A DNA stretch of 64,000 bases from Blastocladiella emersonii ATCC 22665 (Eukaryota; Fungi; Blastocladiomycota). A program made the position numbers and the translations under genes. The stretch covers positions 186,001 through 250,000 of the forward strand of contig JANHCV010000007.1 of NCBI GenBank assembly GCA_025594325.1. Direction: 5' to 3'. The first letter of the stretch is position 1. Every line of letters begins with the position of its first letter. This document shows, one piece after another, positions 1-64,000 of this stretch. Under the pieces are notes generated by a model. It searched no databases. It saw only the letters and a program-made list of their open reading frames with translations, and was not told the origin of the DNA.

Positions 1-1
1 C

Positions 2-232
2 GGCCCCGGAGGCTACGGCGAACCCGAGCGTCGTGTCGGAGATCGCGCGTGTATGTTGGCCGTCGTGAAGGCTATCGTTGACACGGCCGTTCCTGCAGCT
101 CCCGCCGCTGGTACGCAGCAGGCCGCCGCCATTCCCGGCATTGGCACGCCGCAGGCTGCTGCCGTTGATCTCCGCGTCGCTGACCCCGCTTACGGCGTCG
201 AGCACCCGAAGGCTGGTCATGGCGGCCAGTAA
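2..232 (+). CDS. Possible 3' end of a gene entering from the left edge (GPGGYGEPERR...KAGHGGQ*)
   Basis: Frame is open from nt 2 to TAA at 230-232 with coding-like codon usage. No recognisable domain. Confidence 0.35.
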   Translation, partial: GPGGYGEPERRVGDRACMLAVVKAIVDTAVPAAPAAGTQQAAAIPGIGTPQAAAVDLRVADPAYGVEHPKAGHGGQ

Positions 233-394
233 TCGCGCGGAGCGAGCGTTGGCGTGCCGAGGATGAGGTTGTTGCCGTGATTCCTCCTTCCGCTCTCCCA
301 GTTCATGTCTCGTGCGAGCATTCTGGACTGGAGTCGTATCGATATACCCTTCGTTTGTACCGCCACCCCTTGCCGGTGCCTTTGCGAGAAGTGA

Positions 395-414
395 GACGCG
401 TTGGGAAAACACGT
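395..414 (+). promoter_or_regulatory. GACGYG-N6-AAACACGT motif, distal site upstream of Rad5-like copy 1
   Basis: gacgcg ttggga aaacacgt. The 16-mer gggaaaacacgtgagc is repeated exactly at 595-610. Confidence 0.55.
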
Positions 415-586
415 GAGCTGAGGGTCGCGTTATCATAAGACCTTGAAGCAGGAGTCGTTGAGCGGGCGGAGCATGGCGCAGGAGATCAAGGTCGGGTTGG
501 GCCCGACATTGATGGACGCAACCAACCCCCTAAGCCGTGGATGCTTGGGTGCCTCAAGGTTCATGCGACTGCGGCGCGAGACATAA

Positions 587-606
587 GACGTGTCGGGAAA
601 ACACGT
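587..606 (+). promoter_or_regulatory. GACGYG-N6-AAACACGT motif, proximal site of Rad5-like copy 1
   Basis: gacgtg tcggga aaacacgt, ending 136 nt before the ATG at 742. The same motif lies at the same distance in copies 2 and 3. Confidence 0.6.
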
Positions 607-741
607 GAGCGGCGTTGGCGATCGCAACAAAGTTTGCCGTCGCTTTTTGAGAGCGGCCGGCCGCTTGCCACGATCGCTCCCGACGAGACGTGTACCCATG
701 CATCGCTGATCGGAGCTTGCGGCATTATCATCTTCAAGACT

Positions 742-3700
742 ATGCCGAGGACTTCCGCGACGAACGCGGCCGGTGGCGCTTCCGCGCCGGGCAAGCGTGC
801 TCGCGCCGCTCCCGCCACGACTGCGACTTCAGCGTCGAAACGGGCCCGGACCGCCGCGACCGACTCAGAACCTTGCAACCCTCCTACGCTCTCGGCCAGC
901 TTCCTCCAGACCGCCGACCAGCTTGAGCGCCTCGTTCTTGCTGAGCGCGCTGCTTCTGGCTGGTGGGTGCCGTACCCCGGCACCCGGACCACCGAAATGT
1001 CCGGTACCGCGCCTCAACTCGTCGACGACGACGCGCTGCTTCGGGACGGGTTCCCGTCATCCGAGCTTTGGGCTGACGTGAAGCCCGCCGCGGTCAATGA
1101 CCAGCCTGGTGCGCCAGCTCGTGAACTTTTCGCCGAAGCTTGTGACTGACCTGAAATCTGCCGCTCTTAGATCTGTTCCTTTCGTCGACCAAAGTCCAAT
1201 TCCACACGCGGCTTCCAATCGACCCTGCCCTCCTCGACAAGTCGTCGCATCGTCTCCAACGCGGTGTTGATCCGCCGGTTCTTGGCGAAGTCAAGCTCCG
1301 TCTCGAGCCACTTCTTGTCTTTGACCGCTCGCTCAGACATCGCCGTCCTAAGCAGCCTTACAAAGATACCCAGACCGTCTACTACCGCCTTCCACCGCGC
1401 GAGGAGGCCTGGACGCTCGCTGATTTCAAGACCATCAAGGTTACTGATTTTGCGCAGGCTTACACGCGGGACCCGTACTTTGACGATCAGCATCATCGCA
1501 AAGGCATTCATACGCTCTTCAAGCCTTCATGCATCCGACTCTTTACGTTTCCCGCGCTCGACGGGGATGCGGTCTTTGCTGGTCGCGACGTGGAGCCTGC
1601 TGCTTCTGCCAACATGGGACCTCGGCCCCAGATTTTTGGTGGCGCTCACGGCTGGAAGTCGCGCTGGGCCGTGCGCTCGGGCGACCTTCTCATCCCGGAT
1701 TTGGCCGAGGCGCCCGCTTTTATGCGCGAGAGTGATGTCTCCTTCGCCAGGTACTTGCGGTTTGTTGTGCGAGCCGTTCCAGACGCCAGCTATCAGGCGG
1801 TCACATCCTATCGGACGTATTCCACCTACACGCTTGACACGTATATTCGTGCTGCCGATCTCAACCTCGACTTGCGCGCCGACGTGGAGGACGCGTCGCG
1901 CGCCCTGCGCAAGATTTTCGAACTGTTCCCGTTGCCTGGCATGTCTGGCTTCAAGCTCGACTCCAACATGATCCGCATCCCTGCTTCGGATCACTTGGCG
2001 CTAACGTGGACAGACTACGAGGCTGAATCAGGTGCTGAGGGCGGCAGCGTCGAGGGCGAGCCCAGTCGCAGCGCTTTTGCAGGTCTCAACGTCCCGCTTG
2101 ACGGCAACTCCAAGCGCGTGCTTGCATGGCTCGCGATGCGCGAGTCCCATGGCATTTCGTGTACTTTGGACTTGCCTTACGTCCGGCTTGGACCTGGTGG
2201 TGTCGTTTTCAACCCACGCCTTGGCGAGTGGGCAGAGCGCAACGTCTGGGCGACTTGTGCGGACGCCTTGGATTCTCCCGTTGACTACCAACATTTCTTT
2301 GTCAAAGCGGACCTCGCTGGAAAGTACTTGCCCCCACTCCTTGCTCTGGCCAACTTGCGCCCGTGCGCGTCGCCTGAGGCAGTGGTAATCAACGAAGCGT
2401 CGGAGCGCGCCAACTACATTTCCTCGCGCGCCACGCTGTTCCTGTTCCGCGACCAGGAACTTGAAGTCGTGCGGTCCGCGCTGACTTCGGCGCTTCCCCA
2501 GTCCGCCCGATACATCCTCGTCTCCAGCGTTTCCGCTTACAAGGCTCTTACTTGGGATAGCGTGCAATCGGCCGACTTTGTGTTTGTTTCGATCGACGTA
2601 CTGCGCTCGACCGACTATCAGTCGACTGTGAGCAGCTTTGCTCAGCATGCAGTCTACCGCCGACCCCTGTCTCGCGTCGAGGCGGCAACTCTCCACGAAT
2701 TGAGCGCAGCCGAAGCCATGGAGCCAGCTTACACTTTTGCTGCAAGGCTTGTGAATCATGTTCGCCAGCTTCACGCACTTGGTCGTGCTGAATACGGCCA
2801 CGGTAGGGTCATTTTTGAGCGGACTTGGTTCCACCGCGTTGTCGTCTTTGGCTCGGAGGAAATGTTTGAGAAACCGCGTGAGCCCATCCTGGAGCCCGAG
2901 CCCAAGTTCAGCCGCATGGACTACCAGTTCGCGTATGACGACATGTCCGACGACGAGGACTACCAGGACTACATTGCCCAGACGCGTCGTGGTTGGCGCG
3001 GCAAGTATGAGCGCGAGGGGATTCGTAGGGCCATGGTGCAGGAAAGGCTTGAGGACGAGTACTCCGACTGGCGCCAGCGCACGACCAAGGCCCAGCAAGA
3101 TTACGAGCTCGCGCTCGCACGCTGGGAGTTCACGTCTGGTTTCGTACCTGGACTGCGTGGTACCTCCACCATCCACGTGTCAGCAAAGATCCCGCACGAC
3201 AAGGAAGCTTCTGCTTTCTTTGCTTGCTTTCCTCCTCGTACGGACCACCTCTCGTGGAATCAACTCTTTCAGCGGGTCTCTCTTTCCGTTGCCAATCGGG
3301 CCTATTATCCTTCCATCGAGCACTCGATTCATCACGTTCACCCAACGGCCGCCGAGATCCTCCTCGCCCACGCCGCCACCGCGGGTCCGATTCCGCTGAC
3401 CATCCGCGAGTTTCTCAAGGGCTTTCAGCATCACCAGCTCGCGTTCACATCGGTCGCGCCGCTTGGCAACGTTTTGTCCGCGGCTGCAGTCGCGCAGCGA
3501 ACCCTTGACGCTGCGCCCGCAAAACTTGCTGAGCTTGAGAGCGTCGTGACCAGCTCTGTGGCGGGCCTCGAAAGCGCGCGGGCCACGGTTCATGACGCCG
3601 TTGCGCTTTTGCCCCGGCTCGCGAATGGTTCTTGGAGCACGGGCTCACCGAGGCTGACCTCGCCAACGCTGCTGCGAGCGCGTCCCAGCCCTCCAGCCGC

Positions 3701-4564
3701 GCACGACGCCCGCGCGTAGTGCCTCGCAAGGAAGTGGACCGGCTCCGCTCGCTTGTCCCGCCGGTGCAGGACTGGCACTTCCGGCTTGAGCACGCGACGC
3801 GTGTGCGCGACGCTCACATTGCTGCTGGGCCGCTGATTGCCGCTACCGCTTCGCTTTCCGATCCCGCTGCTACCGCGACGCAGCCGTGCTCTCATTGCCG
3901 TTGCGAAATCAACTTGCAGAACGATGCCTTCTTGGTCACGCCGTGTCCTCACGTTCTTTGCCTTGCTTGCTTGGACGCGAACGCTGAGCGCTGCAGCGCG
4001 TGCAGCAGCCCGATTGATTCACGGTTCGCTACGCGCCATGCCCCCGCAGCTGCTGCTGCCTCGCCTGAGCACGGCTCCAAGATCGCTGGCATCGCGTCAT
4101 TCATTGAGTCGAAGATCGGTGACGCTGCTGAGGCCACTACGCCGCCTAAGTTCGTGGTGTGGACGCAGTACGCGAGCTTCGCTTCCGCGCTTGCTCGCTC
4201 TCTCGCAGCGCTTGAGGGAACCGAGGTCATCGATGGGACCTCGACCCGCGCCGCCGCCGTCCATTCTGCCGCGCACGAGTTCCGCATTCACGCGGGACCT
4301 GCGGTTCTCGTGCTCCACGTCGACGGCCTTGCTGGGCGACCTTACCTCGGCCGCGTTACCCACGTTGTGTTCGCGCACCCGTTCACGGCCCTGACCCCGA
4401 ACGCGGCGCACGAGCCGGAGATGCGCGCCCTCGCCCTGTCCACTGATTACAACGAGCATGGTCGGCATGGTGAGCAGCCGCCCGTTAATCTTGCGCGATT
4501 TGTGGCCGCGGGCACGGTCGAGGTCGAGTTGACTGAGAAGCGAACGCGAGCTCCTTGGGCGTAG
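742..4564 (+). CDS. Rad5/Rad16-like SNF2-RING protein with degenerate ATPase motifs, copy 1 (one apparent -1 frameshift)
   Basis: Exon 1 is 742-1108, phase-1 intron 1109-1170 (gtgcgc...tgactgac...cttag), and exon 2 joins ORF 1590-3719. One base is missing near 3607-3616, after which ORF 3632-4564 carries a RING (CSHC..CPHVLCLAC..CSAC), HGSKIAGI, KFVVWTQY and RFVAAGTVE. Confidence 0.75.
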
Positions 4565-4772
4565 TGTCATGTTCAATTGTTACGTTCGAATCGAGTAGAA
4601 TACAGTCTGTTGTTTACGTTTATTGAAGTTTTCAGTTTTAGGAGCGGAGTCCCGAGCGCCAGGGCTCAAGTGCGCGCTGATCTCACAGCTTCTCTCACGC
4701 ATCAACGGGACCTTGAAGATGAACAGAATAAAATCAAAGAAAACAACAACAAATCATTAAGAACAAACTAGA

Positions 4773-7700
4773 CTACGCCCAAGGAGCCCGCGTCCGTTCC
4801 TTGGTCATCTCGACCTCGGCGGTGCCCGCGGCCACAAATCGCGCGACGTGGACGCGTCGCCCTTCCTCGCCATCGTCCGCAGTCAGCGCGAGGACCTGTA
4901 TCTCGAGCTCGCGCGCCGCGGTCAGCGTGGGCGCGATCAGCGGGTGCGCGAATACGACGTGGGTAGCACACGTAAGCGTCACTTGACTGACAAGTTCGCT
5001 TTCGGTGTGGAGAATGAGGACCGCTGGCCCACGATGCTCTTTCAAGCTGGCCGTCGCTTCCGCCAAGTCGGCCGCGTGCTTGGTCGTGCCGTCAATCACC
5101 TTGACGCGGCCCGAACTCTCGAGGACACGCGCGAGCGCGGCCGCGAGGCCCGCGTACTGCGTCCACACGACAAACTTGGTTGGCGAACGCGTGTCAACAG
5201 CCTCAGGAACAGTGGAATCAACGTACGAGGCGATCGCCAAAACTTTAGAACCATGCTCGGCGATTTCGAAAGGTCCGAGGTCGCGACGCGTAGCGAACCG
5301 CGGCTTGATGGCAAGGCGGCACGCAGCGCAATAATCGCTCGTCACGTCGTGGCAGTCAACGCACAGGACGTGGGCGCACGGCGTGATCGAAAAGGTGTCG
5401 CTCTGAAGCTCGAGCTCGACGCGGCAAAGCGCGCAGGGCAGCGTCGCACCGGCTTGGACAGAAGCAGCAGCTGCGAGCAACGGCGAAGCGGATACGTGAG
5501 CGTCGCGCCGACGAAGCGCGTCAGCGTGACGCAAGCGCCAATCGTTGACCAGCACCACAAGCGAGCGAAGGCGAGCTGCGTCGTTGGGCGACACACCGCC
5601 GACGCGAAGAGTTGGAGCGGGAGCGTTGGGTTGAATCGGCTCGGCGGCTTTGAGATCCGAATCAACCAGCCCGTCCTGCAAAACCCATCGACGGGCCGCG
5701 GGCCAGTTAGCAATAGCGTTGCGAATCGTGGCACGCGCGCTCTCGAGGCCCGCAGCGGCGGTCGCGACGGTCCGCTTGAGCTGCGCCAGCTTAGCCGGCC
5801 CCGCGTCAAGGAGGCGCTGGGCGACGGCGAAAGCAGGAAGCAACCCGTCAGCAAGTGGCGCGGCGGACGAAAAAGCAATTTGATGGTGCTGAAAGCCCTT
5901 CAAATACTCGCGCATCGTGAGCGGCGCCGAACCGACCATGGCTGCGTGGGCAAGCAGGATCTCGGCAGACGATGGGTGGATATGGTGAATCGAGTGCTCG
6001 ATTTGGGGGTATGTCGCGTAGCTGCGAGTGGCAGTAAGTGAGACGCGATCAAAGAACTGCTCCCACGTCAAGTTGTCCGTACGCGGCGGAAGACAAGAAA
6101 TTAAAGCGGCGGCATCCTCAGCGTGCAGTTGCTTGCCCGTGGCGTGGATCGTGGTGGTCCCGCGAAGCCCAGGAAGATAGGAAGGGACGAACCGCCACCG
6201 TTTGAGCGCGAGATCGCACTCCTCTCGCACCTTTTTGTTCCGGCGGCTCCAGTCACTCAGCTTGTCCTCAAACCGCTCGCGGACCATGTTATGGCGAATC
6301 GCGTCGCGTTCAAACTTGCCCCAACCGCCCCGAGGGGTAGCGTAAGTGTAGTTCCGGTACTCATCGTCGTCCGACATGCAATCGTACTCGAACTCCCAGT
6401 CGTAGCTGTTGGCGGTCGGCTCGGGTTCTTGCCAGGGCTCACGCGGCTCCTCGAACATTTCCTCGGAACCAACCACAACGACGCGGTGGAACCAGATCCG
6501 CTCAAAGACGACCGCGCCAGCACGCTGGCCGAACTCGGCCAAGCCAGCCGCGAGTATCTCCTGGAAGTAGCCCGCGAGGTCCGCGGCAAAAGCGTAGACG
6601 GGCGCCAAGGCATCATCAGGAGTCGGGAGAGCCGCCTCGACGCGGGACAAGGGCCGCTGGTAAGCATCCGCGCTCACGAGTTGACGGACGGCATTCTGGT
6701 ACTCGGTAAGGCGCACGACGTCGGTTGAGAGAATGACCAGATCAGCTGTCTGCACCTGCTCCCAGGAAAGCTCCTGGTAGTCGGCCAAGGTCCGCACTGC
6801 AGCGAACTTGGCCGAGGCGGGGAGCGCGGCATTCGCAGCTTGACAAACTTGATTGAAGTTGTCAGCGCAGCACACGAGCAAAGTGGCGCGCGAACGGACG
6901 TAGTTCGCTCGATCCAGCTCGTTGTCGATAACAGCCGCTGCGTGCGACGCGCACGGCCGCACATGAGCAAGCGCAAGCAGCGGAGTGAAAGCTTCGGCCT
7001 CAAGTGACGGCAGTGCGACATATAAATGTCCAACATTGGCCACGCGCGTGTCCGAATCCTGGTCAGCCGTCCAAACGTTGCGCTCGGCCCACTCACCAAG
7101 ATGCGAGTTGTCCAAGCCGAATGTAGGGTTGAGCGCTGCGCGCAGTCAGCAATGGGGCAAGCGTCGGACTCGACTCACGCATGGCGAGCCACGCGAGCGC
7201 GCGCACGTTGTCGGCTTCAAGCGGTGTGCGGAAGTCCGCAAGCTGATTAGCGGCGTGTTCGCTCTTGACACCGGTGTCCTCATCGGAAGTTGGTTCGACC
7301 GTATGGTCAATCCAAGTTGGAGCAAAGTCCGACAGCTCCGTGATGGTGCGCGACGTGCCGGCGACCGGGAACAGCTGGGAAATCTTTGCAAGGCGTGCAG
7401 CGCACCGACGGCGTGGGCGCGGACATCACGATTGAGCAAGGCCGTGCGAAGATAAACATCGAGGGTGTAGGCGAATGGCGCCGGGCCAGCTGAAGTGGCC
7501 GGATAGCGCCCGCCTGCGACCGGCCGAACGACGATGCGCAAGTACCGCGCGAACGAAAGGTCGACCTCGCGCAGGAAAGCGGGGGCCTTGGTAAAGTTTG
7601 GCACTACCAAATGACCATCGCGAACAGCCCAGCGTGGCGACCAATCGGACGCACCAAACATTTGAGGTTCGAGGTCAGAGTCGGCGAGCTCAGCAGGCTC

Positions 7701-8573
7701 CGCGTTGCTGGCGGCGAAGGCAGCATCCCCATCGAGCGTCGGGATCGCGAAAAGCTGAATGAAAGAGGGCTTGAAGAGCTTATGAATCCCCGTGCGGTGG
7801 TGATCGTCGTCAAAGTACGGGTCGCGCGAATAAGCGTGCGCAAAATCCGTGATTTTGACCCCGCGAAGGTCAGCAAGCGTCCAAGGCTTTTCGCGCGGCG
7901 GCAAGCGGTAGTACACGGTGCCGTACCCGGCGGGGGCGTGAGCGGGGCGGCGGTGGTTGAGCAAGCGATCGAACACCAGAAGCGGTTCGAGATGCAGCGC
8001 CAGCTCGCCAAGGATCGGTAGCGTCGCATCGGGCTTGAGATTCATTCGCTCGTCAAGCAGCGCGGGATCAATCGGAAGCCGCGAAAAGAGGCCGATTTTG
8101 GACGAGGAAAGAAACAGGTCTACAGCACCAAAGGCCGTAATTTAGTGTTCTTCCCACTCGTAACACGCAAACTAAGTGGTACCAGGCTGGTCGTTAGCAG
8201 TGGGGGTGGCGTCGGCCCACAGCTCGCTGGACGGGAATCCGCCCTCAAGCAGCGCGTCCTCGTCGGCGAGTTGAGTCACGTCCAGATCGTGCTGGGTAAA
8301 GATCTCGCACTGGCGGCGAGTGCCAGGGAACGGGATCCACCAGCCCGAGGCAGCGCGCTCAGCAAGGATGCGGCGCTCGAGCTGCTTGGCGGTCTGCGGC
8401 ACGCTGATAGGGACCAAAGGATACGGCTCATCGACGGAAAGTGGAGCGTCAGCTGGAGTAGTGTCAGAGGAAGAAGTCTTTGCCCGTTTGGCCGAGGCGG
8501 AAGCTGTGGTGGGGGTGGCGCGAGCGCGCTTGGCACCGCCCGAAGACTTTTTCTTCGCAACAGTCCTTGGCAT
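4773..8573 (-). pseudogene. Rad5/Rad16-like SNF2-RING protein, copy 2 (-1 and about -17 nt lesions)
   Basis: Exon 1 is 8573-8183 and the intron is 8182-8120. Homology to the paralogues switches frame at the A-run 7385-7387. A 17-nt deletion at about 7110 removes PGGVVF. ORF 4773-7115 carries the rest, including the RING. Confidence 0.7.
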
Positions 8574-8704
8574 GGTTCGAAGGACGATAATGCCGCAAGT
8601 TAGACTCGACGATACATGGGTGTGCGATGCTTCGGGGAGCGAACGGACGACGCCTCGCTGCCTCGGCTGCGATCAGCCAAGGCGGATCGGTCCCGCAGTC
8701 GGTC

Positions 8705-8724
8705 ACGTGTTTGTTCGTCGCGTC
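8705..8724 (-). promoter_or_regulatory. GACGYG-N6-AAACACGT motif upstream of Rad5-like copy 2
   Basis: Minus strand gacgcg acgaac aaacacgt, 132 nt from the ATG at 8573. Confidence 0.6.
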
Positions 8725-8944
8725 TCAACTGCCTCACATGTGGCGCACCTGCGGATTCGAAAGCAAACGCTGGCGGATCTCGTTTTCCGGCCTCGCATAG
8801 CTCTGAGATGTATTGGCAGCGGTCGTACTTGGCAAGGGGGAGATGCTCGCGCCCGGCAGTTCAGGTTGAAAAGCCAAACGCTTACAGCTCTCGGCTAGGG
8901 TATATTTACACTCGGAGCACCGGCTCAACAGGCAAGGGACAATC

Positions 8945-11900
8945 CTACTCCCACGGCGCCCGCGTGCGGGCCTCGGTCATCGCAACCTCGGCCGTGCCCG
9001 CCGCCACAAATCGCGAGACGTTGATCGGCCGCAGCGCGCCGAAGCTGCGGGACACGCTCAGCGCGAGAACCCGCATCTCGAGCTCACGCGCCGCGTTGAG
9101 CGTCGGAGCGATGAGCGGATGCGCGAACACGACGTGCGTCTCGTGGCCGAGCTGAGGGCTGCTGACATGGCACTCAGGGTGCAGGAAGAGGACCGCGGAA
9201 CCCAAGTGGTCGTTGAAGTCGGTCATCGCCGAGACAAAGTCGGCCGCGTGTTTGCTGATACCATCAACAAGCTTGGCTCGCGTGGACTGTTCGAGGACGT
9301 GTGCGAGCGCGACAGCAAGGCCCGCGTACTGCGTCCACACGATAAACTTGGTCGAGCGACGTGGCTCAGAAGCACTGCTCAAGGCGGACTCGATGTACGA
9401 CGCGATCGCAGAAACCCTTGAGCCAAACTCGGACTCGGCGGGCTCAGCAGAATCGTGCTCCTGCGCGTGGTGCGTCACGAAACTCGGATCAAGTGGACGG
9501 CGGCAAGCGGGTCAGCGGTCACTTGATGCGTCGTAGCACACGCTGCACAGAGCGTGCGTGCATGGTGTAATTGAGAAAGAGTCGCGCAGCACGTCAATTT
9601 CGTTGCTGCAGATCGCGCAAGGAAGCGCTGCATCGCCAGCAGCAGCGGCAAGAAGCGGGGCGGCGGCCAAGTGGGCTTCGCGGTTCTGGATCGCGTCAGC
9701 GTGCCGCAAGTGCCAGTCCTGGACGAGCACGACCAGCGAGAGTAAGCGAGCAGCATCGATGGGCTGGACACCGCAAAGGCGCACTGTTGAAGTCGCTGCA
9801 GGAGGGTCATGCGGCGCGTGGTCGGACACGGCGAGATCCGCAGCGACTAGGCCATTCTGCACGACCCAGCGGCGAGCCGCGGGCCAGTTGGCGACAGCGC
9901 CGCGGATCGTTGCACGCGCGCTTTCGAGGCCCGCAGCGGCGACTGCTACGTTTTGTTCGAGATGCGCAAGGGTGGCCGGTGAAGCATCGCAAAGCTGCTG
10001 TGCGACCACGGTAGCAGAAAGCATGCCATCATTAATCGCCGCAGCAGGGAAAGCGGCGAGTTGGTGATGCTGGAAACTCTTGAGGAACTGGCGCGTCGTG
10101 AGCGGCGCTGCGCCAGTAATCGAAGCGTGAGCAAGCAGGGTCTCAGCGGAGGACAAATGAACGGTGTGGATTGAGTGTTGGACGGTGGGATCCGAAGTTC
10201 GACCGCCGTTCATGACAAGGGCGACGTGCGGCAAGTATTGAGCCCACGGCAAACCGTCCTCGCGCGGAGAAAGACAGGCCTCGAACGCAGGAGCCTGCAT
10301 ATAGTGAGCAGTCCTGCCAGTCGCGTGGATCGTGGTGGTGCCGCGAAGCCCGGGCAAGTAACTGCACGCGAACTTCCACCGCTGGCGCGCAAGCTCGTAC
10401 TCGTCCTGCGCCTTTTTGGTGCGGATGTACCAGTCCGTCATTTCGTCTTCGAAGCGTTCCTTGACCATCTCGTGGCGGATCTCCTCGCGCTCCAGCCTGC
10501 CCCGCCAGCCGCGGCGGGTCTGGCTGGCAAAGCGCTGGTAGTCCTCGTCGTCGGACATGCAGTCGTACTCGATTTCCCAGTCGTAACGGTCAAACGTGGG
10601 CTCGGGTTCCTTGGCGGGCTCCAAGGGCTGAGTAAACATTTCCTCCGAGCCGAAGACGATCACGCGGTGGAACCAAGTGCGCTCGAACACGACCTTGCCG
10701 CATCGCTGGCCATACTTGGCTCGAACAGCCTCAAGAAGCTCCTGGACGTATCCCGCGAGATCCGAAGCAAATGCGTAGATCGATGCCAAGTCCTTATCGG
10801 CTCTCTCTTCGTCAAAGGAAGCCGCCTCGACGTGGGATAGTGGACAGCGGTACGTTGACGATTTGACAAGTTTGTACACGACAGCCTGATATTCGCGGGA
10901 GCGGACAAAGTCAGTTGAGAGGATCACCAAGTCGGCCAGCTGCACGTTGTCCCAAGAAAGCTCCTGGTAATCGGCGAAACTCTTGACCGCGACGACAACA
11001 CTGGACTCGGGAAGCGTCGCGCGGGCCTGATCGTAAACCGCGTCAAAGTCATTGGCGCGGCAGACAATGAGCGTAGCGCGCGATGGAACATAGCGAGCGC
11101 GATCCACCTCGCTATCAAAAGCAACGGACTCGGGTGACGGGCACGGCCGTACGTGCGCAAGTGCAAGCAGCGAGACGAGGTTCTTGGCATCGAGCGACGA
11201 CACGGACAGGAAGAGGTAGTGGGTGTCAATGAGCACCTTGCTCACGTCGACGCGGTCAGTCCAAAAATCGCGCTCGGCCCACTCACCGAGATGCGGATTA
11301 TACACGACGCCGCCGGGTCCAAGGCGAATGTACGGCTGAGTGTCGCGTACGTGGAGAGCAGCCGTGATCGGACCCGATTCGCGCATGGAGAGCCACGCAA
11401 GCGCGCGGGTGTGCTGACCGTCAAGTCGGACACGAAGATCGGCGAGAGGACCTGGTCCGCCACTCACAGCCTCATCAATCCATGTAGGCGCAAAGCTAGA
11501 CGATTGCATGATGGAATCGCCGTTGGCATCGCAGCGAGTCAACCCGGGGACCGGGAACAGCTGGAACACCTTGCGCAAGGCGTGCAAGGCGCCGGCAGTG
11601 TGGTCACGAAGATCGCGGTTGAGCGAGGCCGTGCGAAGGAAGAACACTAGCGAGTACGTAAAGGGGACCGGGCCAGGATTGAACGCTGGGTAGTTCCCGC
11701 GGGAGGTCGGATAGACAAAGCAGCGCAAGTACTTGGCGAAGGACACGTCGGCCCCGCTCAAGAACGCCAGAGGCTTGTTGAAGCTGGGCACAACGAGGTC
11801 ACCCGATTGCACTGCCCAGCGCGGGATCCAGTCGCCCGCACCGAGTACGTGCGGCTCAGGACCCGAGTCGGCCACAATATCGGGCTCAGCGTCGCTCGCG

Positions 11901-12770
11901 GCAAAGAAGGCATCTCCGTCGAGCGTTGCGAGCGTGAAGAGCTGAATGAAGGAGGGTTTGAAAAGCTTGTGGATGCCGGTGCGGTGATGCTCGTCGTCAA
12001 AGTAAGGGTCGCGCGTGTAGCTCGGCGCAAAGTCCGTGAGCTTGAGGCTGTGGAGATCGGCCAGCGTCCAGGGCTCCTCGCGCGGCGGCAAACGGTAGTA
12101 CACGGTCCGGGTTTCGGCAGGAACGTGCGCCGGACGACGGTGATTGAGCGAGCGGTCGAATACCAAGAGCGGCTCGAGATGAAACATAAGCTCACCAAGA
12201 GAGGGCAGGGTCGCGTTGGAGTCGACACTTTGCTGCGAGTCAAGAAGCGCGGGATCAATGGGAAGCCGTGAGTACAGTTTGACCTCCGACGAGCCGAGGA
12301 ACAAGTCTTTACGGCCGCAAAGCTCAGGTTAGCCCGACTCTTGGATTAATCACGGAGTCGGAGCGAGCAAACGTACCGGGCTGGTCATTCACCGCGGGAT
12401 TCGCGTCGACCCAGAGTTCGGTGGACGGGAACCCGTCCTGAAGCAGCGCGTCCTCGTCATCGAGCTGAGTTGCGGCGAGAAGCTTCGGCGCGACCGTTTT
12501 GTCCGCGATCCTCACGTTCGGGTACGGCAGCCACCAGCCCGACGCCGCGCGCTCAGCGTGGATGCGGCGTTCAAGCTGTTCGGCAGTCTGCGGGACGCTG
12601 ATTGGGGACACGGGCGGCGGCTCGTCGACGGGGAGGGGTACGTGAGCTGAAGCAGACCGCGCAGCGCCCCTGGCTCGCTTGGGAGCAGGGGTCCCAGACG
12701 CGGCGGCGCCAGCGCGCTTGGCGGGCGTCGCGACGCCGGCGGCCGATTTCTTTGATGAACCTCTTGGCAT
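8945..12770 (-). pseudogene. Rad5/Rad16-like SNF2-RING protein, copy 3 (single in-frame TGA in the RING)
   Basis: Exon 1 is 12770-12377 and the intron is 12376-12307 (gtacgt..gctaac..aag). ORFs 9512-12304 and 8945-9478 are in the same frame, separated only by TGA at 9514-9512 (DR*PAC versus CSAC/CAAC/CPAC in the paralogues). Confidence 0.7.
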
Positions 12771-12909
12771 GGTCGAATTGACGATAATGCCGCAAGTTTC
12801 AGTCAGCGATGCATGGGTGTGGGGTCCGTGCACGGGAGCTCCAGTCGCCGGCGCGCAGCTTGAGACCGCAATGAAGGCCGTGAGTCAGCAGCGCTCGAGT
12901 CCCAGCCCG

Positions 12910-12929
12910 ACGTGTTTGTTCGACACGTC
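12910..12929 (-). promoter_or_regulatory. GACGYG-N6-AAACACGT motif upstream of Rad5-like copy 3
   Basis: Minus strand gacgtg tcgaac aaacacgt, 140 nt from the ATG at 12770. Confidence 0.6.
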
Positions 12930-13836
12930 GCCGCTCTGTCTTGTTCCAGCTCACGGGGAGGCCACCGATCTCACCAAATCGAGTGAATGAGAAGAGACCC
13001 GAGATCTAGTGGACGCGCGGGGCTGGCAAGAGCCCGCAGAACATCGAGAAGATCAACGACCTCAGAGGACACGAGCGAGATTGACACACAAGAACCGCGG
13101 CCATCTATTCTACGACGAGCAAAACAAAGGGAGGGAGAGGGACACACACGCGCTCGACACCGCACCGACCATGGACCGGTCGCCGTGGACCGCGCTCTCG
13201 CCGCCGTCAGCCACCAGGGTCGCCGGTGCCGCCCGCCGCGACACCGTGGGGCGACCCGAGGAGGATGGTGATGACGACGACGACGAGGAGGAGGAGCGCG
13301 GTTCCGTGAGCTGGGCGACGGACCGACCGACCGACCGCACGCGCGAGAGTGGACGAGTGCCCGAGCGTTGCCGTGCGAGACCAGCTGTGGACGTGACGTG
13401 CCTGCCCCCGAATACACACGATCCACACCCGCCCGTCATACTCACCATGACCGCTTCTCCTCCCGTTGCAGGAAACACGCACGCGCACGTGAATCCCCGG
13501 GTACGAAGAAGATGGCACCGCAAAAGGCAGCCGACAGGTCAATCTAGCAAGCAATCGGAGCGAGCGCGGCGCGAGAGCACCGGCGACAGGAGTGCGGAAG
13601 CGACAAGGGTAGGAGTGGAGGAACAGGTTGGTGGAGCGAGGGGAGGGGTGGGTAGAGTAGCGAAGGGTGGGTGCGCGAACACGTCAGAGGTCCGTTGCTG
13701 GTCCGTACAGGGGCCGGTTGCTGTCGGTCGTGGTGGAGGGTGCAGGTGCAGGCGCAGGTCATGGTCGAGTCGAGGGCTGGTCGGGCCGGGTACGAGGTGG
13801 ATCGGGTCGGGTCGGGTGTGGCGGCACCGGCGCCGC

Positions 13837-16800
13837 CTACTGGCCGCCGCAGATCTCGTACCACAGGTAGTCGATGGTGGTGTCGACGCAGTAGTTGAAG
13901 ATGACCATGACGGCGCCCTTGACCGTGTCGTCGCACTGCATGCCCTGGTCGTGCTTGGTCCGGGCGTACGCGGCCAGGTCCTGCTGGTGCGCGGGCACGT
14001 AGCGCCCGAGCCGGATGTTCTGCGGTGGCGAGATGACCGTCTCGACCGAGCCCGTGCTGCCGGCCTCCGACACGTCGTCGTCATGGTCGTCGGCCTCGGC
14101 CTCGGCCTCCCACTGGTCCACGGCGCCGTCGACCTGCGCGTCCGTGTACACGAACCCGTGCGGCGCGGAGTGGTACTGGACGGCCTGCTTCTGCTGCTGC
14201 TGACGATGCGTCGCCTCAATGGCGGCGACGGCGTGGAACTGCTGCTGCTGCTTCTGCTGCGCCTTGAGGGCGGCGACGTGGAACTTGAGTCGCTGCAGCT
14301 TGTGCATGAGCGTGATGATGACCTGGGTCCGGATCTCCTCGTGCTCCTTGACCTCGGCGGCGGCGACCATGGCGGCGACCGCGACGGCCATCGACTTGAC
14401 CTGCACCGTGGGCGCCTCCTGCCCCTTCTCCTCCCTCTCGGTGCCGTGGGTCGAGTCGCTCTTGGCGACGACGAGCTGCTGGGTCTGCTCCTCCTCGAAC
14501 GAGACCTCCTGGTACTGCAGCTGCTGGTAGTGGTAGTCGTCGATCTTGGTCGGGTCCTGGGTCGCGGCCATGGTCGTGTCGGCAATGACGTTGATGGTCG
14601 ACGTCGCGGCGGCGGCGGTGGCAGTCGAGACGGCGGCGGGAGCCGTCTCGGTGCAGGCCGCGCGCGACGGCAGCTCGAGCTCCTGGGCGGCGAGGTCGTG
14701 GACAGCGGCGGCGGCGACTGGGGCGGGGATGGTGGTGGTGGTGGGTTCCAGTGCCAGCTGCGTGCCAACGACCTCGGTGGGCTCGACCTCCTCGTCCTCG
14801 TACAGCTGCTGCGTGAACAGCATCGTGACGACGAGCAGGACGGGGAGGACCTTCTGCTTGGCGGGGACGACGACGTCGGGGGCGGGGATGGTGGGACCCG
14901 TCGTCATCGTGGTGCCGAGAGGTGCTGCGCGAACGACCATCGTGGTCGTGGTCGTGGTCGTGGTGTCGCTCGGGTACTCGCGCGGCGCGTCGGCGAGCTG
15001 GTGGTACTGCTCGAGCTCCATGGCGCTGTCGCGGCGAGAAGGCGCCGGTGCCTTCTTGCCGACCACCTGCTGCTCGTCGGCCGACGGCGACGAGCTGCTA
15101 CTGCTGTTGCTGCCGCTGCGAGTAGTGGGACCCGAGTACACGACCATGGTCTTGATGTCGGTGGCCGCGGCGCCGGCGGAGGCCGAGTGGGCCTTGCCGC
15201 GCTGCTCCGAGAACGTCGACGGCGACGTCTTGACCGCCATGCGGTACGCGATGAACTTGGCGATCGCCGGCGCAAAGAAGCGCGCGGCCTCAATGATGAC
15301 CTGGATCAGCTTGACCGCGTACATGATGGACTGGACCGGGTGCGTGATGATCTGGACCGCAAGCGAGTTGCCCGCGACCAGCACCCGGACCGCGGCGGCC
15401 GCGCACTCGGCCATGGGCCCGAGCACGACGGCCGCCACGAACTTGACGAGCGACCCCGCTATCCGGGCCGCCCACTCGAGGACCACGCGTCGGGCCCGCC
15501 GCGAACGGCCGAAGCCCTGCTGGTGCGCGTTCTCCTCGTCGACTTGGACGAGCAGCTGGTGCGAACTATGGGGTAGCGAGATGAAATGTCAGTCGTGCCC
15601 CAGTCGCGGACCTCACGCAAGGATAGAAGCGTACCCGTAGATGATGGTCGCGTTATCGGTGCCAGCCTTGATCGTGTACATGTGGCCAGAGCCTTGGAGT
15701 AGCCCGCGCAGACTACAGAGGGGAGTGAGAAGGTCAGTCGAGGTCATCGTGGTGCGAGGATCGAGTGAGGTGAGGGCATGCCCCTGGGTTTTGGTCGCGC
15801 GGGTGAAGCTACCCTTTTCCATGTGCACGTTGAGCGCCTTGTTGAGCATGCACACAATCGTCGCTGAGACCCGGCGCGCCATGAACGTGGCCGCGCCGCC
15901 GAGCATCCCCGCCGGAGCCCGGCCGTACTGGTCCCAGATAGCGGCGACGCTACAACGTGGTGAGGGGTCAGTGATCGAGTTCCGAGAGCGAGCCAGGCAG
16001 CGAGGAGAAAACGTACATGGTGAGCATGTAGCGCAAAAAGAGACCCAGACTCGTCGTTTCCGTCCGACCCGACTTCTTGACCTTGGCCTTGGCCTCGATC
16101 TCGATCTCGATCTCGATGGACTCCTCGACGGCATACACGTGGCGCGACGCGGTGGTGAACACGCGGTAGTAGCGGAAGACAATCGACGTGGCCAGGAGGA
16201 GCGTGACGACGCCCGTGAACGCGAAGGCGACGTGGCGCGGGAAGCTGATGTTGAGCTTGACCTGGCGGAACGTATTGCCGAGGACGTGCTGGCGGACCGG
16301 GTCGGCGGCCGCGTACAGCAGCGCGTACGCCTTGCGCTCGACGGGGGTCAGGGCGCGGCACACGCCCGAGCCGGCGTCGAGGACGATCGGGATGGCGTTG
16401 AGGACGACGGCGGCGGGCTCGGGGATAGTGGCGGCGACGAGCGAGGTCGGGACGGGGTCGGGCACGCCGTCGACGGCGATGCGCGTCGTGATGGGCTGGG
16501 CGACGGGCGCGGGAAACGTGGCCTCGAGGTCGGCCGTGGTGGCCGTCGGGGCCGGAGTCGGCCGCGGGAGGCGGCGGCGCAGCAGGTCGATGATCGTGTA
16601 CGCGGGCCGGGTCGTGTCGGACTGGCGGAAGCACGTCCAGTCGCTCTTGCACTTGATGGTCGCCCACTCGAGCTGGCTGGGCGACGTGAGCTCGTAGTTG
16701 TGGCCGAGCGGGAACCGCGCGCGGTACTGGTACCACAGGAGCGTGGCCTCGGACACGCCGAGCATGGCGCGCGGCGACTTTTCGGGCTTGCGGGGGCGGA

Positions 16801-17243
16801 TTGGGCCGATGACTACATGCGCGTCGGGACGGGTCACGGTGAGTGGGGTGGCGCGGCTCGTGGGGGTGGGAGACGCGTCGAGGGGGCGTACCGAAAAAGG
16901 GCGCGTAGCGGTCGATGAACGGGTCGACGACGACGGCGGCGGCGGCGGGCTTGGTGTGGCGCATGGCGGGAGCGGGGACGATGACGGCCAGGTCGGTCGA
17001 GTTGTACACGGCCGGCGCCGGCGCGATGGGCTTGGGCGGGGCGGGGATGCACGCCGGGACGGCGCCGAGCGGGGCGGGAACGAGGAGGCAGAGGGCGGGC
17101 AGGGAGACGGACACGGCGACCGACACGTTGGCGGCCGCGGCGGCGACAGCGAGGGTGGCGTTGCCGACGGCGAGGAGCGGGGCGACGGCGGCGACGGTGG
17201 ACACGCTGAACATGGCCTGGAAGGCGAGCAGCGCGAACACCAT
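13837..17243 (-). CDS. Unknown protein with a hydrophobic N-terminus, a TM-like segment and a Thr/Ala/Gln-rich C-terminal half (left IR copy)
   Basis: Mirror of 45578-48984. Introns at 16813-16891, 15950-16016 and 15566-15634 join the ORF pieces in frame. Confidence 0.65.
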
Positions 17244-17331
17244 CGCCCCGAAGATGGGCGAGGACGAGGGGCTGCATGGTTGCGGCGGCGGTGGACCGGA
17301 TCGGGGTGGACCAGGTACTACTTCTTGGGGA

Positions 17332-17355
17332 TCTTCTTCTTCTTCTTCTTCTTCT
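17332..17355. repeat. (TCT)8 microsatellite; mirror (AGA)8 at 45466-45489
   Basis: Read directly. The repeat number is the same in both arms. Confidence 0.9.
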
Positions 17356-18760
17356 CGAGACTGTCGGTTAGGACATGAGGAACGAGAGGGAGGGGGAGGG
17401 CGGGGACGCGGCGCGGTCTTGTAGGCGCGGGCGGGCGGGGCAGCAGGCCGGTAGCGCGAGCACCCGCCGGACGCGGGCACCGACGCGTCGCGATGCTCGA
17501 GCGCGGCTGCCGCATCCGTCGTCGTCGTCGTTGTTGTTTTGGAGACGCGTCGCCGTGGACCCGTGTCTCGCGACGCGTCGATGCGTCGCGGCGGCCGAGG
17601 TGGAGACACGCGAGACGTGCAGCGGGCCGCAGCGACACGTGCCCGACGCGTCGCGGCGGGTGCGAGACACCCGGGCGGAGACACGGCGAGATCAGGTGGG
17701 CGAGGGCGACCGCATCGTGAGCGAGGCGGGCGGCGGGTGCGCGCGGTGGACGCGTTGGGCGGTGCGAGTCGGTCGAGCAGCGGGGCACGGCGCGGCGCGT
17801 GCGGGCGAGGCCGAGGCCGAGGGTGTATCAAGGTGATGATGAAGGAGAGCAGCGGTGCGAGTCGCTGCAGGTGGAGGGGAGGGCGGTGGGAGACCGGCCG
17901 TGGTCGGCTGCTGTCACGCCACCGCGGCCGCGAGCAGCGACCACTTTGGCGCGCGTCAGCGGCGTGCGCGCGCGCGCTCGCGGCAGCCGCAGATGGTGAT
18001 GGATCTCGAGGAGGAACGAGGGCAGGAACTCGATGCAAGGCGATGGGCGGGCGCCGGCGAGCACGGTGGCGGGCCGCGGCGCGGTAGACGTGGTCGGTCG
18101 TGGACTCGGTCAGGAGCGGATGCAGTCGGGCGCGAGGGAGAGGCGAGCGAGACCGATGCTGATGAGCCGAGTGATGAGTGATGAGCGGCTGATGATGACG
18201 GAGAGCACCGCCGCTCCCACACGCGTTTCGGGCCGCCGCCTCGCCGCCGACTTGATCGGGCTCGCCCCCCTCCCTCCTCTCCTTCACTTCGGCAATCGCT
18301 CCCGCAAAAGTACTCGCACACCATGCAGCAGACGCGCGGATGGCAGCGAACGCGCCCGCCCGCCCGGCCTCGGCCACGTCGCGACGGCGCGTCCGACGCC
18401 GATCGCGCGAGCTCGAGGCGGTCTTGTGGGTGTCGATGCATTGCGGAAAGTGAAGAGAGTGTGCTGATCGCCCCGAGACTACGCCGTCGTCGCCTTCTCG
18501 TCGGTCGACGCGGACGGCGGTGCTACGCGCCTTCGCCGACGCGAGATGACGTCATCCGACCCCGCCACGTGCACATGAGTGCCGCGTCGTTCCGCTTGCC
18601 CCTTCGACCGTTCCCGACGTGAGCGCCGGCCTTGTGTTGCCCTTCTGCCCGTCCAACACTCGGTGTAACTCTGCTCACCGGGCGGATCGCAGGGCTGTCT
18701 GACTTGCCGCTCTCCGACCCGTCGTTGACCCTTCGCTCTCCCTCAAGTTGCTAGTTTATG

Positions 18761-18940
18761 TGCTCGTAGGACGCTCGCACGCACTTAGTCTCTCGATCAA
18801 ACCGTGTGAGGCGAGAAGTGAGCAACATGGAGATCTCGTACTACCGTCGCTACTGTGCATCGCAAATTCCGCCACGCGCCGGGCCCGTGGTGGCCTCGCC
18901 ACGCTCTGAATCCCGGTCGAACTGCTCTTTGATCTCCCCT
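18761..18940. repeat. Diverged inner flank of the inverted repeat (homologous to 43881-44060)
   Basis: Gapless manual alignment gives 128/180 identical positions (about 71%). Confidence 0.85.
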
Positions 18941-18980
18941 TGATGCTCGTCGCCGTCCGCCTTGCCGAGCCGCTGAACTG

Positions 18981-19520
18981 TTACGTGCTCAGTGTGCGTG
19001 TTGTACGACTACCGCGACACGAGATAAGGGGCCGACACAGGCTATCAGCAATCTTCTCGCTCGACTTCAGGAATCGCAGTTCTAGCGCGACTGAAGCTTT
19101 CATCCGTGAGCTCGTCGAAGAACAACCGCACATGCTCCACTCCCAGGTCATTGTTCCGTTGAGGAAACGCTGGTCGCGTATCAAGCTCGGCTGACTAACA
19201 ATGCCAGTCTGATCTACAACAGGCAGCTTGACGCCCTCCTCGTCGCTATCAACGTAGTTGTCGAGCACAAATCCGCAGTAAGTCTGACTCGATGCACTAG
19301 CGCCTCGAGCCTTCGCACCTCCCCATTTGTCGCGTTCTCAATCAAAATTCCTGGTCGCGGCGCCGCCGAGGCCGCTCCCGCCGCGATAGCTCCCTTGTCG
19401 AGCCGTTGTACGCCATCACCAACCGCTGGAACAGCCACGGCACTTTTTCGGGCACCGTTGTCAGCAAGATCGACCGCCAAGGGTGTGAGGCTTTGCGTTA
19501 GATAAGCCGTGAGGGATACG
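18981..19520 (-). mobile_element. Possible highly degenerate Ty1/copia RNase H remnant
   Basis: LTAY..DLADNGARKS, and downstream LELRFLKSSEKIADSLCRPL, resemble the copia motifs DADWAG..RKS and l.l.yv...q.ADILTKPL in the right order, but across broken frames. Confidence 0.25.
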
Positions 19521-19527
19521 AATCGGT

Positions 19528-19776
19528 TCATTTTTTCATCGTGGTGAGCCCGTCGAGCGTCTCGGAGAAGTGCGTGAACACGGGCGAGTTGAGGACCATG
19601 TACACGCGCTGGATCTCGTGGCTCGCCGACAGGTACCACGACTGGATCAGCACGAACAGGATGACGACGGGCGCGAGGACCACGATGACGAGCGGCGCCG
19701 CGACCAGGATCGTGATGAGCGTCGCGATCGTCTGCAGGCCCATGAACTGCAGCTGGCTGATCTGCTGCGGGATCAT
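19528..19776 (-). pseudogene. Isolated fragment of an ABCC/MRP-type ABC transporter transmembrane domain 2
   Basis: IATLITILVAAPLVIVVLAPVVILFVLIQSWYLSASHEIQRVYMVLNSPVFTHFSETLDGLTT matches the Y...SRELKRL.....SP.F.HF.ETL.GL.TIR motif. No NBD or other exons are nearby. Confidence 0.75.
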
Positions 19777-19886
19777 CACAGAGGGCACCACTGACGATGG
19801 TGTTTGAAAGCAAGTAGTAGTAATTATTGCGAACCGTACGACTAAACCAACCAAACCAAAGCCACTCACCCGCGCGCGCGCCGAAT

Positions 19887-22507
19887 TTACTTGTTCTTCT
19901 TGCCGCTGACGAACGGGCTCGCGAGGACCGGGATCGCCGACGGGATCTCCATGATGCGGCCGATGAGGAGCTGGAGGTACTCGAGTAACCGCTCGTTCTC
20001 GGACGTCGAGGCTACATCCACACACGAAGGTCAGCTCCGTCTCCTTCATCACAGTAACCGAGCCACCGTACCCTGGAGATCCTCGCGCAGACGAATCTTC
20101 TCAATGTCGAGGTCGTCGCCGGCGTCGCGGTCTTGGGCGACGAGCCCGCCGGGCGCGCCCGCGCGGTACTTCTGGATCATGGCGTCCTTGTACTGCTGGG
20201 CCTCGGACACGGGAGCGGGCTTGGCGGCGGCCTCCTCGTTCTTGATCACCTCGATGGCCTCGTTGACGGACGCACACGACAGCGCCTTGGTGAGGGTCGG
20301 CGGGAGGTTGGCGAACGAGGCCTGTCGCGACAGGGGCGCGTTGCGGCCCGCGAGCTTGCCGGCCACGACGCCGCCCGTCGCGAGCTGCTGGTGCAGGAGC
20401 GCGTTCTCGCGCTGGAGGTGGGTGACGCGCTACACCGAGTTGAAAAGTGAGTCTCCGGGTCTACACGAAACTAGACGACCACCAGCGAGCGAACCTGCGA
20501 TAGCCCGTCAACCTGCTCCTCGTGGATCTGGTGGAGGTCGTGCAGCTGGCGCTGGAGCGAGTTGCACAGCTTGACGAGGGCGGGGCGGTCGAGGCCATCG
20601 ACGGACACGGGGACGAACGAGAGCATCGACTTGGACAGGGCGAGCGGCGACAGGACGGGGCGGGCGACGGGCTCGACGAGCGGTGGTGGCACGCGTTCCG
20701 GGATCGGCGCGGCAAGAGGCGCGACCTCAGTCGTGATGGCGGGCTGGGGGAGCGAGGCGAGGAAGTAGTCCTGCTCGGCGAGGTCCTCGTCGGGCAGGGG
20801 GATTTGGGACTACGTGAGCGAGAGAGGTGTCAGTGTGGTTCGAGGTTCACGTCACGAGAGAACGTACAGCAAGATCGACAAACGACGGCGAGTACTCGAG
20901 CTGCTGCTGCCGTGGCTGTTCTGACTCGGGTGCATGGTGCTGCACGTCCTGCGGGACCGGGACGTCGACAAACTCCTGCCGCTGCTGCTGCTGCTCGGTC
21001 ACGACAGCCGCGACCGGCTCGACCTGGGGCGCCTCAGCCTGGACCGTGTCGACAGCGGCCACCGGCTCGCCCTCGAACCCGTCGAACAGGTGCTCGGCCG
21101 AGTGGACGGGCGCGCCGGCGATATCCAGTACGGTGCCGGCGTTGAGCGACTTGGCCGACTGCGTCTTGGCGAGGCGGTCCATGGACGCGAGCTTGGGGTT
21201 GGACGCCGAGGTGGCGGCGCCGGCGAGCCGCTCGACGGACCGGCCCGTGAGCTGCTCGGTCGAGCGCGTCGCGGTGCCGAGCGACTTGACCGACGACGCA
21301 CCGCCGAGTCGCTCGGTCGAGCGCGCCGTGGACTGGACGTTGCCGTCCTGCGCGAGCTGCTCGGTCGACCGAGTCACGCGGCCGAGGGATTTGACCGACG
21401 CCGCGCCGCCGAGGCGCTCCGTGGACCGCGCCGCGTCCTGCGCGGGCTGCTCAGCCGACTGGACGTCGCCGCCCGTGAGCTGCTCCGTGGACCGGGTCAC
21501 GCGGCCGAGCGACTTGACCGAAGACGCACCGCCGAGGCGCTCCGTCGACCGTGCCTGGTCCTGAGCGAGCTGCTCGGTGGACCGGGTCGCATTGCCGAGC
21601 GACTTGACCGACGACGCGCTAGCGAGCCGGTCCGTCGACCGCGCCGTGTCCTGGGCGAGCTGCTCGGTCGACCGCGCCGCCTTGTTGAGCGACTTGACGG
21701 ACCCGGCGAGGTGCTCGGCCGACTTGATGGCCGACGCCGCATCGGCCGACTGCGCGTCGGCGAGGTGGACCGCGGATCCAGTCGTTGCCGCGGCCTGCGC
21801 GTCGTCGGTGGTTAACTCGGACTGCTGCTGGTGCTGCTGGTGCTGCTGGTGCTCCTCGACGTGCTCGGCGACACGGTCATGTGGCTTCTCGACCGTCGGC
21901 GTCGCGTCATCATCCACCACCACCTGCGCCGCCGCCGCCATCGGGTTCTCCACGGCCTCAGCCGGCGCGTCGGGGTCCGCGAGCCGGAACACCGACCCGT
22001 GCTGCTGCTGCTGCTGCTGCTGCTCCTGGAGCCCATCCCCGTCGATGCTCGCGGCGGTGGACTCCTCCTCGTGGATCGCCGACTCGCGGTGGTCGGCGCC
22101 GTGGACCGTGGGCGCGTCGCTCACGACACTCGACGCGCTGCCGGCGACACTGCCCGTGCTGCGCGCGAGGAGGAGGTTGCGGCTGCCGGCAGACCCGATG
22201 CGCGTCGAGGGCGACGCCGTGTACGCGGGGTTGCCGGCGTTGCCGCCGGCGCCGAGGCTGTGCGCGGACCCGCCCGCGATGGCCGACGCGCTGATGGTGT
22301 CGGTGCTCACTACACGGAGGCATGCGGTGAGTGGGAGGAGCAGAAAAGGTGGGAGAGGCGCCAGGACGTACCGAACATGGCGGACCCGAGGTCCGGGTTG
22401 GCCAGCTGCTGCGGCGGGAGCGGGGCGAGCTCGGACGCCGAGACGCGGTGCGGCGGCGGGTCGAAGCCGCCGGGCATGCCGGACGGCGCGTCGTCGAGGT
22501 CGGCCAT
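19887..22507 (-). CDS. Low-complexity/coiled-coil protein with internal tandem repeats and a C-terminal Rab11-FIP RBD-like motif
   Basis: Five exons, with GT-AG introns at 22371-22310, 20867-20810, 20494-20430 and 20071-20012 that keep the frame. C-terminus is KIRLREDLQASTSENERLLEYLQLLIGRIMEIPSAIPVL, with TAA at 19889-19887. Confidence 0.7.
21229..21720 (-). repeat. Coding tandem repeat, about 5 units of about 29 aa: SVKSLG..TRSTEQLAQD.ARSTERLGGAS
   Basis: Seen in the translation of ORF 20847-22733 and as recurring gagcgacttgaccga / gagctgctcggt in the DNA. Confidence 0.9.
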
Positions 22508-22756
22508 GGCTACGTTGGTAAGTGTGTGTGGGTACGCGATGAAGTATTCGTCGCGGAGATGCGTTTGCAGGAGGAGGGGGGAGAGTGCAGCGAGTTGTGC
22601 GCGATCCAGGCGGGGCTGGATGCGGATGTGGTGCCTTTGCTTGGCGGCGACGGCGTCTCCCCGTCGGGCTTGGCAGCGAGGCGAGGCGAGGCGAAACGGA
22701 AAGCGCGTCGCGACGCGTCTCCCGCCTCCCCACGTGAGCCGGGCGTGACTGTCTCG

Positions 22757-22806
22757 CACGCGTTTCGTCTCGCGCGTTTCGTTCACGCGTTTTGTCTCTC
22801 GCGTTC
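22757..22806. promoter_or_regulatory. Cluster of four CGCGTT repeats, including two ACGCGT (MCB-like) sites
   Basis: ACGCGT at 22758-22763 and 22785-22790, plus cgcgcgttt and ctcgcgtt, 250-300 nt upstream of the ATG at 22507. Confidence 0.4.
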
Positions 22807-22910
22807 GCTTCACCTTTCGGTGAACGCGCCGCTCAAGCAGACCTAGGAAAAGCGAGAAACCAAACGAGCAGTATATCCAACCCTCTACTCCACCATCACC
22901 AACCTCGACC

Positions 22911-25000
22911 TCACCAGTCATCCGAATCATCACTATCCTCGTCGGAATCATCACTCGAGCTCCCCTCGACCCCGTTCCGCCGCTTATCCATGGCGTTCTT
23001 GAGGATCGCCGCGAGCCCGCCTGCGCCCGCCGCCGCACCCGCACCAGCCGCCGCCGCGGCGGGACCTGCACCAGCACTCGAACTGCCCGTATCGTGTGCG
23101 GCAACCGACGACGCGCGGCTGACGCCCGCGGACCCAGCGGGCGGCGCCGAACTCGCCTTGCGCAGGTTCGCGTGCGAGAAGCCCTGGATCGACGCGAGCA
23201 GCGCGTTGCGCTCGGGGACCACGGCCGGGAGCGCCGGGCCGGAGGTGCCGTTCGCGGCGGGCGGAGGGGGAGGGGGCGGGGGACCGCCGGACCCCATCAT
23301 CGGGGGTGGGGGCGGGGGAGGCGGAGGAGGCGGGCCGCCGGACCCCATCATGGGCGGCGGGGGAGGTGGAGGCGGCGGAGGCGGTCCACCCGCGGGCTTA
23401 GCGACCACGACGGCCGGCGGCGGCGGGGGCGGCGGTGGCACCGAGGTCGGGGCGACGGGCACGCTGCGCGACGGCGGGAGCGCGGGCGGCACCACCGGAC
23501 TCGATCCCTGTGCAGACATGGACCCGGCGCGCGGCGGGAGCGGCGGGGCAGCGGCACGCCCCGCTGCGGGCGGCGGGGGAGGCGGGGTCGCGCGCGCAGG
23601 AGCACCGGGTCGGCCGGGCGGCGGTGGGGGCGGCGCCCGGTTCCCGCGGGCAGGCGGGGGCGGGGGCGGGCCCCGGTTCCCGCGCGAGGGAGGCGGCGGA
23701 GGAGGTCCGCGGCGGCCGGGTGGCGGGGGCGGGGTCGCGGCGGAGCTCGGGCGCGATGGGGGAGGGGGCGGCGGGCCGCGGTGCGCGGCGGACGGCGGGG
23801 TCGGCGGGGCGCGCGGCGGGGTCGGGCGCATGGGGGCCGGCGCCGGGGTCGTGTACGGCGACGCTGCAGCTGCGGGAGCAGGAGGCGGCGGCGGCGGCGC
23901 ATGGGATGGGCGGTGCGTCGCGGCAGCGGGCGAGGGCGCGACAGGCGGAGCGAACGCGGGCTTCGCCGCAGCGGGCGGCGCGCCGGCGGCCTCGGCGAGG
24001 TTGACGCCGTTGCGCTCGGCGTCCTTGAGGGTCTTGAGGATGAACTTGCGGGTGTTAGCGTCCTGCATCATGTCGTCGGAGATGCCGGCGAGGTGGATGG
24101 CCTCGCGCCACTCGGGCTTGAGGTTGGTCACGACGAACTTGCCGTCGTCGCCGAGCTTCATGCCCGAGACGTGGCGGAAGTCGGACGGGCCCGAGATCAT
24201 GGACTTGTCGAAGACGGGGCGGCCGGTGGGGGTGACGGTGGCGGTCTTGGAGGACTTTTTGTCCTTTTTCTCCTTTTTCTCCTTTTTCTCCTTCTTGGAC
24301 TTTTTCTTGTCCTTGTCCTTGCCGTTGGTGGCGACCGCCGGAGTGGACGGGGCCGAAGCGGCGACGGGCGAGAAGGCGGCCTTGACGGAGCCGTAGGGCG
24401 AGGTCGGGGTGGAGGAGGCACCCGCGAGGCGCGCGGAGGCCGTGGCTGCGGTGATGGCGGTGAGGGCGGGCGCCTTGGCGACGGTGGGCGAGAAGGCCGA
24501 GTGGACCGGCGCAGGTGCAGGCGCGGGCGCGGGGATAGCGGCTTTGACGGCGGCCGCAAAGGTGCGCGCCTGGGCAGCGTCGGCAAAGGCGATGCCGAGC
24601 ATCACGTCCTATTCCGCGAGAACGGTGAGCCAACGCAGCGAGCACGCCAAAACGGCACAAACGTACGTCGCCCTCAAAGGTGTGGAACCGCGGCAGGTCC
24701 TCGGCGTACTCCATGGCGCGGTACAGCTGCTGCTGCCAGCCGACGGTCGAGTCGGCCTGGTTGACGAGGTAGACGTAGGTGCCCGACTCGCTGGCGACGA
24801 GCGCCGCGACGCCCTCGGCGACGAGCTCCCAGCGTGCGTCAAAGGCCGCGTAGAAGCGCGCGGCGGCCGTGGCCGTTGGCTAGTATCATCGGTGGCGGTG
24901 AGGACGCGATCCAAGCGCGGGTGCGCGAGGCAGAGCATACCGCGATGCCCAGGGCGGCCACGACGAGCGCCTCGTTGGCCTCGGCGGTGCCGAATATCAT
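22911..25000 (-). CDS. WAS: WASP-family Arp2/3 activator (WH1, basic region, CRIB, poly-Pro, WH2-C-A)
   Basis: Introns at 24940-24880 and 24666-24609. WH1 (ARFYAA..WQQQLY..FHTFEGD), Lys-rich basic tract, CRIB ISGPSDFRHV, poly-proline, WH2 RNALLASIQG..LRK and acidic end DDSDDW. Start codon is tentative. Confidence 0.92.
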
Positions 25001-25212
25001 TTGCTGCGTGTGCGTGTAGTAGCGGCGTGGTTTGGGGGAGAGAAGGTTGCGGGCGGTGGCGGGCTCGTTCTTGGCACCGACGCGCTCCCGAAAGAGAGAT
25101 GAGGCTGAAAGACATCGCGTGACGCCGCTTCCCTCCCCCTCTCTCCCCTCATCGCATCCCCTATCCAACGCAACGCATCAACACTTATTCCAACCTACTG
25201 CAACGTGCTTGG

Positions 25213-26982
25213 ATGACCGCTGCCGGAGCACACCCGCCACCGCCACCACCGCCTCCCGAGGACGCCGTCATGGCGGACGCCGCCGCCGTCGCCCCGGCCG
25301 CGCCGACCGTGGCCAGCGTCGCCGTCGGGTGCAAACTCCTGGTCCTGATGGAGGCCGAGGGCCCCGACGCGTGGCGCAAGGCCGAGGTCCTGTCGATCCG
25401 CTTCGCCGACCGCGGCGCCGACCTGACCGAGTTCTACGTCCACTACGTCGACTACAACAAGCGCCTCGACGAGTGGGTCCCCGCGCGCCGCCTCAACCTC
25501 GCCTCGCTCGAGTTCCCGCGCTCGCGCAAGTCCAAGGCCGCCGCGGGCAGCGGCAAGGGGTCTCCCGCCGTCGGCAAGGGCGCGACGAGCGGTGGGCGCA
25601 AGGGGTCGAGCAACTCCGCGTCGAAGAAGAACTCGGCGACGGGCCGACGCAAGGGTAAGGGCGAGCGCGAGCGCGCGGCCAAGGCTGCTGCTGCTGCCGC
25701 TGCGGCTGCTGCTACTGCCGCCGCCGAGTCCGAGACTCGTCCCGCCGACGATGGGTCCGCGACCCCGGACCTCGCCACCCTCGCCGGCACCACCTCGAGC
25801 ATGCTCGGCGGGACCCACGACGGCGACCACGACCACGACATGGACGACCTCGACGACGAGGAGACCCGCACGGGGCTCGGCGACGCCGACCACGACGACG
25901 ACGACGATCTCGTCAGCGGGCTCGGCGACGACGCCGCCACCGCGAGCCAGCCGCCCACGCGACCCGGCACGCCCTCCGCGTCCAGCGAGCCGGCCTCGGG
26001 CGCCTCGCGCGTCGCAGGCTCCGGGGCCGCCGCCACCGCCGGCACCTCCGGGGGAGTCGAGGGCACCTTCTCGAAGGCCGCCGAGCGCGAGAAGCTGCGC
26101 ACGGGCGGGTCCATGACGCAGTGCGTCTCGGAAATCTCGCGCGTCAAGAACCTGAACAAGATCCAGATGGGCCGGCACGTCGTCGAGACGTGGTACTTTT
26201 CGCCGTACCCGCTCGAGTACGCGTACATTGACACGCTGTACCTGTGCGAGTTCTGCCTGTCGTACTTTGCGTCGGCGCGCGCGCACGAGCGGCACCGCGC
26301 GAAATGCACGCTGACGCACCCGCCGGGCAACGAGATTTACCGGAAGGACGAGCTGTCCTTCTTCGAGATCGACGGCCGCAGGCAGAAACAGTACTGCCGC
26401 AACCTGTGCCTGCTGTCGAAATGCTTCCTCGACCACAAGACGCTCTACTACGACGTCGACCCGTTCCTCTTCTACATCATGACCGTCTCCGACGAGCACG
26501 GGTCGCACATTGTCGGCTACTTTTCCAAGGAAAAGGAGTCGGCCGAGGGGTACAACCTGGCCTGCATCCTTACCCTCCCGCAGCACCAGCGCAAGGGGTA
26601 CGGCCGCCTGCTCATCCAGTTCAGCTACGAGCTGTCGCGCGTCGAGCGCAAGCCCGGGTCCCCCGAGAAGCCCCTGTCGGATCTCGGCCTCCTGTCGTAC
26701 CGCGCGTACTGGACCGAGGTCCTCGTCGACTACCTCCTGCAGCACCCCGAGGTCACCCTCGACGAGGTCGCCGCGGCCACCGCGATCACGGTCGGCGACA
26801 TCCTGCACACGCTGCACGCCCTCAACGCGCTCCGGTACTACAAGGGCCAGCACATAGTGTGCCTGTCGCAGGCGTGTATCGACAGCCACGCGCGCCAGGC
26901 CGCGAAGCCGCGGCGGAACATTGACCCGGCGTGCCTCGACTGGAAGCCGCCCGTGTTCGCCAAGGAGCGGTACCTCAACTGA
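25213..26982 (+). CDS. ESA1: MYST-family histone acetyltransferase, NuA4 catalytic subunit (Esa1/Tip60)
   Basis: Tudor-knot/chromo N-terminus (FYVHYVDYNKRLDEWV), C2HC zinc finger (CEFC..H..C) and MYST core (YCRNLCLLSKCFLDHKTLYYDVDPF, QRKGYG, GSPEKPLSDLG). Confidence 0.95.
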   Translation: MTAAGAHPPPPPPPPEDAVMADAAAVAPAAPTVASVAVGCKLLVLMEAEGPDAWRKAEVLSIRFADRGADLTEFYVHYVDYNKRLDEWVPARRLNLASLEFPRSRKSKAAAGSGKGSPAVGKGATSGGRKGSSNSASKKNSATGRRKGKGERERAAKAAAAAAAAAATAAAESETRPADDGSATPDLATLAGTTSSMLGGTHDGDHDHDMDDLDDEETRTGLGDADHDDDDDLVSGLGDDAATASQPPTRPGTPSASSEPASGASRVAGSGAAATAGTSGGVEGTFSKAAEREKLRTGGSMTQCVSEISRVKNLNKIQMGRHVVETWYFSPYPLEYAYIDTLYLCEFCLSYFASARAHERHRAKCTLTHPPGNEIYRKDELSFFEIDGRRQKQYCRNLCLLSKCFLDHKTLYYDVDPFLFYIMTVSDEHGSHIVGYFSKEKESAEGYNLACILTLPQHQRKGYGRLLIQFSYELSRVERKPGSPEKPLSDLGLLSYRAYWTEVLVDYLLQHPEVTLDEVAAATAITVGDILHTLHALNALRYYKGQHIVCLSQACIDSHARQAAKPRRNIDPACLDWKPPVFAKERYLN

Positions 26983-27006
26983 GTAATTTGTATATAAACT
27001 ATCGTT

Positions 27007-28542
27007 TCACCATCCCGTCACACTACTCCCCGCGCGCTCGAGCGGCGCGACCACCACCTCGACGAAACAGTGCACCCCACCGCCCGCGGCCCCGCCGACC
27101 GCGCCCGCGCTCGCCCCCTTGCGCACGTCCACCATACACTGCACGTTCAAGAACCCGCGCCCGTTGACGCGCACCAGACACTGCCTAGCGATCCCCAGCG
27201 CGCGCATACACGCGTCGAGCGCCGCGCCGGGGTACCGCGCCTCGATCCCGCCGTTGGTGGGGGTATTGAGCGTGAACCTGTCGCACGCGGCGCGCGGGAT
27301 GTGCACGCGCGCGGTGCCCGCGATCCCGGCGGTCGCGAGGGACAGGGAGGCGGACGGTAAGATCGACAGGTGGATCTCGCGGTCGACGCCCGTCATCCCG
27401 ACCGCGGCTTTCGCCGTCGCGCCGGGTTGCGTGCTGTCGGGCATCGTCGTCCCGGCGGCAGCTGCCGCGCGCTCGGCGGCGGACGCGGCCGACGACGCCG
27501 CGGCGTGGGCGGGCTCGCGGATCCCGAGCTCGGCCAGCGCATCGCGCAAAACGTGCGCGGGGAGGATCACGGCGCAGACGGGTGGGCCCGAGGCTGCCCA
27601 CGCTTCGGCGAGCTCGAGGTGCGCGTTGTCCGGCGCGAGGAACGGGTTGAGCGCGCACCGCGTCTGGACCGACGCCGACGCGGCGTCCGAGGCGTCGGCG
27701 AGGAGGAGGTTGAGCGGGGTCACGGCCGGGTCGACGGACCAGATTTTGAGCGAGGTCGCGGGAGTGCCCGTGCCCGACCCGCCGAACCCCGCGACGGCTG
27801 CTGCGGCGTGGGTTTCGAGCGACGTCGCGGGGGTCCCCGCGGCCGACGCCGGGACCGTCGCCGAGTTGTAGATGTTGAGGCAGTCGAGGAGCGTCGCCAT
27901 GTCGACGGTCAGGGGGTACTCGGGGTCCTCCGGCGGGTCCTCTGGTGGGGGTGGAGAGGAGAGCATCTCGCGCGACCCGCGCGGGTTCCCGTCGGCGTCG
28001 AGCCGGACGCGCGCGGTGGGCGGATCGACGTCCATGGACTCTTCGGACTTGACAAGGGGCGCAGCGGGGAGGGGAGGCGTGAACCGGTACGCGCGGAACA
28101 CCTCGCGCGACACGTACGCCGTCGCCTGCACGGTGCCCGCGGCGTCGGACGCGGTCGCGCGCAGGCCGCGCGACGTGATGGTCAGCTGCACCCACTACAC
28201 TCTCGCTGAACAGTTAGAGCTGGCTGGGACGTGTATGACCGATGGGTAAACACGCACGTCCTTGATCTGCACCGCGCGCAACAGCGGCGCAACGAGCCGC
28301 ACGTTCTCGACAGCCGCGAAAAAAACGGCCGACTCGGCGCCGGGGGCGTTGGCGTACAGCGCGGCGGTCGCGCTCGGCGACGGCGTCGGGGCGGTTCGTG
28401 GGGTGGTGCCGGTGCTGCGCGCGGGCGTCGCCACGACGGAGCCCGACTCGTGCGTCCCGCCCGGCGTTGACAGGATCGAGTGGTGCCGGCCGCCGGTCGT
28501 GGACGGGTGGGTTGCATGGGGTTGTGGCGTGGCAGTGGACAT
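27007..28542 (-). CDS. RAD1: 9-1-1 checkpoint clamp subunit Rad1/Rec1/Rad17-like
   Basis: Exon 28542-28258, intron 28257-28195 (gtgcgt..ctaac..tag), exon 28194-27007. Motifs LLRAVQIKD|WVQLTITSRGL, QATAYVSREVFRAY, LLDCLNIY and LVRVNGRGFLNVQCMV. Confidence 0.85.
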
Positions 28543-28654
28543 GGTGGTGGTGTATTCATTCGTTGAGGAGCGAGAGTCGCGCCGAGTTTTGAGGTCAAGG
28601 TCGCGTCGACTCACCGCCGCGCGCCACCCTCGCCGTCGTCGGCAGCGACTCACG

Positions 28655-29923
28655 CTAGAGCAGGCCGAAGACGGCGTCCTCGACGACCCGCACCACGCGC
28701 TGCGGTACCTCCTCGACCTGCTCCCCTTCACCCATCAACACCGCCTCCCAGTCACCCCGCACCGCGGCCCCCGGCGCATACGCGCGCTGGATCCCGACGA
28801 GCGCCACGACCACCGCCCTCCTCACCCCCTCACACGCCGCGCGCTCGCGCTGCAGCGGGCCCGCGAGGTACCCCGCGAGCGACCTTGCCAGTGTCACGAG
28901 GAACACGGGGTACGCCGCGAGCGAGCGGCGCAGCGCGGCGGTGTCGAGGACGCGCAGGGCGTGGACGGCGAGCCACGTCTCGCACGCGGTCGTGGGGGCC
29001 GCGGAGAAGTGGCTCGTGGAGAGGGAGAGCAGGCGGTGGGCGGCGTGGAAGGCCGTCGGCGGATCGACGCCCAGGTCGAGCAGCGACGGGGCGAGGGCGG
29101 CAAAGACGCGCGCTGGGTACAGCCAGACGTGCAGGGGTGCGGGCGGGGTCGCGGATGCGCGGTGGTGCGCGTGCGTCGTGTGCGATAGGGAATGGAGCGG
29201 GTGCAGCAGCTGCTCGGCGAACGCGCGGTGCGGGAGGGTCTCGAACAGCGTCACGACGTACGAGTACATTCTACCGTCGTAGCAGGTTAGCCCCCGATCA
29301 GAGTGTTGAAGCCAGTGAGCGACGTACCCGAGCAGCACCACATCCGCAGGCTCCCTCGCAACCTCGGCCCGCAACACTGCCGCGAGCTTAGCAATCATCC
29401 TCGCCGCCGCCTCGACCTTGATCTCGACCGCGCGCAGCCCCGCGCCGTGCGTCCCCGCGACCTGGTTCCGCACCAGCGTGCCCAGGATCAGGCACAGCGT
29501 CCACCGCGTCACCGCATCCTGTTGGGGACCCTCCCCCGCGAGCTCGGACCGCAACACACCCAGCGCCGCGCGGAACTGCTCGGCGCACTCGGGCCCCGAC
29601 CGAGGGTGCAGCCACGGCAGGTCCACCAGGCTGGATAGCAGCACGGCGACGGCGGGGACGCCTGGGTGGAAGTACACCGCGCAGTCGACTTCCTCGGAGG
29701 AAGATGGAGGGGAGGATGCGAGGTACTCGGCCATGGGCAGCGTCAGCTGCGCCAGGTGGTACACGGTGCACGGCGCCGCGAGCTCGGGTCGCAGCTTGCG
29801 CGGGCCGCCCGACGAGGACGAGGAGGTGTGCAGTAGCGCGTCGACGACGGACGTGGCCGCGGCGACTGCATCGGCGGGGCTCAAGGACGTTGCATCGAGT
29901 GGGGAGGCGGTCATGGGCTGCAT
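28655..29923 (-). CDS. Hypothetical alpha-helical protein
   Basis: 422-aa Leu/Ala-rich ORF with coding-like bias. There is a possible 57-nt in-frame intron at 29327-29271 (gtacgt..gctaac..tag). No family recognised. Confidence 0.6.
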   Translation of the reverse strand: MQPMTASPLDATSLSPADAVAAATSVVDALLHTSSSSSGGPRKLRPELAAPCTVYHLAQLTLPMAEYLASSPPSSSEEVDCAVYFHPGVPAVAVLLSSLVDLPWLHPRSGPECAEQFRAALGVLRSELAGEGPQQDAVTRWTLCLILGTLVRNQVAGTHGAGLRAVEIKVEAAARMIAKLAAVLRAEVAREPADVVLLGYVAHWLQHSDRGLTCYDGRMYSYVVTLFETLPHRAFAEQLLHPLHSLSHTTHAHHRASATPPAPLHVWLYPARVFAALAPSLLDLGVDPPTAFHAAHRLLSLSTSHFSAAPTTACETWLAVHALRVLDTAALRRSLAAYPVFLVTLARSLAGYLAGPLQRERAACEGVRRAVVVALVGIQRAYAPGAAVRGDWEAVLMGEGEQVEEVPQRVVRVVEDAVFGLL

Positions 29924-31833
29924 TCGTTGCGCCGAGGGTGGTGGGGCGGAGAGAAGTGAGCGAGTGTGGCGAAGCCGAGCGAAGTCACGCCTGGATGAGC
30001 GCCGCGTCGGATCGCGAGGATACGTATGGTGCTCCCTCTCACCCAGCAGCAGCGAGAGAACAGGACAGGTTGGACATCAAAGTAGCAACGTAGACCCCAC
30101 AGGGGTTACGGACAGATCGAGGCGCGCGTCAGCGCCCAACGTCCATGAGAGGGACGCGAGCAACTGTCGACGGGCGCATGCATAGAGGAGACGAGCTGCA
30201 AGGGTGCGAGATGTCAGTACAGCGCAGTACCGTCGGAGACCGCTCCGCGCGATACCGGCGCCTGGCGGTATCAGCATCTGCCCCGACTAAATATCGGTTG
30301 CTTCAGCTGCGCAAGCTCCGTTGTTTGCTAACAGCTTCCACGGCAGGAGTCCTGCCAGGGTTCGGCCCCCTCTCGGAGACGTGCTAGTAGGGGTCTCGCC
30401 GGGTACGACGCGCGCGTGCCTGGGATGGATACGTCCTCGTAGCGTCCGGTGCCCCCCTGTGTGTAGCGCGGGAGCCGCGGGCAGGCCCGAGCGAGGCCCG
30501 CCCATAGCCAACCCGCGCGACGTCGATGCCCAGGACCCGGGACTCCACTCGACCCGAAGGTCGCGTGGTGGACCCACATCAGCTCCGATGGATGGTATCG
30601 TGTGCTGGAAAAGGTCCACCGGCAGGCCGCAGTCGGCAGGGACAGGCGAGGCACCAGATACCGTGTGATCGGGTGTTGCGCGAGGGATGGTGATACATGG
30701 CAGAGGTGGCGGGGGCGTTGCGACAGGTGAGGAGGGAGCGCGAGGGTCGGCGGGCGAGGCCGCGGTTATATAGGTGCGGCGCCCTGCAAAGGGCATTCGA
30801 GGTGCAGGTGCCGCGCCGTGCGGACACGCGCGCGTTCGCGGCTCAAAAAAGGCTTGGCGCCACGTCGAAAAAAGTAAGTGCCTCGCGTGTCTCGCACCGC
30901 ACGTGCCCGACGCGTCGCGCGCTGCGCCACAGCACCAAGGCGCTCAGGCGCCAAAAATGGGCTCTGAACGCCGAAAATGGGCTCCGCGCGCACTGATGGC
31001 TCCCACCAAGTCCTTTTTGCCACCGGAAACTGCCATGAAGCCGTCGGCCTGCTCGAGCAACGCGGTCTGCCGGGACCGCGAACAAGGCAGGACGCGCCTG
31101 TTGATTGGCCCCGATCGCTTGCGTGAGCAACGCACGGCACGTTGCCCTGGACCGCGTCACGGTGACTGCGAGGGAGATCACGCTGACGTGCTGGTGAAGG
31201 GCTGTGACGAGCGAACAGTCGTTATTGAGCTGGAGTAGAGGACGATGGATTGGCGAGTCCAGCGCCGCGAGCCGCGTGGCCACGTCCGAAATGCAACAGC
31301 ATCGCGAACTGGTGTCGCGCGACGCGCGTGATGCTCGGGTCACGCGCGCGCGCGTAGCGCTGATCGCGCCACATTTCCCACCACCGCGAACACGGCTGTT
31401 CGCGCCCGGCCGCAGCTGGTGACTCGCCGCCCGTTTCCTGTCGCCCTCAAAAGGTGGCCGCACCCTCGCCGCGGACGTGAGCTCTCTTTAGCTCACGTTT
31501 CCGGATCATACAGTTGTCTCGGGAATCGTGTGGGCTCGACACCACCAGCGCCGTGCTTCCCCCCGCGGTGCTCTTCACTGGTTCGCGTGATACGCGGTCT
31601 TGATGATAGTCACGGTAGCGTTAGCCGTCATGTTCACGGCGATGGCGCCAAGAAGTCAGTCATCCGCCACTGCGATGCCGTGAGATCCGCGTGCAGAGTG
31701 TACTCCCAGCGGCCACCATGGGAAACCCAGACTGAGGCCCGACTTGTACGTATTACAGTTGTTACACGGCGCACACGCAGAGTCTGGTTGGCAAGAATAC
31801 AATAAACTAGTGTTTGTCCCGCATTCTATCGAC

Positions 31834-34800
31834 TCAAACATCCCACGGCGCCCGCATCCGGCGCTCTGCAATCGCAGCCTCGACGGTCCCCGCCGCGGCG
31901 AACCGGAGAACCTTGATGCTCGGAACAGGGACGTCGCGATACGGCTTCGTCGTGGCCGCCAGCAAGCGCATCTCGAGCTCGCGCGCCGCGTGCTCCGTGG
32001 CGGCGACCAGCGGATGCGCAAAGATGACCCGCGTCGCCACACCAAGCGGCGTGGTGCCGCGATACGACTCGGGGTTGAGGATTAGCACGGTCGACCCGCC
32101 AAGGGAAGCGGGCGCAAACTGCTCCACCGCCTCGCCAAACGGCATGGACGTGCCATCGGTGACGCTGATCCCACACGCACGGAGCTGCTCGGTGAAGAGA
32201 CGCGCGAAACCGGTGAACTGCGTCCACACGACGGCCTTGAGGTAAGGATCAGAGCTCGCGGACTCCAAGAGATAGGCTGCGACCGCCGCGAGCTTGGACC
32301 CGTACAGGCTGTCAGCGAGCACCCAGCCGCCGGGATACCGTGAGACAAGCGTCGCGTCGAACTGGATCGCGCACGCGGGACACGCGTCCGCGACCGCGAT
32401 GGAGCACCCGCCGCAAAAAACGTGCGCGCACGGCGCGACCGCGAACGCGCTGGTATGAAGCAGCACGGCCACTGAACACCGTGAGCACGCAATCGGCATC
32501 GCGTTGCAGACCGCGCCAAGCAACGGCGTGATCATGAAGAGCGCGTCGAGTTTCCGTTGCGCCCGATCAAGGCGCGGGCGCAAGTCAAGCACGGCACGAA
32601 CAAGTGATCGTAGAGAAGCTTCGTCGGCGATGCTCACCGCGTCGTTCCGCGGCGGCGCGGGGTTGGGCGACGGGACCGCGAGATCGTCAGCAGCGAGCCC
32701 GTGCGAGAGGACCCAGTCACGGCCGGCGGGCTAGTTCGCGACCGCATTCACAACGGAAGCGCGTGCGCGCGCAAGGTGACCAGACAGAAAGACGGGAAAC
32801 CGCTGAGTCCCAGTGATGTCGCGGGCAAGGACGCGTTGGGCCAATGTGCGCGGATCTACCACGCCGTGTTTGAGCGCAGCAATCGGGAACCAGTCCGTCG
32901 CGAGCTGGTGATGCTGGAAAGCTTTGATGAGCTCGCGCTGGGAAATCAGTGAGGCGGACGCGATGGCAGCGTGAGCGAGAACGATTTCGGTCGGCGTAAG
33001 CTGGACGAGCCGAGTCTCAAACTCGGGAGTCGGGCGGTCGTGATCCGACACAATGCGCGAGATGGTTCGATTGTACATTGACAAAAGCTTCGAGCATCGC
33101 GGTGCGTCAGCGGGAAGGTTCTGCGCGATCGTTTCCGGTAGATACTCCAAGCGGTGGCCGTTGAGCGGGTCTGCAAGATGAACCGTAAAGGACCCGCGCA
33201 GGCCGCCGAGCAGGTCGATGGTGCTGCGAATTTCGGCAAGCCGGAGGTTGTAAGCCTCGCGGAGCATTGTCAGGCGCGCTACAGCCCAGCCCTTGCGCAT
33301 CCGCCATAGAGCCATGCTCTGAGCACGCGCAATGACCGCTTCGCGCTCGTCCTCGCTCATCACCGCGCCGGCGAACTCCGGGACAAAGTAGCCGGCGCGG
33401 GCCCGCGCCTCGGCGTGTTCGTCGCTCGTGAAAAAATCAGCGGGGAGGTCGACGTCCGGGTCAATGTGCCCGATATCCAGCTCCGTCGGCTCTTTCGGGT
33501 TGGTCGTCATTTTCTCGGCGGCCACAAGAACAACGCGGTGGAACCAAGTCCGCTCGAAAACGACCTCGCCGACGCGCGGGCCAAAGTGTGCGGGACCCGT
33601 AGCGACCACGTCACTCAAGTAGTCATCAAGCTGGTTGGAGAACTCGATAGCCCGTGCGAATCCCGCGGCGACTGGCTCGCCAAGCACGGATTCGCGCTCC
33701 TTGCGAAGCAGCGGCCGATGCCACAAATTGGCGCCCGCGAGCTCCGCGATGCGAGCGCGGTAGCGGCCTGAGTGCGTCAAAGCCTCGGCGAGAACGACAA
33801 CGTTGGCGGTGCGCAAGTCGTCCCATGATGTGCCGTCATAATCGTCGAAGCTGCGCAAAACAAGAACGCGCGAATTTTCAGGAAGCGCCGCGGTTGTCGC
33901 ATTGACAATACGCTCCACGTTGCTGTCCGAGTACACAATGAGAGTAGCGCGCGACTCGACGTACTGCGTGGATCCGACGGTCATGACGCCAGGCTCGCGG
34001 CCTGGGCACAGGTGCATGAGCGCGAGGACGGCGGGAAGCACCTCGAGCGCATCATACGTCCCGAGCACCGAATCACGAGTCTCCAGCGACAGCGGGGTGC
34101 TGTGCTCCGTCAGCCACACGTCCCGCTCGGCCCACTCGCCACGCGCAAAGTTGTAGAGCAACCCGCCGGGTCCGAGTCGCACAAACGGGCACGAATCGCG
34201 CAGGTCGGGATCGATAAAGGTTCGCGCCGCGGGATCCGTTTCGCGCGCGTAAAGCCAAGCAAGCGCGCACAGCTGCGTGTCGTCAAGCGCGGTTCGGAAA
34301 CCAGCGGGAGCATACGGGTGCCACGTGCGCTCCCACTGCCTCGAGGTCACCGCGTCAGCCCGAACAGCACGCGCCGAATGCATGATCGCGGGCGGGTAAA
34401 GTTTGAGAATCTTGCGAAGAGCGGAAAGCGCGCCGGGCACCTTGGCGCGCAAGTCACGGTTGAGATCCGCCGTGCGAAGACAGACTTGCCAATCGTAGCT
34501 GAAATCGCGCAACCCACCGCCCCGGTTGTGGTTTTTGGATCCCAAGCGGGGGCGGACGAGGATGCGCAGGTACCGCGCGATAGTGGCGTCCACCTCGGTC
34601 AGAAGTTTAGGGCGATTAAAGCTTTCGTCAAACCGGAGCACGAGCATATCGCCGGCCATGGTCGCCCACCGCGGACGCCAGCCGGGCGAGCACAGTGGGA
34701 GTAGGCACTCGGGTGACTCGACGAGCTTGCGCGGCTCTCGCTCCACGCCGGCGAACCGCGCGTCACCGTCTAGCGTTGGTACAAGGAACGGCTGGATATT

Positions 34801-35609
34801 GGCCGCCTAGAACTCGTGGTGGCCCTCTGGTGGTCGAAGAGGGCCGTCGAGTGGTCCGACGGGGCCCTCAAAGTGCCGGTCGCGCGAGTAGTCGGCCGCA
34901 AAGTCTTGCGGCTTAAGCTGCCGAATTTCGGTTAGGGTCCAGGGATCCGCGCGCGTAGGCAGGCGGTAGTACGAGGAGCTGGTGCTCCATACGTGCGGCT
35001 TGGGTTTCTAATGGCCAAGGTGGCCGCGGTTAAAGACGAAGAGCGGCTCGAGGTGCAGCGTCAGCTCGGCAAGTACCGGAAGCTCGGAAAGGACCCAGTC
35101 GCCCTTGACATCGAGCGCCTCGGGCGGGAATGGGAGGCGGGTGCAGGATTTGACGATATGGGTGCCAAGAAGCAAATCTACAAGTAAGTATGGTGCGCGC
35201 AGCGTCAGCATACCTGTTGGACCGCGGGCGACATGGTGGTTAGCGTACCAGGCTGATCGTTGACCTTGGCGAGCAGTTCGCTCCAGTCTTCGCTAAGAGG
35301 AAACCCGGTCGCAAGGACCTCGTCGGCGTCGGCGAGCGGTAAGCTGGCGCCCAGGCTCTCGACTTCGACCGTGTCGTGCGGGCACTGTGGCGTCGGTTCG
35401 AGGGGCTTCCACCACCCGCGGGCCGCTCGCTCGGCAAGAAGGCGGCGTTCAAGGTGGTCATGAGAGCAAGGTACGTTGATTGGATGAGAGGGCGTCGGCT
35501 CGTCAACTGGCAGGGGAGTGTAAGGGTCGGTGGCGGGAGCAGGCACACGGCGCGGCCGGGCTCGGGCCGGGGCTGCAACAGTTGCAGATCGAGATGGTCC
35601 ACGGGGCAT
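31834..35609 (-). pseudogene. Rad5/Rad16-like SNF2-RING protein, copy 4 (three in-frame TAG codons, no frameshift)
   Basis: Exon 1 is 35609-35249 and the intron starts at 35248. A single frame then runs to TGA at 31836-31834 with TAGs at 35010-35008, 34809-34807 and 32733-32731. RING is CSRC..CAHVFCGGC..CPAC. Confidence 0.75.
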
Positions 35610-35871
35610 AGTAAGCGTTGCAGTAAGTTATTTCATTCGATGCATAGGTCTAGCGTTTTCAGCGGAGACTCGACGCCATGCGGCAGATCAGGCCGGATCA
35701 GCGCTCCGCGTCGCTGAGACCAGGGGGCTGCTGAGACACTCGCGAGACATCAGATGACCTGATTCCTGGACCCACACTCCCTTCACATCAGACTGCCGCC
35801 CTGCTTCCTCGCTTCCTTTCATCCGCCACCTCGGCAAGGCCTATGCAAAGCTAATGAAATAACTTGCCGCA

Positions 35872-36560
35872 ATGGATCCAGCGCCACCGTTCAAACCGAC
35901 ACGGACGAGCGTGACGGTGATTCACACGGACCCGACCGAGCTCTTTGACCCGTTCCGCGACTCGCATGCCGCCGACGTGTTTCTTTATCACGATGCCAGC
36001 ATCCCCGGCCGCATCCTCTATGCACTTCTATGCGGCTTCAACGACTTGCGCTCGGTTGCGCACACGCTCGGCGAGGCGGAGCGGAAGGGGTCTCAAGCCG
36101 CCATGTCCTTCACGCTCAGCGACCTGCGCGCTGAACCGATTGCTCGCTCGCTTCTCATCCTGAACGCGCTCATGAACTGGACACTCGACCGCGCTTTATT
36201 GGGCAGCTCTGGTTTTCAGAGCACCTCGAGGATGACGCGCTAACTTTCTGGATCGAGCAGATGCAAGATTGCCTTCACGTCGACTGGCTCGCAGCTTTTC
36301 CACAAGTGCGCGTCGCAAGTGATGAGACGCTCCAAGCCGTTCGCGCTTGCTGGAGCACTTGGCTCGAGCGGTGCGACTCCCAGCCAACTTCAGCCGAGCA
36401 TGCGGCTGCTCGCGCAAACCTTCTTGCGGTTGACCCGTCGCGTCTTCCTCGGCTTAACAAAGGCTTTGATCCCACCGCAAAGTGGAAGAATGACCGGACC
36501 CAAACAGTTCGCGAGACTCTCATTCTACGCTCCCGCGTACCGCTTTATCCCACGATTTAG
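35872..36560 (+). pseudogene. Truncated DUF4470-like gene relic (paralogue of 57721-61298)
   Basis: GFNDLRSVAHTLGEAERK..SDLRAEPIARSLLIL and IGQLWFSEHL..FWIEQMQDCL..VRACWSTWL align to the full gene. There is a -1 shift at the T-run 36195-36197 and the gene stops after about 230 codons. Confidence 0.7.
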
Positions 36561-36758
36561 GTGTACTGGGTTAGATTAAACTGTTTGTTATCAAACTTGT
36601 GTCTGTGGCGAAAAATCGTGGATACTGCGAGGCATCTGAGCAGAGACTGGTCGAGACGCCGTCAGCTCTCGTCCTCACTCGCGAGTCAAGAAACCCGGGT
36701 CTCGCCCATCCAAAGGAATACACTAAGTCAATCGGAATGTGTTAAATACAGCCAGCCA

Positions 36759-39700
36759 TCACCATTCACCACCATCACCGCTCCCACGACCCGACCCGCC
36801 GCCATCAGCGTCGAGCAACAGCCCGCCCGTCTCGAGCAACCTTGCAAGGGACGGAACCTCGCGCAGCGTGTCTGGCGGGACGAGGTGCAGGACGGCCGCG
36901 AGGGTCCGGGCTTCGCGCCGTAGCCTCCGGAGCCCGATCGCCCACAGCCCGAACACGGCCGTGCCCGACAGCAGGACCGACGCCACGAACGTGATGATGC
37001 ACAGCGCCTGCGCCTGCGCGATGCGCGCGTTGAGCAGGTCCTGGATCGCCGCGTCGAGCGTCGTGAGCCGCGCGGCCACGTCCTGCTGCAGGATCGTCGC
37101 GAGCTGGTACGTCTGGTATGCGGTGCCGCTGGTCACGGTGATGTTGGCCGTCGTGTTGACGGTGATGGCGCCCAGGAAGTAGTCGGTCGTCGCCGCGAGC
37201 CGCGAGATCTGCGCATTGAGCGGCGTGCTTGCCGACGCCGCGGGGAACCCGAACTGCGGCTTGTCGTCGTTGCCGCACACTCGCGCCACGGTGCAGTTGC
37301 GTGGGTGGACGGTCAGGCTCGGGAGCATCGCGTTGAGCCCGTTCTCGTCGCTGACCAGCGCCGTGTGCGTCTTGACCAGGTCCAGTAGCGCGCCACGGCT
37401 GCTGCGAACCACCGAGACTACATGGCAGGGTGAGTTAGTGTGAGAAACGCGCGAGCAAATGATCAATCTGGAGCGGTACCGTACCGAGAGATATGGTCTT
37501 GTCCTGCGAGTAGTACTCGCGCATGTACGTGCGCAGCACGCCCGAGAAGAACATTCGGTCGTTGGACTGCACCATGCGGACCATGTCGGCCTCAAGGTAA
37601 GTCGACCTACACGCGAGAAGCCAGGTCAGTGAGATCTGCAACCGAACCATCGAGCGAGCGAGCGTCAACTTACTGCATAGCCACGGCAAACATGGCAAAC
37701 ACGGTGCCGCCAATCGCAAGGGCGACGATGGCGTGTACCAGAGCGAGGAACCGCATGCGGTTCGCGCCCGACGTGAACCGCCCGTGCTGGTCGCTGAGCG
37801 TGTCGAGAGCCGCGCGATCCACGTCCGCCTCGTGCGCGTCGTCCGTCTCGGTCACCCCGCGGAACGACTCGAGCTCCTCCTCGATCTGCGTCACCATGGC
37901 CGACGCGATGCGCTTCGGGATCCCGCGGAGAAGCGACAGCGCGCGGCGCTCGTAGCTCAAGAAGGCGCGAAAGACCTACACGTGAAACAAGATGAGCTGC
38001 CCGTTAGCTTTCCGCCACAGCGCAAGCGAGACGATCTGTCGCACCGAGTGGTACACGTAAGCGACCGTGAGGACGAGGAAGACGAGGGTCCCGACGGCCG
38101 TGGCGACCATGAACGCAAAGTTGGACTTGACGAGGTCCAGGTACCGATCGAGACCCGACTGCGGGAGCGCGCGGAGGGCGTTGAAGATCGGGGTCAGATT
38201 TTCGACAATGAACCGGAGCTCAACGATGCTCATGAACCGCGCGACCGTCAGGCTGCTCGGCACCGTGTATGCGAGCGCGAGCGAGGCGGCCTGGACCACG
38301 GCGACGAGCGCGTCGAGCGGCGAGAGGTCCTCGGGGATGTAGTTGGTCGACGAGTTGTCAGCCTGCGCGTGGACGCGGTACGCGCGGAATCGGGGCACGA
38401 CCTGGTCGCTGGACGACGCCTGCGTGGAGAGCGCGGGCAGGACCGTGTTCATGACGAGCGTCGTCGTGTTTCGCAGCGTGTCGAGCGTGCGGTTGTACGA
38501 CCGCGCGGCCGAGTTGTTGGTACCGCTACCCGTCCCCGCACCCGTCCCGGACCCTGTGCCGTTGCCCCCGCCGCCGCCCCACCCGCCGCCTCCGCCGGGA
38601 ATGGCAATGGCCCCGGGCACGGCGACGAGACTGCGCATCGACTGGACGACGGACACGGCGCTGGTGCGGGCGATGCGGGCGTTCTCAAACTGGTTGTTGA
38701 TGAGGTCCGACGTCTGCGAGAAGAAGCTGACGCACGCAAAGAAGCCGATGGCGAGGCACGCGAGGTAAACGCCACCGAGGACCGTCAGCTGCCAGTTGCG
38801 CCGCGCGGGAGCCGAGATGCGCTTGACGAGCAGCGCGCGCATCTGGATCTTCTGGCGCTGGACCTTGCTCGTGGACGTTCCTACACGTAAAGCGCGGCTA
38901 CGAGTCAGCGTTCCGCGAGAAATCGGCTTTGGACGAGTACGGGGTAACGGCTATTACCCGAAGTATCAGAAGTAGCACGAGCGGCCATGGCCCCACCGCC
39001 GTACGACATGGCCGACGCTGGAGTCAGCGGCGACATGGTCGAGCGCTTGATCCCGTTGCTGAAGTTGACCTGGTTCTGCGTCTCGCCGGCACCCTGGTAC
39101 TTGCGCTCCGGCTGCTGCTGTTGTTGCGGATGCCACGGGGACTCGCTCTCGCGCTCCTCGCGGTTGAGCTCGCGGGACCGCGCGGGAGCGAGCGGACGCG
39201 AGGTAACCAGGTCGAGGCGATCGGGCGATTCCGAGGCCGACTCGGCGGGCTGCGAGTCGCCCTGGGTCTTGGCGGGCAGCGAGTTGTCCTGGGTCTTGGC
39301 GGGCAGCGAGTTGGTCGAGGCCAGCGCGTCGTTGGAGTCGATCATGGAACCGCTGTTGAGCGAGAGGGCCGAGCGCAGGCAGCCCTGGTCGAGTACGGGT
39401 AGCGTAGCGCCGTTCGAGCGACGCTGGGTCTCCATGAGCTCGACTACACGGCGTAGATGGTGAGTGGGCAACAGTCCCGCCCGACCAAGGTCAGCCGAAC
39501 GCACCTTCCTCGGCGAGCTCGAGAACCTGCGCGGCCTTGTTCGGGTCGGCCTCGACGCACTGCAGGAACTGCGCGTAGGCGCGGAGCACGTTTTTGTTGC
39601 GTGGGCTGCGGTCGAGGATCTTTCGGTAGCACTTGGCAGCGCCGCTCTGGTGGATGGCGAGCTGCTCAATGGCGTCGCACAGCTGCGCGACGGGCGCGGA

Positions 39701-41768
39701 GGTGCGGACCGCCTCCCACATGGTGCGCACGCTCGACAGCGCCTGCAGGTGGTGCGCGCGCGCTTCTCGCTCGAGGCTCTCGAGGAGGGTCTGGTCGAGA
39801 ACGTGAGCGCCACGGTCCCGCGCGACGCGCTCCCGCACGTACACCAGGAAGCGGACGTCGATCGGGATCCCGCCAGAGCGCGCCGTGGTGTGCAGGTCGA
39901 ACATGAGTTCGGCGGCCGAGTGCTCGCCGATCTCGCCATAGTACGAGCTGAGGTACATTGCCGCGAGCAGAACCAGCAGCGGGTCGTCCGGGAACTCCAT
40001 CAGGCCGCGCTCCAGCAATGAGAGCCCGGCAGCGATCTGAGAAGGCGTCGGCTCGTCGCGGATAAGTCGTAAACCTACATGATCGTGGCGAGTGGTGAGG
40101 TTAGTCCAAGACATATCCACAGCCACACGGTAGGAGTTTTCGTACACAGCTCGACCTGCAGTGGCGAATCAAACACCTGGGTGCGGCGCTTGGGCGGCTG
40201 CTCCTTGATGACGTTGAGGGCGTCGAGCGAGGTGCCGGCAATGACGGTGCCGATGGCGCGATTCTCGCTGTCGTTGAGCCGCATGTTGCTGACGACAGAC
40301 GCGTGCTGTCTCCGCGGCGCAGCTGGTGGGAAGCCGTCGATGGGCTCGATGGTCGCGGTCGTGTTGGCCATGGACGCGATCGGGGTGAGCCTCGCGGCGC
40401 GCTGCAGGGTCGCGCGGAGGGACTGCTGCCGGCGGCGAGCGCCCGCGCCGCCATCGTCTAGGCCGAAGAACATGTTGGGCTCGTCCGAGGGGCTGTGGAT
40501 CATGGACACGAACGGCATGGACGGCGGTGCGTCGTCGGTACTCGCCATGCGGGCGCCGTCACTGCTCGCCATGCGGGTGCCGATCGACAGGCGGCGGCCG
40601 GCGCTCCCGCGGCCGAGCGTCAGCGCGCGGACCTCGAGCACATCCGCGTCGGTCCACGTGTCGGCCTCGGCGCGCTGGACCTGGTGCCAGTGGTGGATGG
40701 TGCGCGCGAGGTAGCGGCGCGCGGACCACCGCGACAGCCACGCGCCCGCTGCGAGTCCGATGGCCGTGCTCGGAATCAGGGCGACCCACCCGATGCTCGG
40801 TGCGTGCAGGCCGTACAGGACCATGGACGTGACCATGGAGAGACACGCCGCGGTGGCCATGGCGCTGCGGAGCATGTTCATGCGCTCGTCGTAGTACGGC
40901 TGGGTCTGGACGAGCTGCAGGGCAATGGCGCCGGTCCCGAGCGCCGTCACGGCCATGAAGACCCACTTGCCGGTGCCCGCGGGTCCGAGGTCGTGCATGA
41001 AGACGTCGAGGAACACCAACAACATCCGCAGCGCGGCGATGCGCACGTCGACGCGCCCGTGGGCTTTGGCGTGTGGGCTGTGCGAAGTTGGCGATACGTC
41101 GATGAGGATGAGCGCCGATACGAGCATGAGCGGGAAGAAGGTGATGAGCCCGATGGCATCGAGGACCAAGAGCGGGAGATGCGGACCGGTGCACGCCATG
41201 CCAAACTCGGGAAGCATCCCTTTGGAGCAGTGAACGCCGAGAACAAAGACGGTCGCGACGGGTACGCTGAGGGCCGTCATGAGTAGCGTGAAGAGAATGC
41301 GCAAGAATCGCAAGGACCAGATCGGGACGCGGAGCTGGTGGTGCGTCAGCGTGCTCACTGCAGCGACGAGAATGACGGCGATGAAGACGAGAACGACGCC
41401 TATACACGAGTGGGAGCAAGGGGAGGGGTCAGCGGTCCAGCTGCCGTAGCACAATAGCGGTGGTGATGTGAGTACCGAACGTGTTGGCCGCCGAGAAGCT
41501 CGCGTAGTCCTGGAGCATTCGCGTGGGCTCGAGGATGGCTCCGATCAGCCATGGGAGCCCTTTGTGCAAGTGCGGGTTGTATACGAACGACAGGAGCTGC
41601 AAGTCCTCGATAACCTAGAGCCGGGGAGCGTCAGTGGCCGCGGTTCGGCACCCTCGGTACGGCCCAACGCACCGTGAGCGCCCAAGTCAGGCCGGGCGAC
41701 AGCTCGTTGTCTCGTGTGGCAATGTAGGCGACCGAGAAGACGCTCTTCTCAAAGGCGCTGACCGGCAT
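36759..41768 (-). CDS. Tiny macrocysts (TmcB/TmcC)-like multi-pass membrane protein
   Basis: Multi-exon (first intron 41672-41615). N-terminal VIEDLQLLSF plus several TM helices, TPR-like GLMEFPDDPLLVL..IDVRFLVY..YRKILDRSPRNKNVLRAYAQFL, and a C-terminal TM plus EARTLAAVLHLVP. Internal exon borders were only partly resolved. Confidence 0.75.
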
Positions 41769-42128
41769 GGCGGCTCGGGCCGACTGCTGCCCGCGCGGCA
41801 GGGGCGACAGGATCGGCCGCGCGCGGTTCATGGTGGGCACGGTGCGAGGTTCGAGTTTCACCAAGTCTGGTTACATGAGCTTTCTCCATTGAGCGGCGAT
41901 CGCCTGCGGCATCGGGGGCGCGGGGAAAGCGGCCGCGAAGCGTCGGCGCGCCGATGCGGGCGGCACGTGATACCTGAAACGCGACGCGTTTCGGCTCGCG
42001 TTATTTTGCGGCGGCTGCTTGTGGCGGCCAAAACCTCCAACCTTGCAGGCCGAAGAGTAGAGGCATATGGAACTGAACCACAATCTATTAAATCGATTCT
42101 ACTACTTTTCAGTCGATTCATATACTCT

Positions 42129-43230
42129 TCAGCTGATATCAATGGCAGACGACGACATTTGCAGGGTCAGCCCGCCCGGCTCGAGGAACCGGCTGAGCTC
42201 GCCGAGCTCCTTGAGCATGGGCTGCGGGATGAGGTAGAGCAGGGTCGTAAGGGAACGGGCCTCGCGCTGGAGCTTGCGGATCACCAGCGCAATGTACGCG
42301 GCGAGGCACGAGCACGTCGCGATGACGAACGCTGCGAACGTGAGGATGCAGAACGACTGGCTCTGCGCGACGCGCTGGTTGAGGACCGCCTGGATCGAGC
42401 TGTCGATGAGGCCGAGCCGAAGCACAATGTCGTCGGTCAGCGCCATGAGCAGGCTCCACTGCTTGTACGCCTGGCTCGACAGGTCGCTCGTGTTGGTCGA
42501 GGTCGTGGCCATGAGGTCGATGACCTGCGACGCGACGTCGAGCATGCGGTCGATTTCGCTGTTGAGCGGGAGACTCGCAACGGACCGCGTGAAGTCGATC
42601 TCGGGCCGGTCGACGACGCCGTCGCAGTTGCCGGGAATGGAGCAGTCGCGCGGCAGGATAGACAGCTCGGGCAGCAGCTGGTTGATCAAGCTCGAGTCGC
42701 TTGTGCAGGTTCGAGATGTCGAGGATGGCACCGAGGCTGCTGCGCACCGTTGAAACTACAATAGTCGGCGATTAGTCGTCAGAACTAATGAGGAACGAGC
42801 GTTTGGGCGCGTCACGTTCGGGTCGAAATGGTCGTGTCGGGCGAGATGAACTCGCGCGTGTACAGGCGCAGCGTCAACGTAGTAGCGGCGGTCTGGAGGC
42901 AAGATGATCAGAATGGGCGTGGTGGATCCAAGCAAAGGGATAGATGCGTACCGTTAGACGCCACCATGAGCTCCATGTTTTCCTGCAGCTGAACTGACCG
43001 CAGCGTCATGGTGAACATTGAGATGGCGATGCCCGCGAGCAAAATGAGCCAGCCAGCCCACGAGCGCGATGCGGTACTTGAACTCGCGCCCGCGGCCGAA
43101 CCGATCGCCCGAGTTCTCGCCCGAGCCCGCGACGGCAGAGGTGGACTTGAGATCCTTGTCAAGCGCCTCCGAGTCCTCGTTTCGCCGGCGTTTCCATTTC
43201 CGCTGCCACGCCGCCGGTGGAACCGGCTGC
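42129..43230 (-). pseudogene. 5'-truncated, frameshifted second Tmc-like gene (C-terminal part only)
   Basis: SN|DRRYY..LRLYTREFISPDTTIS and REARSLTTLLYLIP..FLEPGG align with the C-terminus of 36759-41768. Frameshifts near 43050 and 42870, and no N-terminal exons were found. Confidence 0.65.
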
Positions 43231-43880
43231 TCGTTGCATGGTGTCGTCGTGGGCTCAGTTGTTGGATCCGATCAGTATAATGGGTAGGTAGGAGCGTAAT
43301 AAATTGCTGCGATCAGCTTTGGAGGTGGACAAGAAGCCGGACTGCCAGCGGAGAGAGAGCCGCTCAAGGCGGCGGGGCGACCATCCCGCTCCTTTTGGTG
43401 AGAGCCGGACCGGTGGGCGGAAAACTCGATCGCTAGACCAGATGTATCAGAGCAGGCATCGCCGAGGCGGCGATCAGTGTTGCGACTACCTGCGCGGCAA
43501 TGCCTCCCAGTGTGGGTCGCGGGCGTTGGCAAGTATCGCGCGCACAGTGACAGTGGCCGATCGACGGTCCCGATGCAGCGCGCCAGTGGCATTTGCAGGC
43601 GGTCAACAGCCAGCGTGCTCGCCAGAGCTGCCTGGGCAAGCTGCCTATGGTCAACGTGTGGGACGCGTCCCTACGCGTCGGGCTCGCGCGAGACGGAGGC
43701 ACGTGGGCGGCGTATTGGTGGCGCCGATCTGGCTTCTCTCCTGACCTCGCCGCATCGGCATCGCTGCAGGTATTCCTTCCAGAACAGGTGAGCGAAGAAG
43801 TCGAGCGAGAGAGTGTATAGCAGACCATTCCGACCGCTCCGACGGTCGTCTTACAGGGCACGTCACTGATGAGTAGCATC

Positions 43881-44060
43881 AGGGGAAGTTAGAGAGCCGT
43901 TGGATCAGGATACTGTGCGTGGCGAGCCCATCATGGGCCCGGCGCGCGGCGGGGATAGCAACGTACAGCAGCGACGGTAGAAAACGGCTGCGATGTTACT
44001 CACTTCTCGCATAACAAGATTCAATCGAGAGTCTCGCTGCGTGGAGGCGTCTCTTGCGCG
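43881..44060. repeat. Diverged inner flank of the inverted repeat (homologous to 18761-18940)
   Basis: About 71% identical, gapless, by manual count. Confidence 0.85.
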
Positions 44061-44088
44061 CATAAACTAGCAACTTGAGGGAGAGCGC

Positions 44089-47000
44089 AGGGTCAACGAC
44101 GGGTCGGAGAGCGGCAAGTCAGACAGCCCTGCGATCCGCCCGGTGAGCAGAGTTACACCGAGTGTTGGACGGGCAGAAGGGCAACACAAGGCCGGCGCTC
44201 ACGTCGGGAACGGTCGAAGGGGCAAGCGGAACGACGCGGCACTCATGTGCACGTGGCGGGGTCGGATGACGTCATCTCGCGTCGGCGAAGGCGCGTAGCA
44301 CCGCCGTCCGCGTCGACCGACGAGAAGGCGACGACGGCGTAGTCTCGGGGCGATCAGCACACTCTCTTCACTTTCCGCAATGCATCGACACCCACAAGAC
44401 CGCCTCGAGCTCGCGCGATCGGCGTCGGACGCGCCGTCGCGACGTGGCCGAGGCCGGGCGGGCGGGCGCGTTCGCTGCCATCCGCGCGTCTGCTGCATGG
44501 TGTGCGAGTACTTTTGCGGGAGCGATTGCCGAAGTGAAGGAGAGGAGGGAGGGGGGCGAGCCCGATCAAGTCGGCGGCGAGGCGGCGGCCCGAAACGCGT
44601 GTGGGAGCGGCGGTGCTCTCCGTCATCATCAGCCGCTCATCACTCATCACTCGGCTCATCAGCATCGGTCTCGCTCGCCTCTCCCTCGCGCCCGACTGCA
44701 TCCGCTCCTGACCGAGTCCACGACCGACCACGTCTACCGCGCCGCGGCCCGCCACCGTGCTCGCCGGCGCCCGCCCATCGCCTTGCATCGAGTTCCTGCC
44801 CTCGTTCCTCCTCGAGATCCATCACCATCTGCGGCTGCCGCGAGCGCGCGCGCGCACGCCGCTGACGCGCGCCAAAGTGGTCGCTGCTCGCGGCCGCGGT
44901 GGCGTGACAGCAGCCGACCACGGCCGGTCTCCCACCGCCCTCCCCTCCACCTGCAGCGACTCGCACCGCTGCTCTCCTTCATCATCACCTTGATACACCC
45001 TCGGCCTCGGCCTCGCCCGCACGCGCCGCGCCGTGCCCCGCTGCTCGACCGACTCGCACCGCCCAACGCGTCCACCGCGCGCACCCGCCGCCCGCCTCGC
45101 TCACGATGCGGTCGCCCTCGCCCACCTGATCTCGCCGTGTCTCCGCCCGGGTGTCTCGCACCCGCCGCGACGCGTCGGGCACGTGTCGCTGCGGCCCGCT
45201 GCACGTCTCGCGTGTCTCCACCTCGGCCGCCGCGACGCATCGACGCGTCGCGAGACACGGGTCCACGGCGACGCGTCTCCAAAACAACAACGACGACGAC
45301 GACGGATGCGGCAGCCGCGCTCGAGCATCGCGACGCGTCGGTGCCCGCGTCCGGCGGGTGCTCGCGCTACCGGCCTGCTGCCCCGCCCGCCCGCGCCTAC
45401 AAGACCGCGCCGCGTCCCCGCCCTCCCCCTCCCTCTCGTTCCTCATGTCCTAACCGACAGTCTCGAGAAGAAGAAGAAGAAGAAGAAGATCCCCAAGAAG
45501 TAGTACCTGGTCCACCCCGATCCGGTCCACCGCCGCCGCAACCATGCAGCCCCTCGTCCTCGCCCATCTTCGGGGCGATGGTGTTCGCGCTGCTCGCCTT
45601 CCAGGCCATGTTCAGCGTGTCCACCGTCGCCGCCGTCGCCCCGCTCCTCGCCGTCGGCAACGCCACCCTCGCTGTCGCCGCCGCGGCCGCCAACGTGTCG
45701 GTCGCCGTGTCCGTCTCCCTGCCCGCCCTCTGCCTCCTCGTTCCCGCCCCGCTCGGCGCCGTCCCGGCGTGCATCCCCGCCCCGCCCAAGCCCATCGCGC
45801 CGGCGCCGGCCGTGTACAACTCGACCGACCTGGCCGTCATCGTCCCCGCTCCCGCCATGCGCCACACCAAGCCCGCCGCCGCCGCCGTCGTCGTCGACCC
45901 GTTCATCGACCGCTACGCGCCCTTTTTCGGTACGCCCCCTCGACGCGTCTCCCACCCCCACGAGCCGCGCCACCCCACTCACCGTGACCCGTCCCGACGC
46001 GCATGTAGTCATCGGCCCAATCCGCCCCCGCAAGCCCGAAAAGTCGCCGCGCGCCATGCTCGGCGTGTCCGAGGCCACGCTCCTGTGGTACCAGTACCGC
46101 GCGCGGTTCCCGCTCGGCCACAACTACGAGCTCACGTCGCCCAGCCAGCTCGAGTGGGCGACCATCAAGTGCAAGAGCGACTGGACGTGCTTCCGCCAGT
46201 CCGACACGACCCGGCCCGCGTACACGATCATCGACCTGCTGCGCCGCCGCCTCCCGCGGCCGACTCCGGCCCCGACGGCCACCACGGCCGACCTCGAGGC
46301 CACGTTTCCCGCGCCCGTCGCCCAGCCCATCACGACGCGCATCGCCGTCGACGGCGTGCCCGACCCCGTCCCGACCTCGCTCGTCGCCGCCACTATCCCC
46401 GAGCCCGCCGCCGTCGTCCTCAACGCCATCCCGATCGTCCTCGACGCCGGCTCGGGCGTGTGCCGCGCCCTGACCCCCGTCGAGCGCAAGGCGTACGCGC
46501 TGCTGTACGCGGCCGCCGACCCGGTCCGCCAGCACGTCCTCGGCAATACGTTCCGCCAGGTCAAGCTCAACATCAGCTTCCCGCGCCACGTCGCCTTCGC
46601 GTTCACGGGCGTCGTCACGCTCCTCCTGGCCACGTCGATTGTCTTCCGCTACTACCGCGTGTTCACCACCGCGTCGCGCCACGTGTATGCCGTCGAGGAG
46701 TCCATCGAGATCGAGATCGAGATCGAGGCCAAGGCCAAGGTCAAGAAGTCGGGTCGGACGGAAACGACGAGTCTGGGTCTCTTTTTGCGCTACATGCTCA
46801 CCATGTACGTTTTCTCCTCGCTGCCTGGCTCGCTCTCGGAACTCGATCACTGACCCCTCACCACGTTGTAGCGTCGCCGCTATCTGGGACCAGTACGGCC
46901 GGGCTCCGGCGGGGATGCTCGGCGGCGCGGCCACGTTCATGGCGCGCCGGGTCTCAGCGACGATTGTGTGCATGCTCAACAAGGCGCTCAACGTGCACAT

Positions 47001-49734
47001 GGAAAAGGGTAGCTTCACCCGCGCGACCAAAACCCAGGGGCATGCCCTCACCTCACTCGATCCTCGCACCACGATGACCTCGACTGACCTTCTCACTCCC
47101 CTCTGTAGTCTGCGCGGGCTACTCCAAGGCTCTGGCCACATGTACACGATCAAGGCTGGCACCGATAACGCGACCATCATCTACGGGTACGCTTCTATCC
47201 TTGCGTGAGGTCCGCGACTGGGGCACGACTGACATTTCATCTCGCTACCCCATAGTTCGCACCAGCTGCTCGTCCAAGTCGACGAGGAGAACGCGCACCA
47301 GCAGGGCTTCGGCCGTTCGCGGCGGGCCCGACGCGTGGTCCTCGAGTGGGCGGCCCGGATAGCGGGGTCGCTCGTCAAGTTCGTGGCGGCCGTCGTGCTC
47401 GGGCCCATGGCCGAGTGCGCGGCCGCCGCGGTCCGGGTGCTGGTCGCGGGCAACTCGCTTGCGGTCCAGATCATCACGCACCCGGTCCAGTCCATCATGT
47501 ACGCGGTCAAGCTGATCCAGGTCATCATTGAGGCCGCGCGCTTCTTTGCGCCGGCGATCGCCAAGTTCATCGCGTACCGCATGGCGGTCAAGACGTCGCC
47601 GTCGACGTTCTCGGAGCAGCGCGGCAAGGCCCACTCGGCCTCCGCCGGCGCCGCGGCCACCGACATCAAGACCATGGTCGTGTACTCGGGTCCCACTACT
47701 CGCAGCGGCAGCAACAGCAGTAGCAGCTCGTCGCCGTCGGCCGACGAGCAGCAGGTGGTCGGCAAGAAGGCACCGGCGCCTTCTCGCCGCGACAGCGCCA
47801 TGGAGCTCGAGCAGTACCACCAGCTCGCCGACGCGCCGCGCGAGTACCCGAGCGACACCACGACCACGACCACGACCACGATGGTCGTTCGCGCAGCACC
47901 TCTCGGCACCACGATGACGACGGGTCCCACCATCCCCGCCCCCGACGTCGTCGTCCCCGCCAAGCAGAAGGTCCTCCCCGTCCTGCTCGTCGTCACGATG
48001 CTGTTCACGCAGCAGCTGTACGAGGACGAGGAGGTCGAGCCCACCGAGGTCGTTGGCACGCAGCTGGCACTGGAACCCACCACCACCACCATCCCCGCCC
48101 CAGTCGCCGCCGCCGCTGTCCACGACCTCGCCGCCCAGGAGCTCGAGCTGCCGTCGCGCGCGGCCTGCACCGAGACGGCTCCCGCCGCCGTCTCGACTGC
48201 CACCGCCGCCGCCGCGACGTCGACCATCAACGTCATTGCCGACACGACCATGGCCGCGACCCAGGACCCGACCAAGATCGACGACTACCACTACCAGCAG
48301 CTGCAGTACCAGGAGGTCTCGTTCGAGGAGGAGCAGACCCAGCAGCTCGTCGTCGCCAAGAGCGACTCGACCCACGGCACCGAGAGGGAGGAGAAGGGGC
48401 AGGAGGCGCCCACGGTGCAGGTCAAGTCGATGGCCGTCGCGGTCGCCGCCATGGTCGCCGCCGCCGAGGTCAAGGAGCACGAGGAGATCCGGACCCAGGT
48501 CATCATCACGCTCATGCACAAGCTGCAGCGACTCAAGTTCCACGTCGCCGCCCTCAAGGCGCAGCAGAAGCAGCAGCAGCAGTTCCACGCCGTCGCCGCC
48601 ATTGAGGCGACGCATCGTCAGCAGCAGCAGAAGCAGGCCGTCCAGTACCACTCCGCGCCGCACGGGTTCGTGTACACGGACGCGCAGGTCGACGGCGCCG
48701 TGGACCAGTGGGAGGCCGAGGCCGAGGCCGACGACCATGACGACGACGTGTCGGAGGCCGGCAGCACGGGCTCGGTCGAGACGGTCATCTCGCCACCGCA
48801 GAACATCCGGCTCGGGCGCTACGTGCCCGCGCACCAGCAGGACCTGGCCGCGTACGCCCGGACCAAGCACGACCAGGGCATGCAGTGCGACGACACGGTC
48901 AAGGGCGCCGTCATGGTCATCTTCAACTACTGCGTCGACACCACCATCGACTACCTGTGGTACGAGATCTGCGGCGGCCAGTAGGCGGCGCCGGTGCCGC
49001 CACACCCGACCCGACCCGATCCACCTCGTACCCGGCCCGACCAGCCCTCGACTCGACCATGACCTGCGCCTGCACCTGCACCCTCCACCACGACCGACAG
49101 CAACCGGCCCCTGTACGGACCAGCAACGGACCTCTGACGTGTTCGCGCACCCACCCTTCGCTACTCTACCCACCCCTCCCCTCGCTCCACCAACCTGTTC
49201 CTCCACTCCTACCCTTGTCGCTTCCGCACTCCTGTCGCCGGTGCTCTCGCGCCGCGCTCGCTCCGATTGCTTGCTAGATTGACCTGTCGGCTGCCTTTTG
49301 CGGTGCCATCTTCTTCGTACCCGGGGATTCACGTGCGCGTGCGTGTTTCCTGCAACGGGAGGAGAAGCGGTCATGGTGAGTATGACGGGCGGGTGTGGAT
49401 CGTGTGTATTCGGGGGCAGGCACGTCACGTCCACAGCTGGTCTCGCACGGCAACGCTCGGGCACTCGTCCACTCTCGCGCGTGCGGTCGGTCGGTCGGTC
49501 CGTCGCCCAGCTCACGGAACCGCGCTCCTCCTCCTCGTCGTCGTCGTCATCACCATCCTCCTCGGGTCGCCCCACGGTGTCGCGGCGGGCGGCACCGGCG
49601 ACCCTGGTGGCTGACGGCGGCGAGAGCGCGGTCCACGGCGACCGGTCCATGGTCGGTGCGGTGTCGAGCGCGTGTGTGTCCCTCTCCCTCCCTTTGTTTT
49701 GCTCGTCGTAGAATAGATGGCCGCGGTTCTTGTG
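44089..49734. repeat. Right arm of the 5646-bp inverted repeat (partner 13087-18732)
   Basis: Mirror ORFs are identical. Beyond 49734 homology continues but is diverged (gagaagatcaac(g/a)acctcagaggacacga). Confidence 0.95.
45578..48984 (+). CDS. Unknown protein with a hydrophobic N-terminus, a TM-like segment and a Thr/Ala/Gln-rich C-terminal half (right IR copy)
   Basis: ATG at 45578 (MVFALLAFQAMFSVS). Introns 45930-46008, 46805-46871 and 47187-47255 link three ORF frames. TM-like HVAFAFTGVVTLLLATSIVF. A further intron near 47040-47108 is possible. Confidence 0.65.
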
Positions 49735-50058
49735 CCACTTGCTGTCGTGTCCTCTGAGGTTGTTGATCTTCTCAAGGTTTTTGTTGTCCTGCGGGCCCTC
49801 GTCCACCCTTCGTGTCTAGTAGATGTCGGGCTTCTTCTTCACCTGCTCTGTCACTAGTTTTGGTAACCCCGCGGGTTCATGAACTTCGTGCATCTGCGCT
49901 GAACCAGCGGAGACGCGTCGAGCATACAGCTTTCCTTGCGCGTCAATGAGCGCGAACACGGTCGACCACCATCAGCGACGCGATCAAGGACCGTATCCCT
50001 GAATCAAGAACTCGGTGGCAATGGAAGTAACACGTAGCAAAATCAGAAGTTCATTCAT

Positions 50059-52836
50059 TCAGCTCGCGCCAGTAAGCGCTGTGAGTGACCGAGTCCAGTT
50101 CGAGATACTATCCGCGAGAATCCGCTTGATGGGGAGCAGCCAGTCCCGCTTTGGCTTCGTCCTGGCGCAGAACCAGAATGAGGTCCAGCGACCTTCGGCG
50201 ATGCTGCGCACGAACTCGGGGAACGTGTCGGGCGTGCCGAACCCGATCACCTCGTCCGCGACGTGCCACCCGTCGCAGTGCGCGTCCACGCGGCGAAGCA
50301 GCGACTTGAACGCCCAGTCGGGAAGCCGCGGCGCGGCCGCCGCACGCGCAATCTTCGCAGTGACCGCATCAAGTCCGCCGCACAACGCGTCCAGCGAAGC
50401 CTTGAGGTCGGCGCCGCGATGGTATTTGCAAAGATAGCACTCGCGCTCGAAGGGCGCGTACTGAGAGTCCATGAGCAGCGTGTACTCGAGCACGATGATG
50501 GACCCGAACTTGATGTTTTGCTTGCGCCAGGATCGCGCCGTGTCGATCGAGCGGGCTGACGAGGCACTCTTTTCCTCGTACACGCCCGTCAGGTTGTTGA
50601 AGAGTAGCTTGTGGCACGTGCAGTCGGCCATGACTTGCTCGTCAAGAACGGCTTCAAGAAGCGTCGCCGGTGTGTCGTTCCAGTCGACCCAGATCGCGCG
50701 AGCGTAGTGCAGACCAAGCGGGTAAGCGTACACCTTGGTAAAGAGGAGCAACCGCGACGCGACGCTGACAGCCGGCTTCCGTGCGACAGCACCAGTAGGA
50801 GCCGCAAGCGAGTCGGCGAGATGATCAGGCAGCATCATGCAAAGCACATGAAGCGTCATCGGCTCGGTCGAGGTAGGAGCGCGGGTGCCGCGGCGAGAAG
50901 GCTTAGCGACGACTGAACTCCCAGTTGGCGCCGCACAGAGCTTGCGCAGCGTAATCGTGGGATCAGTAATCAAGCTGCTTGGCGAAACCTGCCAAATCTT
51001 AGTCTTGCCGCTGCTGGTGCTGCGCACGACCCAGAACGACAATTTCGCGATGATGTGGGCGTGGCGCACTGATTCGATGTACGAGCGCGCGTCGGCCCAC
51101 GGCGTGTCGGCCGCCATGCGGAAATGCGTGAGTCCGGGATGCATTGTCGCGTTGTCAAAGTCCCACAAACCGGGTCCGCAGTAATACCGCGAGATCGCGT
51201 GTTCCCAGTGGACATGGACGTGAACCGTGGGCACGCCGCGGCCGACCATTGGAGCGGGAATGAGTGCTGGGCTGATAGGAATCAAGTCTCGAGTGGGGTC
51301 GACAGGAGGCGAAATCGCGGGAAGTGCACGGTTGAAAGCTTCGATAATCAAGTCCGCATCTCGGTTGACTTCGGGTGACGGTGTTTGGAGGCCTCTTGCA
51401 ACGATCCCGGCCGCCATTTGTCTCGCCAGTGGTGTGAACACCGCGCTCAGGGAATCAAAGTCGAAGTCGACGGGGTCAGTGGAAAACTCGGGCGTAGCGG
51501 GTGCGCAAGTCGGGAGCGTGATCGTACATGTTGCTGCAGAAATACAGGTGGAATCCTCCGTCTCTTTGGAGTCGCCGGGCTGGTCGAGAGCGATCGGTGC
51601 CGGCGAGTCAGCATGAGCACCCTCCGCCGGTCCGGCCTCAAAATCAGGCTCGTTTTCTGCGGAAGATGCAGAGCGCACGCTGGCGGCGTCGGGAAGGTTG
51701 CCGCTGGATCCAACGCTGAGCTGTGAATCAAGGTCGACAAGTGACTCAGGCTCGTCAGGATTGTCCTCTGGCGACATGTGATCAGCGGCCGCAAACTCGC
51801 CTAAACTCGGTAGCGACTCCGATTTGGGCTGAAGAACTGGTGAGCCAACGCTGCCCGAAAATTCGGCGAGGTCGTCTTCGACATTTGCGTCGGATTCTGC
51901 GTCACATGGTGACACCGGTGGCGAGCTGTGCGTACTGGAAGCTGACGAGAACCGATCGTCATGCGAAAGCGGGGAAGCAGGAGCGTCAAGTTCACCGGGA
52001 TCCATGTCAGAATTAAATGCCGATTCAGCGAGTTCCACGGACGGCAAGGCGAGGTCAGTCATGGTCGGATCAAGCAGAGTCGGTTCGAGATCGGAGACGG
52101 GATGCTGTTGGGGATCCACGGCGACGAAGGCAGCGGAGTTTTCGGGATTAAGCGATGTGTGACGAGCAAAGGCGGAATTGGACACGACGCTGTAAGCTTC
52201 TTCCGACAGGTTGCTGGCGAGGTCATTGGATTTCTGAAGCGAAGGCTGAAGGGTTGGATTGACAAAATCCCGAGATGACACTTTCTCCAAAGCAGTCGTG
52301 TCGGGAGCGCCGGCAAGGATCGCAGGGCGGAACGCAGCCGCCCAAACGTTTTCTACGGTTGCGTGAAGCATGTAGCTGTGCGCGATAAGTCGAAGTTGAC
52401 GCGCGTAGCTTGGCTCGATATGATGCATCGCGGCCAAGTGCCAGAGCCGATGAGGAACGCGAAGCGCGGAAAGGTCGATTTCAACGATTTGGATCCAAGT
52501 CTCGGGGTATTCCGAGGCACCAAGAACGGGAAGCACGAGTTTGCGAGCTTCACGAAGCGCAGCGAGCTCGCCCGGAAGAGCGTCTGCGAGTGGGGGTGCG
52601 TAGTGAAGCGGTGCCGCAGCGTAAGGCTGTTGCTGCTGTTGCTGCTCTTGGTGCAAGTAACCTTGTGCAAAGTGTGGACCAGGGAATCCTGGGGGCGCGG
52701 GCATCGAGTCGAGGCCAAACGGTGGGTCGGCCGCCCCGAAGAAGCCCGGCGGCGGCGCCATCGGGGTACATTGCGAGGCTATCCCGGCCCATGACGCCCC
52801 GTCGTATTGCATGGGGTTCCATCCATGAGCTGACAT
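50059..52836 (-). CDS. Orphan protein: long disordered acidic N-half, one or two ubiquitin-like domains, unknown C-terminal domain
   Basis: Intronless ORF, likely start MSAHGWNP at 52836. IWVDWNDTPATLLEAV..HKLLFN..IDTARSWRKQNIKFGSIIVLEY resembles ubiquitin [43 protein letters not shown]. Confidence 0.65.
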   Translation of the reverse strand: MSAHGWNPMQYDGASWAGIASQCTPMAPPPGFFGAADPPFGLDSMPAPPGFPGPHFAQGYLHQEQQQQQQPYAAAPLHYAPPLADALPGELAALREARKLVLPVLGASEYPETWIQIVEIDLSALRVPHRLWHLAAMHHIEPSYARQLRLIAHSYMLHATVENVWAAAFRPAILAGAPDTTALEKVSSRDFVNPTLQPSLQKSNDLASNLSEEAYSVVSNSAFARHTSLNPENSAAFVAVDPQQHPVSDLEPTLLDPTMTDLALPSVELAESAFNSDMDPGELDAPASPLSHDDRFSSASSTHSSPPVSPCDAESDANVEDDLAEFSGSVGSPVLQPKSESLPSLGEFAAADHMSPEDNPDEPESLVDLDSQLSVGSSGNLPDAASVRSASSAENEPDFEAGPAEGAHADSPAPIALDQPGDSKETEDSTCISAATCTITLPTCAPATPEFSTDPVDFDFDSLSAVFTPLARQMAAGIVARGLQTPSPEVNRDADLIIEAFNRALPAISPPVDPTRDLIPISPALIPAPMVGRGVPTVHVHVHWEHAISRYYCGPGLWDFDNATMHPGLTHFRMAADTPWADARSYIESVRHAHIIAKLSFWVVRSTSSGKTKIWQVSPSSLITDPTITLRKLCAAPTGSSVVAKPSRRGTRAPTSTEPMTLHVLCMMLPDHLADSLAAPTGAVARKPAVSVASRLLLFTKVYAYPLGLHYARAIWVDWNDTPATLLEAVLDEQVMADCTCHKLLFNNLTGVYEEKSASSARSIDTARSWRKQNIKFGSIIVLEYTLLMDSQYAPFERECYLCKYHRGADLKASLDALCGGLDAVTAKIARAAAAPRLPDWAFKSLLRRVDAHCDGWHVADEVIGFGTPDTFPEFVRSIAEGRWTSFWFCARTKPKRDWLLPIKRILADSISNWTRSLTALTGAS

Positions 52837-53035
52837 TGTGCAGGTAGATCCGCGTACAAAGGCGGCAGAGGCGCTCTGCTTGCGCCGCGGGGCCAGCCGC
52901 GGGGCCAGCCGCGGGCGGCGATCCGCCAAACTCGCATCATGTGACTTCACGCCATTCCCCGTCGCGTCTCGCACGCGTCGCGCCGCGCGGGGCCACAAAC
53001 GAGCTCCGGGCAAAGATTGCGCAGCACGAGCCAGT

Positions 53036-53126
53036 CGCACTGGGGACCGCGTGTCTGCATTCGATGGGCGTTGCGCACGGCGATCTCAAGGCCGACAACG
53101 TCCTCATTGATTCCTACCAGCCGTGA
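53036..53126 (+). pseudogene. Tiny protein-kinase catalytic-loop relic
   Basis: ALGTACLHSMGVAHGDLKADNVLID matches subdomain VIa-VIb. No DFG or other subdomains were found in frame. Confidence 0.55.
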
Positions 53127-53412
53127 TTGGATCACCAGCTTCCGCCGCTCGCGCACCTTTACCAACATGGAACAGCCGAACGCTTGCAAATCCGTCGACG
53201 CGCGGATAACATTCAACGTGATCGAAGCTGGCGCGCAGCTGATTTCGGACGTGGTCATTACGGCCCTGCCCGTGGACGCGGCGCCTGATGGTTCGAAGGA
53301 ATCGCTCGCCGTGTTAGCTGGCGCGCTGCAATTGACCCTTGTCATCGCAAGGGATTCAGGGCCGCAATAAAAAGCAACCAAAACAAACAAAACTTGATGC
53401 TAATATATGAAT

Positions 53413-56400
53413 CTACGCCCACGGCACCCGCGTCCGCTCCGCATTCATCTCGACCTCAGCCGTCCCCGCGGCCACAAACCGCGCGACCTGGACCTGTTCC
53501 TTGCCCAGGGTCACGGTCCGTCCGAGCACGCGCATCTCGAGCTCGCGCGCGGCGTGCAGCGTCGGCGCCACGAGCGGGTGCGCGAACACGACGTGCGTTG
53601 CGGACCCGAGCTTAGCGTGGGCGACGTGTCCCTCGGCGTGCATCACCGCGACCACGGGGCCCGCATGCGCGTCAAACGCGTTGGCCGCGGCCGTGAAGGT
53701 CACGGCATGCGTCGAGGTGCCGTCAATCACCTTGACGCCGACAACCCGCTCAATCGGGACCGAGAGCGCAGCGGCGAGACCCGCGTACTGCGTCCACACG
53801 ACGATCTTGGCGGTGGGCGACGCGGCGACCACGGACTGCACGTGCAGCGCGATGGCGCTCACCTTGGACCCGTACCCATAGACCGAGTAGGGCCCGCCGG
53901 GCGCGCGGGTCACGAGGCGTGGGTCGATGGGCGTAAGGCAGATGAAGCATCGCTCGGGGATCGGGCAGTTGGTGCAGACGATGTGCGCGCATGGCGTGAT
54001 GGAAAATGGTGCCCAGCTCGCATCGAAGACGTTGGGGCAGCACGAGCAGCGGACCAGTCCATTGCCGTTAGGTACGGCGAACGAGGCAGTGGGCCAGAAA
54101 GGCGGCGCCACCGTGACGTACGTATCGCGGTTGCGGATCGCGCGATAGAGACGGAGACGTGCCTCCTCAACGGACGCGACAAGAGAACCAAGTCGCGACT
54201 GGTCAAGGATCGACACATCGCCGAAGCGAGTTGCAGCCGGCGGTGGTGGGACAGGTCCAGCGAGTGGATCAGCAAGCTCAGACGCCGTAAGATCATTCCG
54301 CACAAGCCAAGCGCGACCAGCGGGCCACCCGCGGACTGCCTCCCGCGCAGCAACGAGTGCCGTGTTGAGAATTGTACGGGACGTACTGACAATCTTGTCG
54401 AGCCGCCCCTGCTCACCCGGACTCGCGTTGCGCAGCCACTCGGCGACGGCAGCAACCGTCAGCGCCACGCTGGAGGTCGACATGCCGTGCGCCGTAGCAA
54501 GCGAAGTGAGCTGGTGGTGCTGGAAGCCCTTGAGATACTCGCGCATCGTAAGCGGCGAGCTGCGCGCGGCCGACGCGTGCGCGAGGAGAATCTCGGCGGG
54601 CGTGGGCTGGACCGTGACGACTGTGTGCGCGACGGGGCGGTAAAGCCTCACGGATCGCGTGAAGCTGTACGTGATGTGGGCGAGAAAATCATCCTTCCCG
54701 TGCTTGTCGACCACAGGAACGCCGGGCGGAAGACTCGCAAGAAGCACCGCGTGGCGCTCGTGAACGTGGGCCAAGTCGCGGACAAAGACGGTGGACGTCG
54801 CGCGGAGCCCGGGGATGAAATCGGCGATGCGGCCCACAGTGCGCTTCTCAGCTTCGAAGCGCGCCTCGGCCGCGCGCTGCTTGACCTCCGCCTCCCGTCG
54901 CAGCTGGTCGCGCTGGAGGTAGTACTGGACGCGCAAGAGCACGGCGTTTTCCCCGGTGGGAACTGGAGGAGCAAAGCCATGCTGCGGTTTGGCCGGGGGT
55001 AATGGTTCCTTGGCCATTGCATCGAGATCCTAGATGGCGACGCGGTGGAACCATGTCCGCTCGAAAACGACCTCGCCGCGAGGCGGAGCGTAACTCGCGT
55101 GGCCCGCCGTGACAGCGTCGAGCGCCAGGTCGCTGAGTTGCTCCGCCAAGTCGTAGACGTGAGCTGAAGCCGAGGCCAAGAGGGAACCCGTGCACGCGGC
55201 CCCGGCGCGCGTCAGCGGACGCTGGTACTCGGTAGCGTCAACGACCGCGGCGACACGAAAGCGGTACTCGTCGGAAACAATCACGTTGACGTCGAGAAGC
55301 ACCACGTCGGCCAGCTGCAGGTCCTCCCACGAGAGCTGTGCGTGGTCAGCGATCGTTTTCACGGTCACGATACGCGCTGTAGCGCCGAGTGTCGATTGCA
55401 CGGTGACGAGAAGGCTGTCAAAATGGTTCGCGGGACAAAGCACGAGGGTAGCCCGCGACGGAAAGTAGCGGCCACGCGCGGCCTCGTCGTGGATTGCAAC
55501 GGCGTCAATGGCCGGGCAAGGCCGCGCATGAATAAGCGCGAGGAGAGACCAGGCATTGTTCTTGACAGGGCTCATGGAAGACAGACCGATCTGCATCGTC
55601 CGCGCATCGTAAGGATCGCGTGAAGCCGAGTCGCGCTCCGCGGACCAAACGTCGCGCTCGGCCCACTCGCCGAGGTGCGGGTTGAAGAGGACACCGCCCG
55701 GTCCAAGGCGAATGTACGGCCGCTTCGAAGCCGCGTCAGTTTCGGCGAAATCGTGAAGCGTTGGATCAGACTCGCGCTGAAAAAGCCACGCGAAGGCCCG
55801 CACGTCGTCCTCGTGCGGAGGAGCCTTGATACCAGAAAGCGCACCAAGTTTGATCCCGAACTTAAACTTGGATCCGGCGCTGAGCTTGGCGGCAGAAGGA
55901 ACAATCCAAGTCGGCGCAAGCTCCGACTTGATTCCAGCTTCGACGCGCTCGTTGAAGATCGGGAACAGCTTGACAAGACGCCTGAGCGCACGCAGCGCTC
56001 CAGGAACCTTACCGCGCAGGTCGCGGTTCAAGTCGGCGGTGCGCAGGTAGAACTGCCACTCGTAAGGAAAGTCGACCGCGACGAGCGGCGTCGAGGGGTA
56101 CGGCGTGCCGGCCACAGGCCGCACGAATGCGCGCAGGTAGCGCGCGATGGTACCGTCGGTCTCGTCGAACAGCGGGTGCCAAGACCGAGAAGAAGGCATG
56201 ACCAGATCGCCCGCCCGCACGGCCCATTGCGCGGGCCTGCGCTGAGACGAGCGCTCGGACGTGTTCGTTGAGTAGGCGATGGTGCGGCTGCTGGTCTTGG
56301 ACGAAGCAGGCGCGGGGTCGGCGTCAGCAAATACGGCATCCGAGGCGAGGAAGGGTAATAGCTTGATTCCGATCTTCGAAGATTTGAAGAGCAAGTCAAG

Positions 56401-57212
56401 TCCGTTCTGACGACGCGCATCTTTAAAGTACGGGTCGGCGTTGTAGGCTGCCGCAAAATCGGCGACCTTGAGCGAGCGCAAGTCCGCCGCGGTCCATGGC
56501 TCGGCGCGCGGCGGGAGCCGGTAGTAGACGGTCCGCGTGTCGCCAAGCAAAAACGAAACACATGGTTGATCGTGGTCGTTGGAGCGGTCAAAGATGAGCA
56601 CGGGTTCAAGTCGAAACTCCAACTCGGCAAGCACAGGCCGATCCGCGCCCTGCCATCCGAATGTTTTGGTATGCCGATCGCTAGGTTTAGGGAGGCGCAT
56701 CACCTGCAAGTTGCGAGAAGTGCCCAAGAAGAGGTCTAGAGAGAAACGAAGGATCAAAGTCAACCTTACTCACACGTGGAGCCGTGTTCAAGCGTACCAG
56801 GCTGATCATTGTTGCGCGGCGTAACGCCGATCCAAGCGTCGCTGTCCGGAAATCCAGAAGCAAGCACTGCGTCCTCGTCGGCGAGATGAAGCGACTCGAA
56901 CAGCTGGCGCGTGTCGTACGGGCCATGCGTAGACCCGCGTCTGAGGTTCTCTGCAGTTTCGGGGAACGGGACCCACCACCCCGACGCGGCCCGTTCGGCG
57001 TAGACCCGGCGCTCCAGCTCCTCGGCCGTCTGCGGCAAGGTGAGAGGATGGGCCGGTGCCGGTTGGTCAATCGGAAGCGGGACGTAAGGCTCGAAGGCAG
57101 GTGCTAGCTTGCGCCGTTTGGGAGTGCCCGGTGCTGAACGCGGGCGTTTCGCAGGCGAGGCGACGCCGACGCCGTTGGCCGCCGTCGGTTGGGCGCCAGG
57201 AGCGTAAGACAT
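53413..57212 (-). pseudogene. Rad5/Rad16-like SNF2-RING protein, copy 5 (single in-frame TAG)
   Basis: Exon 1 is 57212-56798 and the intron is 56797-56736. ORFs 55030-56763 and 53413-55017 are in the same frame, split by TAG at 55032-55030 (FHRVAI*DLDAM). RING is CSCC..CAHIVCTNC..CFIC. Confidence 0.7.
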
Positions 57213-57720
57213 GGTCAAAAACGTTGCAGCAAGTTCCGATCAGAGATACATGGGTTCGGCTGCTGCATGCAAGGGTGACGGAGAGAACGAACCCGGCCTT
57301 GATGGCTCGAAGGATCTGCGAACCTGAAACTTGAAGCTCCCGTGGACCGCGTGAGTGGCGCAGCGCGTCCTCTCCCCTCCTCCCCGCTTCCTTAGCTGCA
57401 ATTCGATCGGAGCACAAGTTACGATACTCAAGACACCTAAAATCTTCGCTTTTTGGTTTTCAATCGAGGGCCAAAGCCCGCGTCACGCTGGGTGCTCGCG
57501 CCGTGCGGGAGCACTATTGGGTCAGGCGCACGTTGAAAGAGCCCCGCGCATTGCCGCTGCAGCAGTGGGGAGCGCGAGGAACGATGAGCTTACGCAGGTG
57601 GCCGTACTTTTACTCGAATAACACGGCCTGCGCGTCCCGCTTCTCTTGCTTACCTCGTTGCAAGTCGATCGGAACAAAAAAGGCCTCGATTTCAACATAC
57701 AGCTCTGCTACATCACAATC

Positions 57721-60700
57721 TCAATCAATCTCCTCGATACGGCTGCTCGACGCGCGGTGCCGGGCCGGCGCCGGCGCTGGTGCCGCGTGGCGGTGAACGG
57801 GGGTCCCACCACCCTGTGCTGCCGCATACGCCGCCGCAGCAGCCGCCATCTTGGCCTCGGAGACGTCGTGCGACGGGTTGAGGCTCTGCTCGCGGTCCTG
57901 GGTCGGGTACAGCTGGATGAGCGACGTCCGCGTGAGCCTGGGCTTGAGCTTGGCGAAGAAAGCGGGATCGAACCCGAAATCGTTGTGAACCTCCTTGGAC
58001 GGTGCGGCGCGGTCGGCGACGTGCAGGTTCTCGAAGATGGTGACCATGTACGGGTCGGGGATCCGGAACGTGTACACGATGCTGTCGCCCTTGGCGGGCC
58101 GCAGCGTGCACTTGCGGGCGATCTGGGGCTTGAGCTGGGCCGTGGCCGGGTCCGCGCGCCGGCCGTCGTAGTCCGGGTGCTTGATGTAGCTGCAGTCGAG
58201 CACGGGCTTGTACCCGCGGGCGGCGTCGGGTGGCGGGACGACCGCGATGCGGTGCAGGAGGAACACGGCGGCGACCTTGCCCGTCTCGGCGGCGACGAGC
58301 TCGATGATGCGCGCACCCGCCCAGAACTCCTGGAACATGGTCCCGTAGATGGTGATGATATGCGTGGCGTGCATGAGCGCCATGTGCGTGCCGTGCGGCG
58401 ACCGCGCCACGAGCTTGGCCACGAGCTCCGAGTTCTCGACCGACACGGCGCGCATCATCACGTCCGACGCCGTGTGCTGCGGCCACGTCTGGTAGAGGTT
58501 GGACGGCGTGTACACGTCGCTGTAGTCGGGCAGGTTGACGACGAGCGGCGTGAGCCCGAACACGGGCGACGTCGGCGCAATGTACCGGTCCAGGACCAGC
58601 AGCACGCGGTCGTGCGGGTGCACCGATAGCGCCTTGATGGCCGTCAGCATGGCCGGCCCGCACCCGAGCTGCATCGCCTGCATCCGCGTGTGGTCGCCGT
58701 ACTTGACCATGATGGCCCCGACGGCCTTCTGCCGCGTCTCGAAGTCGCAGCACTTGATCGACCCGCTGCCGAGGTACGCGCGCGGGACGGCCAGCACGAG
58801 GTGGATCTCGGACGGGAGCTCGGCCACGTGCACCACGGTCAGCTCGAGGACGCGGCTGAGGACCGACGGACCCCGCGCGTTGATCGGGTCGAACCGCGTC
58901 ACGTTCGGGTAGTAGATGATGCCCGAGTACACGCCTGCGCGCGAGTCGGCGGGCACCGAGTCCGTCGTAGTACCCGTGAGCGGGACCGACTTGGCGTCCT
59001 CGGACAGAGACTGGTGCAGGCCGTGCACGAAGCGCGCACGCACCTCGAGGTCCTCGTCGCCGCCCGCGCCCTTAGCGACGTAGCGCGGGACGTACGTGGC
59101 GACGCGCAGCTTCTGGCCCTCATCGACCGACTTGGTAGCGAGGCTGCGGAACTGATGCATGATGCCGCCCATGCTGATCTCGAGGACCATGTGCGACAGC
59201 GGCGCCGCGGCGCGGACGGCGTTGAGTGCGGTGGCGTCAATGATGCCTTCGACGCGGTACACGTCCGTCTCAAAGCCCTTCTTCTTGCGGCCGCCGAGAT
59301 CGACCGGGAACCCGTACAGGATGGCCTGGGCCTGCAGCTCGGCGAGGCTCGCGGTGAGCACGCCGCTGTCGCCAAGCGCGTCCCACAGCTCGGGCATCGC
59401 GGGCCACGGCGCGAACGGCAGAATGTCGCCGCCGGTCCACGTCAGCCGGCTCGACGCAAGCGCGAAGCCGAGTAGCTTGATGAGCAGCGCCGCGGTCGCG
59501 TGCGGGCCAGCTACACATGCGAGAGTCAGTCAAGGTCCAGGGCAGTAATTGCGCCGGCAGCGTACCGCGACGGCCAGCCATGGCGACCGAATCGGGCCCG
59601 AGCAGCAGCTCAGCGCACCGAACAAACGCGTTAATAATGAACGGCGACTCGCGCAGCGAGATCGGGACCGTGGGCGTGGGAAGCTTGGCGAAAGTAAACT
59701 CCTGACGGCCGTCGACGCCGGCCTTGCTCGCGATCGCGGCCTGCTCAGTGTTCCACGTGAACGGCGTGGTGTGCGTCTGCCAGTGGTCCTGGACGGGGCG
59801 GTCGACTTGGGTGAGGCCCAGCAGCGTCGGGAACGCCTCGTGCGAGAGCCCCATGGTGCGGCGCAGGAACTCGCGGCGCGTCTTGGCAATGGCCCCGACG
59901 TGGTCGGTCGCTGTGAAGATGAGCGAGCGGTCGTGCTCCCAGTTGTTGGCCAGCAGCGGCGACGCGTGGACGAGGACGCTGAGCAGGCCGCACGTCTCGA
60001 TCGTCGCGCCCGTGTGCACCGCGTTGAACCACAGCGGGAGCACGCGGTCTGTCTCGATGGCCGTGTAGCTCGTTTGCCCCGCAAGCTGCATCGCGACGAG
60101 GCTCTCCATGACCGACGTCGGGTGCCCGCCGATCACGGCGAGGCGGCACCGGAACTGCGCGCGGCGGGTTTGGCAGCGTGGGCCACTCAGCAACGGGCGG
60201 GTAGGTGCCGGTCAGCGGCGCGGAGCTGGAGCCGGACCCGAATACATCAACGAGCGCGTTGACCCACAGCTCAAGGTCGCGCGCCATGGAGATGCGCGGG
60301 CCCGCGTACGGGTCAATGTGGAACACGTCGAGCGGCGTGACACCATAGGGCGCCGAAAAGCGGACGACGCCGGGATCGCAGACCGGGTACGCGGCGACGA
60401 GCATGGTCGGGTTCACGGACAGCGCCTTGGGCCGGGCGACGCCGCCGAAATCGAGGAAGGAGGTGCCCTCGGCGGCGAGCTTGCCGATATCGCGCTCGAG
60501 GTTCCACGGCTCGTCCTCGCCGTACGACCCCGTCATGACCTCCTTGCGCAGGCGGTGCATGACGGTCGCGGCCGCGAGATCGGCGTGACTTTTGACGCGG
60601 GGCCCCTTGCGGGCGCGCGCCGCGTCGTAGAAGGCGGTGCGCGCCTGGTCAAACTTGGCGGGCGACCAGCCGACGGCGAGCCACGACTCCCAGCACGCGC

Positions 60701-61298
60701 GGACACCGCGGCGCGTCGCGTCGTCGAGAACACGGACTTGCGCGTCGAGCGCGGTCCAGTCGGTCGCGAGACACGCGCGCATCTGCTCGGCCCAGAACGC
60801 GCGCGTCGCCGGGTCGAGGTACAGCGAGTAGGTGAGCTGGCCAACGTGCCGCGCGAGCGTCGTGACGGTGATGCGGTCGGTGATCTTGACCAGTGATACG
60901 GCGCGCAGGACAAGCAGGTTGCGCGCAAGCACCTCAAAGTGGGTGTCGCTGAGCACAAAATCGAGATTGGCGGTGCCGTACTTGCGCTTGGCCTCGCCGA
61001 CCGTGTGCGCCACGTCGCGCAGGTCGCCGCACTGGAAGACGAGCGCGCCGAGGTGCTTGCTCTCGCGCGGGTTGTGGTACATGAGCAGATCGCGCGGGAA
61101 CGACCGGCCGTAAGGAAGGTACGGGTCCGTCTCTTCATCGAGCGCCAGCGTTGCGCTCGTCTGCGTCGGCGGCGCAAGGGGGACCGAGGGCGCGTCGGAA
61201 GGCCCCGACGTCAGGCCCTCGTCGTGGCTGGCGGCAGCAAGGAGACCGCCGGCCGCTTTGCGGTGAGCTTTGGTTGACTTTCCTTTCTTCTGCTTCAT
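57721..61298 (-). CDS. DUF4470-like domain protein
   Basis: LVFQCGDLRDVAHTV..LDFVLSDTHFEVLARNLLVL matches the DUF4470 pattern (GCGDLRN..lnD..vlARN.l). Introns 60245-60155 and 59565-59511 join three ORFs in frame. Confidence 0.7.
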
Positions 61299-61560
61299 CG
61301 TAGTGCGTTTCGTGAGAGGCGATGGGAACAGCGCGACTCGTCGAGAGAAGAGACGGTGATTGACGAAACGCGTGGGAAGGCTGCTCACGTGGCCCTGGCG
61401 TGATTGATCGACGCGTCTCGCGGCACGGCAGGACCAGGTCGCTCCAGCTGTAAGACCTACCCTGCAAAGCTGATTGATGTCTCCCATGTCTCGCAATTTT
61501 TTATCTGGATCTTGTAGTGTCAGTAAAAGTTGTTTGTATTCAGCAGTGAATCATCTCATC

Positions 61561-64000
61561 TCACGCGCCGGCACGCCGCTGCTGCTCCGCGAACTCGCGC
61601 TGCACGGCGAGATACCGCGGATCCTTGACCATCCAGCCGAACATGGACATGCGGCTCGCGACCATGGTGCGGAGGGCGCCGGCCATCTTCGCGTCGACGG
61701 GCGCGCCCGCGCGGATGCGGTGGTCGGTGAGGCACTTGAGGGCGAGGTCGCCGTCACCGAGTCGGATCGCAGCCTCGGCAAGGGACGTCCACACGTTGGC
61801 GTTGGTAATCATGCTCAAGTTGACGCGGCGAGGGCCGCCCGCGAAGATCATGTCGATGAGGCGCAGGAGCAAGTCGTGGCGGTCGGCGAACCCAATAGCG
61901 TCAGCGGCCACGGCGAGCCCCTGCTGCGTCCACATGGCGTCGATGAAGACACGATAATCGGGGCCCGGCTTGGAGCCGTGCCACGGTTCGTCCTTGTTGA
62001 CCCACGGCGGGCACACGGGCGCGTCAAAGTCAAAGAAAGTCCAGCGTCGAAGGAGCGCGACGACGCCTTCGTTGGACGCGCCTTGCGCTGTGGACACGTA
62101 GGACAGGGCGGAGATGAGGCCGCACAAGTACGTCGACGTGGTGCGCGGATCGCGGCCAATGCCGACCTTGTACAGGACGACCGAGTGGATTTGGCCGAGA
62201 AGTTCAAGCGTCGCTGGATCGCGAATGTCCATGCACCGGCGCAACCCCGTGATAAGCGCATTCCACATCGGTAGATTGATGCTCTGGTCGCCGTGCTCCT
62301 CCATAAGCTTAAGGACACGGACCAACGCGAGCGGAACGTTAGCGCGCCCGCCAGGCACGAGAAGCGGGTCGATGCGTCGCGCAAACTCGATGAGCACCTC
62401 GGGCAGCTCCTTTTCGGCGGCCTCGAGCACGCCCGAGCGCGAGTGCGGGTGCTTGCTGTCCTTGGTCCATCCGTGCAAATCATTTCGAGCACGCGGCTCG
62501 GCGCTGAGAGCATCGCTCACCGCATTGAGAGTCGCCGGATCGCGGAACCGGACCGCAGCCCGCTGAAGCGCTTGGGCCACAACCGGAGACGTTCGGTACC
62601 CGCGGCGAAGCATCTCGTAGTGTACGTCGAGCGCCGCATGAAGCAAATCAGCACGAAGCTCTGGCCCGGCCGTGGACGCGTTCGCAAGCGCGCTGATCAC
62701 GGAATTGTAGTACCAGTCGTCGCAGAGCGCCCCTCGCTTGATCGCCCGAATGACCAAGTGTGCCTCGATGATAGCGTCGTACTGACCAAGCGCCGAGAGC
62801 GCGCGAATCATGCAGTCGCAAATCTGCGAGTTCCAGTGCTTGGTGTCGTCGCCGTACTGGCCGATCAAAGCAAGCGCAGCCTCGGGATGACCCTGAGCAA
62901 TATGACGATGTGCAATGAGGCTGATATTGTCGCCGTAAACAGGGAGCCCAAGTTTGGTATAGAGCGCAAGGACCCGTTCGGCATCGGCAAGGAAGAGCTT
63001 GTTAACGAGCGCATTCGAGATCCTCGCAATGCGAGCAGAAAGGAAGTCAGGAGGGCTCGGCGGCTGCAAAGTCATTGCTTCGGTACCCGGTGCGTCGCTG
63101 GAAGCAGTCGTTCCTGCACCGGAAGACTCGGGAGCTGGCAACGACGGAGGCGGTGGGGGCTGCCGGTGAGCAACAAAATCAGCAACAATTCCCTCGACGT
63201 ACTCGACCTCGGCGTCCAAGTCTTTGGCACAAAACGCAGCGTGTAAAAGCACCTCGTTCAGGTCCATGTCTGCGTACGGTCGCGAAAGCAGCCCGCAATC
63301 AACTGCTTCGTTGTGGAGAGCGCGCACTTGATTGAGCTCACCGTTTGAGGCATGGTGCGCGATGAGAACTTTGATCACGGGGTATCGAGGGACCCCAGGA
63401 AGCTGAGCAAGCCGACGAACTTCGTCGATAAGGCGCAGCTTCCCGCAGACGCTAATGACGGCGACAATGGCATCGATGGGCGCCCACGCCGGGTCGATGA
63501 GCGAAGCAAGAAAGATGGCATCTGTGTGCTCGACGTCGCGCCGCGAAGCACCGACGCAAAGGGCAGTTAAAGCGTCTGCATGGTCAAAGAAAAGATCGTG
63601 GATCCGCGGGATGCGCTCGAGTCCTCGCAAAAGGTCGCGTAGTCCCTGGCACAACAGCAGGCGCGAGTCCTCGACCTTGGACTTGATACTTGATAATGCA
63701 ACAAGCAACGCGAGAAGCGGCTCGAGTGACTTGGGCGAAAACGGGTCAATCGCGTTCCAGTTGATTTCGGAAATTGCGTTCCGGAACATTGTCGCGTCAC
63801 CCGCAAGGACGGAAGCTTCGGCGCGCGGGATCGGATCAAGCTTTGCGCGCTCTGCCGCCTGTTCAGCGGCGAGCTTACGCGCAGCTTCCTGCTCGGCAAG
63901 TTTCCGAGCCGCCGCTTCCTCTTCCGCGCGCTTCTGGGCAGCTGCAGCTTCCGCAGCCGCAGCCTCGGCCGCAGCCTTCGCCTCCGCCTCGGCAAGCTTT
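61561..64000 (-). CDS. PPR-like helical-repeat protein, 5' end beyond the window
   Basis: Frame is open from 64000 (Ala/Glu-rich coiled coil) to TGA at 61563-61561. PPR-like segments include YNSVISALANA, CDCMIRALSALGQYDAII, MWNALITGLRRC and VWTSLAEAAIRLGD. Confidence 0.65.
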   Translation of the reverse strand, partial: KLAEAEAKAAAEAAAAEAAAAQKRAEEEAAARKLAEQEAARKLAAEQAAERAKLDPIPRAEASVLAGDATMFRNAISEINWNAIDPFSPKSLEPLLALLVALSSIKSKVEDSRLLLCQGLRDLLRGLERIPRIHDLFFDHADALTALCVGASRRDVEHTDAIFLASLIDPAWAPIDAIVAVISVCGKLRLIDEVRRLAQLPGVPRYPVIKVLIAHHASNGELNQVRALHNEAVDCGLLSRPYADMDLNEVLLHAAFCAKDLDAEVEYVEGIVADFVAHRQPPPPPSLPAPESSGAGTTASSDAPGTEAMTLQPPSPPDFLSARIARISNALVNKLFLADAERVLALYTKLGLPVYGDNISLIAHRHIAQGHPEAALALIGQYGDDTKHWNSQICDCMIRALSALGQYDAIIEAHLVIRAIKRGALCDDWYYNSVISALANASTAGPELRADLLHAALDVHYEMLRRGYRTSPVVAQALQRAAVRFRDPATLNAVSDALSAEPRARNDLHGWTKDSKHPHSRSGVLEAAEKELPEVLIEFARRIDPLLVPGGRANVPLALVRVLKLMEEHGDQSINLPMWNALITGLRRCMDIRDPATLELLGQIHSVVLYKVGIGRDPRTTSTYLCGLISALSYVSTAQGASNEGVVALLRRWTFFDFDAPVCPPWVNKDEPWHGSKPGPDYRVFIDAMWTQQGLAVAADAIGFADRHDLLLRLIDMIFAGGPRRVNLSMITNANVWTSLAEAAIRLGDGDLALKCLTDHRIRAGAPVDAKMAGALRTMVASRMSMFGWMVKDPRYLAVQREFAEQQRRAGA

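Follow-up and report, generated by a model that had tools for sequence, protein, structure and literature searches.

How can two copies of a gene unit lie 25 kb apart on one chromosome, be identical to the last letter over 5.6 kb, and yet be bordered on both sides by sequence that is also homologous but strongly diverged? The question is raised by a window of 64,000 nucleotides from Blastocladiella emersonii ATCC 22665, on the 2-Mb contig JANHCV010000007.1 of an assembly built from HiFi reads with a mean length of 10.5 kb at about 186x. A repeat search placed the arms of an inverted repeat at 13087–18940 and 43881–49734. Base-by-base comparison of the left arm core (13087–18732) with the reverse complement of the right arm core (44089–49734) gave 0 mismatches in 5,646 nt. 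The arms are >99% identical, inverted and located on the same chromosome, and the spacer between them consists of 24.9 kb of unique sequence (18951–43874) plus diverged flanks, as in other palindromes. We consider it probable that this is an old pair of inverted paralogues which has recently been homogenised by gene conversion. The preliminary description had proposed that the homology is old and its core abruptly homogenised, and this is borne out by the divergence of the flanks (K2P 0.36–0.46) and by mosaic relationships within the paralogue family; its further proposal, that the enclosed segment acts as a flip-flop, found no support.

Each arm is a single unit of about 6 kb which comprises one complete gene of about 3–4 exons together with 1.5 kb of DNA upstream and 0.75 kb downstream of it. 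The left copy occupies 13837–17243 on the minus strand, as judged from the GC3 frame profile and from translations, and the right copy 45578–48984 on the plus strand (H9P43_006051), so that the two genes point outward. Although their DNA is identical, the annotated gene models differ, with 1047 aa (13837–17715 in the record) for the left copy and 1007 aa for the right one. An (AGA)8 microsatellite precedes the ATG by about 90 nt, at 17332–17355 on the minus strand of the left arm and, as its mirror, at 45466–45489 on the plus strand of the right arm; the equal repeat number had been remarked on before, and 0 such matches are expected by chance. The arm protein is an orphan membrane protein; its N-terminus resembles a signal peptide, and several of its segments are hydrophobic by hydropathy. 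None of eight arm ORFs had a Pfam match, the ESM Atlas returned only noise-level matches to the protein (0.54 or less), and a profile search retrieved paralogues from B. emersonii as its only relatives among 1.84 billion representative proteins. A look-up of sequencing runs for the gene listed none from RNA. AlphaFold2, applied to an alignment of three arm-protein sequences, gave a mean pLDDT of 28.

The main alternative offered previously was that the assembler had collapsed two diverged copies into one. We addressed this with k=31 contigs from older public runs of ATCC 22665, which are too short to span a 5.6-kb repeat; all four runs derive from one sample and probably include data that went into the building or polishing of the assembly (the HiFi run of the strain is named in PMC9730499). 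In run X1 there is one path through the arm, and its contigs begin at 13087 and stop at 18732, exactly the two edges of identity. The arm contigs have a depth of 276–289, against about 157–175 for the two flanks; as references from the same run, a contig found only in the solo paralogue L006 has a depth of 125 and a contig common to the paralogues L004 and L005 one of 312. The depth check suggested for the arms thus yields about twice the single-copy value in the X1 contigs, while the ratios from the shallow, Illumina-like runs X2 and X3 are noisy (about 1.0–1.45x). In run X3, one contig leaves the arm by way of the right inner flank, which shows that the reads contain both junctions.

The read-derived contigs of ATCC 22665 contain no arm-specific variants. 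Each variant letter in the reads is matched by one of the paralogues L004, L005 or L006, and at those variant sites for which X1 yielded both paths, the one of the reference holds two-copy depth. Contig breaks at the edges, about twofold depth and the lack of arm-specific variants together make collapse or misassembly very unlikely. One may still suspect that diverged copies were collapsed or homogenised by Pilon, or that two haplotypes were joined in inverted order, as the assembly was duplicate-purged and was polished with short reads that cannot be placed within a 5.6-kb repeat, and as the differing gene models on identical DNA betray imperfect annotation. Such an artefact is hardly credible, given that no bubble of two single-copy branches was seen in X1, that each bubble present is accounted for by a paralogue, and that the genes on either side of both arms are wholly different, as they would not be if the arms were alleles. 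The inverted repeat is a genuine feature of the chromosome.

The edges of the identical cores are abrupt, but the homology does not end there. On the inner side of the left core, a lone mismatch at 18733 is followed by 27 identical bases (through 18760), and identity then falls to about 72% in an ungapped comparison up to about 18947. This left inner flank spans 18733–18950, of which 18733–18947 is mirrored by the right inner flank (43875–44088), and gapped alignment of 18761–18947 with 43875–44060 gave 72% identity with 1 gap column and a K2P distance of 0.36. The outer flanks (12920–13086 and 49735–49901) are homologous with three indels; they are 66% identical over 156 aligned sites, with 22 gap columns and a K2P of 0.46, and their best local segment reaches 73% over 94 nt (E 4e-12). 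Overall, collinear flanks of 170–220 nt are 66–75% alike, and the arm-flank comparison found no homology beyond about 12920 and about 18950. The arm coordinates and flank identities reported earlier proved accurate in these comparisons.

Zero differences in 5,646 nt next to flanks with a K2P of 0.36–0.46 mean that the duplication predates the identity of its arms, which argues for conversion. A young inverted duplication, identical from recency alone, would also have zero differences and a mutable microsatellite of equal length in both arms, and in one related pair of units (pair C, below) the inner edge is indeed abrupt, with no diverged flank. We nevertheless regard such an origin as quite unlikely here, as collinear homology of 66–75% runs past both edges and a fresh copy would not create old, diverged flanks in register at its new site. 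Weak homology to the left outer flank (12920–13086) is also present in the distant paralogues L004 and L005. The outer edge of identity falls within sequence that is homologous across the family's four full copies and is therefore not a breakpoint of duplication. Formally, conversion cannot be distinguished from a second, recent duplication placed onto an older copy through homologous recombination.

Further evidence for conversion comes from the other members of the family. Besides the pair in the window (pair A), the arm unit occurs elsewhere on the contig of the window as another inverted pair, with a spacer of 104 kb and mosaic identity (pair B), on contig 3 as a perfect palindrome (pair C), and on contig 12 as a solo copy that is truncated. 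The microsatellite has a length of 8 in both arms of pair A, 6 in the copies of pair B and 4 in the solo copy. When site patterns among A and the two copies of pair B (B1 and B2) are followed along the unit, the closest relationship changes from segment to segment. From 18790 to 16940, sites uniting B1 with B2 score 313 versus 4 and 8 for the other patterns; from 16939 to 16403, A and B1 agree (score 54); from 16402 to 15176, it is again B1 and B2 (137); and from 14649 to 13340, A and B1 score 320 versus 35 and 48. This switching implies that gene conversion acts within the family, including between inverted copies that are 104 kb apart.

The recurrence of one unit of about 5.5–6 kb, with its non-coding parts, as three inverted pairs and a solo copy on three contigs would be explained if the unit were, or rode on, a mobile or fold-back-type element, or if some other process specifically made inverted pairs. 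We think this a very doubtful proposition, as the unit has no terminal inverted repeats or long terminal repeats, the arm ORFs have no Pfam match to a transposase, integrase or reverse transcriptase, the ends of homology vary between copies, and gene orientation differs among the pairs, being divergent in pair A but convergent in pairs B and C. Transposable elements of the LTR, TIR and fold-back types were rejected as candidates for the locus, as the region 12800–19100 contains no terminal direct or inverted repeat >48 nt and the arm ORFs gave no transposable-element domain.

We thus favour a history in which two old, inverted paralogous copies of a gene unit of about 6 kb, 25 kb apart, would have become letter-identical over 5,646 bp by recent intrachromosomal, non-allelic gene conversion. 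A likely route is the repair of a break in one arm by homologous recombination templated by the other, whether as a single long tract or as several. Conversion may have halted where indel-rich divergence begins, so leaving 170–220 nt of old homology, 25–35% diverged, on each side. The process would be recurrent and passive, both in this family and in the B. emersonii genome. Resolution as a crossover would invert the block that carries ESA1 and RAD1, an event we envisage as a possible by-product rather than as a programmed switch.

The content of this block bears on what an inversion could do. From left to right, it contains an ABC-transporter fragment (19528–19776, minus strand), a gene for a 1441-aa repeat protein (19887–25000, minus), ESA1 (25213–26982, plus), Rad1 (27007–28542, minus), a 400-aa gene (28655–29914, minus), a 731-aa gene (31834–34990, minus), a DUF4470 relic (about 36016–36412), a TmcB-type gene annotated with 1580 aa that ends at 41831 (minus) and a 237-aa gene (42129–43009, minus). 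ESA1, Rad1 and other core genes show a strong coding signal. Among the gene names suggested earlier, ESA1, RAD1 and Tmc (TmcB) could be confirmed, while Pfam gave no confirmation of the label WASP for the gene at 19887–25000. Outside the arms, an annotation look-up gave no matching product for a 925-aa ORF (50059–52836), and scans of the window for tRNAs and Rfam families found nothing. An inverted-repeat centromere of the type known from Candida tropicalis or S. pombe was also considered and rejected, as the core is gene-rich (ESA1, Rad1 and others) rather than gene-free. The 731-aa gene is homologous to repeated paralogues outside the arms and lies on the same strand as those on both sides, a weak indication that the present orientation is the ancestral one; yet the DUF4470 relic and one of the paralogues on the left have the opposite orientation.

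Is the block then a flip-flop, inverting frequently or in a programmed manner by recombination between the arms and acting as a switch in the way of the MAT loci of Ogataea and Komagataella? Identical inverted arms of 5.6 kb are an excellent substrate for recombination, the conversion machinery at work here can also yield crossovers, and long inverted repeats of Candida albicans with comparable spacers mediate inversions of 4–103 kb (PMC6591007). Against this, the assembler gave one orientation within a 2-Mb contig, although about 75–80 HiFi reads are expected to span each arm, and this single resolved path argues for one dominant isomer. An inversion would alter no promoter-gene or coding junction, since each arm carries its whole gene with 1.5 kb of upstream and 0.75 kb of downstream sequence, and would have no obvious regulatory effect. 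It had been supposed that a crossover would swap the 3' flanks of the arm gene; as the arm genes point outward, it is instead their far-upstream (inner) context that would be exchanged. There, the neighbours of the arms are the ABC fragment and a short gene adjacent to Tmc; the DNA beside the inner edges is gene debris, and housekeeping genes lie inside the block. In the subset of window ORFs that was scanned, Pfam gave no hit to a recombinase or transposase domain. A programmed switch is thus unlikely, and for frequent or programmed flip-flop as a whole we see very little prospect.

In Ogataea polymorpha and Komagataella phaffii, a pair of inverted repeats flanks a block of about 19–140 kb that can be inverted by homologous recombination, which places one MAT locus near a centromere or telomere where it is silenced, and both isomers are found. 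The B. emersonii locus resembles these in having an inverted-repeat pair around a block that could invert, but it has neither MAT genes nor a comparable positional logic, and one isomer is known. The long inverted repeats of C. albicans bring about inversions, changes in copy number and loss of heterozygosity, with spacers at inversion breakpoints having a median of about 35 kb (Todd et al. 2019, PMC6591007). They share with the present arms that they are fungal, contain ORFs, are of kilobase size and >98% identical, and have spacers of tens of kb. The inversions in C. albicans, however, were demonstrated in isolates by PCR and sequencing, whereas the B. emersonii locus is known in one orientation from one strain, the material available in the read index and public data.

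The arms belong to a known kind of structure, the palindrome or inverted segmental duplication that is maintained by gene conversion. They are reminiscent of the palindromes of mammalian sex chromosomes (P1–P8 of the human Y, and those of the primate and mouse X), which are kept at >99% identity by arm-to-arm conversion (PMC8600007, PMC8327919, bioRxiv 10.1101/800185). In both cases, gene-bearing inverted arms of near-perfect identity enclose a unique spacer, and the identity is explained by intrachromosomal conversion and not by youth. They differ in that the B. emersonii arms are much shorter (5.6 kb, compared with 9 kb to 1.45 Mb), in that the spacer is 4–5 times as long as an arm and contains housekeeping genes, and in that nothing marks the chromosome, which is that of a zoosporic fungus, as a sex chromosome. 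Moreover, conversion is evidenced here by diverged flanks and paralogue mosaics and not by orthologues from other species.

Taken alone, the locus is an ordinary case of concerted evolution between inverted paralogues, though a clean one, in which a converted core and unconverted old edges are seen together, and the outgroup copies of the family record further conversion tracts. A more far-reaching reading would be that B. emersonii keeps many units as continually copy-corrected inverted pairs, a genome-wide preservation or amplification of genes similar to that on Y chromosomes, in which the orphan-gene unit would have been captured in three separate inverted pairs and the ESA1-RAD1 block would flip at a measurable somatic frequency; on balance, we consider this unlikely. 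The words "inverted" and "palindrom" are not used in the genome paper of B. emersonii. Annotators and those who map reads should be aware that multi-kb exact repeats are present in this model strain. No sexual cycle is known in B. emersonii. If its genome does have an excess of perfect gene-bearing palindromes, and one that is specific to inverted pairs, this would bear on how duplicated genes are repaired and maintained in a putatively asexual, early-diverging fungus.

A repeat search of the 64 kb revealed a single large inverted repeat, with arms at 13087–18732 and 44089–49734 (pair A) that enclose a central block of about 25 kb. Base-by-base comparison of the left arm with the reverse complement of the right arm gave 0 mismatches in 5,646 nt (95% upper bound 5e-4 differences per site), and a run of (AGA)8 occurs once in each arm at mirror positions. 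The preliminary description had already regarded the arms as identical, with diverged homology continuing past their edges, and both observations hold. Beyond the core there is one mismatch at 18733, then 27 identical bases, then ~72% identity up to ~18947. In gapped comparisons, the inner flanks (18761–18947 and 43875–44060) are 72% identical with one gap column (K2P 0.36), and the outer flanks (12920–13086 and 49735–49901) are 66% identical with 22 gap columns (K2P 0.46). The flank homology is collinear with the core on both sides, and no further homology was found beyond it on either side.

Each arm carries one gene, located by codon-position GC on the outward-pointing strand, while the non-coding rest of the arm (1.49 kb upstream and 0.75 kb downstream) yielded no tRNA or Rfam match. 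The exons in the left arm lie at ~17243–16860, 16780–15971 and 15588–13840, with a short one near 15880–15780 (GC3 ~0.95). The public annotation places two different gene models on identical arm DNA, 1047 aa on the left (13837–17715, minus strand) and 1007 aa on the right (45578–48984, plus strand, H9P43_006051). The protein begins with a signal-peptide-like segment and contains several hydrophobic segments as well as long stretches rich in Thr, Ala and Gln. It matched no Pfam family and had no credible neighbour in the ESM Atlas, a search of 1.84 billion representative proteins returned homologues from B. emersonii only, and its structure prediction was unusable (pLDDT 28).

Two further full-length paralogues were identified on the same contig by protein search (P0002/H9P43_006109 and P0003/H9P43_006136). 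The whole unit, including its non-coding parts, aligns to their loci L004 and L005 over window 18783 to 13089 with 84% and 80% identity. These copies (L004 6529–14249 and L005 6527–14226, at record ~460.8–468.5 kb and ~572.1–579.8 kb of JANHCV010000007.1) are inverted with convergent genes and a spacer of ~104 kb, and are termed pair B. They are almost 100% identical in the 3.8 kb at the 5' end and in several later blocks, with a strongly diverged 3' half, and pair B resembles a palindrome in the middle of being converted. In its 3' half, L004 is nearer to the window arms than to its own partner L005. Compared with L004 and L005, the arm genes of the window start at an ATG further downstream, a frame change having cost them the first 11 codons. 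A truncated solo fifth copy (L006 8925–11857, P0004, annotated as 377 aa; JANHCV010000012.1, ~298–301 kb) comprises the upstream region and the 5' half, with 85% identity over window 18664–15841 and weaker homology on to 18845. The unit also exists in a more distant version, 66–70% identical over window 18557 to 13221, which forms a third, perfect palindrome, pair C (L008 4233–12176 and 14120–22063; JANHCV010000003.1, ~372.7–390.5 kb). Its arms are 100% identical over at least 7,944 nt, as the identity runs to the end of the DNA compared, and are separated by 1,943 nt; the inner edge is abrupt, without a diverged flank. In these arms the unit is split into two short annotated genes, accompanied by a Skp1_POZ-like gene. 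The microsatellite, (AGA)8 in both pair A arms, is (AGA)6 in L004 and L005 alike, (AGA)4 in L006 and absent from pair C.

The main alternative originally considered for the identical arms was collapse of two diverged copies into one consensus by the assembler. Exact protein matches assign the 64 kb to JANHCV010000007.1 of GCA_025594325.1 (B. emersonii ATCC 22665), where 186,000 is added to a window position to obtain the record position. This genome was built from PacBio HiFi reads (mean 10.5 kb, ~186x) by the La Jolla Assembler; duplicates were purged, and old 65–75-nt Illumina reads served for polishing by Pilon. The genome paper (PMC9730499) mentions neither inverted repeats nor palindromes. 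From the published read numbers, ~75–80 HiFi reads are expected to cover an arm from end to end together with 300 nt at either side. We placed k-mer contigs from four public runs of one sample, the same as that of the assembly and probably including its own data, on 12910–18909, the entire left arm with 177 nt of either flank. In the deepest run (X1), the arm contigs begin at precisely 13087 and stop at precisely 18732, as expected from two different continuations at each edge, and a contig of run X3 continues out of the arm at 18760 with the very sequence of the right inner flank, so that both inner junctions are present in the reads. Contigs of X3 and of a further run, X2, both shallow and noisy in depth, break at the same two positions.

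All non-reference letters in the read contigs are accounted for by paralogues. A 7-site variant at 15207–15292 (depth 312) and another at 15349–15361 have the sequence common to L004 and L005, variants at 16699–16783 and 16514–16566 that of L004 alone, and those at 16349/16375 (depth 125) and 16599–16621 that of L006, which accounts for the variant contigs at one-copy depth. On this internal scale in X1 (~125 for one copy, ~312 for two), the arm depth of 276–289 corresponds to two copies; flank depth is ~157–175 after subtraction of contig overlap. At 15349–15361 the reference contig was recovered in neither X1 nor X2 and is supported by X3. Wherever reference and variant contigs were both recovered, the reference path keeps ~280–290 in X1, and the read contigs over the left arm thus contain no hint that two arms with slight differences had been merged. 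Collapse is therefore very unlikely. Wrongly joined alleles are also ruled out, as the genes flanking the two arms are entirely different on both sides.

Arm identity could also originate from a young duplication. However, when the outer end was aligned four ways, pairs A and B shared conserved blocks for ~100 nt past 13087, so the identity edge lies inside old family homology and is not a duplication breakpoint. Moreover, the left–right divergence of the flanks (K2P 0.36–0.46) is as large as the non-coding divergence between pairs A and B (p 0.15–0.36), which, set against the core, indicates that the copies are old and the core was recently overwritten. We therefore favour gene conversion, as proposed earlier, and consider it well supported, all the more because the paralogues are mosaics. 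Site patterns unite L004 and L005 at 18790–16940 (313 vs 4 and 8), pair A and L004 at 16939–16403 (54), L004 and L005 again at 16402–15176 (137), and pair A and L004 at 14649–13340 (320 vs 35 and 48). Mosaics with such sharp switches require that copies have recombined or converted one another, among them inverted copies 104 kb apart and others ~225 kb apart. The simplest mechanism would be a break in one arm repaired from the other, by synthesis-dependent strand annealing or a dissolved double Holliday junction, with conversion ending where indels and dense mismatches would block heteroduplex extension. This proposal builds on what is established about repair by homologous recombination.

A crossover between the arms, if it occurs, would invert 18.7k–44.1k, and passive inversion of the central block in this way is possible; long inverted repeats in Candida albicans have been shown to mediate inversions of 4–103 kb (PMC6591007). 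The reading of 13087–49734 as an invertible flip-flop switch is unsupported. The k-mer contigs are too short to span the repeat and the read index holds one strain; the assembler resolved one path through both arms within a 2-Mb contig, which would argue for a single predominant orientation in the culture. Five paralogous copies of a large gene occur within the repeat and to either side of it (1–12900, 31834–35600, 53400–57100), and a parity test of those inside against those outside the block was ambiguous, with 4 on the minus strand and one (~900–4565) inverted. As the arm genes face outward and each has its own flanking DNA on both sides within the arm, inversion would alter only DNA >1.5 kb upstream of each copy. 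The predicted swap of 3' flanks is thus the wrong way round: it is far-upstream DNA that would be exchanged, and there the arms have as neighbours an ABC-transporter fragment and, beside a TmcB-type gene, a small gene. Pair A lacks the one testable defining feature of a programmed switch, since inversion would leave the DNA adjacent to the arm genes unchanged, and the central block is no centromere-type core because it holds ESA1 and Rad1. No recombinase or TE domain was detected in the ORFs scanned, and the unit has no terminal repeats.

Among other neighbouring genes, a DUF4470 relic (~36016–36412) runs opposite to the full DUF4470 gene at ~59.7–61.5 kb, and DUF4470 genes also adjoin L004. 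The minus strand of 50059–53040 contains an open frame of 993 codons with moderate GC3 (0.66), annotated only as a 190-aa product (50059–50631), which may be an unannotated or decaying gene.

Pair A matches, in structure and mechanism, the gene-bearing palindromes of mammalian sex chromosomes, in which arm-to-arm conversion keeps the arms identical. Its fungal match is found in the long ORF-containing inverted repeats of Candida albicans, which have spacers of similar size (PMC6591007). It is a further case of a known kind of structure, the conversion-homogenised gene-bearing palindrome; what is notable in B. emersonii is the occurrence of a single orphan-gene unit as three separate inverted pairs.
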